From a virus, in IMG/VR virus record IMGVR_UViG_3300042397_000787: a stretch of 64,000 nt of DNA; one strand, given 5' to 3'. Positions 1-64,000 of this stretch are shown here, piece by piece. Made by a program: the position numbers and the translations under genes. The notes beneath the pieces are model-generated. The model worked only from the letters and a program-made list of their open reading frames with translations. It did not search any database and was not told the DNA's origin. Within the stretch, counting starts at the first letter, position 1. Each line of letters opens with the position of its first letter.

Positions 1-190
1 TGTTAGTGAGAAAATGCTTTTCGCCGTCAGTAAGACGTTTCTTCCAATCGTTTACATCTTCAATCATAGGAACTTCTGTATGAAGCCAGTGGGATTGTTC
101 ATGCTTCAACCAGGCATCATATGCCCACGGGTAATTAAATGGCTTAAAATAAGAACGTTCATCCATAAGAGTAATCGAAGGTTTGGTCAT
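1..190 (-). CDS. nrdB: Ribonucleotide reductase class Ia beta subunit, N-terminal part (runs off window)
   Basis: Manual translation from ATG at 190: MTKPSITLMDERSYFKPFNYPWAYDAWLKHEQSHWLHTEVPMIEDVNDWKKRL..., a typical NrdB N-terminus; follows nrdA-grx. Not in ORF track. Confidence 0.9.
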   Translation of the reverse strand, partial: MTKPSITLMDERSYFKPFNYPWAYDAWLKHEQSHWLHTEVPMIEDVNDWKKRLTDGEKHFLTN

Positions 191-909
191 TTGTTGGCTT
201 TCGTAAATAACATGTAAGTCTGGTCGTAGGTGGAATCGAAAAGTTTTTCTACTTGCCAAGTAGTCTCGTCGGCAATAGCATATACTATATCTTCACTATA
301 TCTATATGGCTCGGCAATTTCAACCTTTTTATATTCTAAATCCGGTGTTTCTGAAAATAAAAAAGTAATTATAAGTTTAGCATCATCATTGAATAGGTTG
401 TGAGAACGAGACAAAAATAATTTTAGTTTATCGTAATGTAAATGAGTAAATACAGAATGGGCAAATCCAAAATCAAACTTTACATTAAAATCTTCAAATG
501 AAAAATCGTCAGTAATTATAAAATTTTCGGATGTTATCTTATTCTGTAAATTATATTTCGGAACTTCGTAATTAAGACCAGCTTCAACTAATCCTAGATT
601 AACATCTATACCATAATAATTATTAGGGTCAAGATATTCGATTAATTTGCAACCAACTCTCATACTACCACAACCAACATCTAGTATTTTCATGTTGGAT
701 TGTAGTCCATGAGACTTTAATATATCAAGATGATGAGTTCCTATTTCATCCCAATGTTCTATTGGTCCACCTACTAATTTTCTATGGTCATTATCTTGTT
801 TTCTGTAATCACTGAGTATTTCAAATGGAGAATAATAACCATTGTCTAAATCAATAGGAGTCTCTGCTAATATCTCACATTTATTCAAAATCAATTTTCG
901 GCGGCCCAC
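187..909 (-). CDS. Class I SAM-dependent methyltransferase
   Basis: ILDVGCGS motif I, YYGID, FAHSVFTH; AT-rich relative to neighbours. Confidence 0.85.
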   Translation of the reverse strand: MGRRKLILNKCEILAETPIDLDNGYYSPFEILSDYRKQDNDHRKLVGGPIEHWDEIGTHHLDILKSHGLQSNMKILDVGCGSMRVGCKLIEYLDPNNYYGIDVNLGLVEAGLNYEVPKYNLQNKITSENFIITDDFSFEDFNVKFDFGFAHSVFTHLHYDKLKLFLSRSHNLFNDDAKLIITFLFSETPDLEYKKVEIAEPYRYSEDIVYAIADETTWQVEKLFDSTYDQTYMLFTKANK

Positions 910-1127
910 TTAACAAGATCGTCATAACCACCAACATGTTCACCATTGATCCAAATCTGTGGAACAGTGGTCACATTAGGAAGTTGTGCAGTAATGTCTT
1001 CCCAAAGGCAGTCTTTTCCGACTACCATTTCGGTATATTGAATGTCCATACCCTGCATAAACTCTTTTGCTTTTACGCAATAAGGGCAATCTGGTTTTGA
1101 AACTATTTGTGCAAACAATTGTGTCAT
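891..1127 (-). CDS. Glutaredoxin
   Basis: CPYC active site, TVPQI, GGYDDL; adjacent to nrdA. Confidence 0.95.
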   Translation of the reverse strand: MTQLFAQIVSKPDCPYCVKAKEFMQGMDIQYTEMVVGKDCLWEDITAQLPNVTTVPQIWINGEHVGGYDDLVKWAAEN

Positions 1128-1131
1128 TTAC

Positions 1132-2931
1132 TTATCCTTCGCAAGCTATGCAAGCATCGCCATCGATCATTGCTTTAAAGTCAATTTCCTTAATTGCATC
1201 TCGTTCGATGCGCTTGGAAATCTTATCTGCCTTACCGAGTTTTTCTGAACGGCAATAATATAAAGTCTTTAACCCCTGCTTCCATGCTAGGAAGTGGACA
1301 GCATGAAGATATTTGATATTTGCATCGGGACGGAAGAATAGATTGAGAGACTGTGCCTGATCAATAAACTTCTGTCTGTCTGCCGCATGTTCAATGACCC
1401 ACCGTTGGTCAATTTCCATGGAGGTCTTATAGACTTCCTTGGTTGTTGTATCCATCCAAGTAAGGTGTTGAACCGAACCATCATTGGCGATAATAGAAGA
1501 CCAAACTTCGTCATACCAACCATCTTTCTGGTTTACTGATTCAAACTTAATGATTCCGTCAAGGTATTTATTCTTATTCAGAAATGAACCCGATAATGTA
1601 TCTTGACGATATGCGTTGGCTCTCCACGGTTCAATCGATGGACTTGTATTACCCATGATGATAGATGAAGATGCATTAGGCGCAATAGCTTGCATGTGGC
1701 TGAAACGACGACCCGTACCAGCAGCATCAGGTGCTTCACCGCGTTCTGTGCCTAGTTCTAGGTTAGCAACATCTAAGCGTGTCTTAATGTGCTTGAAGAT
1801 ACGCATATTGGTACCCTTAGCAACTGCCGACTCCCATGCAACACCCTTACGCTGGAGATAAGCATGAAAGCCTAGAGCGCCAATACCGATAGAACGTTCG
1901 CGCTTGGCCGAGTAAATTGCTCTGGAAACTTGCTTTGGTGCATTATCAATGAAATACTGAAGAACATTGTCAAGCATCTCTGCCATATCTTTCAAGAACA
2001 GAGGGTCCTTGGACCACGCATCATAATATTCTAGATTGACTGAGGACAAGCAACAAACAGCCGTGCGTTTTCTATCGGTAGGAAGAATAATTTCAGAGCA
2101 AAGATTGGACTGGTGTATCTTTAGACCCAAGGCCTTTTGAAAATCTGGCAACGCACGGTTCGAGGCATCGATAAAGTGAATGTAAGGCTCACCTGTCATC
2201 ATTCGAAGTTCGAGTATCTTCTGCCAAAGTTCCTTAGCAGAAACAGTATCACGAATTTCACCCGACTTTGGATCAGTCAGATTCCAGCTATCATCTGTAT
2301 CGTCATCTGCCATACAACGTTCGATGATTTGCATGAAGTCGTCGGTGATATTGATTCCGTGGTGCAAATTGAGCGCCCGCATATTGGGGTCGCCAGTTGG
2401 CTTGCGCATTTCTAGAAATAGCCCAACATCAGGGTGAGAAATATCCAGATAAGCAGCATAAGAACCACGGCGAGTGCGACCTTGACGGTAAGCCATAGAA
2501 GAAGCATCATAAGTGCGAAGATGAGGCATAACACCAGTAGACTTATCATCTGCGGCGCGAATACCAAAACCAATACCAACGCCGCCACCAAGCATAGACA
2601 ACCAGTTAGTTTCTGAAAGATTTTCAACTAGACCCTCCGCAGTATCATCAATGAAGTTTAGGAAACAACTGATTGGCATACCACGCTTCGACCGACCAAA
2701 CGAGAGGATCGGAGTTGCATATGACAACCAGTGCTTTGACGCATATTCGTATAGACGCTGCGCATGTGCAGGATTAGAACCGAACGTCTTTGAAACAAAA
2801 GCGAACCGATGTTGCGGAGACGTTTCGTCGTCCTTCATGTATGATTCTTGAAGTCGCTGAATACCTAGTTTGTCAAACAGGGAGTCCCGTGATAGGTCAA
2901 TCTCAATATCCAGATAATTCTCTCTTGCCAT
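1132..2931 (-). CDS. nrdA: Ribonucleotide reductase class Ia alpha subunit (short, no evident ATP cone)
   Basis: SNLCSEI radical Cys motif, APNASSS, KTLYY, C-terminal CIAC redox pair. Confidence 0.97.
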   Translation of the reverse strand: MARENYLDIEIDLSRDSLFDKLGIQRLQESYMKDDETSPQHRFAFVSKTFGSNPAHAQRLYEYASKHWLSYATPILSFGRSKRGMPISCFLNFIDDTAEGLVENLSETNWLSMLGGGVGIGFGIRAADDKSTGVMPHLRTYDASSMAYRQGRTRRGSYAAYLDISHPDVGLFLEMRKPTGDPNMRALNLHHGINITDDFMQIIERCMADDDTDDSWNLTDPKSGEIRDTVSAKELWQKILELRMMTGEPYIHFIDASNRALPDFQKALGLKIHQSNLCSEIILPTDRKRTAVCCLSSVNLEYYDAWSKDPLFLKDMAEMLDNVLQYFIDNAPKQVSRAIYSAKRERSIGIGALGFHAYLQRKGVAWESAVAKGTNMRIFKHIKTRLDVANLELGTERGEAPDAAGTGRRFSHMQAIAPNASSSIIMGNTSPSIEPWRANAYRQDTLSGSFLNKNKYLDGIIKFESVNQKDGWYDEVWSSIIANDGSVQHLTWMDTTTKEVYKTSMEIDQRWVIEHAADRQKFIDQAQSLNLFFRPDANIKYLHAVHFLAWKQGLKTLYYCRSEKLGKADKISKRIERDAIKEIDFKAMIDGDACIACEG

Positions 2932-3474
2932 TTATAGTCCCTGTTCCTTCAAAACTTTTTCGATGTCTGGTTTAAAGTAAGTATCTGGTTTCAGAATCTT
3001 ACCATCTGCCCGTTTCTTAATCTTTCCACTCTCGGAAACCTTGCTCATATTTGATGCTCGAACTTCTTCCCATACCGCATCAAAATTAATACCCAGAGTT
3101 GCGAAAAGTCCTTTTACGACCCAGACTAAATCTGCGCCACCATCTGCAACGTCACCGATGTGCCGACGAAGAAATCCGTCACACAGTTCGCGGAATTCTT
3201 CATCAATTAGATCAATATATAGCTTGGCTTGAGCCTCATTATTTTCATTTAGATGTGGAGTTGCACCGATATACTGGTCGGCCGCTGCCATAAACTGTTC
3301 AACATCATTCTGATAATTATTATTCTTCTTACTCAATGTATAACTCCCATCTTCATTTTCTATCCAAATTATTGTATCACCGGGCTTCCACCCAGTTTCT
3401 TCCTCAAGGCCATCCCAGGCAATATAATGTTCATCTGAAACTGCATCATACTGCACTGTAACTGTATCCACCAT
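2932..3474 (-). CDS. MazG-like/PRA-PH NTP pyrophosphohydrolase with an N-terminal AbrB-like segment
   Basis: LIDEEFREL...D..ADL...SNMSK...DGKILKP; N-terminal GWKPGDTIIW...DGSYTL resembles an AbrB/SpoVT hairpin. Confidence 0.8.
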   Translation of the reverse strand: MVDTVTVQYDAVSDEHYIAWDGLEEETGWKPGDTIIWIENEDGSYTLSKKNNNYQNDVEQFMAAADQYIGATPHLNENNEAQAKLYIDLIDEEFRELCDGFLRRHIGDVADGGADLVWVVKGLFATLGINFDAVWEEVRASNMSKVSESGKIKKRADGKILKPDTYFKPDIEKVLKEQGL

Positions 3475-3475
3475 T

Positions 3476-4321
3476 TTAATACTCCAAAGCTGATTTACAA
3501 ATATCTTCTAAAGATTTAGTTTCAGTGAAAAACTTGCTTACTTCTGGTAGAACAGAAACTACAACTTCTCCAGGTCTTCTATCACAATACACTTTTTTGA
3601 TGGGTTTGTCAATGACATTTTCCATGGCAGACACAACTTCTAGCACAGAACTTCCTGTTGTGCTTCCCAGACATTCTACATTATTTGTTGCACCATTTTC
3701 TACTATTCTATAAAGAGAATCCACAATATCTGTAATATGCGTATAATTTCGAATAGTAGTTCCGTCTCTAGTATCATAATCAGTACCAAAGATACCAACT
3801 TCTGGATACAAACCATTAGCAACTGCGGCCAATTTACGAATTAAGTGATAGTGACTGTCATCGAACTTGTCGAATCCGTCGTTACCACTGACATTATAAA
3901 ATCTAGCAATACTATAAGACGGAAGTAATGTAACTAAGTCTTCGCCTGCTCGTTTACTTCCGGCGTATGGACTACTTCCAGGATTAAATGCGGAGCCTGT
4001 GCTACAGTAAACAAAATTATCTGTTCTAGTTGAATCTAGAACGTTTTGAGTGCCTAAAAGATTTGTCTTATAATAAGGAATAGGCATTGTAACCGATTTT
4101 GATACCATCGTCAATGCCGCTAGATGAACAACAGCATCATAATCCCCAGCAAAAGTGGCAATTCTGATATCCCAAGGAATTACCTTACCCTCAATATACT
4201 TGGAAATTTCATTCTGTTGCAAATTGAAATCTGTTGCGTAAACTTGATGTCCACCCTCTGCCAACTTTTTGACAAGATGACTACCAATATAGCCAGTTGC
4301 ACCGGTAACTAGGACTTTCAT
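3476..4321 (-). CDS. galE: NAD-dependent epimerase, UDP-glucose 4-epimerase-like
   Basis: GATGYIGSH, HLAA, YAGSK (YxxxK), RFYNV, DGTTIRNYTHI, RRPG. Confidence 0.85.
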   Translation of the reverse strand: MKVLVTGATGYIGSHLVKKLAEGGHQVYATDFNLQQNEISKYIEGKVIPWDIRIATFAGDYDAVVHLAALTMVSKSVTMPIPYYKTNLLGTQNVLDSTRTDNFVYCSTGSAFNPGSSPYAGSKRAGEDLVTLLPSYSIARFYNVSGNDGFDKFDDSHYHLIRKLAAVANGLYPEVGIFGTDYDTRDGTTIRNYTHITDIVDSLYRIVENGATNNVECLGSTTGSSVLEVVSAMENVIDKPIKKVYCDRRPGEVVVSVLPEVSKFFTETKSLEDICKSALEY

Positions 4322-4404
4322 CTATCTTCCCGACTTTTTTGAGTTAAAAATTTGGCGAGAAAAAAATGTCACTTGCCGTTTTTCAAAGGTTCCTGGCTTT
4401 TTGG

Positions 4405-5115
4405 TCAAGGTAGTTTTCTTTCGAACTCTGCCCATGCCGCCATGTCATCTAGTGCCTTGATTACATCGGGAAAGTGTTGACCAATAATCTCCCAGCACTG
4501 TTCTGCTACGATGCGGTGTTCTTTCTGTGTGGCTTTGTCCATACGAAGTTGGCAGTAGTGAACCCACGAACGTAGCGAACCTGCCATGATAATGATGGAC
4601 TCTGTATTACCTTCAGGTAGAACGGCGCGGGCCTGTTCTTTGGCAATACCATTCTCAATTGCCCACTCATAAGCATCTAAAGCGGCATCAGTGGCGTTTA
4701 CCTGTCTCATTGCCCATTGTTCGGCCAATTCATTGTTTCCGGATCCCAATTCCACCGAGTTTTGTCGGTTATTGGCGTCCTGTAGTCTTGCCTCTCTAGT
4801 GACAAATTCAAGGCTTTTAGTCGGGTCTGCATATCTCTGCGAAAATTCTTGGAACGAAAAGGATCGATGGCGAAGAATTTGCCGAGCGATGTCACGAGTT
4901 GTTTTAATTTCCATTGATACATGTACCATCTCCAATGGTGACCAGTGTTGGTTCTTGATAAGATATTGAACCAACTTAGGTGCTGTTGCTGTATTGTTTT
5001 GATTCGAGGGATTCGATACTCTTGCTGCCCATGCAACAAGTTCATTGGCAGTATTACATTCTGTGTAGGCACTTGGCTTTGTAATACCAATTAAATTTAC
5101 TTCACTCAACTTCAA
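4405..5115 (-). CDS. thyX: Flavin-dependent thymidylate synthase
   Basis: HWSPLE, RQILRHRSFSFQEFSQRY, QKEHR. Confidence 0.97.
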   Translation of the reverse strand: MKLSEVNLIGITKPSAYTECNTANELVAWAARVSNPSNQNNTATAPKLVQYLIKNQHWSPLEMVHVSMEIKTTRDIARQILRHRSFSFQEFSQRYADPTKSLEFVTREARLQDANNRQNSVELGSGNNELAEQWAMRQVNATDAALDAYEWAIENGIAKEQARAVLPEGNTESIIIMAGSLRSWVHYCQLRMDKATQKEHRIVAEQCWEIIGQHFPDVIKALDDMAAWAEFERKLP

Positions 5116-5380
5116 ATTCCTTCACTGCTTGGAACTGTGCCTTACTTACGAAACCAACACCCAATAGATGGTCTACACGGTCAGTTGCGTCGGCATAATC
5201 TGCATATCTACCATCATCGAACCACCACCAGCGGTCGAGACCAAGGAACCAGCGAGGTTCGCGTCGGTATTCGACCAGCCACATATCGTCGGTTCGATGG
5301 ATACGCAACTTTGTAATCTTAATACGGTGTATCTCTACACCATATTCATTAGCGACCAATTCGCTCATATCTTTCTCCAC
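5102..5380 (-). CDS. Hypothetical Trp-rich protein
   Basis: Overlaps primase stop and thyX start; same-strand packing. Confidence 0.7.
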   Translation of the reverse strand: MEKDMSELVANEYGVEIHRIKITKLRIHRTDDMWLVEYRREPRWFLGLDRWWWFDDGRYADYADATDRVDHLLGVGFVSKAQFQAVKEFEVE

Positions 5381-6405
5381 ATGGCATATCTTGCCTTTGC
5401 TGCTAACCCTTGAAACGTATTATCATTTATAATAGCATGAATTTCATCGGGTGTCAATCCATTTTCAATCATCTCATTGATATCTTTACCGGGAACACTG
5501 TCTGGCCAGATTACCATCTTATAACTCATATCTATATACTTATTCATCAACTTACCGACTTCTCGGTTTTTAGGTTGATTGTCAAAAATAATTGTTATTT
5601 TTTCTTTTTGTATCGGGAGTTGGTCGATTTTTCCGAATGACGTTCCAGCACAAGCGATAGAATTATCCAGAAAAAGGGAGTCAAGGGGCCCTTCGACAAC
5701 GAGTATTTCTTTTGTAGGATCGACCTTATCCAGACCGAAAATGGATGGCGCATCTTCATCTACCTTAACATTAATATAACGTAACGACTCGCCTCGGATT
5801 CCGCGAAGGCTAACAACCAAGAGTTTACCAGAGCCATCAAAAAAAGGAATCGCAAGCCTCGGCTCGGTTGTGATGATGGACTCTTTGTATTTGGCATTAA
5901 GTTGTATGATGTCTTTAACATTAGGTATGAAATACAGCCGACTAAAAGCATCGCGAGGGATTTTGCGGTCAGTAACATATTGAATTACCTCGTGGTCATC
6001 TGGTAGTGTATCAAGTCGATCCATAATTTGGTCGATTGGTTTAGGGTCTGGTTTCTTAGTGAATACAGGCGGTGAAAAATCTAGAACGTCTTGAATATTC
6101 TTGTGAGACTTAGCAGGTCCAACTTTGGCAGTATCTGCATAGCGTTGTATGACATACTGCCTATATTGATTGTCATCAAACTGCTTTAGAAAGTTGCCGA
6201 AGCCCATAGATACGCCACAGTTGTGACACTTATAGTTTAGGTCATTCTTTCCTAAGAAGAAATAGCCGCGAGATTTTCTTTTGTTACGCGAGGAGTCACC
6301 GCAGATGGGACACCTGCAGTTCCAAAGATCGTTAGATTTTTTCTTGAAGTTCTCCAGACGATACGAAATGGCATGGAGAAACTGAATATCAATATATGCA
6401 CTCAT
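5365..6405 (-). CDS. DNA primase (T4 gp61-like); likely start ATG 6405
   Basis: CPICGDS...YKCHNC zinc ribbon, VVEGPLDSLF Toprim, KDINEM. Confidence 0.95.
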   Translation of the reverse strand: MSAYIDIQFLHAISYRLENFKKKSNDLWNCRCPICGDSSRNKRKSRGYFFLGKNDLNYKCHNCGVSMGFGNFLKQFDDNQYRQYVIQRYADTAKVGPAKSHKNIQDVLDFSPPVFTKKPDPKPIDQIMDRLDTLPDDHEVIQYVTDRKIPRDAFSRLYFIPNVKDIIQLNAKYKESIITTEPRLAIPFFDGSGKLLVVSLRGIRGESLRYINVKVDEDAPSIFGLDKVDPTKEILVVEGPLDSLFLDNSIACAGTSFGKIDQLPIQKEKITIIFDNQPKNREVGKLMNKYIDMSYKMVIWPDSVPGKDINEMIENGLTPDEIHAIINDNTFQGLAAKARYAMWRKI

Positions 6406-6411
6406 AGATTC

Positions 6412-6440
6412 ACTATACACCTTTAGACGGTGTAAGTCAA
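6412..6440 (-). promoter_or_regulatory. Sigma70-type promoter of primase, probably leaderless
   Basis: TTGACT-N17-TATAGT, then GAATCT ATG. Confidence 0.7.
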
Positions 6441-6445
6441 CCCTT

Positions 6446-6910
6446 TTAGAAGAACTTCATCACCATCGGTAATATTTTTGTGATGATGGCACCGAGAACA
6501 ATGCCACCACCTATCATAATATACTTGGTTCTTTCCAATTTGTCAATACGATTTTTATGTTTTTCTTCTTCTTTATCAACTGAACCCTTGAGGTCTTTGA
6601 TAGCAGCAAGCATCTTGTCTTCGGTAGACTGAATTTTTGCTTCAAGTTCACGAGTGGTTGTTGTGATACGCGAATGTAACTCGGCGTTACTTGCCTTGGT
6701 TTCTTGTCTATGCACCTCTAAACTCTGGTAGATATCTTCGTTGACATTTTCTTGTGCTTCGAGTTTAGTATCATGAACAGCAAGCATCTTATTGATGCAG
6801 TTGGAAACATCACCAATCTTTTCGATTGCGAGGTCAAGGCGACCGAACACCACCTGAATTTGCTTCAGGTCATGTTCGATTACCGCGACTTTGGTTTCCA
6901 AAGATTCCAA
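6446..6910 (-). CDS. Coiled-coil protein with C-terminal transmembrane helix
   Basis: Heptad pattern; hydrophobic YIMIGGGIVLGAIITKIL; TTG start. Confidence 0.75.
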   Translation of the reverse strand: MESLETKVAVIEHDLKQIQVVFGRLDLAIEKIGDVSNCINKMLAVHDTKLEAQENVNEDIYQSLEVHRQETKASNAELHSRITTTTRELEAKIQSTEDKMLAAIKDLKGSVDKEEEKHKNRIDKLERTKYIMIGGGIVLGAIITKILPMVMKFF

Positions 6911-7081
6911 TTACTTTGCCTTTGGTTTACGTGCTTTTTTGACAACTGCTTTAACTTGTTCAACCTTTGCTTCTGCCTTATCAACTGCGGCAGTAACCTC
7001 AGCGAGGTCAATCTTACCGTCCTTGTTAGCGTCTACAAAACCAAAAAGTTTTTTCAGTGCATCTTTGATTTGATTAAGCAT
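6911..7081 (-). CDS. Small EF-hand-like basic protein
   Basis: ATG 7081 after GGGGA; DANKDGKID loop; Lys-rich tail. Confidence 0.7.
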   Translation of the reverse strand: MLNQIKDALKKLFGFVDANKDGKIDLAEVTAAVDKAEAKVEQVKAVVKKARKPKAK

Positions 7082-7085
7082 ATTC

Positions 7086-8261
7086 TTATCCCCAGTTTGC
7101 GTATTGTTTAGTTTTCTTAATACGGTCATCAAGACCATGCGTACCACCGTTTACTCGGCGAGTAATCTGGCCGATGACTGCATCTGTTACACCCTTATCT
7201 GCAATAGCGAATAGACCATTCTTATTGAAGAACCAAAGAGCGGATTCGAAAGCAAGTTCTGTTGCTACGATGTCTGGGTTTGTCAGGACATCAGGGCGCT
7301 TGATTGATTGTGAGAATGCAGTGTAGTTATCCTTACCAGTTAACTGGATTGGACCACGGCCACGGAACTTATATCCGTCACCCGATGACTCTGGTCCATT
7401 ACCCATACGATTAGCATACACTTTGTTTGCAATCTTTTCTGGCTTACGAGCATATCCGGCAGTCGATGCGATGGTCGGAAAATACTTCTTGAAGATGCCG
7501 TTGAGGCCCTTGTCAGAGTAGTTTAGATTTTCTGAGAACACCTTGAAGCCACCGGACTCATGAGCGCATTGTCCAAAGAAGTGCGCAGCCTGTGCAGTAG
7601 AAAGTTTGTAGTAATCCTTAGCACCCTTGAATGTTCCTGGGCCCCACTTACCATCGGCTGGAATACCACACTTCGCTTGAAGTGCCGCCATTGGTCCAAG
7701 ACCAGCAGTTGATGTTGCTTGAACGGCGGCCTTAGCAACTTGCGCTACTGCTTGAACAACAGGCGCACCCGCTTCTCTAGTAGTCGATGGGTCAAAGTCA
7801 GCAACAGGTGTATACTTTGTACCACCAGCCTTAGACTTAGTGGCAATCAAACGTTGTTTACGATTGCCGCCTTCTTTCTTAATTGATGCGTGAACCCAAC
7901 CAGAATTCTTATCGCCCGCTGCATAGAACTCAAGGATAACCTGATCGAACTCAAGGTTATCGGCAACCCAGTCAGCAACCTTCTTGTTGTCTACACCCTT
8001 AACTTCGAAGTCAATTGCTTGACCGTTAACGTGTTGAGAAGTCTTCGAACCACCTACTGCCTTGTTGACAAGTGGTGCGCGATAAGACGAGTTGATTGTA
8101 ACTGGCCCAAACTTGGCTCTTACTGGCTCAAGAATCTTCTCGCAACAGTAGCGCATATTTTCGATATGCTCTGCGGTTGGAGTGTTAGGGATGCCTAGTC
8201 GCTTGGCGGTAGGCGATACTGTCATTTCTTCCAGTGCAAAATGTTCTGTTAGCTTTGTCAT
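7086..8261 (-). CDS. Endolysin: N-terminal peptidase M15, short PG-binding-like linker, C-terminal GH19 muramidase
   Basis: SSYR..N..VGG..SQH...AID...WVH (M15); ADGKWGPGT; AHESGGF, YANRMGNG, FRGRGPIQLTGKDNY, INGG-like VNGGTHGLDDR (GH19). Confidence 0.92.
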   Translation of the reverse strand: MTKLTEHFALEEMTVSPTAKRLGIPNTPTAEHIENMRYCCEKILEPVRAKFGPVTINSSYRAPLVNKAVGGSKTSQHVNGQAIDFEVKGVDNKKVADWVADNLEFDQVILEFYAAGDKNSGWVHASIKKEGGNRKQRLIATKSKAGGTKYTPVADFDPSTTREAGAPVVQAVAQVAKAAVQATSTAGLGPMAALQAKCGIPADGKWGPGTFKGAKDYYKLSTAQAAHFFGQCAHESGGFKVFSENLNYSDKGLNGIFKKYFPTIASTAGYARKPEKIANKVYANRMGNGPESSGDGYKFRGRGPIQLTGKDNYTAFSQSIKRPDVLTNPDIVATELAFESALWFFNKNGLFAIADKGVTDAVIGQITRRVNGGTHGLDDRIKKTKQYANWG

Positions 8262-8713
8262 TAGAATGGTCCGTGGTCTTCGTCTGAATCTTTATACTTA
8301 TCAATTGCTGCCATCAGTTTAATTTCTGTGTCAGCTTCAATTGATTCCGCTTGGGCATTGGTAACATGCGCTTCTGCTAGTGCCTTATGGTCAGTCTTAC
8401 CTAGCTCTTGAACTTTGACATTAGGGTCAAGTTCTGAAACTTTCATACCCATCATCGTCGCAAACGCACCGACGAAAGCACCAACGATGGTAGAGAATGC
8501 TGGACCAATAATCTTAAAGATTTCGTTGTTATCGATTGTCTCATTAGGAACAAAAAGGCCAATCATCATGGTCACAACAACAGACATCATAATGATGCCA
8601 AGAATAGCCGCGGCCATCTTCATGATGGTAAGTTGAATCTTACCCTTCTCAATTTCTAGTTCTTGGAGGGTATCAATTTGTTTACCCACCGAGAAAAAAT
8701 TTGACAAACTCAT
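8261..8713 (-). CDS. Two-TM membrane protein, holin candidate
   Basis: Two hydrophobic segments; directly upstream of the endolysin. Confidence 0.6.
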   Translation of the reverse strand: MSLSNFFSVGKQIDTLQELEIEKGKIQLTIMKMAAAILGIIMMSVVVTMMIGLFVPNETIDNNEIFKIIGPAFSTIVGAFVGAFATMMGMKVSELDPNVKVQELGKTDHKALAEAHVTNAQAESIEADTEIKLMAAIDKYKDSDEDHGPF

Positions 8714-9249
8714 TGTGCATTCCTTCTTATAATTTTTTTCTTCTTTTTATAATTTGCTTGTGCCTTCTTAGAGACACCAGGTTCTGCTTGGTTGGCTTTA
8801 GTTGGATTTGGAATACCAATCCCAGCTATTCCACCACCACCGACACCCATCTCTTCAACAAACTGTCTGAATGATAGTGTTCTGTTCTCTAGGTCTTCTG
8901 CTAAAGCAATAGCGTCTGGTTCTTGGTGTGCCATGTAGAATAGTTCCTCTAAAACATCGTCATCATATTCTACCCCTTCTTTTACCAATGCAACCGCAGC
9001 GGCAAAAGAAAGAAAGTTCTTACTTTCTACTGGCACCATATGAATAATTCTTTTCAATCTAAAAACTAAACGATGGAGATAAGTATATGCTTCTCTCTCA
9101 ACATCTGTATTTAGTTTTGAAATTGGTGTGATTTCTTTACCCTTCTTGTCGATAATGCCCAAGCGGTATGCGTCCGTTCTTTCAAACGGAGTAGTGAGCA
9201 TCCATAGGACGCGCAGTGCAATAGCATTATCGATCAACTTAGCCATCAA
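8710..9249 (-). CDS. Conserved T4-like hypothetical protein (probably virion-associated)
   Basis: TPFERTDAYRLGIIDKKG motif seen in marine/freshwater T4-like phages; internal LSFRQFVEE. Confidence 0.7.
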   Translation of the reverse strand: MMAKLIDNAIALRVLWMLTTPFERTDAYRLGIIDKKGKEITPISKLNTDVEREAYTYLHRLVFRLKRIIHMVPVESKNFLSFAAAVALVKEGVEYDDDVLEELFYMAHQEPDAIALAEDLENRTLSFRQFVEEMGVGGGGIAGIGIPNPTKANQAEPGVSKKAQANYKKKKKIIRRNAQ

Positions 9250-9601
9250 TATTCCTTAAAGTTCTCGCTATGTTTAAATCTAAAGGTATTTCTGGTATAT
9301 CATCTACAGTCATTCTATTTAGATAAACTAGAAATGTTTTCAGGTATGACCAATACTTATTTTCTAATTTATATAAAAGCATCAAAGTGGTTTCATTACC
9401 AAATACGTTATACAAAACTATTAAGTGATTGAGTATCAATCTTTCACTTAATATATCTGTTGTTACATATCTACGAAATAATCGTTTGATATACTTAAAT
9501 CGTTTTAAATCTTCTTCAAGGTCAGACATACCAAGGCAACCTCGATTGTCATAACTCTTAATAGCAAAGATCAAAAAATTATCATCATTTAATTCAAACA
9601 T
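9239..9601 (-). CDS. Conserved T4-like hypothetical protein
   Basis: EDLKRFKYIKRL...RLILNHLIVLYNVFG motif. Confidence 0.75.
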   Translation of the reverse strand: MFELNDDNFLIFAIKSYDNRGCLGMSDLEEDLKRFKYIKRLFRRYVTTDILSERLILNHLIVLYNVFGNETTLMLLYKLENKYWSYLKTFLVYLNRMTVDDIPEIPLDLNIARTLRNIDG

Positions 9602-9602
9602 A

Positions 9603-10055
9603 TTATGTTACTGTCGCCGTTCCTCCAATGAAATACCACAATGTTCCTTGGAACATAAGTGTCGCGGTATCTCCTGCCCCATTAAAAACAATACTAGAAT
9701 GACCAATATTGGACGTAATACTTAGTGTATGATTTGCGGAATTTGATTGCATGATGATAGTTTTAATTTGGCCATCAACACCATCAACGATGGTTAATGT
9801 ACCACTAGCATCAGGTGACGTAATCCTTGTTACCAAAGATGTAATTGAAATGGCACCCGCAGCCGATAAAGTCTGCGGAGTGCCACCCAATACTAATTTG
9901 TCTTCTAAAACTACCGGGACAGGAATGCCGCCGAACAGATTAGCAACAGTAATCTTATGATCATATGGACTTGTATTTGGTTTCACTAGATAAATCACAT
10001 CAGCCGAATTCGCTTCGGTTGCTGGATTCATCGCTGTTACTTTGCTATCTGCCAT
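9603..10055 (-). CDS. Putative virion structural protein
   Basis: Beta-rich, G/T/S-rich; MADSKVT N-terminus; in late block. Confidence 0.6.
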   Translation of the reverse strand: MADSKVTAMNPATEANSADVIYLVKPNTSPYDHKITVANLFGGIPVPVVLEDKLVLGGTPQTLSAAGAISITSLVTRITSPDASGTLTIVDGVDGQIKTIIMQSNSANHTLSITSNIGHSSIVFNGAGDTATLMFQGTLWYFIGGTATVT

Positions 10056-10061
10056 TAGTTA

Positions 10062-11633
10062 TTAATCCTCTGGGAATTCGATATCGTCAGCGGCATCACC
10101 GGTGATGCCGTTCTTCGAAAGGGCGCACAGAACTTCATACTGGATACGACCAGCATGAGCACCAGTTAGAACCTTACGCTTTACCCAACCAGTGTGAGCA
10201 ACAGCACCACTAAGTCCTTCTTCATCACCTTGGTTTACACCAAGTGCTGCATTAGCAGTAGCAGTTGTTGCAGTCATCAGATCGAAATACTGATCATTAT
10301 TACCAGTACCAGAAATCAGAACGAGTGTAAATGGCGTATATGTTAGACCAGTTGGCGTACCTACTGTTGTAGTAAGTGCAGAACCATCTTCACCCGTCAG
10401 AGTAAATCCAGTTACGGATGGCGATGTACCTGTAACAGCAGAAACAGTATAGATGCTGCCCGTCGCATATCCAGAAATAGTACCAGTTCCACCTAGTGTA
10501 CCAGTAATACGAATACGATCACCAGCTGCTAGAGTAGTTGCGGTGCAAGTAAACTGACCGCCAGTTCCAGAGATAGCAACACCAGCAAGTGCGGTACGAC
10601 CAGCAGCAGCAGAGGCAGAAGCAGCCAAACGGAACAGACCAGTTGTAAACCCTAGAGCAGAAACAAAGTATGAAGTTCCGTTTACTAAACCAGTAACAGC
10701 AGTACCACCATTATGATAATACTTAATTTCTTCACCAGAAACTAAACCGTGAGTAGCATAAGTAAACTTCTCTTCAGCAATAGTAACAGCAGATGTAGGC
10801 ACAGTTCTGCGTGGAACTGAAAGATTTACAGTAGGAGCAGTTTCATATGAAGAACCATTGTCTGTTACAGTGATTGCAGTAACTACGCCACCAGAGATGG
10901 TCGCTGTTGCCTCAGCATCAGCACCACCACCACCTGAGAAACCAACAGCAGGGGTTTCAAGGTAACGTGTACCACCTTGGATTAGAGCAACCGCTGAAAT
11001 GTAACCACCCGATTGGTCGCCATGAATTTCGCTGCTTCTTACACCAAAAACTTGTGTCGATTCAAAGTCAGTTGATCCAACAGAGGCAACGAAAGTTGGT
11101 TTTTCGTGGGCTCTATATGTTTGACCAGAGAATGTAGTCAGAGTTGTTCCTGGATTTGCATTGATAACAGTCGCCACTGTTTCACTAGCAACGGCGATTA
11201 CAATCATTTCCTGAGTACCAACACGAACGATATCATTAACAAGAAGAAGATCCGTCACGAACAAGGTGTCTGTACCTGTTAGAGTTCCGCGACCGTAATC
11301 TAGACTTAGTGTGAAAGTGTGTGAAGCACCTGAACCATCTGTCGAGGCGATTACTGTTGGATTATTATGTAGTGCCTGTGCTTCAGTAGCAGCAACCATG
11401 AAAGTATCTGTAGTAACATTAGTTACGTAGTATGTGCTGCCAGATGTCAGACCTACAACAGAAGTTCCTCCACCGTTTGCATATGCAACAGGATCGCCTA
11501 GTTGAAATGGATGGCCTGACGAATTATAAACGCCGGCAGCATGACCTGTGGCGCCATTGAATGTGATAGCAGGTGCAGTAAGAGTTACTGTACCCGACAC
11601 TGATTTACTATCTGCTTTACCCCATGCGGACAT
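10062..11633 (-). CDS. Putative virion structural/fibre protein with repeated beta modules
   Basis: MSAWG N-terminus, HTGWV near C-terminus; three related modules (GDPVAY..GLTSGSTYYV, GEEIKY..GLVNGTSYFV, GDRIRI..GYATGSIYTV). Confidence 0.7.
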   Translation of the reverse strand: MSAWGKADSKSVSGTVTLTAPAITFNGATGHAAGVYNSSGHPFQLGDPVAYANGGGTSVVGLTSGSTYYVTNVTTDTFMVAATEAQALHNNPTVIASTDGSGASHTFTLSLDYGRGTLTGTDTLFVTDLLLVNDIVRVGTQEMIVIAVASETVATVINANPGTTLTTFSGQTYRAHEKPTFVASVGSTDFESTQVFGVRSSEIHGDQSGGYISAVALIQGGTRYLETPAVGFSGGGGADAEATATISGGVVTAITVTDNGSSYETAPTVNLSVPRRTVPTSAVTIAEEKFTYATHGLVSGEEIKYYHNGGTAVTGLVNGTSYFVSALGFTTGLFRLAASASAAAGRTALAGVAISGTGGQFTCTATTLAAGDRIRITGTLGGTGTISGYATGSIYTVSAVTGTSPSVTGFTLTGEDGSALTTTVGTPTGLTYTPFTLVLISGTGNNDQYFDLMTATTATANAALGVNQGDEEGLSGAVAHTGWVKRKVLTGAHAGRIQYEVLCALSKNGITGDAADDIEFPED

Positions 11634-12961
11634 TAGTTGTCTCCCTTTTTATATTCTTGATCTACAAAGTTAAAAAATTGTTTGCGTTTTTCTTCATCAA
11701 GTTCCGAGGGAGACTTGATACCATACTGTGTAAGTGCTGCGTCAAATGTGGTCTTATAAGATTCATTCATCTGTGTGAAGGCAGCGATATCAGCCAGTGC
11801 TTCGCCGCGGCGAGATTCCTTTGCAAGAATTTTACGGCCAGCACGGATACGACTATTTAAACGGTTTCCATACTTTCTCATACTATCCAGGTCATTAACA
11901 TTTGCAACGACTTCACCCGGTTTAGTCTTTGCCTTATCCATATAAGATTGAAGTTTACCCTTTGAAAGTTCATCGATTGTTTCGACTTCTTCTTTCACAC
12001 CAGCATTCATTTTTTTAGCATGAGCATGTGCAGCCTTGTGCTGGTCAGGAGATGTTTGCTTTGATTGGGTGTCTCCATAAGGAAACGACTTGACCACCTT
12101 TGATGTCATCAATGCCTGACCCATCGCATCTTTTTTCCCAGTAGGAATTTTTTTGTTCACATGATGTGCGTTATTGGCTGTGTGAACGAAATATGTTGCT
12201 TCTTCCAGATCGACTTCCTCAGTGCGAGAGTTTTTCAAATCGGCGGCGCTAGGTGCACCTTCTGAACCAGGCTTGCGCATACGTTCACCAGATCCTGATT
12301 TAATGCGCTTACGCTTTGCATGAATGTTATCCCAGAGGCCGCGCTTCTCTTCGACTGGCTCGGCTTCTTCATTCTTCTGGGTATTCATTGCCTTCTTAGC
12401 AAGATGTTTGGCAACGTTCTTTACCTTATTGCCGTATTCGTCTTTGCGCTCTCCGGCTTTTTTATATGGACCTTCAAACGGCATTTTTTCTTCATTCATT
12501 TCGCTTTGGAGATAGTTCGCTGCGGTTGAGATATAGTCTTCTGCTAGGGTAATCTTTGATTGAACCCACTCAGGAAGATTTGTATCTTCGCTCATCGAAT
12601 CATGCATACGTTGCGAGTTAGCAATGATTGACTTTAGTTGGGACATAGCCATGTCACCTTCATAGTCATACTCTTGCTTCTCTTTAGCTTCGGTTGCATA
12701 CGATTTAGCACCAACTCTGGCCTTATTAAAGATAGAATCATCACCCAGAACGATGAACATCATGGAATTTAAGAAGTTTGCCATGATGTCGCGCTCGGCG
12801 CCTTGAAGTGGATAACCACCTTGTATCTTAGTAATAGCTTTGCGCAATAGAGGAATAGTATTCGATGGCATTAGTCCAGCACGGACTAGTTGCTGCAAAC
12901 GCATATCCAAATCTACTGACTCTGCCATTACAGTGTCTTTAATTGTTTGTTCGAGTGACAT
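11633..12961 (-). CDS. Putative capsid-internal polyprotein
   Basis: ATG 12961 after GGAG; basic modules separated by Glu-rich linkers (EEAEPVEE, EEVDLEE, EEVETIDE). Confidence 0.65.
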   Translation of the reverse strand: MSLEQTIKDTVMAESVDLDMRLQQLVRAGLMPSNTIPLLRKAITKIQGGYPLQGAERDIMANFLNSMMFIVLGDDSIFNKARVGAKSYATEAKEKQEYDYEGDMAMSQLKSIIANSQRMHDSMSEDTNLPEWVQSKITLAEDYISTAANYLQSEMNEEKMPFEGPYKKAGERKDEYGNKVKNVAKHLAKKAMNTQKNEEAEPVEEKRGLWDNIHAKRKRIKSGSGERMRKPGSEGAPSAADLKNSRTEEVDLEEATYFVHTANNAHHVNKKIPTGKKDAMGQALMTSKVVKSFPYGDTQSKQTSPDQHKAAHAHAKKMNAGVKEEVETIDELSKGKLQSYMDKAKTKPGEVVANVNDLDSMRKYGNRLNSRIRAGRKILAKESRRGEALADIAAFTQMNESYKTTFDAALTQYGIKSPSELDEEKRKQFFNFVDQEYKKGDN

Positions 12962-12987
12962 TAGTATCTCCTTATCCTCTATATTTA

Positions 12988-13425
12988 TCACTTAGAGGAT
13001 GCACGGATCATCCAACCGTGTTTTGCATGAACATCTAATCTCTCTTCGAGTAAGTTCAATAAGCCTCTATTATTTTCCGCGTCTGCCAATTTATGAGCCG
13101 AATTAAGTGCTTCAATCACAGAGGCATTTGCGTCATTAAGGTCAGATAACATACCAGATACATCTACACCATAGATATTAGATTCTTTGATAGTAGTAAT
13201 AGAAGCAAGTTCTGTCATATTATATGGCGCATATTCATCCAAAGCTCTAATTTGTTCCGCCACGGTGTCTATAGCCGCAAACAGTTCTTCGTAGATGTCA
13301 GAAAAGAAATCGTGCAGCTGGGAGAAGTCTTTACCTTCTACATTCCAGTGAAAGCCATGCGCCTTAAAATACATTGCATATGTATTTGCCAGAACAATTT
13401 TAAGGGAAGTATTCAACTCATCCAT
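12988..13425 (-). CDS. dps: Dps-family ferritin-like protein
   Basis: KAHGFHWNVEG..F..LH......E....D.VAEQIRAL; KHGWM. Confidence 0.93.
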   Translation of the reverse strand: MDELNTSLKIVLANTYAMYFKAHGFHWNVEGKDFSQLHDFFSDIYEELFAAIDTVAEQIRALDEYAPYNMTELASITTIKESNIYGVDVSGMLSDLNDANASVIEALNSAHKLADAENNRGLLNLLEERLDVHAKHGWMIRASSK

Positions 13426-13426
13426 A

Positions 13427-15685
13427 TTATTTCTTCTTCGTTCTTGCGTTGGTCACGCGGCTCTGGTCACGCTTTCTTTCGCTTTGTTGTAGGCGGATTG
13501 AAAGTCTTGATACCATTGGTGCCATGCGCTTTACTTGTGCTTCGATACGTGCCTTTTCAGAGGCTGATACAGAAGATGGGTCGCGGTTACGAAGAATGCG
13601 CTTGTAAACCATTCTACGAGCGGCGCGAATTGAACGAGATTTAATTCTATCAGGTGTAGCAATACGCTTTAGCGCCATATTCTTTGCAAGATTGCGGCGA
13701 GTCTTGTTGCGCATTGCAGCAAATCTTTTCTTTAGACGACCCTGAGGAGTGATGGCTTCATCTAGTTCGCCTTCATTCTCATCTTCGTCTTCTACATCTT
13801 CGGCATCATAGTATTTACTTAGGTCTTGCCATGAAGAAGATTCAATTTCATTAGTGACATCAGCCTCAATTGCAGCCAAGTCACCCTCGGTCCATTGATT
13901 TACCGTATCGTCGGCGCTCATATCATCTAAACCAGGTAGAGGTGATAGTTGATACGGCGAAGGATAATTTGCAGGTGAGATATTGTCAGTGCAAGGTCCC
14001 ATTGTCTGACCCATGGTCTCTTCTGAGATTGCTCTCATAAAATCAGCATGTGATTTGTGGGCGCGCTTGACTAGACTTTCTTTTTCGATTGAAGACTTCA
14101 ACGAGTGATAGCGGTCATTGAACTTCTCTACATGGTTAGGAGCTACGTGGTGTTCTGCACCATCATAGAACTTAACCTTGGAACCAATAGAAGTGGCTTT
14201 ACGAAGTTGCATAACAAGATGCTTAGGTTCTTCTGCTCTCTGGACTGCCTTTTTCTTTGCAATATCTTTCTTAGCCTTTGCGATTTTTTTCGGATCGGCA
14301 AGTGTCTTTCGTAGTTTGGCAGCAAATTCAGAACGCTTCTTGGCACCTAGGGCCGAGATTTCGTCGAGTTGTTGTTCTTGGATAGCATCACCAGAAAATG
14401 GATTCATTGCTGGAATCTTATCAGCCGCTAGACCTTCTTGTCCTGGTGTCATAGCTGCCCACTTCTTGCGAAGTTCTGGGCTACCCCATTCGTCTTCTTT
14501 ACCTAGTTCTTCTTTGACAGTGCTGTTGTTTAGACGTTTTGCCATAGCACCACGAATTCGCGAGAGAGACCCGACACTGCTCTGTGGTGTTCTTGGTTTT
14601 TCAGCAGCAGGATGCATCGTAGGTTTAGCAATCGGCGGACGTTTTGGTGGCGTTTTCGGCGTATAACCATTACTAACGCTGTGTGCATTTTGGTCAATAC
14701 CATACTCGTTTATCTGCTCGATTTCTTCGTTACAATTCCAGCGGCGTAGTGACATAGCCTTACGGGTTGGACGACCCTTCTCATCCTTCATAGGACCTTT
14801 CATGCCACCCATGCGGGCGCAGAATGACTTGCGACGACCAGCAGCTTCACCTTTTGGATCCAGCTTACTAGGAGGTGTAGTAACAGCCGTCTTGATACCC
14901 ATGGCCTTGGCACCCTTACGAGTTAGACCAGCGCCATCTTCTGTGGCACGGTAGTGACCCTTAGAGTCTTCGCCGCGCTCTTCTGGAAGAATTGAAGACT
15001 TAGTTACCTTTGATTTGAATACAGTGTGGTCAACACCGACTCTCTTTGCTGCAACCTTATGTGCATGAGCGGTGTTCTGAGCCTTAACATGGACCGAACC
15101 AGCAGCAACAGCTTTACCAGCATGTTGTTTAGGAAAGTCTACCTTCCACATGCCATATGCTTCTTCGACTTTGTTTGAGACTTCGATGGTCTGTGCATTC
15201 AATGGCTTCTTGGCTTCATCGCCGTTTGCCGCCTTGTATGCTTTGTCCATATCTTCGTCGCTATCACTTTCTTGTGGCTTTAGACCAGCATTTGAATGGT
15301 AGCCATACTCACCTTCTTTAGGAAAGCCTTCTCTTGGATAATTATCAGCGGCTTCTTTGACATGACGACCCATGCCACTGGAATAGGTATTGAGTTCGTA
15401 TGGGTGTGTGCCGCCCTTGTTGAATACTTGAACATGTACCATGTGCTTCTTGCCACTAGTATGAGTGGCTGGCATACTTACAGAGGTGGTATTACCTTCG
15501 CTTGGCTTCTTTGAGCCAACACCAACGTGCTGGAATCTATCATCGTCACTTACACTAAGACCAGCCTTTTGGTGGTGTGATAGTGCGTGATTGATTGCAT
15601 CGGTATATGATTTGTGATACAGTGTGTAATCAGAACCACGAGCCTCTTTCAGTCGCGCCTTTGCTTTCTCAATAATATTAGCCAT
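13427..15685 (-). CDS. Putative capsid-internal polyprotein (752 aa)
   Basis: Late promoter upstream; basic/His-rich modules incl. RRKSFCARM...RRWNC, separated by EEIEQINE, EQQLDE, ELDEA linkers. Confidence 0.65.
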   Translation of the reverse strand: MANIIEKAKARLKEARGSDYTLYHKSYTDAINHALSHHQKAGLSVSDDDRFQHVGVGSKKPSEGNTTSVSMPATHTSGKKHMVHVQVFNKGGTHPYELNTYSSGMGRHVKEAADNYPREGFPKEGEYGYHSNAGLKPQESDSDEDMDKAYKAANGDEAKKPLNAQTIEVSNKVEEAYGMWKVDFPKQHAGKAVAAGSVHVKAQNTAHAHKVAAKRVGVDHTVFKSKVTKSSILPEERGEDSKGHYRATEDGAGLTRKGAKAMGIKTAVTTPPSKLDPKGEAAGRRKSFCARMGGMKGPMKDEKGRPTRKAMSLRRWNCNEEIEQINEYGIDQNAHSVSNGYTPKTPPKRPPIAKPTMHPAAEKPRTPQSSVGSLSRIRGAMAKRLNNSTVKEELGKEDEWGSPELRKKWAAMTPGQEGLAADKIPAMNPFSGDAIQEQQLDEISALGAKKRSEFAAKLRKTLADPKKIAKAKKDIAKKKAVQRAEEPKHLVMQLRKATSIGSKVKFYDGAEHHVAPNHVEKFNDRYHSLKSSIEKESLVKRAHKSHADFMRAISEETMGQTMGPCTDNISPANYPSPYQLSPLPGLDDMSADDTVNQWTEGDLAAIEADVTNEIESSSWQDLSKYYDAEDVEDEDENEGELDEAITPQGRLKKRFAAMRNKTRRNLAKNMALKRIATPDRIKSRSIRAARRMVYKRILRNRDPSSVSASEKARIEAQVKRMAPMVSRLSIRLQQSERKRDQSRVTNARTKKK

Positions 15686-15717
15686 TAAAAGTATCTCCAG
15701 AAGCTAAACGTTTGCTA

Positions 15718-15725
15718 TATTTATA
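15718..15725 (-). promoter_or_regulatory. T4-type late promoter
   Basis: TATAAATA ~30 nt upstream of ATG 15685. Confidence 0.8.
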
Positions 15726-15729
15726 ACAA

Positions 15730-16245
15730 TTACTTCTTCGATTTCTCGGAGTTGATACGGTCAACCTCAGTTTTGTTATCTGCAATCCACTTCTGTAGAG
15801 CAATCAATTGCTGGGCGTTTTGCTGGCATCTGGAGTAGTTTGTGATGATTCCGACGAGGGCCGTAGTGTCTGTAATTCCTGAGGAGGACGCATCAGAAGC
15901 TCGGGTGGGGTCGGCATCACTGGCAGTGGCACTAGAGTCGTGCGTGAACACCCAGCCGTTAGACATAACAGACTGGCTAGGAACAATGTTTTTGGCGGTA
16001 TCAATGTAAACATATTCTTTCTCTCTAATTGTGTTTGTTCTATCAACATATTCAGTAACTACATTATTACTTATTTCAGCATTCTTTTTCTCAAGTTCGG
16101 CAACTTGTGTGCTTGCCTTAGCAGCAAATCTTTGTAGTTCTGCTTCGGCGTAGGCAGAGCCCTTCATATATCCATATAGGAATACACCAAGTATTAAAGC
16201 AGCGCCTGCTAGTAACTTATATGGGAGAGGGATCATACCAAACAT
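15730..16245 (-). CDS. Inner-membrane spanin (Rz-like)
   Basis: ATG 16245 after AAGGA; N-terminal TM, periplasmic helices, Cys near C-terminus; embeds a lipoprotein ORF. Confidence 0.8.
   Translation of the reverse strand: MFGMIPLPYKLLAGAALILGVFLYGYMKGSAYAEAELQRFAAKASTQVAELEKKNAEISNNVVTEYVDRTNTIREKEYVYIDTAKNIVPSQSVMSNGWVFTHDSSATASDADPTRASDASSSGITDTTALVGIITNYSRCQQNAQQLIALQKWIADNKTEVDRINSEKSKK
15804..16013 (-). CDS. Outer-membrane spanin lipoprotein (Rz1-like), embedded in the i-spanin gene
   Basis: MFTLIPPKTLFLASLLCLTAG-C lipobox followed by Pro-rich PLPVMPTPPELLMRPP; alternate frame inside Rz. Confidence 0.8.
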   Translation of the reverse strand: MFTLIPPKTLFLASLLCLTAGCSRTTLVPLPVMPTPPELLMRPPQELQTLRPSSESSQTTPDASKTPSN

Positions 16246-16255
16246 ATTTAATTCC

Positions 16256-16504
16256 TTATTCTTCTTCTGACTTCTTTGTTGGTTTCTTAGGCGCAAACTT
16301 TTCTACACCAGTAATACCAAGAGTGCCGATAACAATATACATTACACCGTTGAAGATAAACTCTTCAATGGTGAAGTCCCAGAATAGATTAGCAATGTAG
16401 CCAATGGCAATAAGTAGTGTAGCAACAACTGCTACCATACGTTTAGAAGATGGATTACCATTTTCTGACATCATATCTTTGATATATGTTAGAAATTTGC
16501 CCAT
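16256..16504 (-). CDS. Small two-TM protein, holin candidate
   Basis: SSKR then two TM segments and charged C-terminus; directly upstream of spanins. Confidence 0.6.
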   Translation of the reverse strand: MGKFLTYIKDMMSENGNPSSKRMVAVVATLLIAIGYIANLFWDFTIEEFIFNGVMYIVIGTLGITGVEKFAPKKPTKKSEEE

Positions 16505-16505
16505 G

Positions 16506-17114
16506 TTAGAGTCCTAGAAACGTTTTGAAGGACAAGGCTTCATGGAGGCCCATGCCACGGCGAACATCTTTATAGAGTTCGCTCTTATGCTTTGTGGACA
16601 TTGCACTAGGTGCCATCTTATGAAATTCTTTTTCGTTACCAGCGGCTGCATGTTGGCGCATCTTGGTACCAGAAGCGCCTGCTACACCTGTGTCAGCATC
16701 CGAACGTTCTTTACCAACGGTATGAATGGTAATCTTCTTAAAGTTGTAGTGGCCGTGACGACCTTCTTTGCCATTATACTTATGCGCGAGAGCATGGAAT
16801 TCATGTGCGCGGTCTGAACCAACGTGTAAGTGTAAGTGTGTAACACCTTCACTATGAAGTCTTGACATTTGGTGTAGGAGAGTGGGATGTTCTTTATCTA
16901 GAAGACGAACATTGGCACCTGGAAATGCTCTCTTAGCATGTTTCAACTTCTGTTCAGGCGTCAAAGGATTCTTTTTAGAATCGTGTGTGCCAGTAAGAAC
17001 GATGGTATGTCCGTGGGTACCAGCCGTGTTACGAACTTGGTTTACAACAGCTTCATGACCCACGGTGATTGGGTTCATTCTACCTTGTGTGATATGATGA
17101 TGAACGTCAGCCAT
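16506..17114 (-). CDS. HIGH-type nucleotidyltransferase (cytidylyltransferase/NMNAT/PPAT-like), His-rich
   Basis: GRMNPITVGH, KNPL, VGSDR, SGTKMR motifs. Confidence 0.8.
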   Translation of the reverse strand: MADVHHHITQGRMNPITVGHEAVVNQVRNTAGTHGHTIVLTGTHDSKKNPLTPEQKLKHAKRAFPGANVRLLDKEHPTLLHQMSRLHSEGVTHLHLHVGSDRAHEFHALAHKYNGKEGRHGHYNFKKITIHTVGKERSDADTGVAGASGTKMRQHAAAGNEKEFHKMAPSAMSTKHKSELYKDVRRGMGLHEALSFKTFLGL

Positions 17115-18247
17115 TATTTGCCCTTGCTTGCTCTTAGAATTGCACTGCGCTCTCGGTTAGCTTTCGAGAAGCCTTCGCGGTCAACAACCTTCAGACCATG
17201 GGCGACATAACCTTCGCCGCCAGCGGCTGCACCATTAATATGCGTCGAGAACCCACCACCGGCGGCACGATCTAATCCTCTAGCAAGATGATTGGTCGCT
17301 TGTTGTAAATGGTGGTGAATTTGAAACGATCTTTGAAAGTGCTTTTTGCTGGCATCTACCTGCGATAGATGAGTATTCATAGTGGCAGTCTTGCGCTCTT
17401 TAGCAGCCGGAGTCTTGACGGCATCTATCAGTTTCTGGTGCGAAGTTTCTAAATGCTTCCTGTATCCTTCGACTGAAGGTTTTTCACCGCTTGTAACAGT
17501 TCTATTGATATAAGTTCTTAGATGTATTTCATGACCAGGCAGATGCTGATACGAGTGACTTTTCATCAACTTTTCTGCCGCACTCAGATGCTCTTCTGCT
17601 TGGGACTTAACTGTAGAATGAAGTTTGCGCTCTTTGTCTGATACAAGATGTTGTACCATGTGAACATCAGGATGTGATTGAAAGTGCGACATGTCCGTGA
17701 TAGGATGTGCGGTTCTTTCTGGACCCTTTAGCTCCGTATGTATAGTAACACTAACCTTGGATTTCTTTAGCTTCTTCGCTTCTTCGCTACCAGCATCCGC
17801 ACGATATTCAATCGTATTTGGAGTATGCGAGATGTGTGAGGTGTATTCTGATCTTCCAGAAGGTTCGCTCATATATCCGCCCTGGTATTCACCGGGCTTT
17901 TTTGGAATTACTTTACCCAGGTGGGCATGAAGTGCTTTCAGAGGACCAACAAGATATGGTTTATGGCCATGTTGCTTTTCAATATCTGCGGCAGAATAGT
18001 TGTAGTGAGAACCAGCACCCTTATACTTGACACCAATCTTACCATCAGGTGTTCGAATTACATGGAAAGACATTCTATCATCTATCTTACGAGTAGATGG
18101 TGTTTTCCCACGTGCAACACCACGCAAAGTTTCCAATGCGTGGTGTGCAGCGTCTTGACTATCAAATGATCTATCAGAGGGATGCTCTATATGAGCAATA
18201 CCACCAGTGTGGGTCGCCTCAGTGATAAATTGTGTAAAGGATAACAT
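17114..18247 (-). CDS. His-rich protein with ligase-like nucleotidyltransferase motifs and capsid-targeting-like N-terminus
   Basis: ATG 18247 below late promoter; MLSFTQFITE; HIEH; RKIDD (KxDG-like), GEGYV...KVVDR. Confidence 0.65.
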   Translation of the reverse strand: MLSFTQFITEATHTGGIAHIEHPSDRSFDSQDAAHHALETLRGVARGKTPSTRKIDDRMSFHVIRTPDGKIGVKYKGAGSHYNYSAADIEKQHGHKPYLVGPLKALHAHLGKVIPKKPGEYQGGYMSEPSGRSEYTSHISHTPNTIEYRADAGSEEAKKLKKSKVSVTIHTELKGPERTAHPITDMSHFQSHPDVHMVQHLVSDKERKLHSTVKSQAEEHLSAAEKLMKSHSYQHLPGHEIHLRTYINRTVTSGEKPSVEGYRKHLETSHQKLIDAVKTPAAKERKTATMNTHLSQVDASKKHFQRSFQIHHHLQQATNHLARGLDRAAGGGFSTHINGAAAGGEGYVAHGLKVVDREGFSKANRERSAILRASKGK

Positions 18248-18275
18248 AAGGGTCTCATCTCTATTGATTACCCTA

Positions 18276-18283
18276 TATTTATA
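18276..18283 (-). promoter_or_regulatory. T4-type late promoter
   Basis: TATAAATA. Confidence 0.8.
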
Positions 18284-18324
18284 ATACTTTCGAATCACAC
18301 TCTCTCTTTTCCATCTACTATTAT

Positions 18325-18352
18325 ATAGTAGCAGATTCTGAGGAAATGTCAA
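18325..18352 (-). promoter_or_regulatory. Sigma70-type promoter with GAATC in spacer
   Basis: TTGACA-TTTCCTCAGAATCTGC-TACTAT. Confidence 0.7.
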
Positions 18353-18361
18353 GCGGTATTT

Positions 18362-18712
18362 TTATGCCAGTATAGCACTCAATTCTTCGGTAACATCCAC
18401 TGCGGTAAGATCGATAGGAGGAAAATCGATTGCACCATTTAGATTGGCTTGGAATGTTTCAGAATTTGTAGGGGCTTCTGCAAAATAAATTTCAAATCCA
18501 GCTACAGTTTCACGAACAAATGAATCGCCACCTTCAAACATGTGGGAAACTTTATCAAGTTCTTCATTAATCATTTCAAAGGTGGGTTCACCAGTAAAAT
18601 ACTTGACGATATATTCTTTTGCACCAACTGTCTTCCATAATGGAAGGTCAGCACTACCAACATTTGTCCATACAAATGAGGATACTACAAGTTTAAGATT
18701 CAATTCGTCCAT
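18362..18712 (-). CDS. Hypothetical protein
   Basis: ORF with AGGA RBS directly after tRNA. Confidence 0.7.
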   Translation of the reverse strand: MDELNLKLVVSSFVWTNVGSADLPLWKTVGAKEYIVKYFTGEPTFEMINEELDKVSHMFEGGDSFVRETVAGFEIYFAEAPTNSETFQANLNGAIDFPPIDLTAVDVTEELSAILA

Positions 18713-18728
18713 ATTATTTCCTAAAAAC

Positions 18729-18805
18729 TGGTGCGCCGTGCAGGACTCGAACCTGCTGCCTCAAGATTAGAAGTCTCGCGCTCTATCCAGATGAGCTAAC
18801 GGCGC
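18729..18805 (-). tRNA. tRNA-Arg (anticodon UCU)
   Basis: GCGCCGT/ACGGCGC acceptor stem, TAGCTCATCTGGATAGAGC D arm, CGAGA-CTTCTAA-TCTTG anticodon arm, GGTTCGAGTCC, encoded CCA. Confidence 0.95.
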
Positions 18806-18843
18806 ATAACTATTGTATACTACATTTATAACAGTTTGTCAAG

Positions 18844-20235
18844 TTAAAACTCAAACTTTGAAAAATCTCTTCGCTTACCAATGGTAGTATTTTCAAACAC
18901 TGGAACATCGTCTTGCCCAGAGTCCATAATACCAGCCTGAGCATCATCTTCCAAGTCATACAGTTTCATCTTACCACGGTCGATACCAATCATGAAGCGT
19001 TTGTTCATACCTGGGTCGTTGTAACGATTCTTCAACTGCTTTATCATCAACTGGCCCATCTTGTCAAGTTCTTCTGTTGCGATAAGGGCAAACATCAAGT
19101 CAGCCGTAGCTGGTAGACCAAATGATTCTGAAGTATCTGTCAGTTCGACATCTGAATTGGCATAACCACTGCGGGTTGTCTGTGTAGCAGAAACGATTGG
19201 CAAATCAAACTCTACTGCCAGACCACGAAGTTCTTCTGCGATACCCTTAATGACTGTGTAAGAATTGGCACCAGACGATGCTTTGTAGCGACTAGATGCA
19301 CAAATATTCAGATAGTCAATGAAGATAACATCTGGCTTGAAGTTCCGCTTCAACTGGAGTTCGTTCAACAGAGCCTTGAAATGGCCTACATGGGCGCTGG
19401 CGGTTGGATATTCTTTGACAATCAAACGACCTTCTGTCTTCGAACGAATCTTTGCAATGCGCTGGTCAAACATAGACTTAGATAGGTCTTTGAGTTCTTG
19501 AATGTTAACGTTCATCAAGTTGGCGTCAATACGTTCTGCGATACGTTCTTCTGCCATTTCAAGGGTGATATACAAAACGTTCTTGTTCTGACCCAATGCA
19601 CCAGCAGCCATGTGGCACATGAACAGAGACTTACCAACACCAGTACCAGCAAGAGCAATGTTCAATGTCTTATTTGGTAGACCACCATTGGTAATCTTGT
19701 TGAACATCTCGAGGTCAAACGGCAACTTAGTTTCTGCCCGGTGATAGAAATCAAAACGGTCTTCGGCGTTATCAATGTAGTCATGTCCTACGTTGTTATC
19801 AAACCCAACTGCCAATGCATCTTGGAGAATGGAAGGAATACCATCTTGCGAATGTACCTTGTCTTCGCCATCAATGATTTGAATCGATTGCATAATGGCA
19901 TTATACACCGCTCGGTCTTTGCAGAACTTTTCGGTCTGGTCTAGAAGCCACTTCTCATTGGCATCCACATCATCATCAAGTGCGGTTAGAGTTTCTGTAA
20001 CGTGCTGATACTCTTTTTCATTTACCTTGCGGTCATTTTGTAGAGCAATGTTTATGGCATCGATGGTAGGAAGAGAATTATATTTGGTAACAAATTCGTT
20101 GATGTAACGATAGATTAACTTCTCGGCGTTGTCTGTAAAATATTCATCTTTAATGAATGGGATTACCTTACGCAGGTAATCCTCATCCGAAATCAACTTA
20201 CTTAGGATAATAGTTTCAATTTTCTTCTGCAACAT
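18844..20235 (-). CDS. Replicative DNA helicase (T4 gp41-like)
   Basis: AGTGVGKS Walker A, TLEMAEE, IDYLNI, SESFGLPATAD, KQLKNRY. Confidence 0.96.
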   Translation of the reverse strand: MLQKKIETIILSKLISDEDYLRKVIPFIKDEYFTDNAEKLIYRYINEFVTKYNSLPTIDAINIALQNDRKVNEKEYQHVTETLTALDDDVDANEKWLLDQTEKFCKDRAVYNAIMQSIQIIDGEDKVHSQDGIPSILQDALAVGFDNNVGHDYIDNAEDRFDFYHRAETKLPFDLEMFNKITNGGLPNKTLNIALAGTGVGKSLFMCHMAAGALGQNKNVLYITLEMAEERIAERIDANLMNVNIQELKDLSKSMFDQRIAKIRSKTEGRLIVKEYPTASAHVGHFKALLNELQLKRNFKPDVIFIDYLNICASSRYKASSGANSYTVIKGIAEELRGLAVEFDLPIVSATQTTRSGYANSDVELTDTSESFGLPATADLMFALIATEELDKMGQLMIKQLKNRYNDPGMNKRFMIGIDRGKMKLYDLEDDAQAGIMDSGQDDVPVFENTTIGKRRDFSKFEF

Positions 20236-20443
20236 TCACATCCTCTAGTTCAAAATATTCTTCATAATCATTAGCAATCTTCATACAACAATCTTCACAT
20301 ACCCACTTCTCAAAAGTTAGGCCATGTTCTGAACCATGAAGACAGATTGCAGCATCTTTCTTAGGATTGATGCCGCAACCACATTCGTCACAGATTTTCG
20401 TATTCTTCTGAAACATCTTCGTCAAGAATTTCCACATTTTCAC
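20216..20443 (-). CDS. Small Cys-rich (zinc-ribbon-like) protein
   Basis: CDECGC...CEDCC; fills uvsX-gp41 gap with overlaps; start uncertain. Confidence 0.6.
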   Translation of the reverse strand: MKMWKFLTKMFQKNTKICDECGCGINPKKDAAICLHGSEHGLTFEKWVCEDCCMKIANDYEEYFELEDVNVAEEN

Positions 20444-21452
20444 CCTCCATCATTTGTCCGCCTGCCATGCGGTATCGCTTTTCAATCCAATCACTGAATG
20501 TTGGGTCGGTCAGAACTGGCATCCAGAATTCTTTGTTGTATGTATCATTCAGGCGATGCTTCTTTTCTTCTGTTGCCAACTGGTACCAACCATTCGATGG
20601 CTTGATAACGTGGCCGCTTTCTAGTGCCATATCAAGTAGACCAGACCACTTACTGATACCACCTTGAAAGGTTACTTCGATTGGAATCTTTGACTTCTCA
20701 CGAACATAACGAGACTTCTCGACGTTAATGATAAAGTTGTAACCAACTACTTCGGTGCCTTGCTTCTCTTGCTGGCGACCAATGATAAAGATATTATCGG
20801 CTGAGTAGTAGATGCCCGTACCACCAGAGACGATTGCCTTGGGGAACATACCAATTTCCATATAAGTGTGATTGACCACGACCATAGGAATGTCTTTAAT
20901 GGTAAGATGTGGTGTAATCATACGGAACAAGGACTTCATCTGCTTGGCGCGGGTCATATCTGCAACCGACTTACCATCTAGGGCATCATCAACTTCTTTC
21001 TTAGAAGCAAGGTTACCCACAGAGTCAACTACAATCATGACACGGTCCTTACGTTCAAGTTCATTAACTTGCTTCATAATATCATGTTTCAATTGTTCAA
21101 TGTCAGTGATGGGAGTATGAACAACCTTACCTGTATCAATGCCAAAGTTCTCAAAGTATGACTGAGGAGCACCAAACTCGGAGTCGTAAAACAAAACAAT
21201 ACCATCATCATACTTGTCCAAGAAACTCTTAACCAACATCATGGCGAATGCAGTCTTAAAGTGTTTAGATGGGCCAGCAAAGATGGTTAGCCCTGGTGTC
21301 AGACCACCATCTAGTTTACCAGAGAGAGCCACATTTAGTGCAGGAACAGAAGTCTGAATTAAATCTTTGGTACTAAAGAGTTTACTTTCTGATAATACAT
21401 TCGTTTCTTTGATAGTAGTATTCTTTTTCAGTTTGTCAAGTAGTGCGTTCAT
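20388..21452 (-). CDS. uvsX: RecA-like recombinase
   Basis: GPSKHFKT, FYDSEFG, VDSVGNLAS, SGGTGIYYSA. Confidence 0.96.
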   Translation of the reverse strand: MNALLDKLKKNTTIKETNVLSESKLFSTKDLIQTSVPALNVALSGKLDGGLTPGLTIFAGPSKHFKTAFAMMLVKSFLDKYDDGIVLFYDSEFGAPQSYFENFGIDTGKVVHTPITDIEQLKHDIMKQVNELERKDRVMIVVDSVGNLASKKEVDDALDGKSVADMTRAKQMKSLFRMITPHLTIKDIPMVVVNHTYMEIGMFPKAIVSGGTGIYYSADNIFIIGRQQEKQGTEVVGYNFIINVEKSRYVREKSKIPIEVTFQGGISKWSGLLDMALESGHVIKPSNGWYQLATEEKKHRLNDTYNKEFWMPVLTDPTFSDWIEKRYRMAGGQMMEGENVEILDEDVSEEYENL

Positions 21453-23974
21453 GCGAATAGGTCCTCCAATGTTGCTTTAGGTTCAGTAGACCAGCCTAGA
21501 CCGTCTACAATCATGTTAAGTGGGTCAAGAAATGCTTTCTGGAACATCATCTTATAATCTATATATCGGTGAATGTCAAGTTCTTTTGGCATTATTCCGA
21601 GAAAAGCAATACAATTTTCATGCATTGTATTAGGCTCTTTGAGATAAAGGAACTTAATCTTTTCACCCTCTTGTATTAATTCATACTTCTTGTCAAGGTT
21701 GGCTTTCTTGATCATATGGTTATACATCAGGGCACCGCGAACATGCATCGGTGTTCCCTTGCCATAAATATCAGCCGTAGATGTATACTTAGACAACCCA
21801 TTTACACCTCGTGGGAATGCAATCTCTTCAGGTGTCATCTTGTAGAAGGCTTCGCGGGTTTCTTCAATGAACTTCTGTAGAGTTGCTTCGTCGGAGGTCA
21901 GGCAGAGTCTGACGGCTTCTTTGAGGCTCTTGCGGACGGGCGCAGGCGTAGACGAGCGGACGATTTCGAGACCCATGACTTTGAGTTTTGGCTCATCGTA
22001 ACGGACGCCTTCGTTGTCATAGACATTAAGTGCGTACCTCTTTTTTGCAACCCAGATGCCACGTTCCGCGATTGCCTCGCGTTTGAATATAATTTTCTTC
22101 TGAAATGCATTCGTGTAGTCCGCAAGTCCATCGCAACTCTTGTTGATCGCCTCTGTGATTTTCTCTTCGCAGATTTTATCGAGAACGCCAATGAGTTTGT
22201 CGCGGTCCATATCAGGATAAAACTTACTAACAAGAGGCTCCAGGGAAATATAACAAGAATCAGTATCACTGTAGAAAGAGTAGTTGTGTCCATTTGTTCC
22301 TACGACCTTGTTGAGATATGCGTCAAGTGCCTTACCTACTTCCTGAATAATATACTGACCAGTCATAGTGATGCCTTCAGCCACTCGGGCATCATAATAA
22401 CGGAAGTATTCATTACCCATGGCACCGAAGAGAGAGTTCAACTGAATCTTTCTTGCCATTTGAAAGTTGTTATACTTCGAAATGTTGTTCTTTAGTTTTT
22501 CGTCTTTAGTAAGTTCATATTCTTTCTGCGCGGCAATCATTAACTTCTTGTAGCGTTGACGGTCATCAAAGAACTTCTCTACGATTTCTGGAAACAGACC
22601 TTGCTTAGTGCGATTATAGCAATACCCATTTGAAGTCATGCAATAATCATTGTCTTTTAGGTCATCAAGGTCAAAGGTCTTATCAAGAAGGCCGCGCACG
22701 GTGGTGTCTTTGACATAACCATTTACCATGGTCTCAGGCGACATGTTATACTGCATAATGATTGACGGATACAGAGAGGTAGCATCGAAAGAAACTACCC
22801 AGTCATACTTACCGGGCTTAGGTTCTTGAACATACGCACCTTCAATGCCGCGGCCCTGTTGGTCTCTCTTCTGAGGAATGTGAATGTTCTTATCATACAG
22901 GTGATTATAGAGAAGGCAATCCCAGGTGCGAACCTGTGAGAAAACGTCATTGTAATTACACTTGGCGTCATAGGCCATCGTGAGGATAAGTTCAATCAAC
23001 TTCAACTTACGTTCAAGTTCGTCCACAATTTCAACGTCTCGAACGTTGTATTCAACAAACTTCTGCCAGTCTTTAGTGTAAAACTCACGGAAACTTTCAT
23101 AGGGATTTTCCAGCTTGTTCTTACCAAGTTCTACAGAAGCAATATGGTCTAGCTTGTAGGACTCTTGGTTAGAATACGTGAACTTCTTAAAGAGGTCCAG
23201 ATAATCTAGAACGGCAATACCCTTCATTTCATAGGTAAACATTTCGCGACCCATGACGTTCATGTTCTTGCGCTGCACTAGACCCCAAGGAGAAAACTTC
23301 TTCTTAGTGGCATTTTCATCATTGAACAGCCGCTCTACACGGGCAATCAAGTATGCAATATCGAAAAGTTCAACGTTCCAACCAGTGATGATATCTGGAT
23401 GATTATCAGAATGAAAACGGACATAAGTTTCTAGCAGGTCACGTTCATTATCACACTTGACATACAGAAACTTGTTGCCAGTGGCACGAAGGGCTGCAAT
23501 TTCTTCTGAGTTTACATCATCAAATTCACCGCAACCAAAGGTAATAATCTGGCGAGAGACTAGGTCCTTGACAGTGATGAGAAGTATCTCTTCAATCGGA
23601 TTATTGATATCTGGAAAGCCAAACTCGGCTCTCGTTTCGATATCGATTGTCTGAATCTTTAGAGCATTCATATCCCATTGAATTTCACCAGGAAACTTAT
23701 GCGTGATATACTGGTAGCCAAAGTTTGTCTGACCATAGATAGGAAAGTTATCTACTTCACCATAGGTTTGAATAAACTCTTTGGCGTCATTATTACTTTG
23801 AAACTCAACTGGCTGAAGATTGTCGCCATACAGAGACTTATGGACACCTTCTTCTTTGCTCTTCACATAGAGAACAGGAGAGAAGTCTTCCCTACGATTG
23901 AAGCGCACACCATTATGAACACCTCGAACGAGAATCTTGGAGCCATATTGGTGTGCGCTGGTATAAAACTTCAT
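21449..23974 (-). CDS. Family B DNA polymerase (T4 gp43-like), unsplit
   Basis: DIET exonuclease, SFDATSLYPSII, KIQLNSLFG, YSDTDS. Confidence 0.97.
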   Translation of the reverse strand: MKFYTSAHQYGSKILVRGVHNGVRFNRREDFSPVLYVKSKEEGVHKSLYGDNLQPVEFQSNNDAKEFIQTYGEVDNFPIYGQTNFGYQYITHKFPGEIQWDMNALKIQTIDIETRAEFGFPDINNPIEEILLITVKDLVSRQIITFGCGEFDDVNSEEIAALRATGNKFLYVKCDNERDLLETYVRFHSDNHPDIITGWNVELFDIAYLIARVERLFNDENATKKKFSPWGLVQRKNMNVMGREMFTYEMKGIAVLDYLDLFKKFTYSNQESYKLDHIASVELGKNKLENPYESFREFYTKDWQKFVEYNVRDVEIVDELERKLKLIELILTMAYDAKCNYNDVFSQVRTWDCLLYNHLYDKNIHIPQKRDQQGRGIEGAYVQEPKPGKYDWVVSFDATSLYPSIIMQYNMSPETMVNGYVKDTTVRGLLDKTFDLDDLKDNDYCMTSNGYCYNRTKQGLFPEIVEKFFDDRQRYKKLMIAAQKEYELTKDEKLKNNISKYNNFQMARKIQLNSLFGAMGNEYFRYYDARVAEGITMTGQYIIQEVGKALDAYLNKVVGTNGHNYSFYSDTDSCYISLEPLVSKFYPDMDRDKLIGVLDKICEEKITEAINKSCDGLADYTNAFQKKIIFKREAIAERGIWVAKKRYALNVYDNEGVRYDEPKLKVMGLEIVRSSTPAPVRKSLKEAVRLCLTSDEATLQKFIEETREAFYKMTPEEIAFPRGVNGLSKYTSTADIYGKGTPMHVRGALMYNHMIKKANLDKKYELIQEGEKIKFLYLKEPNTMHENCIAFLGIMPKELDIHRYIDYKMMFQKAFLDPLNMIVDGLGWSTEPKATLEDLFA

Positions 23975-24035
23975 GTAACCCTCTTTTCAATTCAAATACT
24001 ACTATACTATAAAACATAACAAAAGTAAAGAGGTT

Positions 24036-24458
24036 TTAGTTACACCATGATGCTTTCTTTTCGCCCATATAGGCGCGGGCAAGACCAGCCTTGATTAGTT
24101 CTGTTGATAGGTCCTTGCCATTATACTTGACATAACCAAGAACACGGCCGCCAAACTTGTCCCATTCTTTTAGATCAACCTGAATAATCTGACCAGGTTT
24201 AATCACAGACTTAGTAAAGTTTGTTGCTGCTTCTCCACCAGCAGCTTCCTTAGGACACTGGGCACGTCCACCCTTTTCAGGTGTATCAACACCCAATACT
24301 CGGATTTTAATTACGGGTGGAATTGGAGCTGGCACCCATGGTGCTTCGACTTCGATTGTGTCGCCGTCCATAACTCTTGTTACCTTCCATGAATGCTCTA
24401 CTGCCAGAGCTGGAGTGGCAATCAGGGCTGCGGCTAGAAATGCGGTAAATAATTTCAT
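24036..24458 (-). CDS. Thermonuclease (SNase-like) with signal peptide
   Basis: MKLFTAFLAAALIATPALA; VMDGDT, IRVLGVDTPE, DKFGGRVLG, GLARAY. Confidence 0.88.
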   Translation of the reverse strand: MKLFTAFLAAALIATPALAVEHSWKVTRVMDGDTIEVEAPWVPAPIPPVIKIRVLGVDTPEKGGRAQCPKEAAGGEAATNFTKSVIKPGQIIQVDLKEWDKFGGRVLGYVKYNGKDLSTELIKAGLARAYMGEKKASWCN

Positions 24459-24754
24459 ATGATAATCTTACTTTCTGGAATAACGATACCACTACCGAAA
24501 CGAGTATTATATTCGTTCTTCATTCCAGTATCTGGTTCGAAAATAGAAACAACTGCACCAGCACGAATAGGAATATCTCCGGTCTGGGCATACGGGCAGA
24601 AGGGTGCTAGTCCAATACCAAACTGATTGTTCTGGTTAGGTACCATCATAATCAACAGAGGCTTTTGTAGGATTACAAGACCCTCAGCACTTTCATCAAT
24701 GTCAGCAATGATTTCCTCACCGCTGATTAGCTTTATACATTTAATATTGGACAT
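24455..24754 (-). CDS. Conserved T4-like hypothetical protein (Sm-like fold likely)
   Basis: IKLISGEEIIA...Y...FGSGIVIP; typical neighbour of hsp20/gp43. Confidence 0.7.
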   Translation of the reverse strand: MSNIKCIKLISGEEIIADIDESAEGLVILQKPLLIMMVPNQNNQFGIGLAPFCPYAQTGDIPIRAGAVVSIFEPDTGMKNEYNTRFGSGIVIPESKIII

Positions 24755-24775
24755 AGCATTCACCTTCTTAAATTA

Positions 24776-25264
24776 TTACTTAGTTTTACCTTCTGCCAAG
24801 AATTCGGCAGCTTGTGATGGATATTCATTATCCTCATCGGTAATGTCGATCTTCTTGGCTTTCTTTTCTTCTGGAATAAATGCTTCAAGCCAAATCTTTA
24901 GCATACCATTTACCAGAGTAGAACTTTTTACTTCAACATTGTCGGCAAGAGTGAATTCACGTTTAAATCCTCGCTCGGCAATACCTTTGTAAAGGTATTC
25001 AGTATTGTCAGTGGCATCGATTTTACCACGAATACTCAACAGACCTTCTTGCAATTCAATATCAATCTCGGACTTACCGAAACCAGCAACGGCTAGTTCA
25101 ATAACGTAGCGGTCTTCATCGACCTTCTTGATATTGTATGGGGGATATTTAATTGGCATCATCTGGGATGATTGGTCGGCAATATCTGCCAGCCTCTTCA
25201 TAACACGGTCTGCGCCAACGAAATAACGATCCATCTGTGGGATCATTGTTGTATCAAATTTCAT
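24776..25264 (-). CDS. Small heat shock protein Hsp20
   Basis: YPPYNI, ELAVAGF, YLYKGIAERGFKREFTL, NGML; ATG 25264 after AGGAG. Confidence 0.95.
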   Translation of the reverse strand: MKFDTTMIPQMDRYFVGADRVMKRLADIADQSSQMMPIKYPPYNIKKVDEDRYVIELAVAGFGKSEIDIELQEGLLSIRGKIDATDNTEYLYKGIAERGFKREFTLADNVEVKSSTLVNGMLKIWLEAFIPEEKKAKKIDITDEDNEYPSQAAEFLAEGKTK

Positions 25265-25353
25265 ATTTTTGCTCCTATTAAGCGAGTTTAAAAAAGTGTG
25301 CCATCCGAAGCATGACACACTTTATTTATACTATACTTTTAGAAGAAAGTCAA
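25265..25353 (-). promoter_or_regulatory. hsp20 control region: overlapping sigma70/late promoter, UUCG hairpin with U-run, ROSE-like SD-occluding hairpin
   Basis: TTGACT-N17-TATAAATA; GTGTGTCAT-GCTTCGG-ATGGCACAC-T6; CTCGCT-TAAT-AGGAG. Confidence 0.7.
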
Positions 25354-25770
25354 CTACTTTTTGCGACCGATGTTATACTTTTGAATAAGTTCCCACTCGT
25401 TCTTTTCTTTGTAAGCAATTACTTTGATTTGATTTAGAGGTGCCTTGTCCTCATGAATTTCTGGATTGAGAATGGTAATCAAACCCCAGTCCGAAAGTAA
25501 ATGCGCAACAGTATTTCTACGTTGCAAGTCATTATCGCTAAAGTCCGCATCTTTACCATCTAAGGCAAAGAGTTCCTTAAAGTGGACAATGAAATACCTA
25601 CCCTGCTTATGAAGGATATGGCATGACTGATAAAGAATCTTATCCTTACGAGACGCTACCCCAATACGTGAAAGAGTTTCACGAACCTTTAGAAAGTCGT
25701 CTGGATTCTCCAACTTAACTTCCAAGGGAGCATACCCAGGATAGTTAATATCAAAAAAATCTTCGCTCAT
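25354..25770 (-). CDS. regA: Translational repressor RegA
   Basis: DDFLKVRETLSRIG, LYQSCHILHKQGRYFIVHFKELF. Confidence 0.96.
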   Translation of the reverse strand: MSEDFFDINYPGYAPLEVKLENPDDFLKVRETLSRIGVASRKDKILYQSCHILHKQGRYFIVHFKELFALDGKDADFSDNDLQRRNTVAHLLSDWGLITILNPEIHEDKAPLNQIKVIAYKEKNEWELIQKYNIGRKK

Positions 25771-26222
25771 TTTCTACCACCTTTATACAATTTCTCTTTT
25801 ATTGTTTTCTTTTGTTCTTCGGAGAGAATTGTAAGAGCTTGACTAGCTTTTTCATTACTATAGCCATAATACTCCTTGATCATCTCAACTTCGGCATCGT
25901 CTTCAATTTTGATCCATTTATCAAAACGCTTTCTAGACCTAATTGTATTTATAAGAAAAGTATTTTGCAGAGCTTTATCAAGGTGTGGGCGGCAGTTCAT
26001 CTCGTTGGCTGGAATGACAGTATCAGCACTGAAACTCAGTCCACGATTGATGATCCAAGGGTTGTATTGCTTCTCTGACCACTCATCTACTATGAGATTA
26101 GTCTTCTTGTGGTTAATATCGTTGATGAAATCAAAGGGAGAAATCTTGGCTTTTTTCTCCACATAATCTTCTGGCTTGTATTCTACCTTTGGATCACCAA
26201 GGCCCTCTAGAATACCGTCCAT
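25767..26222 (-). CDS. Clamp loader small subunit (gp62-like)
   Basis: YNPWIINRGLS, EYYGYSNEKA; between gp44 and regA. Confidence 0.92.
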   Translation of the reverse strand: MDGILEGLGDPKVEYKPEDYVEKKAKISPFDFINDINHKKTNLIVDEWSEKQYNPWIINRGLSFSADTVIPANEMNCRPHLDKALQNTFLINTIRSRKRFDKWIKIEDDAEVEMIKEYYGYSNEKASQALTILSEEQKKTIKEKLYKGGRK

Positions 26223-27154
26223 TACTTCCACTCCACTCCAGCCATAATCTCAACCAGACAGGCTACGAGATTGATTTCTTGGTTGGTGGCGAAAGCAGAC
26301 TTGTATTGATAGTCGGCCAGCAGAACGATAAGAGCCGCAGGATACTTAACATCATCAAGAAGGGTATCATAAATCTTACGGAAAATGATGCCAGCATCGT
26401 TGTCGATATTATCTACAACCCACTGACGGACTTTCTTGAAGTCCTTACCACGAAGGGCATCAACCAGTTCTTTCATATTGATTTCTTGGACATTGGCCAA
26501 GATACCAGCATCGATAGTACCACTTACACTGTAACGCTGTAGTTCATTAAGAACACGGCGATAATCAGGGAAGTGCTTCTTGAGGACTTCGGCAACAACC
26601 TTGTCATCATACTGCACACTCTCGGCTTCAAGAATATCACCAAGACGTTTCATAAAACGTCCAGCCATCTTTGGTCTATCGGCCTTAGTCAGCTTGAATT
26701 CAATCACCGCAGTTCGACTATGCAGAGGTGCAATGATACGGTTCTTGAAGTTACAGGTAAAGATGAAGCGGCAGTTGTTGGCAAACTCTTCAATGAAGGC
26801 ACGAAGGGCTGGCTGAGTGGAATTTGGATTCAGGTAATCGGCTTCGTCTAGAATAACAACCTTAGTCTTGCCGCTAAACGAGACAGAGGATGCAAACTCA
26901 CGAATCTTGGTACGGAGAACATCAATACCAGATTCTTCTGAACCGTTAATAACGATATAATCACAACCCAATTCTTCACAAATGGCTCGGGCGATAGTAG
27001 TCTTACCTACACCAGCCGAGCCACACAGGAGCATATTGGGAATCTCACCAGTTGCCACAAACTGGCGAAAGGTATTCAGTTGTTCATCGGGAAGGATACA
27101 ATCGTCCAGCTTACGAGGACGATACTTCTCAACCCAGAGGAAGTCTTCACGCAT
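26222..27154 (-). CDS. Clamp loader large subunit (gp44-like)
   Basis: LWVEKYRP, GVGKTT, LDEAD, PLHSR; ATG 27154 after GGAG. Confidence 0.96.
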   Translation of the reverse strand: MREDFLWVEKYRPRKLDDCILPDEQLNTFRQFVATGEIPNMLLCGSAGVGKTTIARAICEELGCDYIVINGSEESGIDVLRTKIREFASSVSFSGKTKVVILDEADYLNPNSTQPALRAFIEEFANNCRFIFTCNFKNRIIAPLHSRTAVIEFKLTKADRPKMAGRFMKRLGDILEAESVQYDDKVVAEVLKKHFPDYRRVLNELQRYSVSGTIDAGILANVQEINMKELVDALRGKDFKKVRQWVVDNIDNDAGIIFRKIYDTLLDDVKYPAALIVLLADYQYKSAFATNQEINLVACLVEIMAGVEWK

Positions 27155-27234
27155 AATGATTCTCCATAATAAAATAAAATGTCCGTCGCGATGTGTAAGG
27201 GCATCCACGGACTCTGGCTTAGTGACCAGTATTC

Positions 27235-27263
27235 ACTATATCAGTTGTTGCGCAACCAGTCAA
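27235..27263 (-). promoter_or_regulatory. Sigma70-type promoter upstream of gp44
   Basis: TTGACT-N17-TATAGT overlapping the end of the peroxiredoxin gene. Confidence 0.7.
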
Positions 27264-27825
27264 GAATATTTTCGGGTGAAGTTACACCATAAGGATCATC
27301 CGCGCAGTTGTCCTCAACTACATCACCTTCAATGAACCACTTCTCAATCTGACCGTTATTCACCACAACAGCATATCGCCATGAACGTTCACCAAAGCCA
27401 AGATTGTCCTTCTGGACATTCATTCTCATCTTACGAGTGAACTTACCAGAACCATCAGGAATCATCTTAACCTTCTTGATCTTCTGATCTTTCGCCCAGC
27501 AATTCATGACAAAGGAATCATTGACAGATACACAGTAGATGTCCTTGATACCAAGTGCCTTAAACTCAGCAAAGTTCTTTTCGAAACCAGGTAACTGGTA
27601 GGTCGAACATGTTGGAGTAAAGGCACCAGGAAGAGAGAACAGAACTACACGTTTACCAGCGAAGTAATCATAGGTTGTCTTATCTTCCCAACGGAATGGG
27701 TTAGGACCTTCAATCGAGTCATCGCGGACACGGGTCTTGAAGACTACTGCAGGAACAATCTCAGGTAGTTCCTGATCGCTGGCTTCATCGTCCCACTCCC
27801 GCTTAAATTTAAACTTCTCTGCCAT
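27241..27825 (-). CDS. Peroxiredoxin (Prx5/redoxin type)
   Basis: SLPGAFTPTCS, SVNDSFVM, GFGERSWRY. Confidence 0.95.
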   Translation of the reverse strand: MAEKFKFKREWDDEASDQELPEIVPAVVFKTRVRDDSIEGPNPFRWEDKTTYDYFAGKRVVLFSLPGAFTPTCSTYQLPGFEKNFAEFKALGIKDIYCVSVNDSFVMNCWAKDQKIKKVKMIPDGSGKFTRKMRMNVQKDNLGFGERSWRYAVVVNNGQIEKWFIEGDVVEDNCADDPYGVTSPENILDWLRNN

Positions 27826-27992
27826 TATACCACAGCTACCTGCGCATCAAAGTCATTAAGAATGAGGAGCTTGTTAAACTGGCGAACAACTTCATCAAGG
27901 TCACTGGTGGTAAACGCAATGGTTACATCACGAGGGTCTTCTTCTGCATCATAAGGAATGCGGGCATTAAATGTGAATTCAAACTTAGTCAT
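27825..27992 (-). CDS. Small hypothetical protein (55 aa), not in ORF track
   Basis: MTKFEFTFNARIPYDAEEDPRDVTIAFTTSDLDEVVRQFNKLLILNDFDAQVAVV; AGGAG RBS; stop overlaps Prx ATG. Confidence 0.75.
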   Translation of the reverse strand: MTKFEFTFNARIPYDAEEDPRDVTIAFTTSDLDEVVRQFNKLLILNDFDAQVAVV

Positions 27993-28003
27993 ATTATTTC
28001 TCC

Positions 28004-28663
28004 TTAAATAGAGGACGCAGGGTCCATTGCAATGTAATAAACGAGTTCGCGACCCTTGCTCTTAAACTCCATGGCGCGCTTCTTACCAAGCGTGACAGTG
28101 TAGTTATCAGAGAGGACTTTGAGGTTCTCGGTCTTCACTCGGCAATCAAACACAGGAGCGGGGTCGGTGCTGATAGTCTTAGTGTAGGAGTTTGCCGATG
28201 AATTAGTGGGGTCGCCAACCTTGAGTTGAACCTGGGCGCCATCCGATACAATGCTGATGATTGGTGCCGAGGTGATTGATGCGGCGCGGAGAATCATGCT
28301 GATTGCATCCGCAGAAAGATCGAACGACCACACAGGTTCAATCTCAAGGTTTTTGTCGGGAGCAGCGGTCACGGTGCCAGGATCGGAATAGAAGTATTCA
28401 AACTTCGAGCCGTCCTTACTAACCTTGATGCTAGTCTCGCCAAAATCTACGTCCTGATCTTCCATAAGGGTCAGAAGTGCCAGAAGGCTGTTCAGATCAT
28501 AGACGGCAATTTCACGCGGAAAGGTTTCAGTAACCGTGGCACGTGAAAAGATGTTCTTCCCAGGACTTACGGTACCAATCACATTACCCTGCCGAAACAG
28601 AATATTGGTATTGATACCAGCGTAGTTCTTTAGAAGTGAAAGTGTTTCATTAGAAATTTTCAT
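28004..28663 (-). CDS. Sliding clamp (gp45-like)
   Basis: MKISNETLSLLKNYAGIN, IAVYDLN, YYIA; upstream of gp44. Confidence 0.93.
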   Translation of the reverse strand: MKISNETLSLLKNYAGINTNILFRQGNVIGTVSPGKNIFSRATVTETFPREIAVYDLNSLLALLTLMEDQDVDFGETSIKVSKDGSKFEYFYSDPGTVTAAPDKNLEIEPVWSFDLSADAISMILRAASITSAPIISIVSDGAQVQLKVGDPTNSSANSYTKTISTDPAPVFDCRVKTENLKVLSDNYTVTLGKKRAMEFKSKGRELVYYIAMDPASSI

Positions 28664-28669
28664 AATATA

Positions 28670-29182
28670 TTAACCTTTTTTCTTGTTGGTCTTATTACCA
28701 GTATTTGTTATAACAGAAATTGTGTCGTTTGTCAAGAGAGAACTGGTGCCCATGTTGTAATTATTCCAGTCTGGAACAATAGTATCGTTAAGGTTTAGCG
28801 TAATAGTATCATAACCATTTGGATGAGCAGACAAAGTTGTAGTAGACAAGGCTGTAGCAAGAGCAGGTTTTAGGTTGACATCCTCGTAAAGTCCTGCTAG
28901 ACTAGGCTGTTGTGCCTTATCATGAACATGCAATGCAATGATGGCATAGTGAATGACCTTCATGAGGTCCTTGCGCCAGTCTTCGGGAGTTCCCTTATGA
29001 CCGTATCGCTGGGCATACTTCATGATGTTTCCAACCGTGAAGCCTACACCATGTCCACCATCAATGATAAACTCGGTAGCTTGGTACTTGTTCTGCGAAT
29101 AGTGCTGCCCATAAGTGGCATTCACATACTCGGTAACCTGCCGAAGCAGGTCACCTTCGTTATACTTATATTTAATTGTCAT
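28670..29182 (-). CDS. DUF3310-like protein (T7 gp1.7/SaV-like)
   Basis: HY...GFTVGNIMKYAQRYGHKG...DLMKVIHY. Confidence 0.7.
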   Translation of the reverse strand: MTIKYKYNEGDLLRQVTEYVNATYGQHYSQNKYQATEFIIDGGHGVGFTVGNIMKYAQRYGHKGTPEDWRKDLMKVIHYAIIALHVHDKAQQPSLAGLYEDVNLKPALATALSTTTLSAHPNGYDTITLNLNDTIVPDWNNYNMGTSSLLTNDTISVITNTGNKTNKKKG

Positions 29183-29191
29183 ACTATCTCC

Positions 29192-30361
29192 TTAGAAAGG
29201 TGTTTCTTCAAAAAATGCGTCTTCATTGACGTTATCGGTAGGGCCAGTATCAATCTTGGCATCAACCTTGGTGTAGAGGTCGAGGAATGCTGACTTGGTA
29301 TCAGCATCAAAGCGGTTAACGCAGAGTTCGACTGCCTTCTGGCGAGACTTGAACATGGCGAAGGCATTGACAATGTGTTCCAGACGGCGAGTCGAAATCA
29401 GGTCGTCAATGCCACCATCGTAAAAAGTCTTACGGATGATTTCAGCCCAAGTAACAAGGTTGTCGGCGAATTCTTCATCAATCGCGCCAGCCTTTTCCAT
29501 CTTGTTCATGACAATCTTCTTTTCGACCTTAGCCGATGGGTATTCTTGTTCGACTGTGATGGCGAAACGCTCAAGGAAGGCATCATCAAGAATCTGAGCC
29601 GAGATGAACTTGCCGTCATCGGAACCACGACCCTTGGTGTTAGCAGTTGCAACCACGTTGAAGCCCTTGGCGGGGAAGACAGTCTCGCCAGTCTTCTTAT
29701 TGAAGTATGGCTTGCCTTCAAGAATGGCCTGGATGCACATCAACTTGTTCGAACCGCGGTCGATTTCATCAAGAATAAGAATTGCCCCACGCTTCATGGC
29801 AGTCAGAACAGGACCTTCGCGGTACACTACGTTACCATCGACAAGGGTGTTGCCACCAATCAGGTCGTCTTCATCGGTTTCTACCGAGATGTTGACGCGG
29901 AGACATTCGCGCTTCAACTTGGCGCAAGCCTGTTCAATCATTGTGGTCTTACCGTTACCAGACAGGCCAGAGATGAACGTGGGATAGAAGGCTTCTGCCT
30001 TGAGAACCTTAATCAGGTCGGTGTAAAAGCCAAACGGAACGTAGGTCGCATCAAGACGGGGAACCAGATTGTCAATGATTACCTCTAGCTTAGGCTGCAT
30101 CACCGTCTTAGCAACGGGCTTCGAGATAATCTCAGCAACTGGCTGAGGCATCACGGGTGCAGGCTTGGCAGTCACGCCAACCATTGCAGCAGACAAATCG
30201 TAAACGCCACGAGAAACCACATTGTCCTTTGACAGGAGCCAGTTCAACTTCTCAATACCCATGGGGTGGGCGACGGCAAAAACATCTTTCTTGCGGAAAA
30301 TACCACCATTCGTATCAGCGGCACGAAGGGCGGCAAGCAGGTCTTCACGGGTACTAATCAT
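29192..30361 (-). CDS. MoxR/CobS-like AAA+ ATPase
   Basis: GLSGNGKT, LILDEID, ATANTKG, AFLERF, ISTRRL. Confidence 0.92.
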   Translation of the reverse strand: MISTREDLLAALRAADTNGGIFRKKDVFAVAHPMGIEKLNWLLSKDNVVSRGVYDLSAAMVGVTAKPAPVMPQPVAEIISKPVAKTVMQPKLEVIIDNLVPRLDATYVPFGFYTDLIKVLKAEAFYPTFISGLSGNGKTTMIEQACAKLKRECLRVNISVETDEDDLIGGNTLVDGNVVYREGPVLTAMKRGAILILDEIDRGSNKLMCIQAILEGKPYFNKKTGETVFPAKGFNVVATANTKGRGSDDGKFISAQILDDAFLERFAITVEQEYPSAKVEKKIVMNKMEKAGAIDEEFADNLVTWAEIIRKTFYDGGIDDLISTRRLEHIVNAFAMFKSRQKAVELCVNRFDADTKSAFLDLYTKVDAKIDTGPTDNVNEDAFFEETPF

Positions 30362-30403
30362 AATAAAATCACCTTTTCACAAACAAACATCATCAATCAC
30401 ATT

Positions 30404-30437
30404 ATTTACTATAGTCGATTCGCGACCAAATGTCAAG
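30404..30437 (-). repeat. 34-bp promoter repeat, copy 1
   Basis: atttactatagtcgattcgcgaccaaatgtcaag identical at 32700-32733; reads TTGACA-N17-TATAGT on minus strand. Confidence 0.92.
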
Positions 30438-30443
30438 TGTTTT

Positions 30444-32675
30444 TTACGCCACAGCCTCAACCATTTTTGTAAGAATTACACGACCAATAGATTTCTTATC
30501 CTGAAACGCCTTGAACGCCTTGGTCAGTTCTTTCTTATCGTTGGAGTCCACAGTCAGAGTGTCTTCTGAAATTTGCAGACTACTGCCAGCTTTAATCAGA
30601 AACTGGTCATCAAAGCCGTTGCTGTCCTTGAGAAGTGCCGCACCTTCCTTCTTGAAAGCCTTGCGGGTCGCATCACTGACTGTGCCAGGGACGAGCGAAC
30701 GAGCCAAGAAATACTTGAGGTCATAAGAACCCATCAGGTAAAAGTTAATCATCCGCGAACCAGTGGTTTCACGATACAGTTCAAGAAGAGCCTTACAGTA
30801 AGACCGGCTGCGGTAGCTAACACCGTCATATTGCTGCGAAAAGGTGCGACGAGTCTTAGAGTCAACAATAGCTAGGTTCTTACGGTGATAATCATTATGA
30901 TTATGACCAACAGTTTCGAAGTTGCAATCACCTTCACCATCGGTCAAGAATACCGACGAAAGAACTTCAACGCGATTGCGGTTCTTGAAATCTTCGGCGA
31001 TGTAACGGCCAAGCAGAATGGCTTCTTCTAGCGGAGTGCTGCCAAGACCAAAAGAATTGGCAGCGGTACCGTCTAGATAAAGGTCATGATAGCTACGATT
31101 ATAAGACTGGCCAAGAGCAAGAATATTTGCCATCTGGGTCTTGAACTTACCACCAGAAACGCCGGTAGCCACCAACTGGAGCATACGGAAACTGGGGTCA
31201 GAAATCATCAGGTTGTTAGGGTCAGACAAGTTATTACGGCTGCGCACTGTATCGAAATACGTTTGTGGTGCGCTAGAGTTCGTAATGAAACCGTAAACTT
31301 CAAACGGAATGCGAACTTTCTGGCAGAACGAAGCCAGTAGAACCAGCTGCTCCATGGTACCAGACATGTTGGAAGACATGCTGCCCGACATATCAAGGTA
31401 CAGAAGCATGCCGTGGTTCTGACCGTTAGGAACAACCGTGTTCTGTAAGAACAGGTCTTCTGTAATCTTGTAAGCCCACACTTTGTCCATGTTGATGCGG
31501 CCAGTCTTGGAAGTCTGGGCGCGCATAAGCGACTTGGCTTTTTTCTTACGTTCAAAGTCCTGTGCCATTGAACTAAGGTACTTGCTGTTCTTGGCAAGAA
31601 ACTCCTTGTAGAGTTCCATCTTGACTTGTTCGGCAGTCTTGCCTGCTCGGTATGCGGCGCCACCAACAGAGAACTTCAACATCTTTTCGACGGTGTTAAT
31701 ACCGACAATAAAATCAGCCGGGTTCAGAATAGGGAGCTTGGCATAAAACGTCTCACGGGCGTTTGCATCAAGCAGGCTGTCTTCATTCCGACGAAAGTTC
31801 TCATCGGTGAACGAAGTCGGCTCAGGGCTTTCTTCTGTATCATCGGACTCACTGTCACCAGACGAACCGTCTTCTTTCTCTTCTGACTTTTCTTCTGACT
31901 TTTCTTCGGTATCATCGGACGATGAAGACTTAGGTTCTTCTGTTTCGTCTTCTGATTTCTGACCCGTAGAGGAAGGCGTCTGTGGCTTTTCCTTGTCATC
32001 TGAGTTGTCCGAATTAGGAACTTCAACGTAGTCTGCACTCGGATCGAATTCACCGTCACCATCTTCCATGATATCACCAAGGGCGTTCATGAATTGTTCG
32101 AAGTCAAGTTCCTCGGTTGAATTTTCGGCACGTTCATAGAGTTCGCTAGCCAGCGCTACCACATCTTCCCAGGTGTCGAGGCTGTCAAGACGATTGACAA
32201 TCGCTTGTTCTTCGTCCGAGAACTTGACGTTCAAAAACGAACCGACCTTGGCGTGAAGGTTGATGCGGTCAATGAACTTTAGCTTATTGACATCCATACC
32301 TTCGACACCGAAGAAATTCTTTTCGAAGAGTTCTTGGTAACCATTGTAGAACGACCGACGAAGACCGGGGTAACGGTTCTTCATCTTGCGTTCGATACGA
32401 GCATCTTCAATGATGTTGAGGAAAGACTTGAAGCCCACACCCTTCTCAGAGATGCTGGAGTGCCAGCCGTCAGCAGGCGTTTCAAGAGCGTGACCGACTT
32501 CATGGCCGATTAGCAGGTCATAAAGGTCAGCCGAAGTCTCTTTGAAGATCGGCAGCACGACCGTGCGGGTCTCCAGATTGAAGTAAGCGGTACTTGTCTT
32601 CTGGTGTTCTACATGGATATTTTCTGTCGCCAACAACTTGGCGAGAATCGACTTTTCAGCAAACTGGGACATCAC
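30444..32675 (-). CDS. CobT-like protein: N-terminal HEXXH metallopeptidase-like domain, acidic linker, C-terminal VWA domain
   Basis: HEVGH, NIIEDARIE, DMSGSMS (MIDAS), GSTPL, LTDGE. Confidence 0.88.
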   Translation of the reverse strand: MMSQFAEKSILAKLLATENIHVEHQKTSTAYFNLETRTVVLPIFKETSADLYDLLIGHEVGHALETPADGWHSSISEKGVGFKSFLNIIEDARIERKMKNRYPGLRRSFYNGYQELFEKNFFGVEGMDVNKLKFIDRINLHAKVGSFLNVKFSDEEQAIVNRLDSLDTWEDVVALASELYERAENSTEELDFEQFMNALGDIMEDGDGEFDPSADYVEVPNSDNSDDKEKPQTPSSTGQKSEDETEEPKSSSSDDTEEKSEEKSEEKEDGSSGDSESDDTEESPEPTSFTDENFRRNEDSLLDANARETFYAKLPILNPADFIVGINTVEKMLKFSVGGAAYRAGKTAEQVKMELYKEFLAKNSKYLSSMAQDFERKKKAKSLMRAQTSKTGRINMDKVWAYKITEDLFLQNTVVPNGQNHGMLLYLDMSGSMSSNMSGTMEQLVLLASFCQKVRIPFEVYGFITNSSAPQTYFDTVRSRNNLSDPNNLMISDPSFRMLQLVATGVSGGKFKTQMANILALGQSYNRSYHDLYLDGTAANSFGLGSTPLEEAILLGRYIAEDFKNRNRVEVLSSVFLTDGEGDCNFETVGHNHNDYHRKNLAIVDSKTRRTFSQQYDGVSYRSRSYCKALLELYRETTGSRMINFYLMGSYDLKYFLARSLVPGTVSDATRKAFKKEGAALLKDSNGFDDQFLIKAGSSLQISEDTLTVDSNDKKELTKAFKAFQDKKSIGRVILTKMVEAVA

Positions 32676-32699
32676 AAAACCTCATCAATCAATCATATA

Positions 32700-32733
32700 A
32701 TTTACTATAGTCGATTCGCGACCAAATGTCAAG
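32700..32733 (-). repeat. 34-bp promoter repeat, copy 2
   Basis: Identical to 30404-30437. Confidence 0.92.
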
Positions 32734-32741
32734 CGATTCTT

Positions 32742-33110
32742 TTAGAAACAACGGCGCTCACGGCGAATATATCGATTGCCGTAGTAGTCATATTCAGTAA
32801 CTTCTGTGGTACGGCAGTTACGGTCGCGGCGATAATATGCATCACGGTTGCGATAGTGATATTCATACTCGCGGTCATAAACTTCGCGCTCAACTTCCTC
32901 GTCGCGGCTATTGTTGTTTTTAATAGCAGCACCAAGAATAAATGCGCCTAGACCGATAGCAATAGCTTCGCCGGTATTAATATGATTGCCGCGCTTGCGC
33001 TCGTGGCGTTCAGTGCGGTGTTCACCACGACCCTTGGCTTCTGCTACCACAGGAGTAGCAAGAACACTGACCGCAATAATACTAGAAATAACAGACTTAA
33101 ACATAATCAT
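32742..33110 (-). CDS. Exported/membrane protein with signal peptide and Gly-rich hydrophobic segment
   Basis: MFKSVISSIIAVSVLATPVVAEA; AIAIGLGAFILGAAI; Arg/Tyr-rich tail with Cys pair; AGGAG RBS. Confidence 0.75.
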   Translation of the reverse strand: MIMFKSVISSIIAVSVLATPVVAEAKGRGEHRTERHERKRGNHINTGEAIAIGLGAFILGAAIKNNNSRDEEVEREVYDREYEYHYRNRDAYYRRDRNCRTTEVTEYDYYGNRYIRRERRCF

Positions 33111-33125
33111 TCTCCTTATATTATT

Positions 33126-33153
33126 AGTATACACGAATCGATGGTAATGTCAA
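33126..33153 (-). promoter_or_regulatory. Sigma70-type promoter with GATTC in spacer
   Basis: TTGACA-TTACCATCGATTCGTG-TATACT. Confidence 0.75.
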
Positions 33154-33154
33154 G

Positions 33155-33760
33155 TTAAAAACGTGTCATTGACCCATCGGCATGAGCCAAAAATGGCTCA
33201 AACTTAATGTTGGGATATTCATCTGCCAAATCTTTGAACATCTGGAGATTGGAAACAGCATCATCAAAGAGACGAGCGCGAGTAAATTTACCAGTATCAA
33301 GGTATTGTTTAATAAAGATTTTCTTGGCTGGAGCAGACGGCATAGCGCCTAGATTGCCAGCACGGTGAACATGTATATCATCAATATCGATACCTTGTTG
33401 ACGAAAGGTATCTAGAAAAATATCACGGTCATCAAAATCTGACCGAGCGGTAATGACAATCATCTTACTGCCACGGGCCTTAATATTTTTATGCATTGCA
33501 ATCAATTTGCGAATCGCTTTAGCGATAGGTTCGCTGGTGTCACGAAAATGCCGGGCGTCCCTAAACTCGCTAAAGTCAAAGGATTCACCCGGCTGTAAAT
33601 TATATGTATTGTATTGCTTGTTACCCAGTGTCTTGATTATCTTACCGCCTTTGACGATATGGACACGGGCTTTGGTACGGAACAATGTCTCGTCAATATC
33701 CCAGATAGTTAATCCGGCACTGTCTTGCGACTCACTTATAAACTCTTTAAAACCAATCAT
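33155..33760 (-). CDS. HAD-superfamily phosphatase with capsid-targeting-like N-terminus
   Basis: MIGFKEFISE; WDIDETLF (DxD), ITAR, K, FDD..SNL. Confidence 0.82.
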   Translation of the reverse strand: MIGFKEFISESQDSAGLTIWDIDETLFRTKARVHIVKGGKIIKTLGNKQYNTYNLQPGESFDFSEFRDARHFRDTSEPIAKAIRKLIAMHKNIKARGSKMIVITARSDFDDRDIFLDTFRQQGIDIDDIHVHRAGNLGAMPSAPAKKIFIKQYLDTGKFTRARLFDDAVSNLQMFKDLADEYPNIKFEPFLAHADGSMTRF

Positions 33761-33766
33761 ATTTAT

Positions 33767-33807
33767 ATACTACTCGATTCGTGAGTGAATGTCAAGTAGT
33801 ATTTATA
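33767..33807 (-). promoter_or_regulatory. Tandem late (33800-33807) and sigma70-type (33767-33795) promoters of the HAD gene
   Basis: TATAAATA; TTGACA-TTCACTCACGAATCGAG-TAGTAT-N6-ATG. Confidence 0.75.
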
Positions 33808-34399
33808 CAGGCGGGGCTTTCTTTCGAGTTTTCTTGGGCTTTGGAGCCTCTTCTTCCGCGTCTGCTTCGATACGGTTCTTCAAACGCTTGGCAACTTCTT
33901 CCGCATCAAGCCAGATGTCCTTGTTATCAAGCATAGACTTAATTTCTTCTGGCGTCAGGAAGTCTTTATAGAAAGAAGCAAACAACTTCTCAGACCATGC
34001 ACGGAAGTGTGTGATTTGGTCATACATTTCGCCGCCCTTACCAATGGTGCCACTTGAATAGTTGTGGAACATGAACATGGTATGGTCAGATAGTTCAAAG
34101 CGATCCGCACTAAGGAAGATAAGAGTTGCAGCCGACATACAGATGCCTTCTACCGAACAAACGATAGTAGCATTTGATTCTTGAATTGCTCTTACTATCT
34201 GGAGAGCGGCAAACAGGTCGCCACCTTCACTGTTGATACGAATGTAGATAGTATCTGTCTCGCCAGCCGCTCGAAATAACTGGAACCATTCTACATATTC
34301 TTCGGCGGCTTTAATTTCGCCGCACAGATATAGATTTACGACAGTAGCTACAGGTTGCGCAAAGTATCTAGCCTTAGAAGGACCATCAAACTCGTTCAT
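33803..34399 (-). CDS. ClpP-like serine protease
   Basis: INSEGG, CMSAAT (Ser), FMFHN (His), DIWL (Asp); likely start ATG 34399. Confidence 0.88.
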   Translation of the reverse strand: MNEFDGPSKARYFAQPVATVVNLYLCGEIKAAEEYVEWFQLFRAAGETDTIYIRINSEGGDLFAALQIVRAIQESNATIVCSVEGICMSAATLIFLSADRFELSDHTMFMFHNYSSGTIGKGGEMYDQITHFRAWSEKLFASFYKDFLTPEEIKSMLDNKDIWLDAEEVAKRLKNRIEADAEEEAPKPKKTRKKAPPV

Positions 34400-34763
34400 A
34401 GAATCTTGTGATTGCGGTGATCTTTTCAATTTGGTTATCAATTATGGGTGTCCTATTCGGCCAGTGGATGTATTCCTTTTCAGGATTTTTCATCAGGTTA
34501 TACATTAAAGGTAAAATTAAGTCTTCTACCTGCTTCAACTTTTCAGAAACTTCCATTTCGACCAGTCGCTTATGTTCTGAGATAAGTGTTGACTGGTCTA
34601 CATTAAGAAGTCTAGCTTCTAGGTCATATAGTTTGGCCATAATCTCATCTTTAAGATCGCTGGCACCTATATCGTCGTTAGGATTATATGGTTCTCGAAC
34701 GTGAACCACAGTTTCGGTTGGGTCTTCGAATGTAAATCCGAAATCATAGGTTGTGTTGGACAT
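34386..34763 (-). CDS. Conserved hypothetical protein
   Basis: DFGFT N-terminus; ILPLMYNLMKNPEKEYIHWPNR. Confidence 0.7.
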   Translation of the reverse strand: MSNTTYDFGFTFEDPTETVVHVREPYNPNDDIGASDLKDEIMAKLYDLEARLLNVDQSTLISEHKRLVEMEVSEKLKQVEDLILPLMYNLMKNPEKEYIHWPNRTPIIDNQIEKITAITRFYERV

Positions 34764-34799
34764 ATTTTCTAGTATACCTTTCGTGGGGATAAAATATAT

Positions 34800-35273
34800 T
34801 CATTTCAACATTTTCCAAAAATTAAAAGCCATGGAGACTCTTTCGCCATCACCTTCGTTCGGTAAAACCCGATGCATCAAATCATCAGGAAATAATAATA
34901 ACAACCCAGCATATGGTTTAATCTGAAAGATTTCTTTTTTAATCTCATACTCAAAATGACCAGCATTTTCTGGAACTTGGAGATAAAGAACTCCACACAT
35001 CTCATCTGTGGCACCCCTATCGTGATGGTGCCACTCATTATAATCGCTACCAGTATTGATATTATACCAGCAAGTTATATCTCCAGTAACACCCGCTACA
35101 GCTTGAACATTATCTATAACTGATTCTGCCCAGGAATAAGTTTTTCTATTACAACGTTCACTGTGCCATCCACCTTTATTACTTCGTTTAACAGACTTGG
35201 TTATGCCACGCAATGCTAAAACATTATCGGTGAAATTTTCTGGTAAAGTAAGTTGAACCAATCGCATAGTCAT
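34800..35273 (-). CDS. 2OG-Fe(II) oxygenase
   Basis: WYNIN, HHHD, GVLYL, LFP..LMHRV, RVSMAFN. Confidence 0.85.
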   Translation of the reverse strand: MTMRLVQLTLPENFTDNVLALRGITKSVKRSNKGGWHSERCNRKTYSWAESVIDNVQAVAGVTGDITCWYNINTGSDYNEWHHHDRGATDEMCGVLYLQVPENAGHFEYEIKKEIFQIKPYAGLLLLFPDDLMHRVLPNEGDGERVSMAFNFWKMLK

Positions 35274-35297
35274 AAAAATAATTAGTCAACTGTAAAT

Positions 35298-35813
35298 TCA
35301 AAGGTTGTTTTGGACATATTTTCTAATATACCTTTTTGCTCGTTTTTCTAGTGACTTCATAGCCATCTTCATTTTCATTTCAGAAGCATGGTCAGAGAAA
35401 TTCAACCCAAGCATATGATCATATTCATGCTGAAAAATTCTGGCGGGTAATCCCGTGAACTCTTCTACTATATATTCACCTTCTACGTTCTGATATGAGG
35501 CAGTGATTGCGGCTGGGCGTTTGATAGAAAGCCATAGACCTGGATAACTTAGACAGCCTTCTTTAGCAAGATTAGTTTCGGGTGACCATGAAACAATCTT
35601 GGGGTTAAAAATATTCTTGCGATTATCATCATCTGAACCCATTACAAAAACTTTAGCATCGATTCCCACCTGATTTGCAGACAGTCCTAGACCTCGAAGG
35701 TCACGAGATTTTGTCCATAGCTTATCAACCAGATCGTTTGCGTCACCAGCATCAAAGTCAAATGCAGACGGCTCTTTGCGAAGCTGCGGATCAGTAAACT
35801 TAATTAATTCCAT
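35298..35813 (-). CDS. def: Peptide deformylase
   Basis: GLGLSANQVG, EGCLS, QHEYDH. Confidence 0.95.
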   Translation of the reverse strand: MELIKFTDPQLRKEPSAFDFDAGDANDLVDKLWTKSRDLRGLGLSANQVGIDAKVFVMGSDDDNRKNIFNPKIVSWSPETNLAKEGCLSYPGLWLSIKRPAAITASYQNVEGEYIVEEFTGLPARIFQHEYDHMLGLNFSDHASEMKMKMAMKSLEKRAKRYIRKYVQNNL

Positions 35814-37528
35814 TATACCACCATTTCACTATAGTTATTTTTCTTTTCAAACTTAATTAGACTGCGGAACTTATCAAACAGTTGGTCGCCCTTATGACTG
35901 ATAACAAATACATTAGTATCTTCACCCAATGTATCAAGTAGAGACATAATATAATCTGTCCCATTGTTGTCTAGTGAACTATCAAATACTTCGTCCAGGA
36001 TTAGAAGATTGGTAGCTACACTGTTCTTCATCTTAGCGATTGTTCGCCACGTAAAGAGAAGAGCCAGGTCGATGCGTTGCTTTTCGCCTTCAGAGAAGGA
36101 TGCGTAACTGAAATCGTCACGATGGCGAGACTTAATCGTTTCATCAAACTTCTCATCAAGATTAAACTGCACAAAGAAGTCCATTGCTTGTAGATATTTA
36201 TTCACCAACTTATTGATAACTGGAAGATACTGCCGAATAATCTTAGTCTTAATACCAGTGTCCTTGAGGAGAGTGGAGACAGCATCCATGTAATGCTTTT
36301 CTTCATTCAACTTGGCCTTTTCTTCGTTCTGAACCAGAACTTCTTTAGCATAAGTCTTTAGCTTATTCTTTTCAGTATCTATATCACCAGTTTTAGATGA
36401 AATATCATTCAGTTCCAGATTGAGTGCTTGGATTAATCTCTGTTGAACAATCATTTCATTATGATGAGTTATAATCGAAGCATTCAGCCCAGAAATTTGT
36501 TCGGAAAGAACCGCATTTTCCGCGATAAGTTCTTCAAGTTTTGTAAATTCTTCCTGGAGTTTCTCCATTCCCGAAGATAGTTCTTGCATTTTCTCTTGTC
36601 TGGATGATACGATGGTTTCTTTATGATCGTGAGCAATGCCTTGCCGACATGTCGGACACTCATCTGTTTCCTCGTAGAATGCCACCTCCTTTTGGAGATC
36701 GCGGAGTTGGGTGGAAAATTTGGTTTTAAAGGAGTCGAGTTTCTTTTGCTTGTCTGCAAGGTCTCCGAGACTTTGTTGGGTTTCTTCAACAGAAAGTTTT
36801 TGCCCTTCCAAATCGTTAGCGAGGCTTGTAAGACTTGATATCTTTTCTTCGCCGGTCTGAATACGCTCCAATATTTCATCGACTCTCTTCTCTCGGTTCG
36901 CTTCTAGGGTGTCAACATATTCTTTCTGTATCGAAGCCTTTTGTTTCAAGACTTCCAGCTTACCGTCGGCATCCTGTAATTGATCTTTAAGAGCATTCAT
37001 CTTGTCACGCAACACCACATTCATTGTGGTAAAAATTTGAATGTCCAGCAGGTCTTCGATGATTTCTCTACGGGTTCCAGAGGGCAACTGCATGAACGGG
37101 GTGAATGACGCCGAACCTAGAATGACAATCTGGGTAAAAGACTTGTAGTTCAACTTGAGAATGGATTCCTCAAGATACTTTTGATAATCTCTAGCGGCCG
37201 CATCTTGATTCAACAGTTCGCCATCAACATAGATTTCAAAAAGACCGGGCTTGATACCACGAACAATCTTATACAATTTACTACCACTGTGGAATTCTAC
37301 CTCAACCAGAAGTTGCTTCTTGTTAATGGAGTTTACCAACTGCGGCTTGTTGATGTTGCGAAACGGCTTACCGAAAAGAGAGAAGCACAATGCATCAAGC
37401 ATCGTGGACTTGCCGCCGCCATTCTCACCGACTATGAGGGTACTGGGTGAACGGTCTAGTTTAATTTCAGTAAACTGATTGCCAGTAGAAAGAAAGTTCT
37501 TCCAACGAATAGTGTTAAAAATAATCAT
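35813..37528 (-). CDS. Recombination endonuclease ATPase subunit (gp46/Rad50-like)
   Basis: GENGGGKST, CPTC hook, FSEGEKQRIDL, LILDEVFD. Confidence 0.96.
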   Translation of the reverse strand: MIIFNTIRWKNFLSTGNQFTEIKLDRSPSTLIVGENGGGKSTMLDALCFSLFGKPFRNINKPQLVNSINKKQLLVEVEFHSGSKLYKIVRGIKPGLFEIYVDGELLNQDAAARDYQKYLEESILKLNYKSFTQIVILGSASFTPFMQLPSGTRREIIEDLLDIQIFTTMNVVLRDKMNALKDQLQDADGKLEVLKQKASIQKEYVDTLEANREKRVDEILERIQTGEEKISSLTSLANDLEGQKLSVEETQQSLGDLADKQKKLDSFKTKFSTQLRDLQKEVAFYEETDECPTCRQGIAHDHKETIVSSRQEKMQELSSGMEKLQEEFTKLEELIAENAVLSEQISGLNASIITHHNEMIVQQRLIQALNLELNDISSKTGDIDTEKNKLKTYAKEVLVQNEEKAKLNEEKHYMDAVSTLLKDTGIKTKIIRQYLPVINKLVNKYLQAMDFFVQFNLDEKFDETIKSRHRDDFSYASFSEGEKQRIDLALLFTWRTIAKMKNSVATNLLILDEVFDSSLDNNGTDYIMSLLDTLGEDTNVFVISHKGDQLFDKFRSLIKFEKKNNYSEMVV

Positions 37529-38580
37529 ACGGTAACGTTCTGTGCCTCAACATAGAGTGTCTGTAGAATAGACTTAATACGGTTCTTTTCCAAATCGGTT
37601 TGAATGGTGTCAACAAAATCTGAGAGAACCGACATAGTATCTTCTACATTTAACTCTTCATCATCCGTCGCTTCTGTTTCAAATTCAGAAAAGTCTTCGA
37701 TGATTTTAAGTTCGATTAGATTTAAATCATATAGCTTATCAACGAAGCGGTCAAACTTATAGAAGTCAGTTTTCTTCACAACTACCAAACGAACACAAGA
37801 TCCGACCATAGGTAGAAGGTCGATAGCAGAGGGGTCACCATTAGTATCGTCATAATAGATTTTATGGAAGATTTGAAATGGGTTCTCAAAGAATTCTACC
37901 TCATTTGTTTCCGTATCATATAAGTGATACCCTCTCTTATCATTATAATCAGACCAAGTAAACTCATAGGTATTACCAAGATAAAGAATATTACCAGTGC
38001 GACTACGATGGTGGAAATGACCACTACAAACGAGAGGAAATCTATCAAAGTCCACAGTATCCATTCCGTGATCATTTTTATGCCCACGGTACATTTCAAA
38101 ACCTGAAAATTCAAAGTGTCCAAATACTGCTTGTGCATTACTTTTCTTTACTACCTCCATAGTTTCTGAATAATTACCAGAACAAATCCATGGAACAAGT
38201 AGTAGATTTTTTCCGTCTAATCTAATTTCTTCTGCTTCCGAATATGTAATAATGTTTTCATACTCACGGAGCAGAAGGTCCAGTGAGTTTACATCGTTAG
38301 TATTCTTGAAGAAAGTATCGTGGTTTCCAGCAATCATATGAACATCGATGCCCAAATCACTGGTCTTGTCAAAGAAATACTCACGGCACTTCTTCAACGT
38401 ATTATAATTTATAAACTTGCGCCGATCAAAGACATCACCCAAGTGAATGATAGTCTTGATACCTTCTCGTTCCATATGAGGAAAGAATGTTTCCGTGTAG
38501 AACTTCGCAAAGAAGTTATCGAAGGGAATAGAATCCGACCTAGCACCAAAGTGAGTGTCAGTAATTAGCGCAATCTTCAT
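37525..38580 (-). CDS. Recombination endonuclease nuclease subunit (gp47/Mre11-like)
   Basis: DTHFG, GDVFD, GNHD, GHFH. Confidence 0.96.
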   Translation of the reverse strand: MKIALITDTHFGARSDSIPFDNFFAKFYTETFFPHMEREGIKTIIHLGDVFDRRKFINYNTLKKCREYFFDKTSDLGIDVHMIAGNHDTFFKNTNDVNSLDLLLREYENIITYSEAEEIRLDGKNLLLVPWICSGNYSETMEVVKKSNAQAVFGHFEFSGFEMYRGHKNDHGMDTVDFDRFPLVCSGHFHHRSRTGNILYLGNTYEFTWSDYNDKRGYHLYDTETNEVEFFENPFQIFHKIYYDDTNGDPSAIDLLPMVGSCVRLVVVKKTDFYKFDRFVDKLYDLNLIELKIIEDFSEFETEATDDEELNVEDTMSVLSDFVDTIQTDLEKNRIKSILQTLYVEAQNVTV

Positions 38581-39116
38581 GACTTTAGAATTCCAAGTAG
38601 AGTATTGGTCTGGCTGATAGCATCATCAAGTGCATGGTGATGCGTATCATTTTCAGCGGCACGAATCTTAGCATTGCTAAGCCCCATAAGGTTCATCACA
38701 GTGCGATAACACATGATGTTACTAAAGCGCCAAGGGTATGGCATACCGACCGCTGCATATCCAGACTCCAGAATAGAGATGTCAAACGATGCACCATTAC
38801 CCCACGGCATTACCTTGTCTCTACCAATCCAGTCAGTGAAATTTTGTAGTGCGTCCACGAGTTGCAGTTGGTCGACCAGAAGAGCATCTCTAGCCGCCGC
38901 ACTTTGCTGCATCCACCAATCAATAGTAGACTTGTCAACGTGAAGACCCGCGGCCTTACAAGATTTGGCATCGATGTTACAGTAGAACTTATCGATAATG
39001 CCTTCACCGATAGTGAACTTGGTAGCACCAATAGAAAGAATGGTCGCGTTGGCTCTTGTCGAAAGAGTTTCCAAGTCAATCATCACATGAACGGTAGTAG
39101 GATCAGTTACTTTCAT
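38577..39116 (-). CDS. DEDD 3'-5' exonuclease (DexA-like)
   Basis: MIDLETL, WGNGASFD, HHALDDA. Confidence 0.88.
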   Translation of the reverse strand: MKVTDPTTVHVMIDLETLSTRANATILSIGATKFTIGEGIIDKFYCNIDAKSCKAAGLHVDKSTIDWWMQQSAAARDALLVDQLQLVDALQNFTDWIGRDKVMPWGNGASFDISILESGYAAVGMPYPWRFSNIMCYRTVMNLMGLSNAKIRAAENDTHHHALDDAISQTNTLLGILKS

Positions 39117-39280
39117 TTACGCTTCTCTTTTGCATATTGTGATAATGCCTTATCGCAGTAGTCACGAATATTTTCTACCGTCACCATATAGTTATGTCTG
39201 ATATTAGACGGCGTTGCCTTGTCCTGCATAGTATCGACCATCTGCTGGACGATTGCAGGAACAATTAGTTCCTTAGTCAT
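39113..39280 (-). CDS. Small hypothetical protein (55 aa), not in ORF track
   Basis: MTKELIVPAIVQQMVDTMQDKATPSNIRHNYMVTVENIRDYCDKALSQYAKEKRK; AAGGTG RBS; ATGA overlap with next gene. Confidence 0.75.
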   Translation of the reverse strand: MTKELIVPAIVQQMVDTMQDKATPSNIRHNYMVTVENIRDYCDKALSQYAKEKRK

Positions 39281-39288
39281 ATTACACC

Positions 39289-39630
39289 TTATTTTTTATC
39301 TGCCCCCGACGTGGGAGTTGCAGCATTTGCGACATCAGGAATAGCTTTCTCTAGCGCCTGTTCCGCATCAAGCTCTTCACCTTCTTGAAGGCGCTTCAAT
39401 GCAATTTGACCGTTACAAATCATGTAGTGCTGACCTTCACCGAGTTTAGAAGATTCGAGGTAGATGCACCCGGCATTCTGAACCGAAATAGTCTGCACTT
39501 CTTCGCGATGACCTGCAATGCTATTGCCAACAGAAATCAAAGCAGTAGAAACAACGCCCAGAATCAACAGGGAGAACCAGTTATCAGAAACAAACTTGAC
39601 AGCATTATTAGTTTTTGGAGAATCAATCAT
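39289..39630 (-). CDS. Membrane-anchored hypothetical protein
   Basis: One TM segment (WFSLLILGVVSTALISVG), Cys pair; upstream TTGACT-N17-TAAGAT. Confidence 0.7.
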   Translation of the reverse strand: MIDSPKTNNAVKFVSDNWFSLLILGVVSTALISVGNSIAGHREEVQTISVQNAGCIYLESSKLGEGQHYMICNGQIALKRLQEGEELDAEQALEKAIPDVANAATPTSGADKK

Positions 39631-39664
39631 AAATGTACCTTTCAATTAGAGTGATGTTCTCATC

Positions 39665-40249
39665 TTACTCTAAATCTAGTCCAGAGTCAATAGTTTTTTG
39701 TTTATCCAGATATTTTGGTCGGCGCTTAGGAATATTACTGACCTCCGCTGGCTTATCAAAGTCTTCTACCAGGTCAATCGTCTTTTTAAGATAGTCAATG
39801 AACTCGTTGCCATAATCACCACCGTCATGGTCTTGGGTAATCAAATCATGAACATCTAGATTGCGGATGTATCGGTACTTTGCAGCCTGTTGCTTCTTCT
39901 CTTTCGCAATACGGCGTAAGAAGGCATAATACGTAATCTGTGTGAAGTATGCAAAGGGGTTCTTAGACTTAGCAGGATCGAAGTTATCGATGTAAGTAAT
40001 ACAGTTTTCAATTCCATCAAGGATCATTTCCTCACGATAGGTATAATTGATGAAGTTAGATTTATATGCCAAGTGATTAGCAATCTTGAGGAAGCATTCG
40101 CCTAGATAATTGGGCACACGAGGCTTCTTACTACGATCATAGTCCGGTTCAGCTTTAGCAGCCAAAACCTTTTCTCTATACTCTGTAATCTTTTCTAGAA
40201 ACAAAGCATTGTCTACATAGTGAACATTATTTTTTCTATTCTTGACCAT
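39665..40249 (-). CDS. Late-transcription sigma factor (gp55-like)
   Basis: HYVDN, YLGECFLKIA, NFINYTY, NFDP.KS.NPFAYFTQI. Confidence 0.96.
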   Translation of the reverse strand: MVKNRKNNVHYVDNALFLEKITEYREKVLAAKAEPDYDRSKKPRVPNYLGECFLKIANHLAYKSNFINYTYREEMILDGIENCITYIDNFDPAKSKNPFAYFTQITYYAFLRRIAKEKKQQAAKYRYIRNLDVHDLITQDHDGGDYGNEFIDYLKKTIDLVEDFDKPAEVSNIPKRRPKYLDKQKTIDSGLDLE

Positions 40250-40377
40250 AGGGCCTCCATCATGATATAATCTGTTATACTACATTTTTTTGCATATGGC
40301 AACATTTTTATTGAAAAAAGTATTTACAACTAGTGATTCTTGGTGTATAAGAAGAGTGTAGCTCTTCAAGAATAACT

Positions 40378-40740
40378 TCAATTAAGTAATCCTTTGCTTC
40401 TTAGTATTCTTGCTTGAAGCATTTCCATCTCATCAAAGTCTTCAATGTCTTCTACCGGTTCGGGGTAATTCCCCGTGTAGGAGAGATACTGTTGTAGCAG
40501 ATTTTCTTTTAAAGAGCAAGAGGTAAGTATCTCTTTGGCACTTAAAAGAAAACTTTTATCTGGTGAAATTCCAATCCATGGCTTCAAGAGAAAAGTTTCT
40601 CCGTTTATTCCGTCATGGTTGACTTGAACCGCAATGACGGCAATAGGATCGTCTAACCAATAATTATTAGGGTCTGCTAGGCGAACACTTGCTATTAGTG
40701 TTTCGCCATTTTTTAATCTTAGGACGGTCACTTCACTCAT
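40378..40740 (-). CDS. Conserved hypothetical protein (Sm-like fold likely)
   Basis: LRLKNGETLIA, LKPW; typical uvsW-gp55 intervening gene. Confidence 0.7.
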   Translation of the reverse strand: MSEVTVLRLKNGETLIASVRLADPNNYWLDDPIAVIAVQVNHDGINGETFLLKPWIGISPDKSFLLSAKEILTSCSLKENLLQQYLSYTGNYPEPVEDIEDFDEMEMLQARILRSKGLLN

Positions 40741-42218
40741 AGCTTTATTCTCACTAATTTGTAGTTGAAACCTTCTTCATTATATATCTTAATTCTTTCC
40801 ACCATATGGGAAAGGGTATAGTTCTTTCGGCTCTTCCATGTTAGGTCATCACCGATATCAAATAGTCTGCACATTGTCTTGTCGGTACCCTTTCGTAGTC
40901 CTCTACCAATCGATTGTAAATTTCGGATACGCGATTTGGAAGGTGATGCAAAGATGACGTTGTGTAGATTTCTTATATTTATACCCGTTGAAAACGTGCC
41001 ATAGGACGCTATGATAATGGCATCTTTTTCTTTTTCTGTGATATCTCTAATGGCTTCTCGCTGTTGCGTATCCGTTCCACCATGGACAAAGAAAACTTGG
41101 CGAGTATCTCCAACCTTATTGTTGATTAGGTCATACAAAACTTGGCCATGCTTTTCAACAAACTGAAATAGAACAAGTGTATTACCCTTTTGAGTGGTAG
41201 CAAGGTTTTTAATCACGTTGTTGCGCTTGGGGTGTGTAACCAGCCAGTCCATTTCTTCTTGATATGTGTAGGTCTTTAGAGCCTTCTTTTCCTCGTCTGT
41301 GTAGTCCAGAAGAATACAGTGAATGTCAAGATCGGCTACTGAGCCTTGGTCCATCAGTTCCTTAGTAGAGATGACTTTCTTTACCTTACCGAACAGACCC
41401 TCAAGAATAAGTTTATGAGTCTTCATTCCATCTAATGTGCCGGTGGTACCGATACGATACTTTGTGTTGACGCACTTATCAAAGATTGATGTCAATGACT
41501 TTGCTTTAAACAAGTGGGCTTCATCGCCATAGATTACATCAAATTCATCAAAGAATTTTTTAGGTAACTTGTAGATAGACTGCCAAGTGGAGATAACAAT
41601 AGAGGCTTCGTTTGACTTTTCATGGCCAGCGTAAATCTTGGCGCAGTTCTGAGATACGTACCACTCGGTGTGTGATGCATAGTCTTGAAAGTCTTTATAC
41701 ATTTGTTCTACCAGTGAAGTGGTGGGAACAATGATAAGTTGTTTGCGACCGAACTGTTGATGGTATCTCATTAGTAGATAGATGATTAGAGACTTACCAG
41801 ATGCGGTAGGCGATAGTAGCAATGTGCGACCGATACGTATAGCGTATTTAACGGCTTCTAACTGGTAGTCTCTTGTCTCAATTGGCTTATCTTGGCTATG
41901 TAAGTTCAAAGATTCCGCGAACTTCTGCACATCCTCCATAGTAACTGGATCACCGATACGCTCCATGTCAACGTCTACGCTGTAGTCTAGACGCTCGGCA
42001 AACTCTCTGAGGTATGGCAGAAGGCCAACATAAAGTTCTTTTGTCCAGATATTAAACAGTCTGGCTTTACCGTCCCATAGTTTGGCGCGATACGTTGGCA
42101 TGAAACGTGCGCCCGGGACTTCAAAAGTGAAGTAATCATTTATTTCTTGTGCAATACCTGGGTCACAATCGACCTTTAGGTGCACCTCATTTTTCTTGGA
42201 AACTTTTAGATCACTCAC
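40737..42218 (-). CDS. uvsW: SF2 helicase UvsW
   Basis: SPTASGKS, DEAH, TTGT, QSIGRGLR. Confidence 0.95.
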   Translation of the reverse strand: MSDLKVSKKNEVHLKVDCDPGIAQEINDYFTFEVPGARFMPTYRAKLWDGKARLFNIWTKELYVGLLPYLREFAERLDYSVDVDMERIGDPVTMEDVQKFAESLNLHSQDKPIETRDYQLEAVKYAIRIGRTLLLSPTASGKSLIIYLLMRYHQQFGRKQLIIVPTTSLVEQMYKDFQDYASHTEWYVSQNCAKIYAGHEKSNEASIVISTWQSIYKLPKKFFDEFDVIYGDEAHLFKAKSLTSIFDKCVNTKYRIGTTGTLDGMKTHKLILEGLFGKVKKVISTKELMDQGSVADLDIHCILLDYTDEEKKALKTYTYQEEMDWLVTHPKRNNVIKNLATTQKGNTLVLFQFVEKHGQVLYDLINNKVGDTRQVFFVHGGTDTQQREAIRDITEKEKDAIIIASYGTFSTGINIRNLHNVIFASPSKSRIRNLQSIGRGLRKGTDKTMCRLFDIGDDLTWKSRKNYTLSHMVERIKIYNEEGFNYKLVRIKL

Positions 42219-42655
42219 ATCAATCCGTTTGTAAATTTAGTCCACTCAATGGCATTCTTAATGTCCCATGTTCTACTATTTAGTGAGCGTATAATTTGCT
42301 CCAACTGATAGAGCAGGGCTTTAACATATTCTACTTTATCCATAGCACGAATGATATCCTCATCGCAATTGATACGATCTTCCATATCATGCTTCAATGG
42401 CTTTAGGCCTTGATACTGGTTCCAACCCTTATCTTGTAGTTCATCTAGGGTCATTTCACCGCGAAAGTATTTACCTTTATCGCGCCGTAGACGATAGTAA
42501 TCTGCTTCTGCTTTTCGCAGTTGCAGTTTAGTATTTGAAAGAATATTCAAATACTTTGCATGTAATTCTGGCGTTTTAGTGGATTCTCTACCTAGATTTA
42601 GCTCATCTATTTTAGAATCGCCTGTCCACATTTCTTGGACTTCTGATAATTTCAT
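42215..42655 (-). CDS. uvsY: Recombination mediator UvsY
   Basis: LHAKYL, IKNAIEW..F..G; adjacent to uvsW. Confidence 0.9.
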   Translation of the reverse strand: MKLSEVQEMWTGDSKIDELNLGRESTKTPELHAKYLNILSNTKLQLRKAEADYYRLRRDKGKYFRGEMTLDELQDKGWNQYQGLKPLKHDMEDRINCDEDIIRAMDKVEYVKALLYQLEQIIRSLNSRTWDIKNAIEWTKFTNGLM

Positions 42656-42671
42656 AATATAACCTCAATAG

Positions 42672-43208
42672 TTATTGAATAAACTTATACATCGTATATT
42701 TAAAAGTGACCTGTGCTGTTAGATACTGGACATTACCATCACTGATATCAAATTCCAGTCCCTGTAAACTTGTTGGATAACAATCAATGAATTTAATTTC
42801 CATGGCTTTATTTAGATCGGAATCTAGAACGATTAATGTACCATCAGAATAATCACCAGAGCTACTAAATCCTTTTTCAGTTCCGCCCCTGGCTTGTTTG
42901 AATTCTTTATACTGGTTACGCTCTTCTGGAAAGCCTAGACCAATTAGCCAATCGTGTAACTCAATATAGTTTTGGAAGTTTTCTTGAACGATAAACTTTA
43001 TGGTCAATTCATCATACGTAAGATTGGTACCAGGAACAGTGAAGTCTACCAATGGATTGGCAACATATGCATTACCGATTGATAATGCAGGAATCATAGC
43101 AGACTGACAAAAGAAAGATACATTAGGAAGCGTGTCAATATTAAACTGAAAACCATTTGGCCTCAGATAATTTAAAGTATCCGGTGTATCTAAAATTCGT
43201 CTTGACAT
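42672..43208 (-). CDS. Tail tube terminator/completion protein (gp3-like)
   Basis: NYL.PNGF, FFCQSA.IP, F.DCYPTSL, VTFKY; late promoter at 43225-43232. Confidence 0.85.
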   Translation of the reverse strand: MSRRILDTPDTLNYLRPNGFQFNIDTLPNVSFFCQSAMIPALSIGNAYVANPLVDFTVPGTNLTYDELTIKFIVQENFQNYIELHDWLIGLGFPEERNQYKEFKQARGGTEKGFSSSGDYSDGTLIVLDSDLNKAMEIKFIDCYPTSLQGLEFDISDGNVQYLTAQVTFKYTMYKFIQ

Positions 43209-43235
43209 ATCTTTCTCCGTCTATTATTTATAACG

Positions 43236-43264
43236 AAAAAGGGGAGAGCATTTCTGCTCCCCCC
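43236..43264 (-). terminator. Intrinsic terminator after major capsid gene
   Basis: GGGGGGAGCA-GAAA-TGCTCTCCCC-TTTTT. Confidence 0.85.
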
Positions 43265-43302
43265 AGTTTTTTGCAACCCTTCCTCTAATGGGAAGGTATC
43301 GA

Positions 43303-44595
43303 TTACATAAGGTTAGTAACCTTAACGCGACGATAGTATTGGTTACGGTTGGCAGTGAATGTATCACCGTCAGTTGTGCCGTTCGACTGTGTTACGTATG
43401 GGTTAGCAATCATGCCGTAACGTGTCTTGAAGCCAATCTTTGGCTGGAAGCTGTTAGGGTCGATAGCACGAACCATTTGTAGTGGAACGTATGGGCAATA
43501 GAAGAGACCAGCATCATATGCTGTAGCGCCCTTATAACCAACAACGTAGAACTGGCTAGCAGCGCCTGTGTTAGCTGAGTAAGGGTCGATGTAAACCTTC
43601 TTACCACCGATTGTACCAACAAAGGTGTTACCTGTGTCGTCCGACTCAAGAGTTGGCGAACCTTGTAGGGCGCGACCAGTGTCAAGAACACCAGCCATAG
43701 CTAGAGCAGCCGCAACATCTGACGAACAGATGATGAAGTTACCCTTACCACGACGGGTATCTTGTGCGATTACGTTAGCGTCACGTTCGATGTTGAACAG
43801 AAGACCCTTGAAACGCTCAACGCTCCAACGACCGTTCGAGTCAACGTCAAGGTCGAAAGTACCAGCTGTTGCTGTTGAAGCAGCACCGGTCTTAGCAACC
43901 TTGTAGATTGTGCGAACAACTTCACGGTTGATTTCGTTCAGAATTTCTTGCGAAAGAATGTTCGAAAGTTCTGATTCAGCATCAAGACCGTGAATAGCCT
44001 TAAGATCCTGTGCCAGTTCAACTGTGTATTCTGCCTTTAGAGCGCGTGTCTTAGCAGTAACAGTTGTCTTTTCGATGCTGAATGCCATTTCGCCGAAATC
44101 GCCGTCACCTTCGCCGCCAGCGCCTAGACGTTCTGCCGCAGAAGTAGCCAAGCCAGTACCTGTGGTGTAGCTACCGTCAACTGGGTTCGAACCAGCGTGA
44201 GTACCAGTACCAGAGAAGTCTGTATCGGCTTCGTTGAAGAGAGCTTCTGTGCCGTCTTGTGTGCTGTAGTTTGACTTCATAGCGAAGATCAAGCCAGTTG
44301 GGCCAGTCATCGGCTGAACGCCAGCTACGTCATAAGCCATTAGGTTAGGAAGAGCGCGACGAACGAGCGAGATGAGAATTGGGTCATAACGGTCGATGTT
44401 TGCTGCACCCGAACCAGCAATGTTATTTGCTGGAGCGTCTTCGAAAAGTGCAGACTTTTCTTCGCGTAGGGCCTTTTCTTGGTTTTCAAGAACGACGGCT
44501 GTAACTGCGCGACGGTAGTTGTCCTTAATCTCGCCGAGACCGCCGTGATTTAGAACAGGTTCCCACTTCTTCTGTAGTTGTTCTGAAAGAAACAT
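43303..44595 (-). CDS. Major capsid protein (gp23-like)
   Basis: GVQPMTGPTGLIFA, RALKAEYTVELAQDLKAIHGLDAE, FQPKIGFKTRYG; late promoter at 44626-44633. Confidence 0.98.
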   Translation of the reverse strand: MFLSEQLQKKWEPVLNHGGLGEIKDNYRRAVTAVVLENQEKALREEKSALFEDAPANNIAGSGAANIDRYDPILISLVRRALPNLMAYDVAGVQPMTGPTGLIFAMKSNYSTQDGTEALFNEADTDFSGTGTHAGSNPVDGSYTTGTGLATSAAERLGAGGEGDGDFGEMAFSIEKTTVTAKTRALKAEYTVELAQDLKAIHGLDAESELSNILSQEILNEINREVVRTIYKVAKTGAASTATAGTFDLDVDSNGRWSVERFKGLLFNIERDANVIAQDTRRGKGNFIICSSDVAAALAMAGVLDTGRALQGSPTLESDDTGNTFVGTIGGKKVYIDPYSANTGAASQFYVVGYKGATAYDAGLFYCPYVPLQMVRAIDPNSFQPKIGFKTRYGMIANPYVTQSNGTTDGDTFTANRNQYYRRVKVTNLM

Positions 44596-44638
44596 TTAGT
44601 TTTCTCCTTGTGTGTCAATATCTTTTATTTATAAAAAA

Positions 44639-45799
44639 TTACTTTTGAGCAGCAATCTTATCCAGTGCTTGGACATACTTACTGACTGTCGATTCGTCTA
44701 AGACTTCCACGCCTTCATCTTCTAGTTTGTCTTCCACGATAGTAGTTGACTTAGAAGCAGGGAAATAATTTTCCTTGATGACGTTTAGCTTTTCTTCAAA
44801 GATGTCTGCGTTCTCGAATTCTACATCAGCTACCAACGACTTAAACTTTTCAGCATCGGTCTTTGCAAGGTCCTCAGAAACAACGGCGAAAACGCCTTGC
44901 TTCAAAAGAGCTACATTGTTATTGTGCAGTTCTACATTTGCAGAAATTTGTTCGTCCAACTTAGCAGATACTTCTTCTAGTTGGGCTTGCATTTCACCAA
45001 GCACATCATATTTCTCTTCGGGAACATCAATGTAATGTTCTGCGAACAGGTTCTTCATGCTGTTGATGAATGATTCCGCGATGTCGGTGCGAAGACCATT
45101 TTCAACAGCAAGTGCGTTGTCTTCAACCCACTTTTCAATTACATAACCAAGATAAGAATCGACCTTCTCGGTCAAGTCGGCCTTGAACTCTTCCATCAAT
45201 TCAGCCGCTTCAGAGATTAGACTTTCTTCGATTTGCTGAACTTGATTGGATACACGGGCAGTTACCATTGCTTCAAAGAGCGACGATGCTTTGCCACGGA
45301 ATTCTTCTGATAGGTCTTCGTTACCATCAAAGAGAGTAGCGAGATCAGTAGTGAAATCTTCTTCGATCATTTCGCCATCTTCCTCTGTTTCTTCTTGATG
45401 AACATTACCTCTTGACGATGCCATGTTTACAACCGAAGTTGGGTCACTATGGGTCGTGAAGTTAGGTGCTGCACCGGCGCCGCCCTGAGAAAGTGTAGCC
45501 TGATTGCTGGAAACTGGAGCAGCTTCCTTAGCACCTGGATTATCAGTTTCTTCATCACGCTCACTGGAAATAGTAGCATCTTGTGAATCGCCTTGGCGAG
45601 GTTGAGTTTGATCGCCTGCAACCTTAGCTGGGATGGATGTATCCTTACCACCGGCAGCGCCTAGTTTGCCAGCAGCAGGTGCGTCTTCGGAAGAACCCTG
45701 TTTAGGGTTAGTTGCATCACCTGCAACCTTCTCATCTAGAACTTCCTCGGATAGTTGCTTCTTAGTTAGCAACTCTCTGATTTTGTTTTCTACACTCAT
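44639..45799 (-). CDS. Prohead core scaffold (gp22-like)
   Basis: Acidic coiled coil, VDSYL.YV.E.W, FAEHYIDVPEEK; late promoter at 45829-45836. Confidence 0.92.
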   Translation of the reverse strand: MSVENKIRELLTKKQLSEEVLDEKVAGDATNPKQGSSEDAPAAGKLGAAGGKDTSIPAKVAGDQTQPRQGDSQDATISSERDEETDNPGAKEAAPVSSNQATLSQGGAGAAPNFTTHSDPTSVVNMASSRGNVHQEETEEDGEMIEEDFTTDLATLFDGNEDLSEEFRGKASSLFEAMVTARVSNQVQQIEESLISEAAELMEEFKADLTEKVDSYLGYVIEKWVEDNALAVENGLRTDIAESFINSMKNLFAEHYIDVPEEKYDVLGEMQAQLEEVSAKLDEQISANVELHNNNVALLKQGVFAVVSEDLAKTDAEKFKSLVADVEFENADIFEEKLNVIKENYFPASKSTTIVEDKLEDEGVEVLDESTVSKYVQALDKIAAQK

Positions 45800-45842
45800 T
45801 TGCGTCTCCTAAATGGATTTTTATATTCTATTTATAAAAATA

Positions 45843-46499
45843 TTACTTTGAAGAAAGATGACGCAAGAAACGTTCAAAGATTTGGATCTTTGCTTCTTCA
45901 AGTTGTTTCTTACTTGCTTTCTTAATATACTTCTTAGACATATCGCAATGCTGTTCGGTCCAAACACCATTCACAACTAGCCATTCTTTATTTTCCATGA
46001 TACCACGAACAAAGGCATCTGGTGCTGAAGGGTCAGCTACGATATCAGCCGCTGTTGCTAGATGAAAATCATCTTGCACAACTTGAACGCCGTCTCTGTT
46101 TTCCTTCAAAGTACCGAGGCCTCTTGACGAAACGCCAAGTTGACCGCCAGACTCAATTAGACCACGAGCGATATTGCCCATTGGTGTTTCTGTTAGTTTC
46201 GCTTTACCAATCCAGTTATCACCATCTTGGCGAAGTTCTGTAATGATATGCGATACTCTATCTAGATTGATTGATGGACCATCTGGATGTCCCAATTCAC
46301 CAAAGGCTCTATTGTTCTCAACTGCTTCCTTCATGTAACGATTGATTTCTTTACCCATGATGTCTCCTGGGTACATACGGCCGTTACGATTTTTAATGTT
46401 GGACTGCAGGAAAACACCCTCGATATAGAGAGTCTTTTTACCTTCTTTTTCTTCTGTGATATAACGAACTTGTTCGTTGACTTCGGTAATAAGTTTCAT
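45843..46499 (-). CDS. Prohead protease (gp21-like)
   Basis: NRNGRMYP, GELGHP, GVSSRGLG, DIVADPSAPDA. Confidence 0.97.
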   Translation of the reverse strand: MKLITEVNEQVRYITEEKEGKKTLYIEGVFLQSNIKNRNGRMYPGDIMGKEINRYMKEAVENNRAFGELGHPDGPSINLDRVSHIITELRQDGDNWIGKAKLTETPMGNIARGLIESGGQLGVSSRGLGTLKENRDGVQVVQDDFHLATAADIVADPSAPDAFVRGIMENKEWLVVNGVWTEQHCDMSKKYIKKASKKQLEEAKIQIFERFLRHLSSK

Positions 46500-46876
46500 T
46501 AGCCTAGGTCTCCTTGATCTTGATGTTGTTGTGGACCATAACCGGAAACCTTAGCAAGTTCTAGGACTACTGCACCTGAGCCAGAAGAAAAGTCAACTAC
46601 AATATCTGAGCCATTTTCTTCGTTGTCTGACCAGCCCAAGAATTCCATCTTGCCTGTACCAGAAAGATAATATAGAACTTCACTGTCTCTAGTAACCGTA
46701 GCGGTATCTCCATCTGACATTCCCCAATGAATGGTACGAATGTTTACTTTAGGTGAAGACTGTGTTTCAGATGTCTTCTTTAGGTCGGTAGCAAGGGCAA
46801 TAGTGGCAGACCCAGTCCCGCGCACTTTCACCACGCCATGAACTTGTGTTAGTTTTAGAATTGCTTTAGTCGCCAT
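46499..46876 (-). CDS. Hypothetical head-module protein
   Basis: ORF between gp67-region genes and gp21. Confidence 0.7.
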   Translation of the reverse strand: MATKAILKLTQVHGVVKVRGTGSATIALATDLKKTSETQSSPKVNIRTIHWGMSDGDTATVTRDSEVLYYLSGTGKMEFLGWSDNEENGSDIVVDFSSGSGAVVLELAKVSGYGPQQHQDQGDLG

Positions 46877-46892
46877 TTACTATTCCCTTTAA

Positions 46893-47366
46893 TTATTTCT
46901 TCTTACCGCGAAGAAGTTTAAAATCGTGTCCGTCAACTTTACCATTCTTATTGGCGTCAATCTTATGCTGATCGCCCTTTAGTTCTTCGTCAGTCTGTTC
47001 TACTTCTTCGTTGGCTTTCTTAGCCCTCTCAATTGTTTTGAGCGCACGCATAGAACCCATCATGTCTTTGTTCATCTTGGCAAAAGACTGTGGTTTCTTT
47101 AACGAGCTGGATTTACCATCTGCACTAGTATTATAATCTCTTTCGTGCTTTCCTTTTAGGTAACGATTCGCCATATCGGAAGAGATTTCATCGATTGTTT
47201 CGACTTCTTCGTTCGACAACTTGGCAGCAATAGCCATCTGACGGCGCTTCTCGTCGCTCTTACCCTTGAATTGAGGAGCATCGGAGTCCTTGAAGTCTTT
47301 GATAACATCACCCATCTTGGCTTTCGCCATGTTGATGCGCTCTTGAAGTTGTTTATAGGTCTTCAT
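46893..47366 (-). CDS. Putative capsid-internal/prohead core protein
   Basis: MKTYKQLQE N-terminus, EEVETIDE and EEVEQTDEE linkers, DANKNGKVD EF-hand-like tail. Confidence 0.7.
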   Translation of the reverse strand: MKTYKQLQERINMAKAKMGDVIKDFKDSDAPQFKGKSDEKRRQMAIAAKLSNEEVETIDEISSDMANRYLKGKHERDYNTSADGKSSSLKKPQSFAKMNKDMMGSMRALKTIERAKKANEEVEQTDEELKGDQHKIDANKNGKVDGHDFKLLRGKKK

Positions 47367-47613
47367 CGGTGTCCTCTATTTCTTCTAAATCGCCATGGTC
47401 ATTTTCGTCGGTTACTTCGTAGTGATCGAAATCTTCGACATCATTATCTTCTGGCGTATCGTTATAAATTCCAGCTGCCATATCTTGTCGCATTTGATCT
47501 AATTGTTCGCCTGCTTTAAGGTCCATAATATCATTAAAAACTTGTTCGGCATCTGCAAAGGTGCCGCTTTCAATGTTATTTATTAAGTCACTAATGTTAC
47601 TGTTGTCCATCAT
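47353..47613 (-). CDS. Prohead core protein (gp67-like)
   Basis: Small, very acidic, immediately after portal. Confidence 0.7.
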   Translation of the reverse strand: MMDNSNISDLINNIESGTFADAEQVFNDIMDLKAGEQLDQMRQDMAAGIYNDTPEDNDVEDFDHYEVTDENDHGDLEEIEDTDEDL

Positions 47614-49171
47614 CTTGTCCTTGGTTTTGCTGTTGATCCGCTGCTGGCGGTTCACCCTCTAGTGAAGAAAAATCGGGCGGCGAAACTTCAGGAGGACTTG
47701 CATCATTTTGCTTCTTAATCTCACCAATTTCGTCGTCCGACAATTTAAGAATTTTATCTTGAACATACTCTCTACTATACATTGTGCCGATAAACGGTGC
47801 AACACCTTGAAGAATTTCAACTCTAGACTGTAGAATTTGTTGTTCTTTGGATTCTGTATAGAAAGCATCGGTTGCAAAAACATACTTGATATCATATCTC
47901 ATCTTTTCCCAATCGGCTTCGGTAATGATACCTTTGAGAATAAGTTGGGTCTTTAGTAGATCATCAAATAGAAGTGTGAAACGACGGCGCAGTTTAGAAA
48001 TAAACTTTGTAAACTTCCATTCGTCTCTATTGATTTCAGCAGCACGACCAAAGTTAAGGCCAGTTTGCTGTTCAAGTCTTGACATCGGAACGTTCAACGC
48101 TTGATATAGTTTGCGCTGAAAGTATTCGATGTCTCCCATTTCGCCTAAACCCTGACCACCTGGTAGAGTTTCAATCTGTGTTCCTCTGCCACCTTCGCGG
48201 CGAGGCAACCAGAAATCTTCAAGCATTGACATAAACTTTTTATCATCACGGATTTCGCCAGTCTGAGAATCGTAAACAACCTTGTTACGATACTGGTTCA
48301 TGATACCCTTGAGATACTGTTCGGCTTTAATCTTTGGAAGATTGCCAACATCAACGTAGAATACACGGCGCTCTGGCGCTCTCGTGATACGATAGATGAC
48401 TGCGGCATTTTCCATCATACGCAACTGATTTGCTGGGCGAATAGCCTTATGCAAATAAGAAAGCGGCATATTTCTGTCCATGTCCTTCAAGCCAGAAGGA
48501 ACAAAGCAGATAGAATCTTTTTCGATGCGCATGGTGGCACCGGCGGTAGCAGAGATTGAGGCAGCTGGCGTAAAAGTTTTGTTTGGAACTAGGCCGCGTT
48601 CATTGTATATAAAATATTCTTTAATCTCTTTAATGAACTCTACGCCTGTTTTTGTATCCTTTTCTTTTAGGATCTCTCTCATCTTCTTAATTTTTCTTGG
48701 GTCAATATAGCGAATGTCTGCTAGACCCTTCTTTAGATTTGCAGTATCAACAACTTTATGGAAGAACAATCTTCCGTCAATGTACCAATGTCTAAAGTAA
48801 TCTTGCGCTCTTAGATTGAAGTCCAACATGTTAAGTAGCAGTTGAAATTCATCTTGCACCATTTTTTTAATATTCTTTGACAATTCTACTTCGTCAAGAT
48901 CAATTTTTACTGGAACTTCATCGTCAAGATTTGCAATTGAATCGTTTACGATATCATCAATAGCAGTATCGATATCTGCCATCATAGAAATTTCACGATA
49001 CTTACGAATTAATTCTATTTCATTATTTGCGGTGCCATCGATATCGATGTATGTGCCATAGTAGCCACCGGCTCTGATAGTTTCTACACCACCATCGTCC
49101 GTTGGCGCCACAAACGATTTCTCAGTTTGTGACGCCGTAGACTTTTCAATTTTATAACCAAATATCTGCAT
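47597..49171 (-). CDS. Portal protein (gp20-like)
   Basis: WYIDGR, YRITRAPERRVFYVDVGNLP, EDFWLPRREGGRGT. Confidence 0.97.
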   Translation of the reverse strand: MQIFGYKIEKSTASQTEKSFVAPTDDGGVETIRAGGYYGTYIDIDGTANNEIELIRKYREISMMADIDTAIDDIVNDSIANLDDEVPVKIDLDEVELSKNIKKMVQDEFQLLLNMLDFNLRAQDYFRHWYIDGRLFFHKVVDTANLKKGLADIRYIDPRKIKKMREILKEKDTKTGVEFIKEIKEYFIYNERGLVPNKTFTPAASISATAGATMRIEKDSICFVPSGLKDMDRNMPLSYLHKAIRPANQLRMMENAAVIYRITRAPERRVFYVDVGNLPKIKAEQYLKGIMNQYRNKVVYDSQTGEIRDDKKFMSMLEDFWLPRREGGRGTQIETLPGGQGLGEMGDIEYFQRKLYQALNVPMSRLEQQTGLNFGRAAEINRDEWKFTKFISKLRRRFTLLFDDLLKTQLILKGIITEADWEKMRYDIKYVFATDAFYTESKEQQILQSRVEILQGVAPFIGTMYSREYVQDKILKLSDDEIGEIKKQNDASPPEVSPPDFSSLEGEPPAADQQQNQGQDDGQQ

Positions 49172-49194
49172 TAAATTATCCTAGTTGGATGGAA

Positions 49195-49707
49195 TTATGC
49201 AGTCAGATAATGTGAGTAGTTAAAGGTTACGGTGAACTCTTCAATTACGTCATTCTGACCATACTGTAAACCAATTTCCGACATGTTAATCGGGAAAGCA
49301 TTATAAAGAACATACGTCATAAGTGGATCGTCATTACGATCTAGATGTTCTACTGACATATCAACTTGATAGTCAATTGGATTTAGAATACCAGTGTTGG
49401 CTTCTAGATCATTCATACCATTCATCCACTCTTCGAATGGGCGACGAAGCGACATAGCAGTGTCGTTGACAACTGTGATTGTGAACGGATCAAAGATACG
49501 CTCACCTGCCAACTTAACTTCGCGGCCGCGGTATTGAATGATTGTTGGGTTTACTGTTGACGCAGGAAGTGCTGCACCAGTAACTAGTAACGAGTATTCT
49601 GTATCCGGTACCGAAGAAACGTAGCCTGGGAATGTTAGAATAACACGGAACTGGTTTGGTCTAGCACCGCCAGCCCCTAGTAACCCTTTAAATTTTGAAA
49701 TATCCAT
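49195..49707 (-). CDS. Tail tube protein (gp19-like)
   Basis: GGARPNQF, YRGREVKLAGER, IEEFTVTF.Y. Confidence 0.95.
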   Translation of the reverse strand: MDISKFKGLLGAGGARPNQFRVILTFPGYVSSVPDTEYSLLVTGAALPASTVNPTIIQYRGREVKLAGERIFDPFTITVVNDTAMSLRRPFEEWMNGMNDLEANTGILNPIDYQVDMSVEHLDRNDDPLMTYVLYNAFPINMSEIGLQYGQNDVIEEFTVTFNYSHYLTA

Positions 49708-49740
49708 TTATAAATCTCCTATTTCTATTTAGTCGGGTTA

Positions 49741-51423
49741 TTAGGCGCCAACTTCTGTGAACGATACTGAGGTACGAACCGCAACAAAGTTCAGATAGAT
49801 GAAGTTAATCGAACGTGCTGGCTTGATGTAGATATCAGCAACAAATTCATTGCGGTCGATAACTTCGCCAGTGTTGTTTGTTTCATCGCAAACAACGCGG
49901 AAGTCAAAGATACCACGACGGCCGCGAACGTCACGTAGGAATGGTTCAACCATCGAACGAAACTGTGCGCGACTAAAGACATCGTTGAACTCAAAGAGTT
50001 GATACTTGGCCGCAGTTGCGATAGCCTTTTCAAGAACAATGAATAGACGGCGAACATTGATACGGTCGAATGCGCTTGGCTTAGCAAGAAGAGTCTTATC
50101 ACCGTAAAGTAGAGTGCCTTCACCTGGGAAGGTAGCTACTGGGTTAACACCATTCTTGTAAAGTGTGTCGCGTTCTGTTTGATTTGGTGACCAAACTAAC
50201 TTAACAATATTCTTGAGTTGACCGCGATTGAAGCCAGCAGGTGACCACCAGGCATCGTTTGTCTGATCTGTGCGGGCGCATAGACCAGCAGTATCAGCAT
50301 TCAGAGGAACATTGATGTATTCATCATTATAGCGGTCATACTGGCGCTTCCAGCCAGAATCCATGACGGCGTATGAAGTATTACGGTTAATATCATCTTG
50401 ACGATATTCAACTACATCCGCAGCTTCACTGCCAGCGTTGTTGTATACAGCGGCAAGGGGTGGTGATAGGAATACAACGCAATCTAAACGAGCTAACGCT
50501 ACGTTATCGATAACGTGAGTTACTACTGCGGCTGCGTGACCACCGGTTAGGACAAGTGAAATATCAACAATTTCTTTGTTTGCAAACAGGCTGTAAGCGT
50601 CTTGCAGATCACCAGTTGAGGGCGTAGCAACATTACCACCACGTAAGTCCAAAACTAGCGCGTCTTGGCCAGCGGTTTGACCGTCTTGTTCTGTACCATC
50701 AAATGCGGTTGCAGAAGTAGCACCCCAGTTTCTACCCGATGGGTGATTCATCCACCAGATATATTGTGATTGTTGGTTAAGAACTTCCTTGTAGTAGTTG
50801 TTTGTACCGTCAGCCAGTTTGTTACCAACCTGCTTAGAAGCAAATGCAAATCTTTCAACTACTGTATTGGTTGCGCCAGAAAAACGACCAAGTGTATCGA
50901 CAACTACAATGTGTAGTTCGTCATTCGAACAGCCAACCGCAGCGGCCTGGGCACTTGTGCCAGGGGCACCATCAAAGAATGAAGCATATTCCCAGCCAGT
51001 GAATGAAGTGGCGTCCGCATATTGAACTTCAAGGCTATTGCCATAAAGACCAGGGTATTTAGCAGCTACATCACCATTCGGGGTGCCACCGTTTGCATAA
51101 ACGGCTTCATAAACGTCTTGATTGGGAATGAAAACGCCGCTGCCTTCAGAGGTAGCATTCTCTGCGGCTGTGCCCACAGCACGAACAAGCTGCAGGTTGT
51201 TGCCATATGCCAAGAAGTTGGCAGCAGTGAACCAGTCGGTAGGGTCTAGTGGTAGACCAAAATACTTGCGAAGTTCATTTTCTGAACCCACGGTAAAAAT
51301 TTCTCCTACAGGACCCCAGTTGAAGTAACCAGCAAACGCGCCTGCCGAAGTCGATACGGCTGGAATAACGTTTGTTAGATCCTTTTCTGCTACTAGGACA
51401 CCTGGCGATAATTGAAAAGCCAT
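49741..51423 (-). CDS. Tail sheath protein (gp18-like)
   Basis: LSPGV, WGP, WWSPAGFNRG, FDRINVRRLF, KPARSINFI; late promoter at 51483-51490. Confidence 0.97.
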   Translation of the reverse strand: MAFQLSPGVLVAEKDLTNVIPAVSTSAGAFAGYFNWGPVGEIFTVGSENELRKYFGLPLDPTDWFTAANFLAYGNNLQLVRAVGTAAENATSEGSGVFIPNQDVYEAVYANGGTPNGDVAAKYPGLYGNSLEVQYADATSFTGWEYASFFDGAPGTSAQAAAVGCSNDELHIVVVDTLGRFSGATNTVVERFAFASKQVGNKLADGTNNYYKEVLNQQSQYIWWMNHPSGRNWGATSATAFDGTEQDGQTAGQDALVLDLRGGNVATPSTGDLQDAYSLFANKEIVDISLVLTGGHAAAVVTHVIDNVALARLDCVVFLSPPLAAVYNNAGSEAADVVEYRQDDINRNTSYAVMDSGWKRQYDRYNDEYINVPLNADTAGLCARTDQTNDAWWSPAGFNRGQLKNIVKLVWSPNQTERDTLYKNGVNPVATFPGEGTLLYGDKTLLAKPSAFDRINVRRLFIVLEKAIATAAKYQLFEFNDVFSRAQFRSMVEPFLRDVRGRRGIFDFRVVCDETNNTGEVIDRNEFVADIYIKPARSINFIYLNFVAVRTSVSFTEVGA

Positions 51424-51502
51424 ATTCTTCTCCTCGTTGTAAACTTGACAATATTAACTTGTCGTTTTATGTTTTATGTTTTTATTTATAAAAATGTAAA
51501 AG

Positions 51503-53143
51503 TTACAGTAGCCAACCTTCGCGCCGAGGTTCTTCGTCCTCGGATACTTTCCAAAGATCACCATTTGATACGAAATAGTCTTCTTGAAATCCATTATTTA
51601 TTGCTCCAAACGGGGTCATGTCCTCTTCAATTTGATCCATCTGGTCCTTATACATTCTTTCTCTGATATCAACATTTGTCATGTCTTTGAAGTATGGATT
51701 ACTTGTCATCCAAGCTAATAGAACCAGACTCATTACAAGATCATCAAAGTAACCTTCATCTGCCATCCAACTTCCCTGCTTTTCGATGAAAGTAGAGAAC
51801 TCAGAAATGGTTTCAGCATCAAATACTAATAATTTTTGTTCTTCAAGTAGAGATTTTAGAGCAAAACAACCCTGTCTCTTTACTTGTTTGGTCATTCTAA
51901 CACCGCGCTGAGTCTTTGTACCAAAACCAGGTGATAGATATTGTTTCAAAGCAGTCTTTACAGTAGTCAGAATATTATCATACTCTAACTCCATATGTAG
52001 AATATCGGCCACTTGCTGGCCGATATCATTAATTTCAACAAGAATATATGCCTTGTTGTAGTCGGTACCTACTTTAGCTACGATGTTAGGAAACAACATC
52101 GGTGCAATTTTATTATCACGATACTTAGCCACCAATTTGTATGGTGCTTCTGTAACATCCAAAACTGTGAAAGCAGAATAGTCTCCGCCTACACCTCGCG
52201 CCGTATCTACACCCATTGCGTAGATATGGCCGTCGATAGGTTCTTCAAAAATATCCAGTCCATCTTTTGCGTGAATAGGATCAATCGAACTCATTGCACC
52301 CAAAGTCTTGGCTGAAACGAGAGTGTTACTCGAACCAAGAAACTCGCAAAGAACTTCTTGGTTAAACTTTAGTTCTCCAAGCAAGCGTAGTTGCTCTTCT
52401 GCCCAGGCTTCATCTCTACCAGGAATTCTGTGGTAAGGAATAAACATAGGCACAAAGCCGTTGTTTCCTTTTTCAGCCTCGTTCCAGAATTTCCAGAAGT
52501 GATTGTAACCGAGGGGAGTAGAAGTCAGAAGAATCTTAGTTGTCTGACCAGCAGAAATCGTAGGATAAACAGAAGCAAAGAATTGTTCTGCGACGGTGTT
52601 TGGAATGATGGCGGCCTCATCGATGTATAGCCAGTTAACAGACTTACCACGAATACCAGATGCCGTTGTAGCAGCGGTGAAAATCTTAGAGCCGTTTTCT
52701 AGCTCTACGTCACCCTTGTTCCATGTCTTGACGCCCTGTTGCATCCATAGAGGCAAGTGTTCATACATACCCTGATAACGAGCCATAACTTCACGAGCAG
52801 CGGCCGTCTTATTGGCCATGATAGCCACGGTCTTGCTGTCTTGAAAGAGAGTATACCAAAGAATACATGCCGCAGAAGTGATAGTCTTACCCTGCTGGCG
52901 ACCTTCCATGAGAATCGCTTTACGATTATCTAGAATATGTTTTACTTTTTCTTTCTGGCAATCATACAACTTAAATAACTGAAGACCATAATCCAGTGTG
53001 ACAATCATACAATAATTTTCAATAAAGTAAATAGGATCTTCCTGGCACTTTTCAATTTCTGCCAGCTGTTCGAATGTAAAGTTATGCTTATGACCAATCG
53101 GCTTTAAGTTAATATTACCGTGATACGAGGATTCCTCACTCAT
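51503..53143 (-). CDS. Terminase large subunit (gp17-like)
   Basis: RQQGKT, YIDEAA, STPLG, GVDTARG, DDLVM. Confidence 0.97.
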   Translation of the reverse strand: MSEESSYHGNINLKPIGHKHNFTFEQLAEIEKCQEDPIYFIENYCMIVTLDYGLQLFKLYDCQKEKVKHILDNRKAILMEGRQQGKTITSAACILWYTLFQDSKTVAIMANKTAAAREVMARYQGMYEHLPLWMQQGVKTWNKGDVELENGSKIFTAATTASGIRGKSVNWLYIDEAAIIPNTVAEQFFASVYPTISAGQTTKILLTSTPLGYNHFWKFWNEAEKGNNGFVPMFIPYHRIPGRDEAWAEEQLRLLGELKFNQEVLCEFLGSSNTLVSAKTLGAMSSIDPIHAKDGLDIFEEPIDGHIYAMGVDTARGVGGDYSAFTVLDVTEAPYKLVAKYRDNKIAPMLFPNIVAKVGTDYNKAYILVEINDIGQQVADILHMELEYDNILTTVKTALKQYLSPGFGTKTQRGVRMTKQVKRQGCFALKSLLEEQKLLVFDAETISEFSTFIEKQGSWMADEGYFDDLVMSLVLLAWMTSNPYFKDMTNVDIRERMYKDQMDQIEEDMTPFGAINNGFQEDYFVSNGDLWKVSEDEEPRREGWLL

Positions 53144-53600
53144 GTTCTATCACTTTGGCTTTCTCGGCTTTCAATGCCTTAAGTAAATCAGATGTGGAAC
53201 CAGAAAAGATGATATTGTTTTGTGTATCAATATTCTGTTTCTTTGGTTCTTCTTCTCGCAACTTCTTTTTCTTTGCTTGCAAATCAAGAAGGTCTTTGGC
53301 TGCATCACCTGTGGTCTTAATCAACTGACCTACTACTTCATATGCACGAGGACTATCACTAGCTAGAGCGACATTCAACATACCTTCGAGTGCCTGTTGA
53401 CTGGTACCAATCAAATCGTTTAGTTTTTTTCTTGCGACTAGATAGTCATCTTCGATATCATCGCCAGTGGATATAATTTGAGGTACCAGAGGTTCTTCAA
53501 CCACTACTGGTAGTTTTTCTTCTTTCGAACTCAGAACTTCATCCATATGTGTGCCAAAAATGGCATCTAATTTATCGTATTGATTATTCGTAGGCTTCAT
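53136..53600 (-). CDS. Terminase small subunit (gp16-like)
   Basis: SPRAYEV, GSTSDLLK. Confidence 0.92.
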   Translation of the reverse strand: MKPTNNQYDKLDAIFGTHMDEVLSSKEEKLPVVVEEPLVPQIISTGDDIEDDYLVARKKLNDLIGTSQQALEGMLNVALASDSPRAYEVVGQLIKTTGDAAKDLLDLQAKKKKLREEEPKKQNIDTQNNIIFSGSTSDLLKALKAEKAKVIEHE

Positions 53601-54360
53601 CAAATTGCTCCACATAATTCCAATCGTCTAGATAGGATGCATCATTAGGCGTATAGGTTACTTGATACTTAATTTTTTCCAACGTATCCACACTCGGATT
53701 AATGGCCGCATACGTATTAGCAATCGCAGTTTTAATATAACCTTGCATATCAACTGGACCGTAGAAGTTTATACCAAGATTAAAGGTTAGATTCCACACA
53801 ATAGATTGTCTTTGTGTAAACTCACCTTCGTAATTGTCTTCGTATGAGACATTCTCTAGTATAATTTGTAAATCTCTTTTGATTCCCATTTCTGGAATAT
53901 CAGTTATGGACACACAAAAATCTGGATTGAAGAACGGTAAAATCTGTTCGATGATTTGAAGACCATCATCTTGATTTTTTGTCACAATAAAAAGAGATAT
54001 CGATAAAGTATATGGTGTGCTAGTATACTGCACTCTTACTTTATCTGCATCGTCGCCCACACCCACTGCTATATTCTTGGTAAGAATATTCAATTTCTGT
54101 TGTGGATTATATTGAAGGCCTGTAATCTCGAACCCAATTCTAGGCAATGTGATTGCAACCGACGCCGGATCGTTTCCAGGTACCGCAGCAACTCTTGCCA
54201 GAAACTTATCTTTAGGTCCGTATGCAAGGGGAACGCGAATAGACTGAGCTATTTCACCCGCAGAGTTTTTACGCTCTACGGTTAGTTGATTGAATATCGT
54301 TCCAAAAGCAATGATAGCTTTACGAATATGTTGATGATAAAAATGCTGCTTCAAAAACAT
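53584..54360 (-). CDS. Tail terminator/sheath stabiliser (gp15-like)
   Basis: FGTIFN, VPLAYGPK, LPRIGFE, EQILPFFNP. Confidence 0.93.
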   Translation of the reverse strand: MFLKQHFYHQHIRKAIIAFGTIFNQLTVERKNSAGEIAQSIRVPLAYGPKDKFLARVAAVPGNDPASVAITLPRIGFEITGLQYNPQQKLNILTKNIAVGVGDDADKVRVQYTSTPYTLSISLFIVTKNQDDGLQIIEQILPFFNPDFCVSITDIPEMGIKRDLQIILENVSYEDNYEGEFTQRQSIVWNLTFNLGINFYGPVDMQGYIKTAIANTYAAINPSVDTLEKIKYQVTYTPNDASYLDDWNYVEQFDEAYE

Positions 54361-55115
54361 TATGCCGCTGTCCTTACTTGAACTTCGCCGAATGGGTTGA
54401 AGGCGGTAAAGTCTACAAAGCCGGCTGCTTGTGCTTCAAATTCGTTTGTCTGGTCTAGAGGGTCAACGTTTGCTGTGCCGCTCTCTTGTAAGATAATCGA
54501 GTCTCCGGTATTTGATAGAACATAATCACCGGACTCCATGATAAGTTGCCACCCAAGATTGTCTTGTGTTTTACCATCGGTAATACTATCAATTTCTTCG
54601 ATCCCAGTATCAATGGTCTCGGAGCTAAATTCGAATACCTGGCATGACATTCTGTAAGTGTAAATCTTTCCTAACTGGTAGAAAGGATTTAGAAAATCTA
54701 CGTAGTTGATTTGAAAGAACGTCTTTGTCTTGGGAAAGAACAGTAAATCACCTTCCGCTGGACGCTCTGGCAACTGCAAATTTTCTGCATTTCTACCCAC
54801 AGATTCTTCCCAGCGGCGTCTAGCAACAACAAACGTTGCGGTAGACCTGAACTCGAAGCCAAACTTTGTTAGTAGCTCACCTTCTCCCTCAAAACCTTCT
54901 GTATTTTCAAGATACATTTCCAATGGGTATGCTTGGGTAAAATATGATAGGGCATCTTCATATAGAATTTCGTCTTTGTTACCTATAGTTCTAGGAAGAT
55001 AGTAAACATCATGTCCATAAATCTTCATGCTTTCGATAACCAGGTCCTCCAACAAACGCTGTTCGTTTGTGGTTCCCGACGTATTTCCTGATTGAAAGTA
55101 GAAGTTGGTAGGCAC
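54360..55115 (-). CDS. Neck protein (gp14-like)
   Basis: YGHDVYYLPR, RPAEGDLLFFP, FYQLGK, NPFGE. Confidence 0.93.
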   Translation of the reverse strand: MPTNFYFQSGNTSGTTNEQRLLEDLVIESMKIYGHDVYYLPRTIGNKDEILYEDALSYFTQAYPLEMYLENTEGFEGEGELLTKFGFEFRSTATFVVARRRWEESVGRNAENLQLPERPAEGDLLFFPKTKTFFQINYVDFLNPFYQLGKIYTYRMSCQVFEFSSETIDTGIEEIDSITDGKTQDNLGWQLIMESGDYVLSNTGDSIILQESGTANVDPLDQTNEFEAQAAGFVDFTAFNPFGEVQVRTAA

Positions 55116-55121
55116 GATAAA

Positions 55122-55772
55122 TTATACCGATGTTATCGTAAAGACTGCACTTGCAACTGCAGGTCTCACATAAGGTGTAGTTTGTGCGGCGGTGTATTCG
55201 AGACTAATTCTTTCATGATCGCTTAGAGCAAAGCGCAATTCAATATAATCGTCGGCCTCAATATCGTCAATAATCCATTGTTTAGCAAGTAGTTGATATA
55301 CTGGGTTTACCAACCCACCACCTCTGATTTGAATCTTAACGGCAGTTTCAGCAATGTCATCGCCATTCTTTGCTAACCAAAGAAAAACATCACGCTCGGC
55401 ATTACCAGTGCTTTTTACTTGCATTTCTAAAAATACTTTATAAGTACCATCGTTGGAAAGCACAACTCTAGATGGTTGGGCAGATGTGACAGTTACATCA
55501 TCAGTTAAATGTGCAGTAGTATCTGTATACCAGTCAAATGCATACACAGTATTAGAAGCATTGGCTGTTATGTTTGCTTTCTTGTGAAAACATCCTTGAG
55601 AGCGATCGGTATTGGATGGAGTTAAAATTGAAATGCCGCCTGGAGATACACCATCTGATCTGCGAAGTTCCCCTGTAGTATCATCATAAAATATCTCTCC
55701 CCTGCGACCAATATAATTGGTGGCAACAGTACCACCCATGTTTGCCGTGAAAATTTTTCTAGTTGTTGCCAT
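55122..55772 (-). CDS. Structural protein with Mtd-N-like N-terminus, inserted between gp13 and gp14
   Basis: GRRGEIFYD...LRRSDGVSPGG then a beta-sandwich-like domain. Confidence 0.65.
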   Translation of the reverse strand: MATTRKIFTANMGGTVATNYIGRRGEIFYDDTTGELRRSDGVSPGGISILTPSNTDRSQGCFHKKANITANASNTVYAFDWYTDTTAHLTDDVTVTSAQPSRVVLSNDGTYKVFLEMQVKSTGNAERDVFLWLAKNGDDIAETAVKIQIRGGGLVNPVYQLLAKQWIIDDIEADDYIELRFALSDHERISLEYTAAQTTPYVRPAVASAVFTITSV

Positions 55773-55775
55773 TTT

Positions 55776-56744
55776 TTATCCTACCATAAAATCGACGGGA
55801 AGTTCCGAACTTAGCTGCATGTCTTGTTGTATCATCCGAAGTTCTTCAACTGCTTCATCATAGACTTGCTGACCGTTCATGACGATGCCACCTGGTAATT
55901 GCATACCACCAAATTTTTTCATATTGATTCCCCACTGCTTTTTAATTAAAGCGGTAGCATATTCTTTCAGGAATCTATCATCATACACCTGAGTGTATGT
56001 ATTTGGATCGACAATGCGGTAGCATTCAACAATAATGAAATCGCCTGGTTGGAATACATCTCTCCAATTACAATGAATTTCTAGCTTATCTGTCTTACGA
56101 TTATATGCAAATGATCTATCACCAACTAGTAGCATATCAAGCATTGACAAATATTGTTGCATTTGGGTGTAGTAAATCATGTCTGCCGACAGAAGATTAT
56201 ACATGTCATTCATGCGGAATTGATACATAACATCAAACATATTGTTTGCGTTATTCATACCAGAGCTTGGACCGTTTACTGGCAATACTCTGATAACGCC
56301 AATAACGGCATCAGGAATAGATACATATCCATTCTCAATATCACCAGGAGTATAAAAAGTTGTGGAAGCTAGTGTTCTACTAAAGCCAGAGGTTTCGCCC
56401 GTGACTGTTTCACTTGCAACAAATGTGCCCGATACATCACTAACAGTTAAAGTTGTGCCGTTGATAGAAACAACGTTGCAGCTTGCGCCAGATGTTGCGC
56501 CGACCAACAACTCACCGACTGTGAATGATGGGGCCGACAGTCCAGTAAATTTAAGTGTTGCACCCGTAACCTGGTGTTGAAGATAAACTCTCTCAACGCC
56601 ATCAAAATGAAACTCTTGGAAATACTGCAATGCGTCATCGATACGATCTTCTATTTGATCGTCATCGACGTTAATTTCGATCACCGGAAAACCGAGTCTA
56701 CGGAGACAGTAATCTATTAACCCTTGTCTTGATGAAATTGCCAT
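55776..56744 (-). CDS. Neck protein (gp13-like)
   Basis: YCLRRLGFPVIEINV, ALIKKQWG.N..KF...QLPGG; late promoter at 56764-56771. Confidence 0.93.
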   Translation of the reverse strand: MAISSRQGLIDYCLRRLGFPVIEINVDDDQIEDRIDDALQYFQEFHFDGVERVYLQHQVTGATLKFTGLSAPSFTVGELLVGATSGASCNVVSINGTTLTVSDVSGTFVASETVTGETSGFSRTLASTTFYTPGDIENGYVSIPDAVIGVIRVLPVNGPSSGMNNANNMFDVMYQFRMNDMYNLLSADMIYYTQMQQYLSMLDMLLVGDRSFAYNRKTDKLEIHCNWRDVFQPGDFIIVECYRIVDPNTYTQVYDDRFLKEYATALIKKQWGINMKKFGGMQLPGGIVMNGQQVYDEAVEELRMIQQDMQLSSELPVDFMVG

Positions 56745-56766
56745 ACGGTGTCCTCTTTAGGACTAT

Positions 56767-57009
56767 TTATAATGAACCCATATCGTAAACTGGAGGACTT
56801 GTGCCAGTAATATCCCCCAGATCGATGGTTTCTGGAATAGTGAAAAAGTCCGGATTATACCCACCAACTTCGATAATACTACCGTCCGTCTTCTTTGAAT
56901 ACAATACGCCATCGGCTAAATTTACAGCAAGTTCACCGACTGAAATATCATTAGCACCTGGTATGGCGCCAGTGGTTTCACTTCTTTTAAGTTGGACAAC
57001 GGTCGACAT
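56767..57009 (-). CDS. Small fibre adaptor-like protein
   Basis: VQLKRS...GELAVN..DG; C-terminal IDLGDI / YDMGSL. Confidence 0.7.
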   Translation of the reverse strand: MSTVVQLKRSETTGAIPGANDISVGELAVNLADGVLYSKKTDGSIIEVGGYNPDFFTIPETIDLGDITGTSPPVYDMGSL

Positions 57010-58991
57010 TAGTTTAATAGTGTCCCTGCGGCGTCATAGATATTGATACGGAAATATGCGCTTGAGTTTCCATCAAGAAGATCAGCATCAAGTCCTGAAC
57101 CTGCACCATCTACTGTTTTAATTGCATCAAGCATATTCGTTGCGGTGAATGAACCACCTAGAGCTACAGATGTGCCCGCAAGAGTGATTGCACTATTAGT
57201 CAGCGATGAGTTAGCAATATTTGAAAGAGTATTTGATGCGCCACTGATTGTTTTATTTGTTAAGGTATTGGTAGAAGATATAGTTGGAACAACCACACCC
57301 TCAACAGCAAGAACACCCGCAGATGAACGTGTTAAAGTAGTATCAGTAGCGTGTCCTAATTCAATACTACCAACACCTAATGCAGTGGAAGTGGAAGCAG
57401 TAATACCGCTAACTGGTAGACCAGTAGCATTTGTTAATGTACCAGAAGATGGAGTGCCAAGCGCACCACCCGAATAGAGAACTGTACCACCAGCACCGAA
57501 AGCAACTGATGAAGAATCCGTACCAGTAAATGTTAACGTGTTTGACGCTGTTAATGTTTTACCATCAGCGATTGTTAACGTGGAACTAGTTGCTGGTGCA
57601 GTAATCGCAACCTTGTTGACAGATGTAGCAGTCGCCACGCCAAGAGTCGGTGTAACAAGTGTTGGACTTGTGGCAAAAACAGCAGCACCACTACCCGTTT
57701 CATCAGTTAAGGCTGCTAGTAGTTGAGCAGAAGTGAATGATCCTAGTACCGCTGCGTTGCCTACCGATGTGATATGCCCCGTTAAGTTTGCGTTAGTTGT
57801 TACATTACCCGCAGTTAATCCAGATGCTGTGCCCGTTACATTGGTCATTACACCAGAAGCAGGAGTGCCTAATGCTGGTGTCGTTAGTGTTGGACTTGTT
57901 AGAGTCTTGTTAGTTAGAGTCTGGGTTGATGTGGTACCAACAACTGGAATGTAGTTAGTTCCGTCTACTGTAAATTCCCAAACATCGGAAGTTTCATTCC
58001 ATTGAAGAGCAACGTTAGTGGAAGTACCACGTTCGACTTCAATACCAGCATTTTGTGATGGAGTTCCCGCTTCATTACTATTTAAAGTAATGATGTTATC
58101 AGCAAGATTGATTGTTTCGGTGTTTACTGTGGTCGTAGTTCCGGAAACAGTTAGATTACCACTAACAGTTAAATCATTGAATGTAACGTTAGATCCAGTT
58201 CCAACTGCCTGGCCAATAGCAACTGCACCGTCAGTGATAGTAACACCAGTTCCAGCGCTGAAGTGAGCGCGAACATCTGACGCACTTGGACCAGTATATG
58301 TGATCACACCAGTTGTGCTGTTATATGCTAGTGATCCATCACCACCACTATCTGTTACAGATACAGCACCACGCGCAAGAGCATCTGTATACTGTGTGAT
58401 TGTTGTTGCGATAGCACCATCAGTGATAGTAACACCGGTTCCGGCGCTAAAGTGGGCGCGAACATCGGTAGCAGATGGCCCCGTATAAGTTATTACACCC
58501 GTAGTGGAATTGTATGCTAATGAACCATCACCACCACTATCTGTTACCGATACAGAACCTCTTGCAAGAGTATCGGTGTATTGTGTGATTGTGCTTGAAA
58601 TTGCACCCGAGGTAATAGAAATACCAGTGCTTGCACTAAAGTGGGCGCGAACATCTGTTGCGCTTGGACCAGTGTAAGTAATTGCACCCGTTGTGCTATT
58701 ATATGCAAGTGAACCATCACCACCGGAATCTGTTACCGATACTGCCGCTCTTGCTCTAGTATCAGTGAAATACAGATTTGTAGCACCTTCTGTAATCTCG
58801 TCGCTGTTATCTTTAGTCTGAATTGCTGAAGTAACAAATGCTTCTGTTGCCAGAGGTTTACCACCTGCGGTAGTACCATCATGAACAACTACTGTATCTT
58901 TTGTTGTGTCGACCGTGACTTCACCAACAGCACCTGTGAAGGTATTATGCTGGGTAGTAGTCCCTCTTCTAAGTTGTAAAATCGTTGCCAT
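57009..58991 (-). CDS. Fibre protein with Mtd-N-like domain and tandem repeats
   Basis: LQLRRGT...[12 protein letters not shown]...HDG..AGG; GLDADLLDG; Thr/Ser/Gly-rich. Confidence 0.8.
58220..58769 (-). repeat. Three tandem ~189-bp (63-aa) coding repeats
   Basis: [40 protein letters not shown] x3. Confidence 0.9.
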
Positions 58992-59014
58992 TTGTATCTC
59001 CTAGTCCACCCTTT

Positions 59015-59221
59015 TTAGGTAGTATATGTTCCACCATCAAGAATGGCACCGTCTTTTATGTTTGCTAGAGTAGTTTTTAACAACTCATGTCCACCAGCAG
59101 TTGATCCGTCATGCACTCTTATAGAATTGTTTGTAGTGTCTACGGTGATTTCTGCTTCTGCACCAGTAAAGGTATTGTGTTGAGTTGAAGTACCTCTTCT
59201 CAGTTTAACTCGTGCAGCCAT
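59015..59221 (-). CDS. Small Mtd-N-like adaptor protein
   Basis: [24 protein letters not shown]; C-terminal LDGGTY. Confidence 0.75.
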   Translation of the reverse strand: MAARVKLRRGTSTQHNTFTGAEAEITVDTTNNSIRVHDGSTAGGHELLKTTLANIKDGAILDGGTYTT

Positions 59222-59571
59222 CAGATACTCCCGTAATCAATTGAGTTATACGCAAAAACATTATCGGTAATTAACCCGTAATCTAAATCTGCGTTTTGAT
59301 TTAGGCGAACGACCGCGACACCTGGAGTGGTTGTGGTATCAACAGCGAAATCGCCGAAAACGGTGTCCGCGAATGAAATTGTTGCCACTCCCGTGTTCGC
59401 TCCACCATCATTAACTTCAACTCCACCGAGAGTAACAACAGTACCATCAGTTTTTTTCGAGAAAATTTTCTTGTCTGTTAAATTTACCGCAAGTTCGCCT
59501 ATTGCCAGATCGGCACCAGTTGGGGCCGCGCCCCCGGTTTCATTTCTTTTGATTTGAACTACTGTTGCCAT
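59221..59571 (-). CDS. Small fibre adaptor-like protein
   Basis: VQIKRN...GELAVN.TD; C-terminal LDYGLI / IDYGSI. Confidence 0.72.
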   Translation of the reverse strand: MATVVQIKRNETGGAAPTGADLAIGELAVNLTDKKIFSKKTDGTVVTLGGVEVNDGGANTGVATISFADTVFGDFAVDTTTTPGVAVVRLNQNADLDYGLITDNVFAYNSIDYGSI

Positions 59572-59580
59572 TCATCAATC

Positions 59581-59817
59581 CTATCCGTCTTTTGTAAAGT
59601 TCGATTCTTCCCAGTCGGACTTAGCGGCTTTCTTTACAGGTGTAGCAGTTGCAAGATTTAATGCCTCTTCTAATTCCTGTACCTTGGCTGTCAATTCAGC
59701 CATCGTCTCGTTTGCTAAATTTAACTGGGTCTTTACCATGATATTATCAAGAGTAATTGTTTTAAGTTGTTCGGCCAGATTATTAATATACGAATTGATA
59801 AACTTAGTTTGATCCAT
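59581..59817 (-). CDS. Small coiled-coil protein (possible fibre chaperone)
   Basis: ATG 59817 after GGAG; heptad pattern. Confidence 0.7.
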   Translation of the reverse strand: MDQTKFINSYINNLAEQLKTITLDNIMVKTQLNLANETMAELTAKVQELEEALNLATATPVKKAAKSDWEESNFTKDG

Positions 59818-59872
59818 TATGTATCTCCACAGAGTTGGGGTGGGACAATCCCACCCCATTCTCATCTATTTA

Positions 59873-61564
59873 TTAGTATGTTCCACCGTCGATATTACCG
59901 AACGAAGGAGCAGCACCTGAACCACCGGATAGAAGAACTTGGCCTGCAGTTCCAGCAGCCGTAACACCGAGTGCAGAAGTGCCGTTACCGAACATAACGC
60001 CGTTAGCAGTAAACGTTGCCGCACCAGTACCACCGTTTGGAACAGTGATTGCCGAAGCAAGCGAAGCAATAGTTCCGCCTTCGAGGTTAGCAACAAGAGT
60101 AGCAATGGTATAACCAGTTGCCGCTGTGTTAACAGTTGTTGTTGGAGCAGCTTGTGAGTCCTTGAAGAGTCTCCACTTACCGTCTGAAGCATCACGGAAG
60201 ATACCTGAGTAAAGGTCTAGCGAACCGCTGGTATCATACATACCGAACAGACCGATGTCAACTGCGTCGGTTGCATTGTTGTCGTTACCAACGAATACGA
60301 GAGGATCGGTAACAGTTAGAGTTGTCGAGTTAACAGTAGTTGTTGTTCCCGAAACTGTTAGGTTTCCTGCAACAGTAACGTTAGCACCCGAAAGTGTAAG
60401 AGCAGTAGTTCCGTCAGATGCCTTAATGTCATTTCCGCCGATCTTAAGATCGCCAGCAACAGTAACGTCAGCGCCGTCAAGTGTCAGAGCAGTAGCAGTA
60501 GATGACTTAATGTCATTACCAGTTACAGTAAGATCGCCAGCAATAGCAACGTTTGCAGCATCAAGCGTAATAGCAGTAGCAGAAGATGACTTAATGTCAT
60601 TTCCAGTAACTGTCAGGTCGCCAGCAACGGCAACATCTGCACCCGAAAGAGTGATAGAAGTTGTTCCGCCAGATGCCTTGATGTCGTTACCACCAACTGT
60701 TAGGTCACCAACAAGAACAACGTTGTCTGTAAGAGCAACAGTTACGCCAGCATCTTCAGAACCTGAACCTGTGATAGCAACTTGGTTTGCAGTTCCAGAA
60801 ACAGTAGCAACATAGTTACCAGTTGTGTCAGTTCCAAGAGCAACCGAGTTAGCAGCAATCGAGGCAACACCGGATTCACTGATTGTAATATCGCCAGAAA
60901 CGGCAGCATAGATGTAATCGCCAATATCTTCAGCAGTAATCTTCTTGTTTGCAGTTGCCGAAGCATCATAAACAAGGAACTCGTCCGCATCAGCAAGTGA
61001 TGTCAGAGCAGTAGCACCAGTAATATCAGCAACGATACCAACTGTATTGTCTGTAATGGTTGTCTTGATACCAGCAGTACCAGCAAAAGTCAGCGTTCCG
61101 CCTGTCGCGAACGAATCAGTATTAGGAACTCCTTGGTTGTCGCTGATTGTGAATGATGACGAAGCAGGAGAAGCGAATGCGAGTTGACCTGAACCGTTTG
61201 TGGTAAGGATCTGACCATCTGTACCGTCTGCGGTTGGAAGGATCAGAGTAAGGTCAGCGGCAAGTGTATCAGCCGCCTTCAGAGTTACTTTGTTGGAACC
61301 ATTATTTGTTCCTTCAGCAAAGGTTGCTTTGCCACCAACTGTTGCAGTTGCATCCACAAGACGGGCATCAACCTTGTCTGTGAAATACTTACCACCAACA
61401 GCATGAATTGCGGCAGTTCCGCCTTGCACTGACTCGATGTATAGTTTCGCACCTACGCCGCTATTGCTGGCGTCCTGTGCATAGGCCATTTCGCCTTCTA
61501 GGAGATCAGTGGTTGCAGGAGCAGTTACGCCTGAACTTCTTTTAATTTGAATAATTGTTGACAT
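59873..61564 (-). CDS. Fibre protein with internal repeats
   Basis: IQIKRS N-terminus; four GDL(T/K)(V/I).GNDIK repeats; C-terminal IDGGTY. Confidence 0.8.
   Translation of the reverse strand: MSTIIQIKRSSGVTAPATTDLLEGEMAYAQDASNSGVGAKLYIESVQGGTAAIHAVGGKYFTDKVDARLVDATATVGGKATFAEGTNNGSNKVTLKAADTLAADLTLILPTADGTDGQILTTNGSGQLAFASPASSSFTISDNQGVPNTDSFATGGTLTFAGTAGIKTTITDNTVGIVADITGATALTSLADADEFLVYDASATANKKITAEDIGDYIYAAVSGDITISESGVASIAANSVALGTDTTGNYVATVSGTANQVAITGSGSEDAGVTVALTDNVVLVGDLTVGGNDIKASGGTTSITLSGADVAVAGDLTVTGNDIKSSSATAITLDAANVAIAGDLTVTGNDIKSSTATALTLDGADVTVAGDLKIGGNDIKASDGTTALTLSGANVTVAGNLTVSGTTTTVNSTTLTVTDPLVFVGNDNNATDAVDIGLFGMYDTSGSLDLYSGIFRDASDGKWRLFKDSQAAPTTTVNTAATGYTIATLVANLEGGTIASLASAITVPNGGTGAATFTANGVMFGNGTSALGVTAAGTAGQVLLSGGSGAAPSFGNIDGGTY
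60370..60720 (-). repeat. Four ~29-30-aa coding repeats
   Basis: GDLTVGGNDIKAS / GDLTVTGNDIKSS x2 / GDLKIGGNDIKAS. Confidence 0.85.
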
Positions 61565-61599
61565 TTTAGACTATTCCTTTTTGGTTATTGTCTTTATTA

Positions 61600-61815
61600 T
61601 TAATACGTTCCGCCATCAATTGACGAAGGTGCAACGGTGGTGGAAGGATCTACTGCTTCCCATTTTAGTGTCTCTGAGTTATAAATCAATGTATATCCAT
61701 CCTGTAATCCTGCTGCGTCAACATTCGCCAAAGTCTCCACCTTTTGTGAACCGCGGCCGCTAACTATACTCGTATTTATAGTTTTAGAATTTGGAACGGT
61801 TACTTTTATAGCCAT
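61600..61815 (-). CDS. Small structural protein
   Basis: LANVD...DGYTLIYN....KW; C-terminal IDGGTY. Confidence 0.7.
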   Translation of the reverse strand: MAIKVTVPNSKTINTSIVSGRGSQKVETLANVDAAGLQDGYTLIYNSETLKWEAVDPSTTVAPSSIDGGTY

Positions 61816-62144
61816 TATTTTGTTACCTCTGGATTAACTACTACAATTCCTTCGAGAACTCTGATAGTTTCTTCATCACTCACCACTTCAATATCGTAAA
61901 CATATCTTCCTGCTTTAATTTCGGAAGTTTCTTCTGCCGTCAAAGATATAGTTACTTCTCCATCTAAGGGAGAAGTAATAGCGGCGGTAAAATCTATTGC
62001 GGTGTTTGTATAAAAAGACTTGCGCATCTGAGATGCGGCAGTATAATCAGAGAGATCCTTCGCATCTCCGTATTGATCACTGACTTCTATAGCAAAACTA
62101 AAGGTCGTTCCTTGATCAATATAAATATTTTGAACCTGCGCCAT
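61815..62144 (-). CDS. Ig-like virion protein (BppU-N-like)
   Basis: IDQGTTF, GEVTISLTAEET, GRYVYDIEV, RVLEG...V.PEVT. Confidence 0.75.
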   Translation of the reverse strand: MAQVQNIYIDQGTTFSFAIEVSDQYGDAKDLSDYTAASQMRKSFYTNTAIDFTAAITSPLDGEVTISLTAEETSEIKAGRYVYDIEVVSDEETIRVLEGIVVVNPEVTK

Positions 62145-62179
62145 AAGAACCCTTATAAATGTATTTGAACTTATTTATA
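62120..62179. promoter_or_regulatory. Divergent, overlapping late promoters
   Basis: Plus: TATAAATA 62120-62127 and TATAAATG 62154-62161; minus: TATAAATA 62172-62179. Confidence 0.7.
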
Positions 62180-62193
62180 ATTTTAGGTGAACT

Positions 62194-62871
62194 ATGAAAA
62201 CGATATTGATGCTAAAATATGGCACAAAATATTCCAAAGAAGATGTAGATCGTATCATCGAAGCCACTGGTGGCAAGTATAATTACGCCTGTATAACCGA
62301 CGATACTACCCTCGATCCCAGAGTTAAAATAATTCCATTACCAGAAGATGTTGACGGGACTTTCATTAAAATATGGATGTATGGTCTTGAAGACTTGGGT
62401 GATGTTCTTTACTTCGACCTTGATATTAGAATACAAAAAGATGTCGATAATTTATGGAATTATCTTGACGAACGCCCAACTATATGCTATACTTATTGGA
62501 AGGATATAAGTTGGGTAGATAAAAAAGCGAGTTCTTACAGCGAACAATACTTGAGTAATTATAATTCTAGTGCTGTCCTATGGCGCTCTGGTAGTTCAAA
62601 AGCCAAAGAGATTTGGGAACATTTTGAAAAGGACATGGACTATTATATGATTAAGTATTGGGGCGACGATAGATTTTTATGGCATGAGAAGTTTGATTTT
62701 AAGTGGTTTCCAAAAGGCGAGTTTTATTCTTTTCTCTATGGTGCAGACTACTACGACCCAGAGAAGAGAATTGTAGACAGATACCGACCAGAGTATACAG
62801 TATGTTTACTCAATGGTTTAGATTATTTTCCAGGATATGATAAAAAATATGATGAACTTTCTAACAATTAA
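62194..62871 (+). CDS. GT-A glycosyltransferase-like protein
   Basis: KYGTKY, CITDD, YFDLD (DxD), YNSS, GDD. Confidence 0.8.
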   Translation: MKTILMLKYGTKYSKEDVDRIIEATGGKYNYACITDDTTLDPRVKIIPLPEDVDGTFIKIWMYGLEDLGDVLYFDLDIRIQKDVDNLWNYLDERPTICYTYWKDISWVDKKASSYSEQYLSNYNSSAVLWRSGSSKAKEIWEHFEKDMDYYMIKYWGDDRFLWHEKFDFKWFPKGEFYSFLYGADYYDPEKRIVDRYRPEYTVCLLNGLDYFPGYDKKYDELSNN

Positions 62872-63619
62872 ATGGGGTGACAAATATTCTGAAAAGTATG
62901 TGAACAATCTTTACAAAATGGTAAAGAAGCACTACACTAAAGATTTCAGATTTATTTGTTATACCGATGATGTAAAAAAGATTAATAAGAATATTGAAGT
63001 CGTTCCTATTCCAGATGACGATCTCCTGCATCCTAAATATTATTACGGTAAAGAAGAATACTGTTTCGATAGGGCAAAATTTCTAGTCTTCAATTCAGAA
63101 GAATGGATAGACTGTGAATATGAAGATCGATTCTGTTACTTAGATTTGGATGTGGTAATTCAAAATAACATTGATGAAATAGATGATCTGGCCAAGAAGC
63201 CTAGAATTGCACATAGTTTATGGCAACCAGATGGTCAACTGGACGAAAGATTCTTCATTGAAACTCGGGGCACATACTACAATTCCAGTATGATGTTGTG
63301 GTCATACGGCCAGTGCCAGCATATATATTATGACGTTTGGGAAGAAAGCGAAATCATTTTCAAAACTTTCTTTAAGGGAACAGACAACTACCATTTCTGG
63401 AGACAAAGAGACTTCTGGAAAAACATTCCAGATCATTGGTTATATTCTTGGAATAGAGGAAGATATCATCCCGGCGACACAGATCGTTTCAAGTTTAGGG
63501 ATGATGCTAAAATCTGCCTGTTCAATACAGATAACGTACCTCATCCCTCTACGAAAGATCACGTAGAATTGGCAGAGTGTAAGGATAAAAATATTATTAG
63601 ATTGTGGAACGCAAAATGA
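62849..63619 (+). CDS. GT-A glycosyltransferase-like protein
   Basis: KWGDKY..YVN.LY.MV, CYTDD, YLDLDVVI, YNSSMM. Confidence 0.82.
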   Translation: MMNFLTIKWGDKYSEKYVNNLYKMVKKHYTKDFRFICYTDDVKKINKNIEVVPIPDDDLLHPKYYYGKEEYCFDRAKFLVFNSEEWIDCEYEDRFCYLDLDVVIQNNIDEIDDLAKKPRIAHSLWQPDGQLDERFFIETRGTYYNSSMMLWSYGQCQHIYYDVWEESEIIFKTFFKGTDNYHFWRQRDFWKNIPDHWLYSWNRGRYHPGDTDRFKFRDDAKICLFNTDNVPHPSTKDHVELAECKDKNIIRLWNAK

Positions 63620-64000
63620 AAATACGAGTAAATTACGTTTGTTGTAAATGGGGCACCAAATACGATGCTGAGTTTGTCAATCGTCTTTATAGGATGGCAA
63701 AGAAGCATACTCCAGATAATTTTGAGTTCCATTTCTATTGCTATACCGATAATAGCGAAGGATTTGACGAAGAGATTAAAGTCATCGACTTTCCAGACAT
63801 TCCCGACATTCATCCCAAATACTGGTTCGGTTCAGAGGATTTCAAATACGGTATGGCACGTTGTTGGGACAGGCCAAAGACGTTCATCTTCAATACACAC
63901 AACTTCGCAGACGATAAACCCACTGGAAGATTTGTCTTTTTCGACCTTGATGTTATCATACAAAATGATTTGTCGCCAATCATCACTTATGACCTAGAGA
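63616..64000 (+). CDS. GT-A glycosyltransferase-like protein, partial (runs off window), not in ORF track
   Basis: MKIRVNYVCCKWGTKY...CYTD...FFDLDVIIQN; ATGA overlap with the previous gene. Confidence 0.82.
   Translation, partial: MKIRVNYVCCKWGTKYDAEFVNRLYRMAKKHTPDNFEFHFYCYTDNSEGFDEEIKVIDFPDIPDIHPKYWFGSEDFKYGMARCWDRPKTFIFNTHNFADDKPTGRFVFFDLDVIIQNDLSPIITYDLE

Follow-up and report, generated by a model that had tools for sequence, protein, structure and literature searches.

Control of promoters by the host regulators GcrA and CcrM is well studied in Caulobacter; GcrA or CcrM genes are known from phages, as is the use of host CtrA boxes by phages. To our knowledge, there is no description of a phage whose early regulon rests on GcrA-type boxes. 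In IS10 pIN and Mu mom (Dam/GATC), a methylation target in the promoter lets replication alter expression; these systems differ from the promoters reported here in their methylase and motif, in the placement of the sites within the hexamers or an upstream operator, and in that the effect is proven experimentally. T4-type early promoters reportedly occur as mobile promoter cassettes (PeSL), which Arbiol et al. 2010 are said to have described. The likeness to the present promoters lies in near-identical strong early promoters before small ORFan genes, a hyperplastic region and cassettes present as indels; however, PeSL have a stem-loop terminator while the promoters here lack a hairpin, and the spacer box together with the leader box has no T4 counterpart. 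T4 MotA/AsiA middle promoters are similar in that an extra conserved element marks a temporal class, but the MotA box replaces the -35 element, which in our phage matches the consensus.

The GcrA/CcrM promoters of Caulobacter crescentus (PMC4647560; PMC5887438; PMC9976885) resemble those described below in having sigma70 -35 and -10 elements, GANTC within the spacer, the early transcribed region or both, and one or two boxes of the form TGATTCG or CGA(A/T)TCG, with CGAATC on the non-template strand. The GcrA consensus is TGATTCG (PMC4647560), which is also the site crystallised with the GcrA DNA-binding domain (PMC5887438), and the published recognition sequence is YGAKTCG. GcrA sites cluster narrowly at -20 +/- 1, -30 +/- 2, or +2/+5 to +30 (PMC4647560), and the scaffold of the GcrA-RNA polymerase complex solved by cryo-EM carries CGAATC on the non-template strand within a TTGACA-N17-TATAAT promoter (PMC9976885). 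GcrA accommodates the methyl group of each strand in a pocket and binds methylated sites preferentially (PMC4647560; PMC5887438), a preference that is modest in filter binding (1.4-1.7-fold lower Kd; PMC4647560). A comparable case is "lytic deferment" (Mascolo 2022 PMC9437464), in which alphaproteobacterial phages carry host CtrA boxes in their promoters and thereby couple expression to the state of the host; the cell-cycle regulator and its site, TTAA-N7-TTAA, are different ones. GcrA motifs were searched in cultured alphaproteobacterial phages in the same study and gave no positional signal (Mascolo 2022 PMC9437464).

Five box-bearing promoters in the window

The window analyzed here is a 64-kb stretch (64,000 nucleotides) of IMG/VR virus record IMGVR_UViG_3300042397_000787, from an uncultured T4-like myovirus, and megablast of the window against cultured phages gave no match. 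A first-pass annotation had pointed to five minus-strand TTGACA promoters with GA(A/T)TC at a fixed position and proposed that they may respond to the host CcrM/GcrA methylation switch. All five are present, GA(A/T)TC being separated from the -10 hexamer by exactly 3 nt in each (P ~1e-8), as are the flanking sites it had listed:

18287..18361, minus strand: P18352, a complete early-promoter cassette, TTGACA-N8-GAATC-TGC-TACTAT; -35 at 18347-18352, GANTC at 18334-18338 (spacer AGAATCT), -10 TACTAT at 18325-18330; leader AGTAG...GAGAGAG, then a TGATTCG box at 18291-18297
30408..30436, minus strand: P30436, TTGACA-TTTGGTCGC-GAATC-GAC-TATAGT, a duplicate of the P32732 core; -35 at 30431-30436, GANTC at 30417-30421, -10 at 30408-30413; driving a CobS-like AAA ATPase gene (29192-30361)
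32704..32739 including the upstream box, minus strand: P32732, TTGACA-TTTGGTCGC-GAATC-GAC-TATAGT; -35 at 32727-32732, GANTC at 32713-32717 (spacer CGAATCG), -10 TATAGT at 32704-32709; upstream GAATC at 32735-32739, 2 nt before the -35; driving a CobT-like gene, 743 aa (30444-32675)
33126..33153, minus strand: P33153, TTGACA-N8-GATTC-GTG-TATACT; -35 at 33148-33153, GANTC at 33135-33139 (16-nt spacer with CGATTCG), -10 TATACT at 33126-33131; driving an ORFan gene, 130 aa (32742-33134)
33767..33795, minus strand: P33795, TTGACA-N9-GAATC-GAG-TAGTAT; -35 TTGACA at 33790-33795, GANTC at 33776-33780 (17-nt spacer with CGAATCG), -10 TAGTAT at 33767-33772; driving a polynucleotide-kinase-like gene, 201 aa (33155-33760)

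The hexamers (TTGACA-N16/17-TAnnnT) match the sigma70 consensus at 10-11 of 12 positions, and an independent sigma70 scan placed the five promoters among its top matches in 17-35 kb. Five of the nine GANTC-N3-TANNNT sites in the 64 kb stand behind TTGACA. Given a per-position GANTC frequency of 0.0026, finding the box in at least 4 of 11 independent promoters of the window has P=1.5e-8. No terminator-like hairpin was found adjoining any of the five.

The earlier count of four independent spacers has to be qualified: the box is non-random, yet P18352 belongs to a dispersed family of ~75-nt cassettes, and P30436 and P32732 are duplicates sharing one identical 29-mer. The P18352 cassette, in which TGC and TACTAT form an extended -10, sits as an insertion in an intergenic stretch ahead of a TATAAATA late promoter. 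Late-type TATAAATA boxes also overlap P33795, at 33762-33769 and 33800-33807.

Orthologous promoters show how far the box is retained. At P33795, all 13 variants retain GAATC despite differences in the 5' half of the spacer, and P30436 keeps GAATC in relatives in which the spacer is altered (TTTACCCGC, GCT) and the upstream flank swapped. Natural variants have lost the box at two of the five promoters: GTTTC stands in its place at P33153 in four related contigs, and GAATA replaces GAATC at P18352 in three. The element is non-random and extends across the lineage.

The box in related genomes and the probable host

Comparison genomes were IMG/VR relatives, among them the complete relative G002 (171.6 kb, ~83% identical). 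Here 15 of 41 promoter-like sites carry the box, always 3 nt from the -10 (P ~1e-27) and with that distance held in spacers of either 16 or 17 nt. Many of these promoters are copies of a ~75-nt unit of promoter plus leader, and much of the repetition is paralogy of this one cassette. The family, to which part of the early promoters belong, is dispersed and has the consensus cTTGACATT-N5-6-(C/A)GA(A/T)TC-N3-TAnnnT, often with a second box, TGATTCG, ahead of the start codon, ~20-25 nt downstream of the predicted transcription start and in either orientation; sometimes a third box stands 2 nt upstream of the -35. In an unbiased set of 11 G002 cassettes, picked by the leader box alone, eight have the spacer box as well. 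The genes downstream are ORFans and a DenV-like gene. Such repeated promoter modules before small genes, differing between relatives, are as in PeSL, and the whole P18352 cassette (~72-75 nt) is missing at the equivalent place in G002, that is, an indel. A second, diverged lineage has the two-box cassette as well, with GAATC and GATTC swapped between paralogues.

G002 also shows where such sites accumulate. Its 55 intergenic GANTC sites are mostly CGAATCA (13), which is the complement of TGATTCG, CGAATCG (8) and CGAATCT (7), and YGAKTCG boxes make up 24 of these 55 as against 46 of the 464 coding GANTC sites. GA(A/T)TC occurs 2.85 times per kb of coding and 6.37 times per kb of non-coding DNA, and its observed/expected ratio is 0.70-0.76 versus 0.86 for GA(G/C)TC. 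The 7-mers TGATTCG and CGATTCG are no more frequent in the genome as a whole than expected; placement alone is unusual. The depletion and enrichment of GA(A/T)TC parallel those in CcrM-bearing Alphaproteobacteria (PMC3973325) and in GAWTC-methylating lineages (PMC8919816).

In sister lineages (gp43 76-80% identical), the box occurs in 0 of ~170 promoter-like sites and GA(A/T)TC is not depleted; orthologous promoters there have another spacer word, and at the P32732 ortholog TTTTG-GGG or AATTA-GGG stands where the box would be. The GA(A/T)TC box is a real, lineage-specific element of early promoters, although the early timing itself is putative.

The host is probably an alphaproteobacterium. 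G002 encodes GapR (88.6 bits) and an alpha-type permuted tmRNA, both pointing to such a host, and of 149 phage records with GapR nearly all have alphaproteobacterial hosts. Among cellular genes, the closest GapR matches are in three Sphingomonadales genomes, two of which have GcrA. A class-wide search found a GapR homologue in 298 of 401 Alphaproteobacteria, a tally that includes two unpublished genomes (G248 and G048) on which nothing claimed here depends, the best match being a Sphingomonadales MAG. GcrA or CcrM of the phage's own was not found. Six-frame family searches of G001-G005 detected neither psbA nor GcrA (PF07750), Dam-type methylase (PF02086) or TGT/DpdA (PF01702). An N6_N4 methylase is present in the sister genome G004 only and resembles RsrI/MboIIA-type enzymes more than CcrM. 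MotA and AsiA (PF09010, PF09114) gave no match in G001-G005, and neither did the control search, so that their absence is unproven. The pattern TTGAC-N9-10-GANTC-N3-TA had no match in five cultured T4-like Rhizobiales phages (ORM_20, RL2RES, P10VF, RHph_I1_9 and phiM9).

Possible readers of the box

Four of the five window spacer sites read CGA(A/T)TCG and the P18352 leader box is TGATTCG, in agreement with published GcrA boxes. The P18352 spacer site AGAATCT falls outside YGAKTCK; AGAATCT or CGAATCT, found there and at seven G002 promoters, misses its Y position. GAGTC and GACTC, both accepted by GcrA, are nearly absent, and the A or T centre distinguishes the phage boxes from those of Caulobacter. 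In strand, the phage boxes agree with the solved GcrA-RNA polymerase complex. With the -10 placed at -12 to -7, the transcription start being predicted only, the spacer box is centred at ~-18 and stands 3 nt from the -10 instead of 5 nt (centre -20 in Caulobacter), i.e., 2 bp nearer than in the Caulobacter PcsM scaffold (GAATC -22 to -18) and just outside -20 +/- 1. The leader box, at ~+21 to +25 from the predicted start, is within the +5 to +30 window; the extra box near -40 is unlike Caulobacter and outside the known GcrA windows. The GcrA match originally suggested is partly borne out, in sequence, strand and approximate position. The leader box occupies one position in either orientation, which favours double-stranded DNA over RNA as what is recognized, and the fixed distance to the -10 suits a reader attached to sigma domain 2.

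Our likeliest reading, tentatively held, is that the boxes are docking sites for host sigma70 polymerase loaded with GcrA. Host sigma70 polymerase would transcribe the phage early promoters, with host GcrA riding on it and docking on the boxes through its DNA-binding domain, and incoming phage DNA would be transcribed best in host cells containing GcrA. The boxes also match CcrM-type methylation targets, and the A/T-only centre fits GAWTC-specific CcrM variants; dependence on methylation state is speculative. Unlike those of Caulobacter, the promoters are viral, reader and writer are not phage-encoded, and the roles of GcrA and methylation are putative. In such a manner the phage may tie its first genes to the host cell-cycle machinery. 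If true, this would show how T4-like phages without MotA and AsiA time their early genes, and would tie infection success to host cell-cycle stage in abundant aquatic bacteria, while GAWTC boxes with GAWTC depletion would form a signature by which uncultured phages could be assigned to alphaproteobacterial hosts. Being short, the promoters are directly testable in existing Caulobacter in vitro systems.

The box could instead be the operator of another protein, for instance a repressor made by the phage to silence its early promoters, or a different factor of the host. Such a protein would bind CGA(A/T)TC repeats separated by about two turns of the helix (one ahead of the -35, one in the spacer) and inverted in the leader. 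We consider this possible but rather unlikely. Up to three boxes per promoter, upstream and spacer boxes starting 21-22 bp apart, and an inverted leader box would suit an operator, as would the two misfits to GcrA, the -40 box and the 2-bp offset of the spacer box. A conserved spacer word for each lineage (TTTTG-GGG in the sister) is also expected if reader and site co-evolve. However, early promoters have to be active when no phage protein is yet present, a box of 5-7 bp is short for a classical operator, and most promoters have only one or two. On this view it would be by chance (~1 in 1000 for a 6-mer in either orientation) that the box exactly matches the GcrA consensus TGATTCG, and no candidate protein was found.

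Still less probable, in our view, is that the word has no dedicated reader and is kept by copying of cassettes and as part of a strong host-polymerase promoter beside a TGC extended -10, its identity with GANTC being incidental. The cassettes are clearly homologous: an alignment (A1) of P18352 with ten G002 cassettes has a mean column identity of 69%, and one cassette is the indel relative to G002 noted above. The box is dispensable in several natural variants and in paralogues; three of the 11 G002 cassettes lack it in the spacer. Nor is the promoter pattern enriched in candidate host genomes, with 21 matches in 41 Sphingomonadales genomes versus 54 for the reversed control, a host-side result that is negative or uninformative. 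Against mere copying, the box within cassettes is about as conserved as the hexamers by information content while neighbouring spacer bases are scrambled, promoters of the cob cluster share the box with the cassettes but not the leader, and the interchange of GAATC and GATTC preserves only the palindrome. The same 7-mer moreover recurs in the leader in both orientations, and GA(A/T)TC is depleted elsewhere in exactly those lineages that use the box.

The methylation-gated switch of the first-pass annotation appears improbable. Boxes N6-methylated by host CcrM on parental DNA would be on and unmethylated boxes on replicated DNA off; in an alternative form, expression would follow host cell-cycle phase. 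This model shares all the evidence for the GcrA reading and can draw on the methyl pockets of GcrA and its preference for methylated sites, while both the A/T-only centre and the more marked depletion of GAWTC are consistent with CcrM homologues specific to that motif (PMC8919816). Yet that preference is modest, as noted above, and searches of the complete relative G002 revealed no methylase. Since the phage lacks a GANTC methylase, incoming DNA may not be fully methylated, which weakens the idea of methylated as on and replicated as off; rapid T4-type replication may likewise leave virion DNA under-methylated at entry, the wrong way round for an early promoter. Equally improbable is the broadest version, in which a lytic T4-like phage would run its whole immediate-early regulon via host CcrM/GcrA through boxes at -18 and +22; early transcription would depend both on how the infecting DNA is methylated and on host cell-cycle phase, and would turn itself off on unmethylated replicated DNA with no phage regulator. 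Restriction avoidance alone is rejected, since it would not keep a site at a constant place within promoters and since avoidance is stronger for GTAC and GATC.

Promoters outside the class

Other promoters of the window were compared:

6407..6440, minus strand: primase promoter, a separate class, TTGACT-N17-TATAGT
24001..24029, minus strand: gp43 promoter, TTTACT-N17-TATAGT, without GANTC
27235-27263: promoter TTGACT-N17-TATAGT, without GANTC
28702-28735 (-35 at 28730-28735): promoter TTGACA-N17-TATAAC, without GANTC

Replication-gene promoters lack the box, and not all TTGACA promoters carry it, an example being the one at 28702-28735. In the primase promoter, GAATC is present directly after the -10 (6407-6411), as originally annotated, and the start codon lies 6 nt past the -10; this promoter is conserved in G002 at 111725.

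The spacer box and its cassette

The window is part of a T4-like myovirus genome, with a gp43 DNA polymerase sharing 49% identity with the cyanophage protein, a gp41-like helicase, UvsX, CobS/CobT-like proteins and a prohead protease, and the minus strand codes for nearly all of its genes. The first-pass annotation claimed that five minus-strand promoters, here named by -35 coordinate (P33795, P33153, P32732, P30436 and P18352), carry a GA(A/T)TC box 3 nt before the -10 hexamer, and the sequence agrees exactly: each has TTGACA, a 16- or 17-nt spacer and TAnnnT, and a 3-nt gap separates GAATC or GATTC from TAnnnT. The flanking GANTC sites and the GAATC at the primase promoter are also present. 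Five of the nine GANTC-N3-TAnnnT sites in the 64 kb lie behind TTGACA, and four independent box matches among 11 promoters have P=1.5e-8 at a GANTC frequency of 0.0026 per position. A separate consensus scan placed the five among the best sigma70 matches at 17-35 kb. Promoters with the box, probably early ones, precede ORFans, a DenV-like gene, cobS/cobT and a kinase-like gene; the box is absent from replication-gene promoters. Other features of the window are as follows.

6407-6440: primase promoter, GAATC immediately after the -10, start codon 6 nt from the -10; arrangement kept in the relative G002
33762-33769 and 33800-33807: T4-late-type TATAAATA boxes, one overlapping the P33795 -10/leader and the other just upstream of its -35
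18729-18805: single tRNA-Arg(TCT) gene, between the helicase gene and a small ORF that lies upstream of P18352 and its cassette

Judging from these motifs, the gene behind P33795 appears to be under early as well as late promoters. Only 6 nt separate its ATG from the -10, implying a leaderless or near-leaderless early transcript, and the first residues of its protein, MIGFKEFISE, resemble T4 capsid-targeting leaders.

The suspected enrichment at a fixed offset was borne out genome-wide in G002, a complete relative from IMG/VR (171,566 bp) that is syntenic with the window at about 77-88% nucleotide identity. Among its 41 TTGAC(A/T)-N16-18-TAnnnT sites, 15 have GA(A/T)TC at the window offset (14 GAATC, 1 GATTC; P ~1e-27), and GA(A/T)TC populates no other spacer offset. 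Since the 3-nt distance holds with 16- or 17-nt spacers, it is the -10, rather than the -35, that fixes the position of the box. Many box promoters are copies of one cassette of ~75 nt, as seen on aligning the P18352 cassette with ten from G002, and such paralogous cassettes account for much of the numerical excess. The cassette consists of a TACCGC-like lead-in, TTGACATT, the spacer box, often TGC (extended -10), the -10, an AGTAG leader, a purine run and a leader box, TGATTCG, before the start codon. P18352, a window copy, is missing at the equivalent G002 position. Taking the leader box as the sole criterion gives 11 cassettes in G002; the spacer box is present in 8 of them, and the other three have AAATC or GGTT(G/A) instead. 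Two overlapping boxes create the perfect palindrome TGATTCGAATCA or, just ahead of a start codon, GATTCGAATC (G002 161257-161268; locus L220, about 6010).

Constraint and lineage restriction

Among orthologues from ~30 contigs, changes fall in the 3-nt gap and in the 5' half of the spacer, and GA(A/T)TC is retained. Natural variants without the box are GTTTC at P33153 in four contigs and GAATA at P18352 in three. A search of the collection for the two-box architecture, in which about a dozen single matches are expected by chance, returned 97 stretches in ~70 viral contigs; the 54 distinct cassettes comprise GAATC (34), GATTC (15), GAGTC (3) and GACTC (2). A second lineage, far more diverged, carries 3-6 cassettes per 10-15 kb, with GAATC and GATTC swapped between otherwise similar paralogues. 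This variation indicates that the preserved unit is the palindrome GA(A/T)TC, usually in CGA(A/T)TC(G), rather than a single inherited string. The element is real, under constraint and lineage-specific.

Contigs with gp43 at least 89% identical to that of the window carry the box, and their GANTC density is 2.2-3.2 per kb; those with gp43 at 76-80% have it at 0 of ~170 promoter-like sites and carry 3.6-5.7 GANTC per kb. At orthologous promoters of sister lineages, such as that before cobT, a T/A-rich pentamer and GGG take the position of the box. Their conserved early-promoter spacer reads TTGACT-N9-(T/A-rich pentamer)-GGG-TA(T/G)A(C/A)T (sister genomes G004 and G005, L127-L140; e.g., G005 121994, 119466 and 70587). 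The window lineage avoids GATC (O/E 0.47) and GTAC (0.35-0.40), whereas the sister lineage avoids AGCT (0.11-0.16) and CCGG (0.06-0.31), both to an extreme degree, and GGCC, indicating different hosts.

GcrA, CcrM and other readings

The reading that we favor, tentatively, is that the box is a docking site for host GcrA, a sigma70 cofactor of Alphaproteobacteria, bound to sigma70 polymerase. The leader box is identical to the GcrA consensus TGATTCG, more broadly YGAKTCK (Haakonsen et al., PMC4647560), and the GcrA DNA-binding domain was crystallised on TGATTCG/CGAATCA (Wu et al., PMC5887438). The spacer box matches, as CGAATC on the same strand, the non-template strand of the GcrA-polymerase scaffold, TTGACA-CCCGGGC-GAATC-CCTGC-TATAAT (Wu et al., PMC9976885). 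The 55 intergenic GANTC sites of G002 include 28 CGAATC(A/G/T) and 24 perfect YGAKTCG, compared with perfect boxes at only 46 of 464 coding sites. The leader box is found in either orientation at one position, which argues for recognition of double-stranded DNA and against an RNA or ribosome-binding feature. G002 has 2.85 GANTC per kb in coding and 6.37 in non-coding sequence, resembling the signature of CcrM-bearing Alphaproteobacteria, depletion in genes and enrichment between them (PMC3973325); sister genomes are reversed (about 4.0 and 2.7). GA(A/T)TC has an O/E of 0.70-0.76 (z about -5 in G002) versus 0.86 for GA(G/C)TC; the G005 values are 0.94 and 0.87. In SAR11 and some marine Rhizobiales only GAWTC (W, A/T) is methylated, and it is depleted more than GASTC (S, G/C) (PMC8919816); such methylation would explain an A/T-only box centre.

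The fit is imperfect. Regulon sites of GcrA lie narrowly around -20 or scattered over +2 to +30 (PMC4647560), whereas the spacer box centres at -18 (predicted starts, -10 taken as -12 to -7), a position 2 bp nearer the -10 than in the scaffold and slightly beyond the published window of -20 +/- 1. AGAATCT and CGAATCT boxes depart from the motif at one flank, and a box 2 nt upstream of a -35 (about -40) falls outside the proposed reach of GcrA. GcrA sites of Caulobacter are reportedly near-absent from the zone of the primase-promoter GAATC. Five cultured T4-like Rhizobiales phages had no copy of the architecture, and 41 Sphingomonadales genomes showed no enrichment of it. A published survey of cultured phages for GcrA motifs gave no signal (PMC9437464); phage promoters with host CtrA boxes (PMC9437464) and phage-carried GcrA and CcrM genes are already described.

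It is rather unlikely that another DNA-binding protein reads the box. Somewhat less probable still is cassette inheritance with an intrinsic promoter effect, which would suit the paralogous copies but not the preservation of a palindrome over any one string. The proposed methylation on/off switch, a stricter form of GcrA docking, is the least probable, weakened by the uncertain methylation state of incoming DNA, as neither GcrA nor methylase genes were found in G002 and no methylase was found in its lineage. Sister genome G004 encodes an N6_N4 DNA methylase of 213-240 aa (L113:1501-2139; G004 105821-106459). It most resembles RsrI/MboIIA-type enzymes, CcrM being only a distant relative.

Host of the window lineage

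The host is likely an alphaproteobacterium of some order. G002 encodes GapR, which among 14 control genomes was found only in Caulobacter, and of 149 phage records with a GapR homologue, nearly all come from alphaproteobacterial hosts. Sphingomonadales supplied all the closest cellular GapR genes found, and two of the three genomes concerned have GcrA. G002 and G005 both have an alpha-type permuted tmRNA, and no psbA was found. Two further features of G002 are listed below; the TGT/DpdA family had no match in this genome.

L123:1483-1719 and 1720-2448 (G002 about 125.5-126.5 kb), opposite strands: GapR gene (78 aa) and adjoining PP-loop gene (242 aa; QueC-like, SGGFDS motif)
L120:11244-11706 (G002 131244-131706): GOLLD RNA (RF02032, 187 bits) inside an array of about 25 tRNA genes, with one tRNA match within its span
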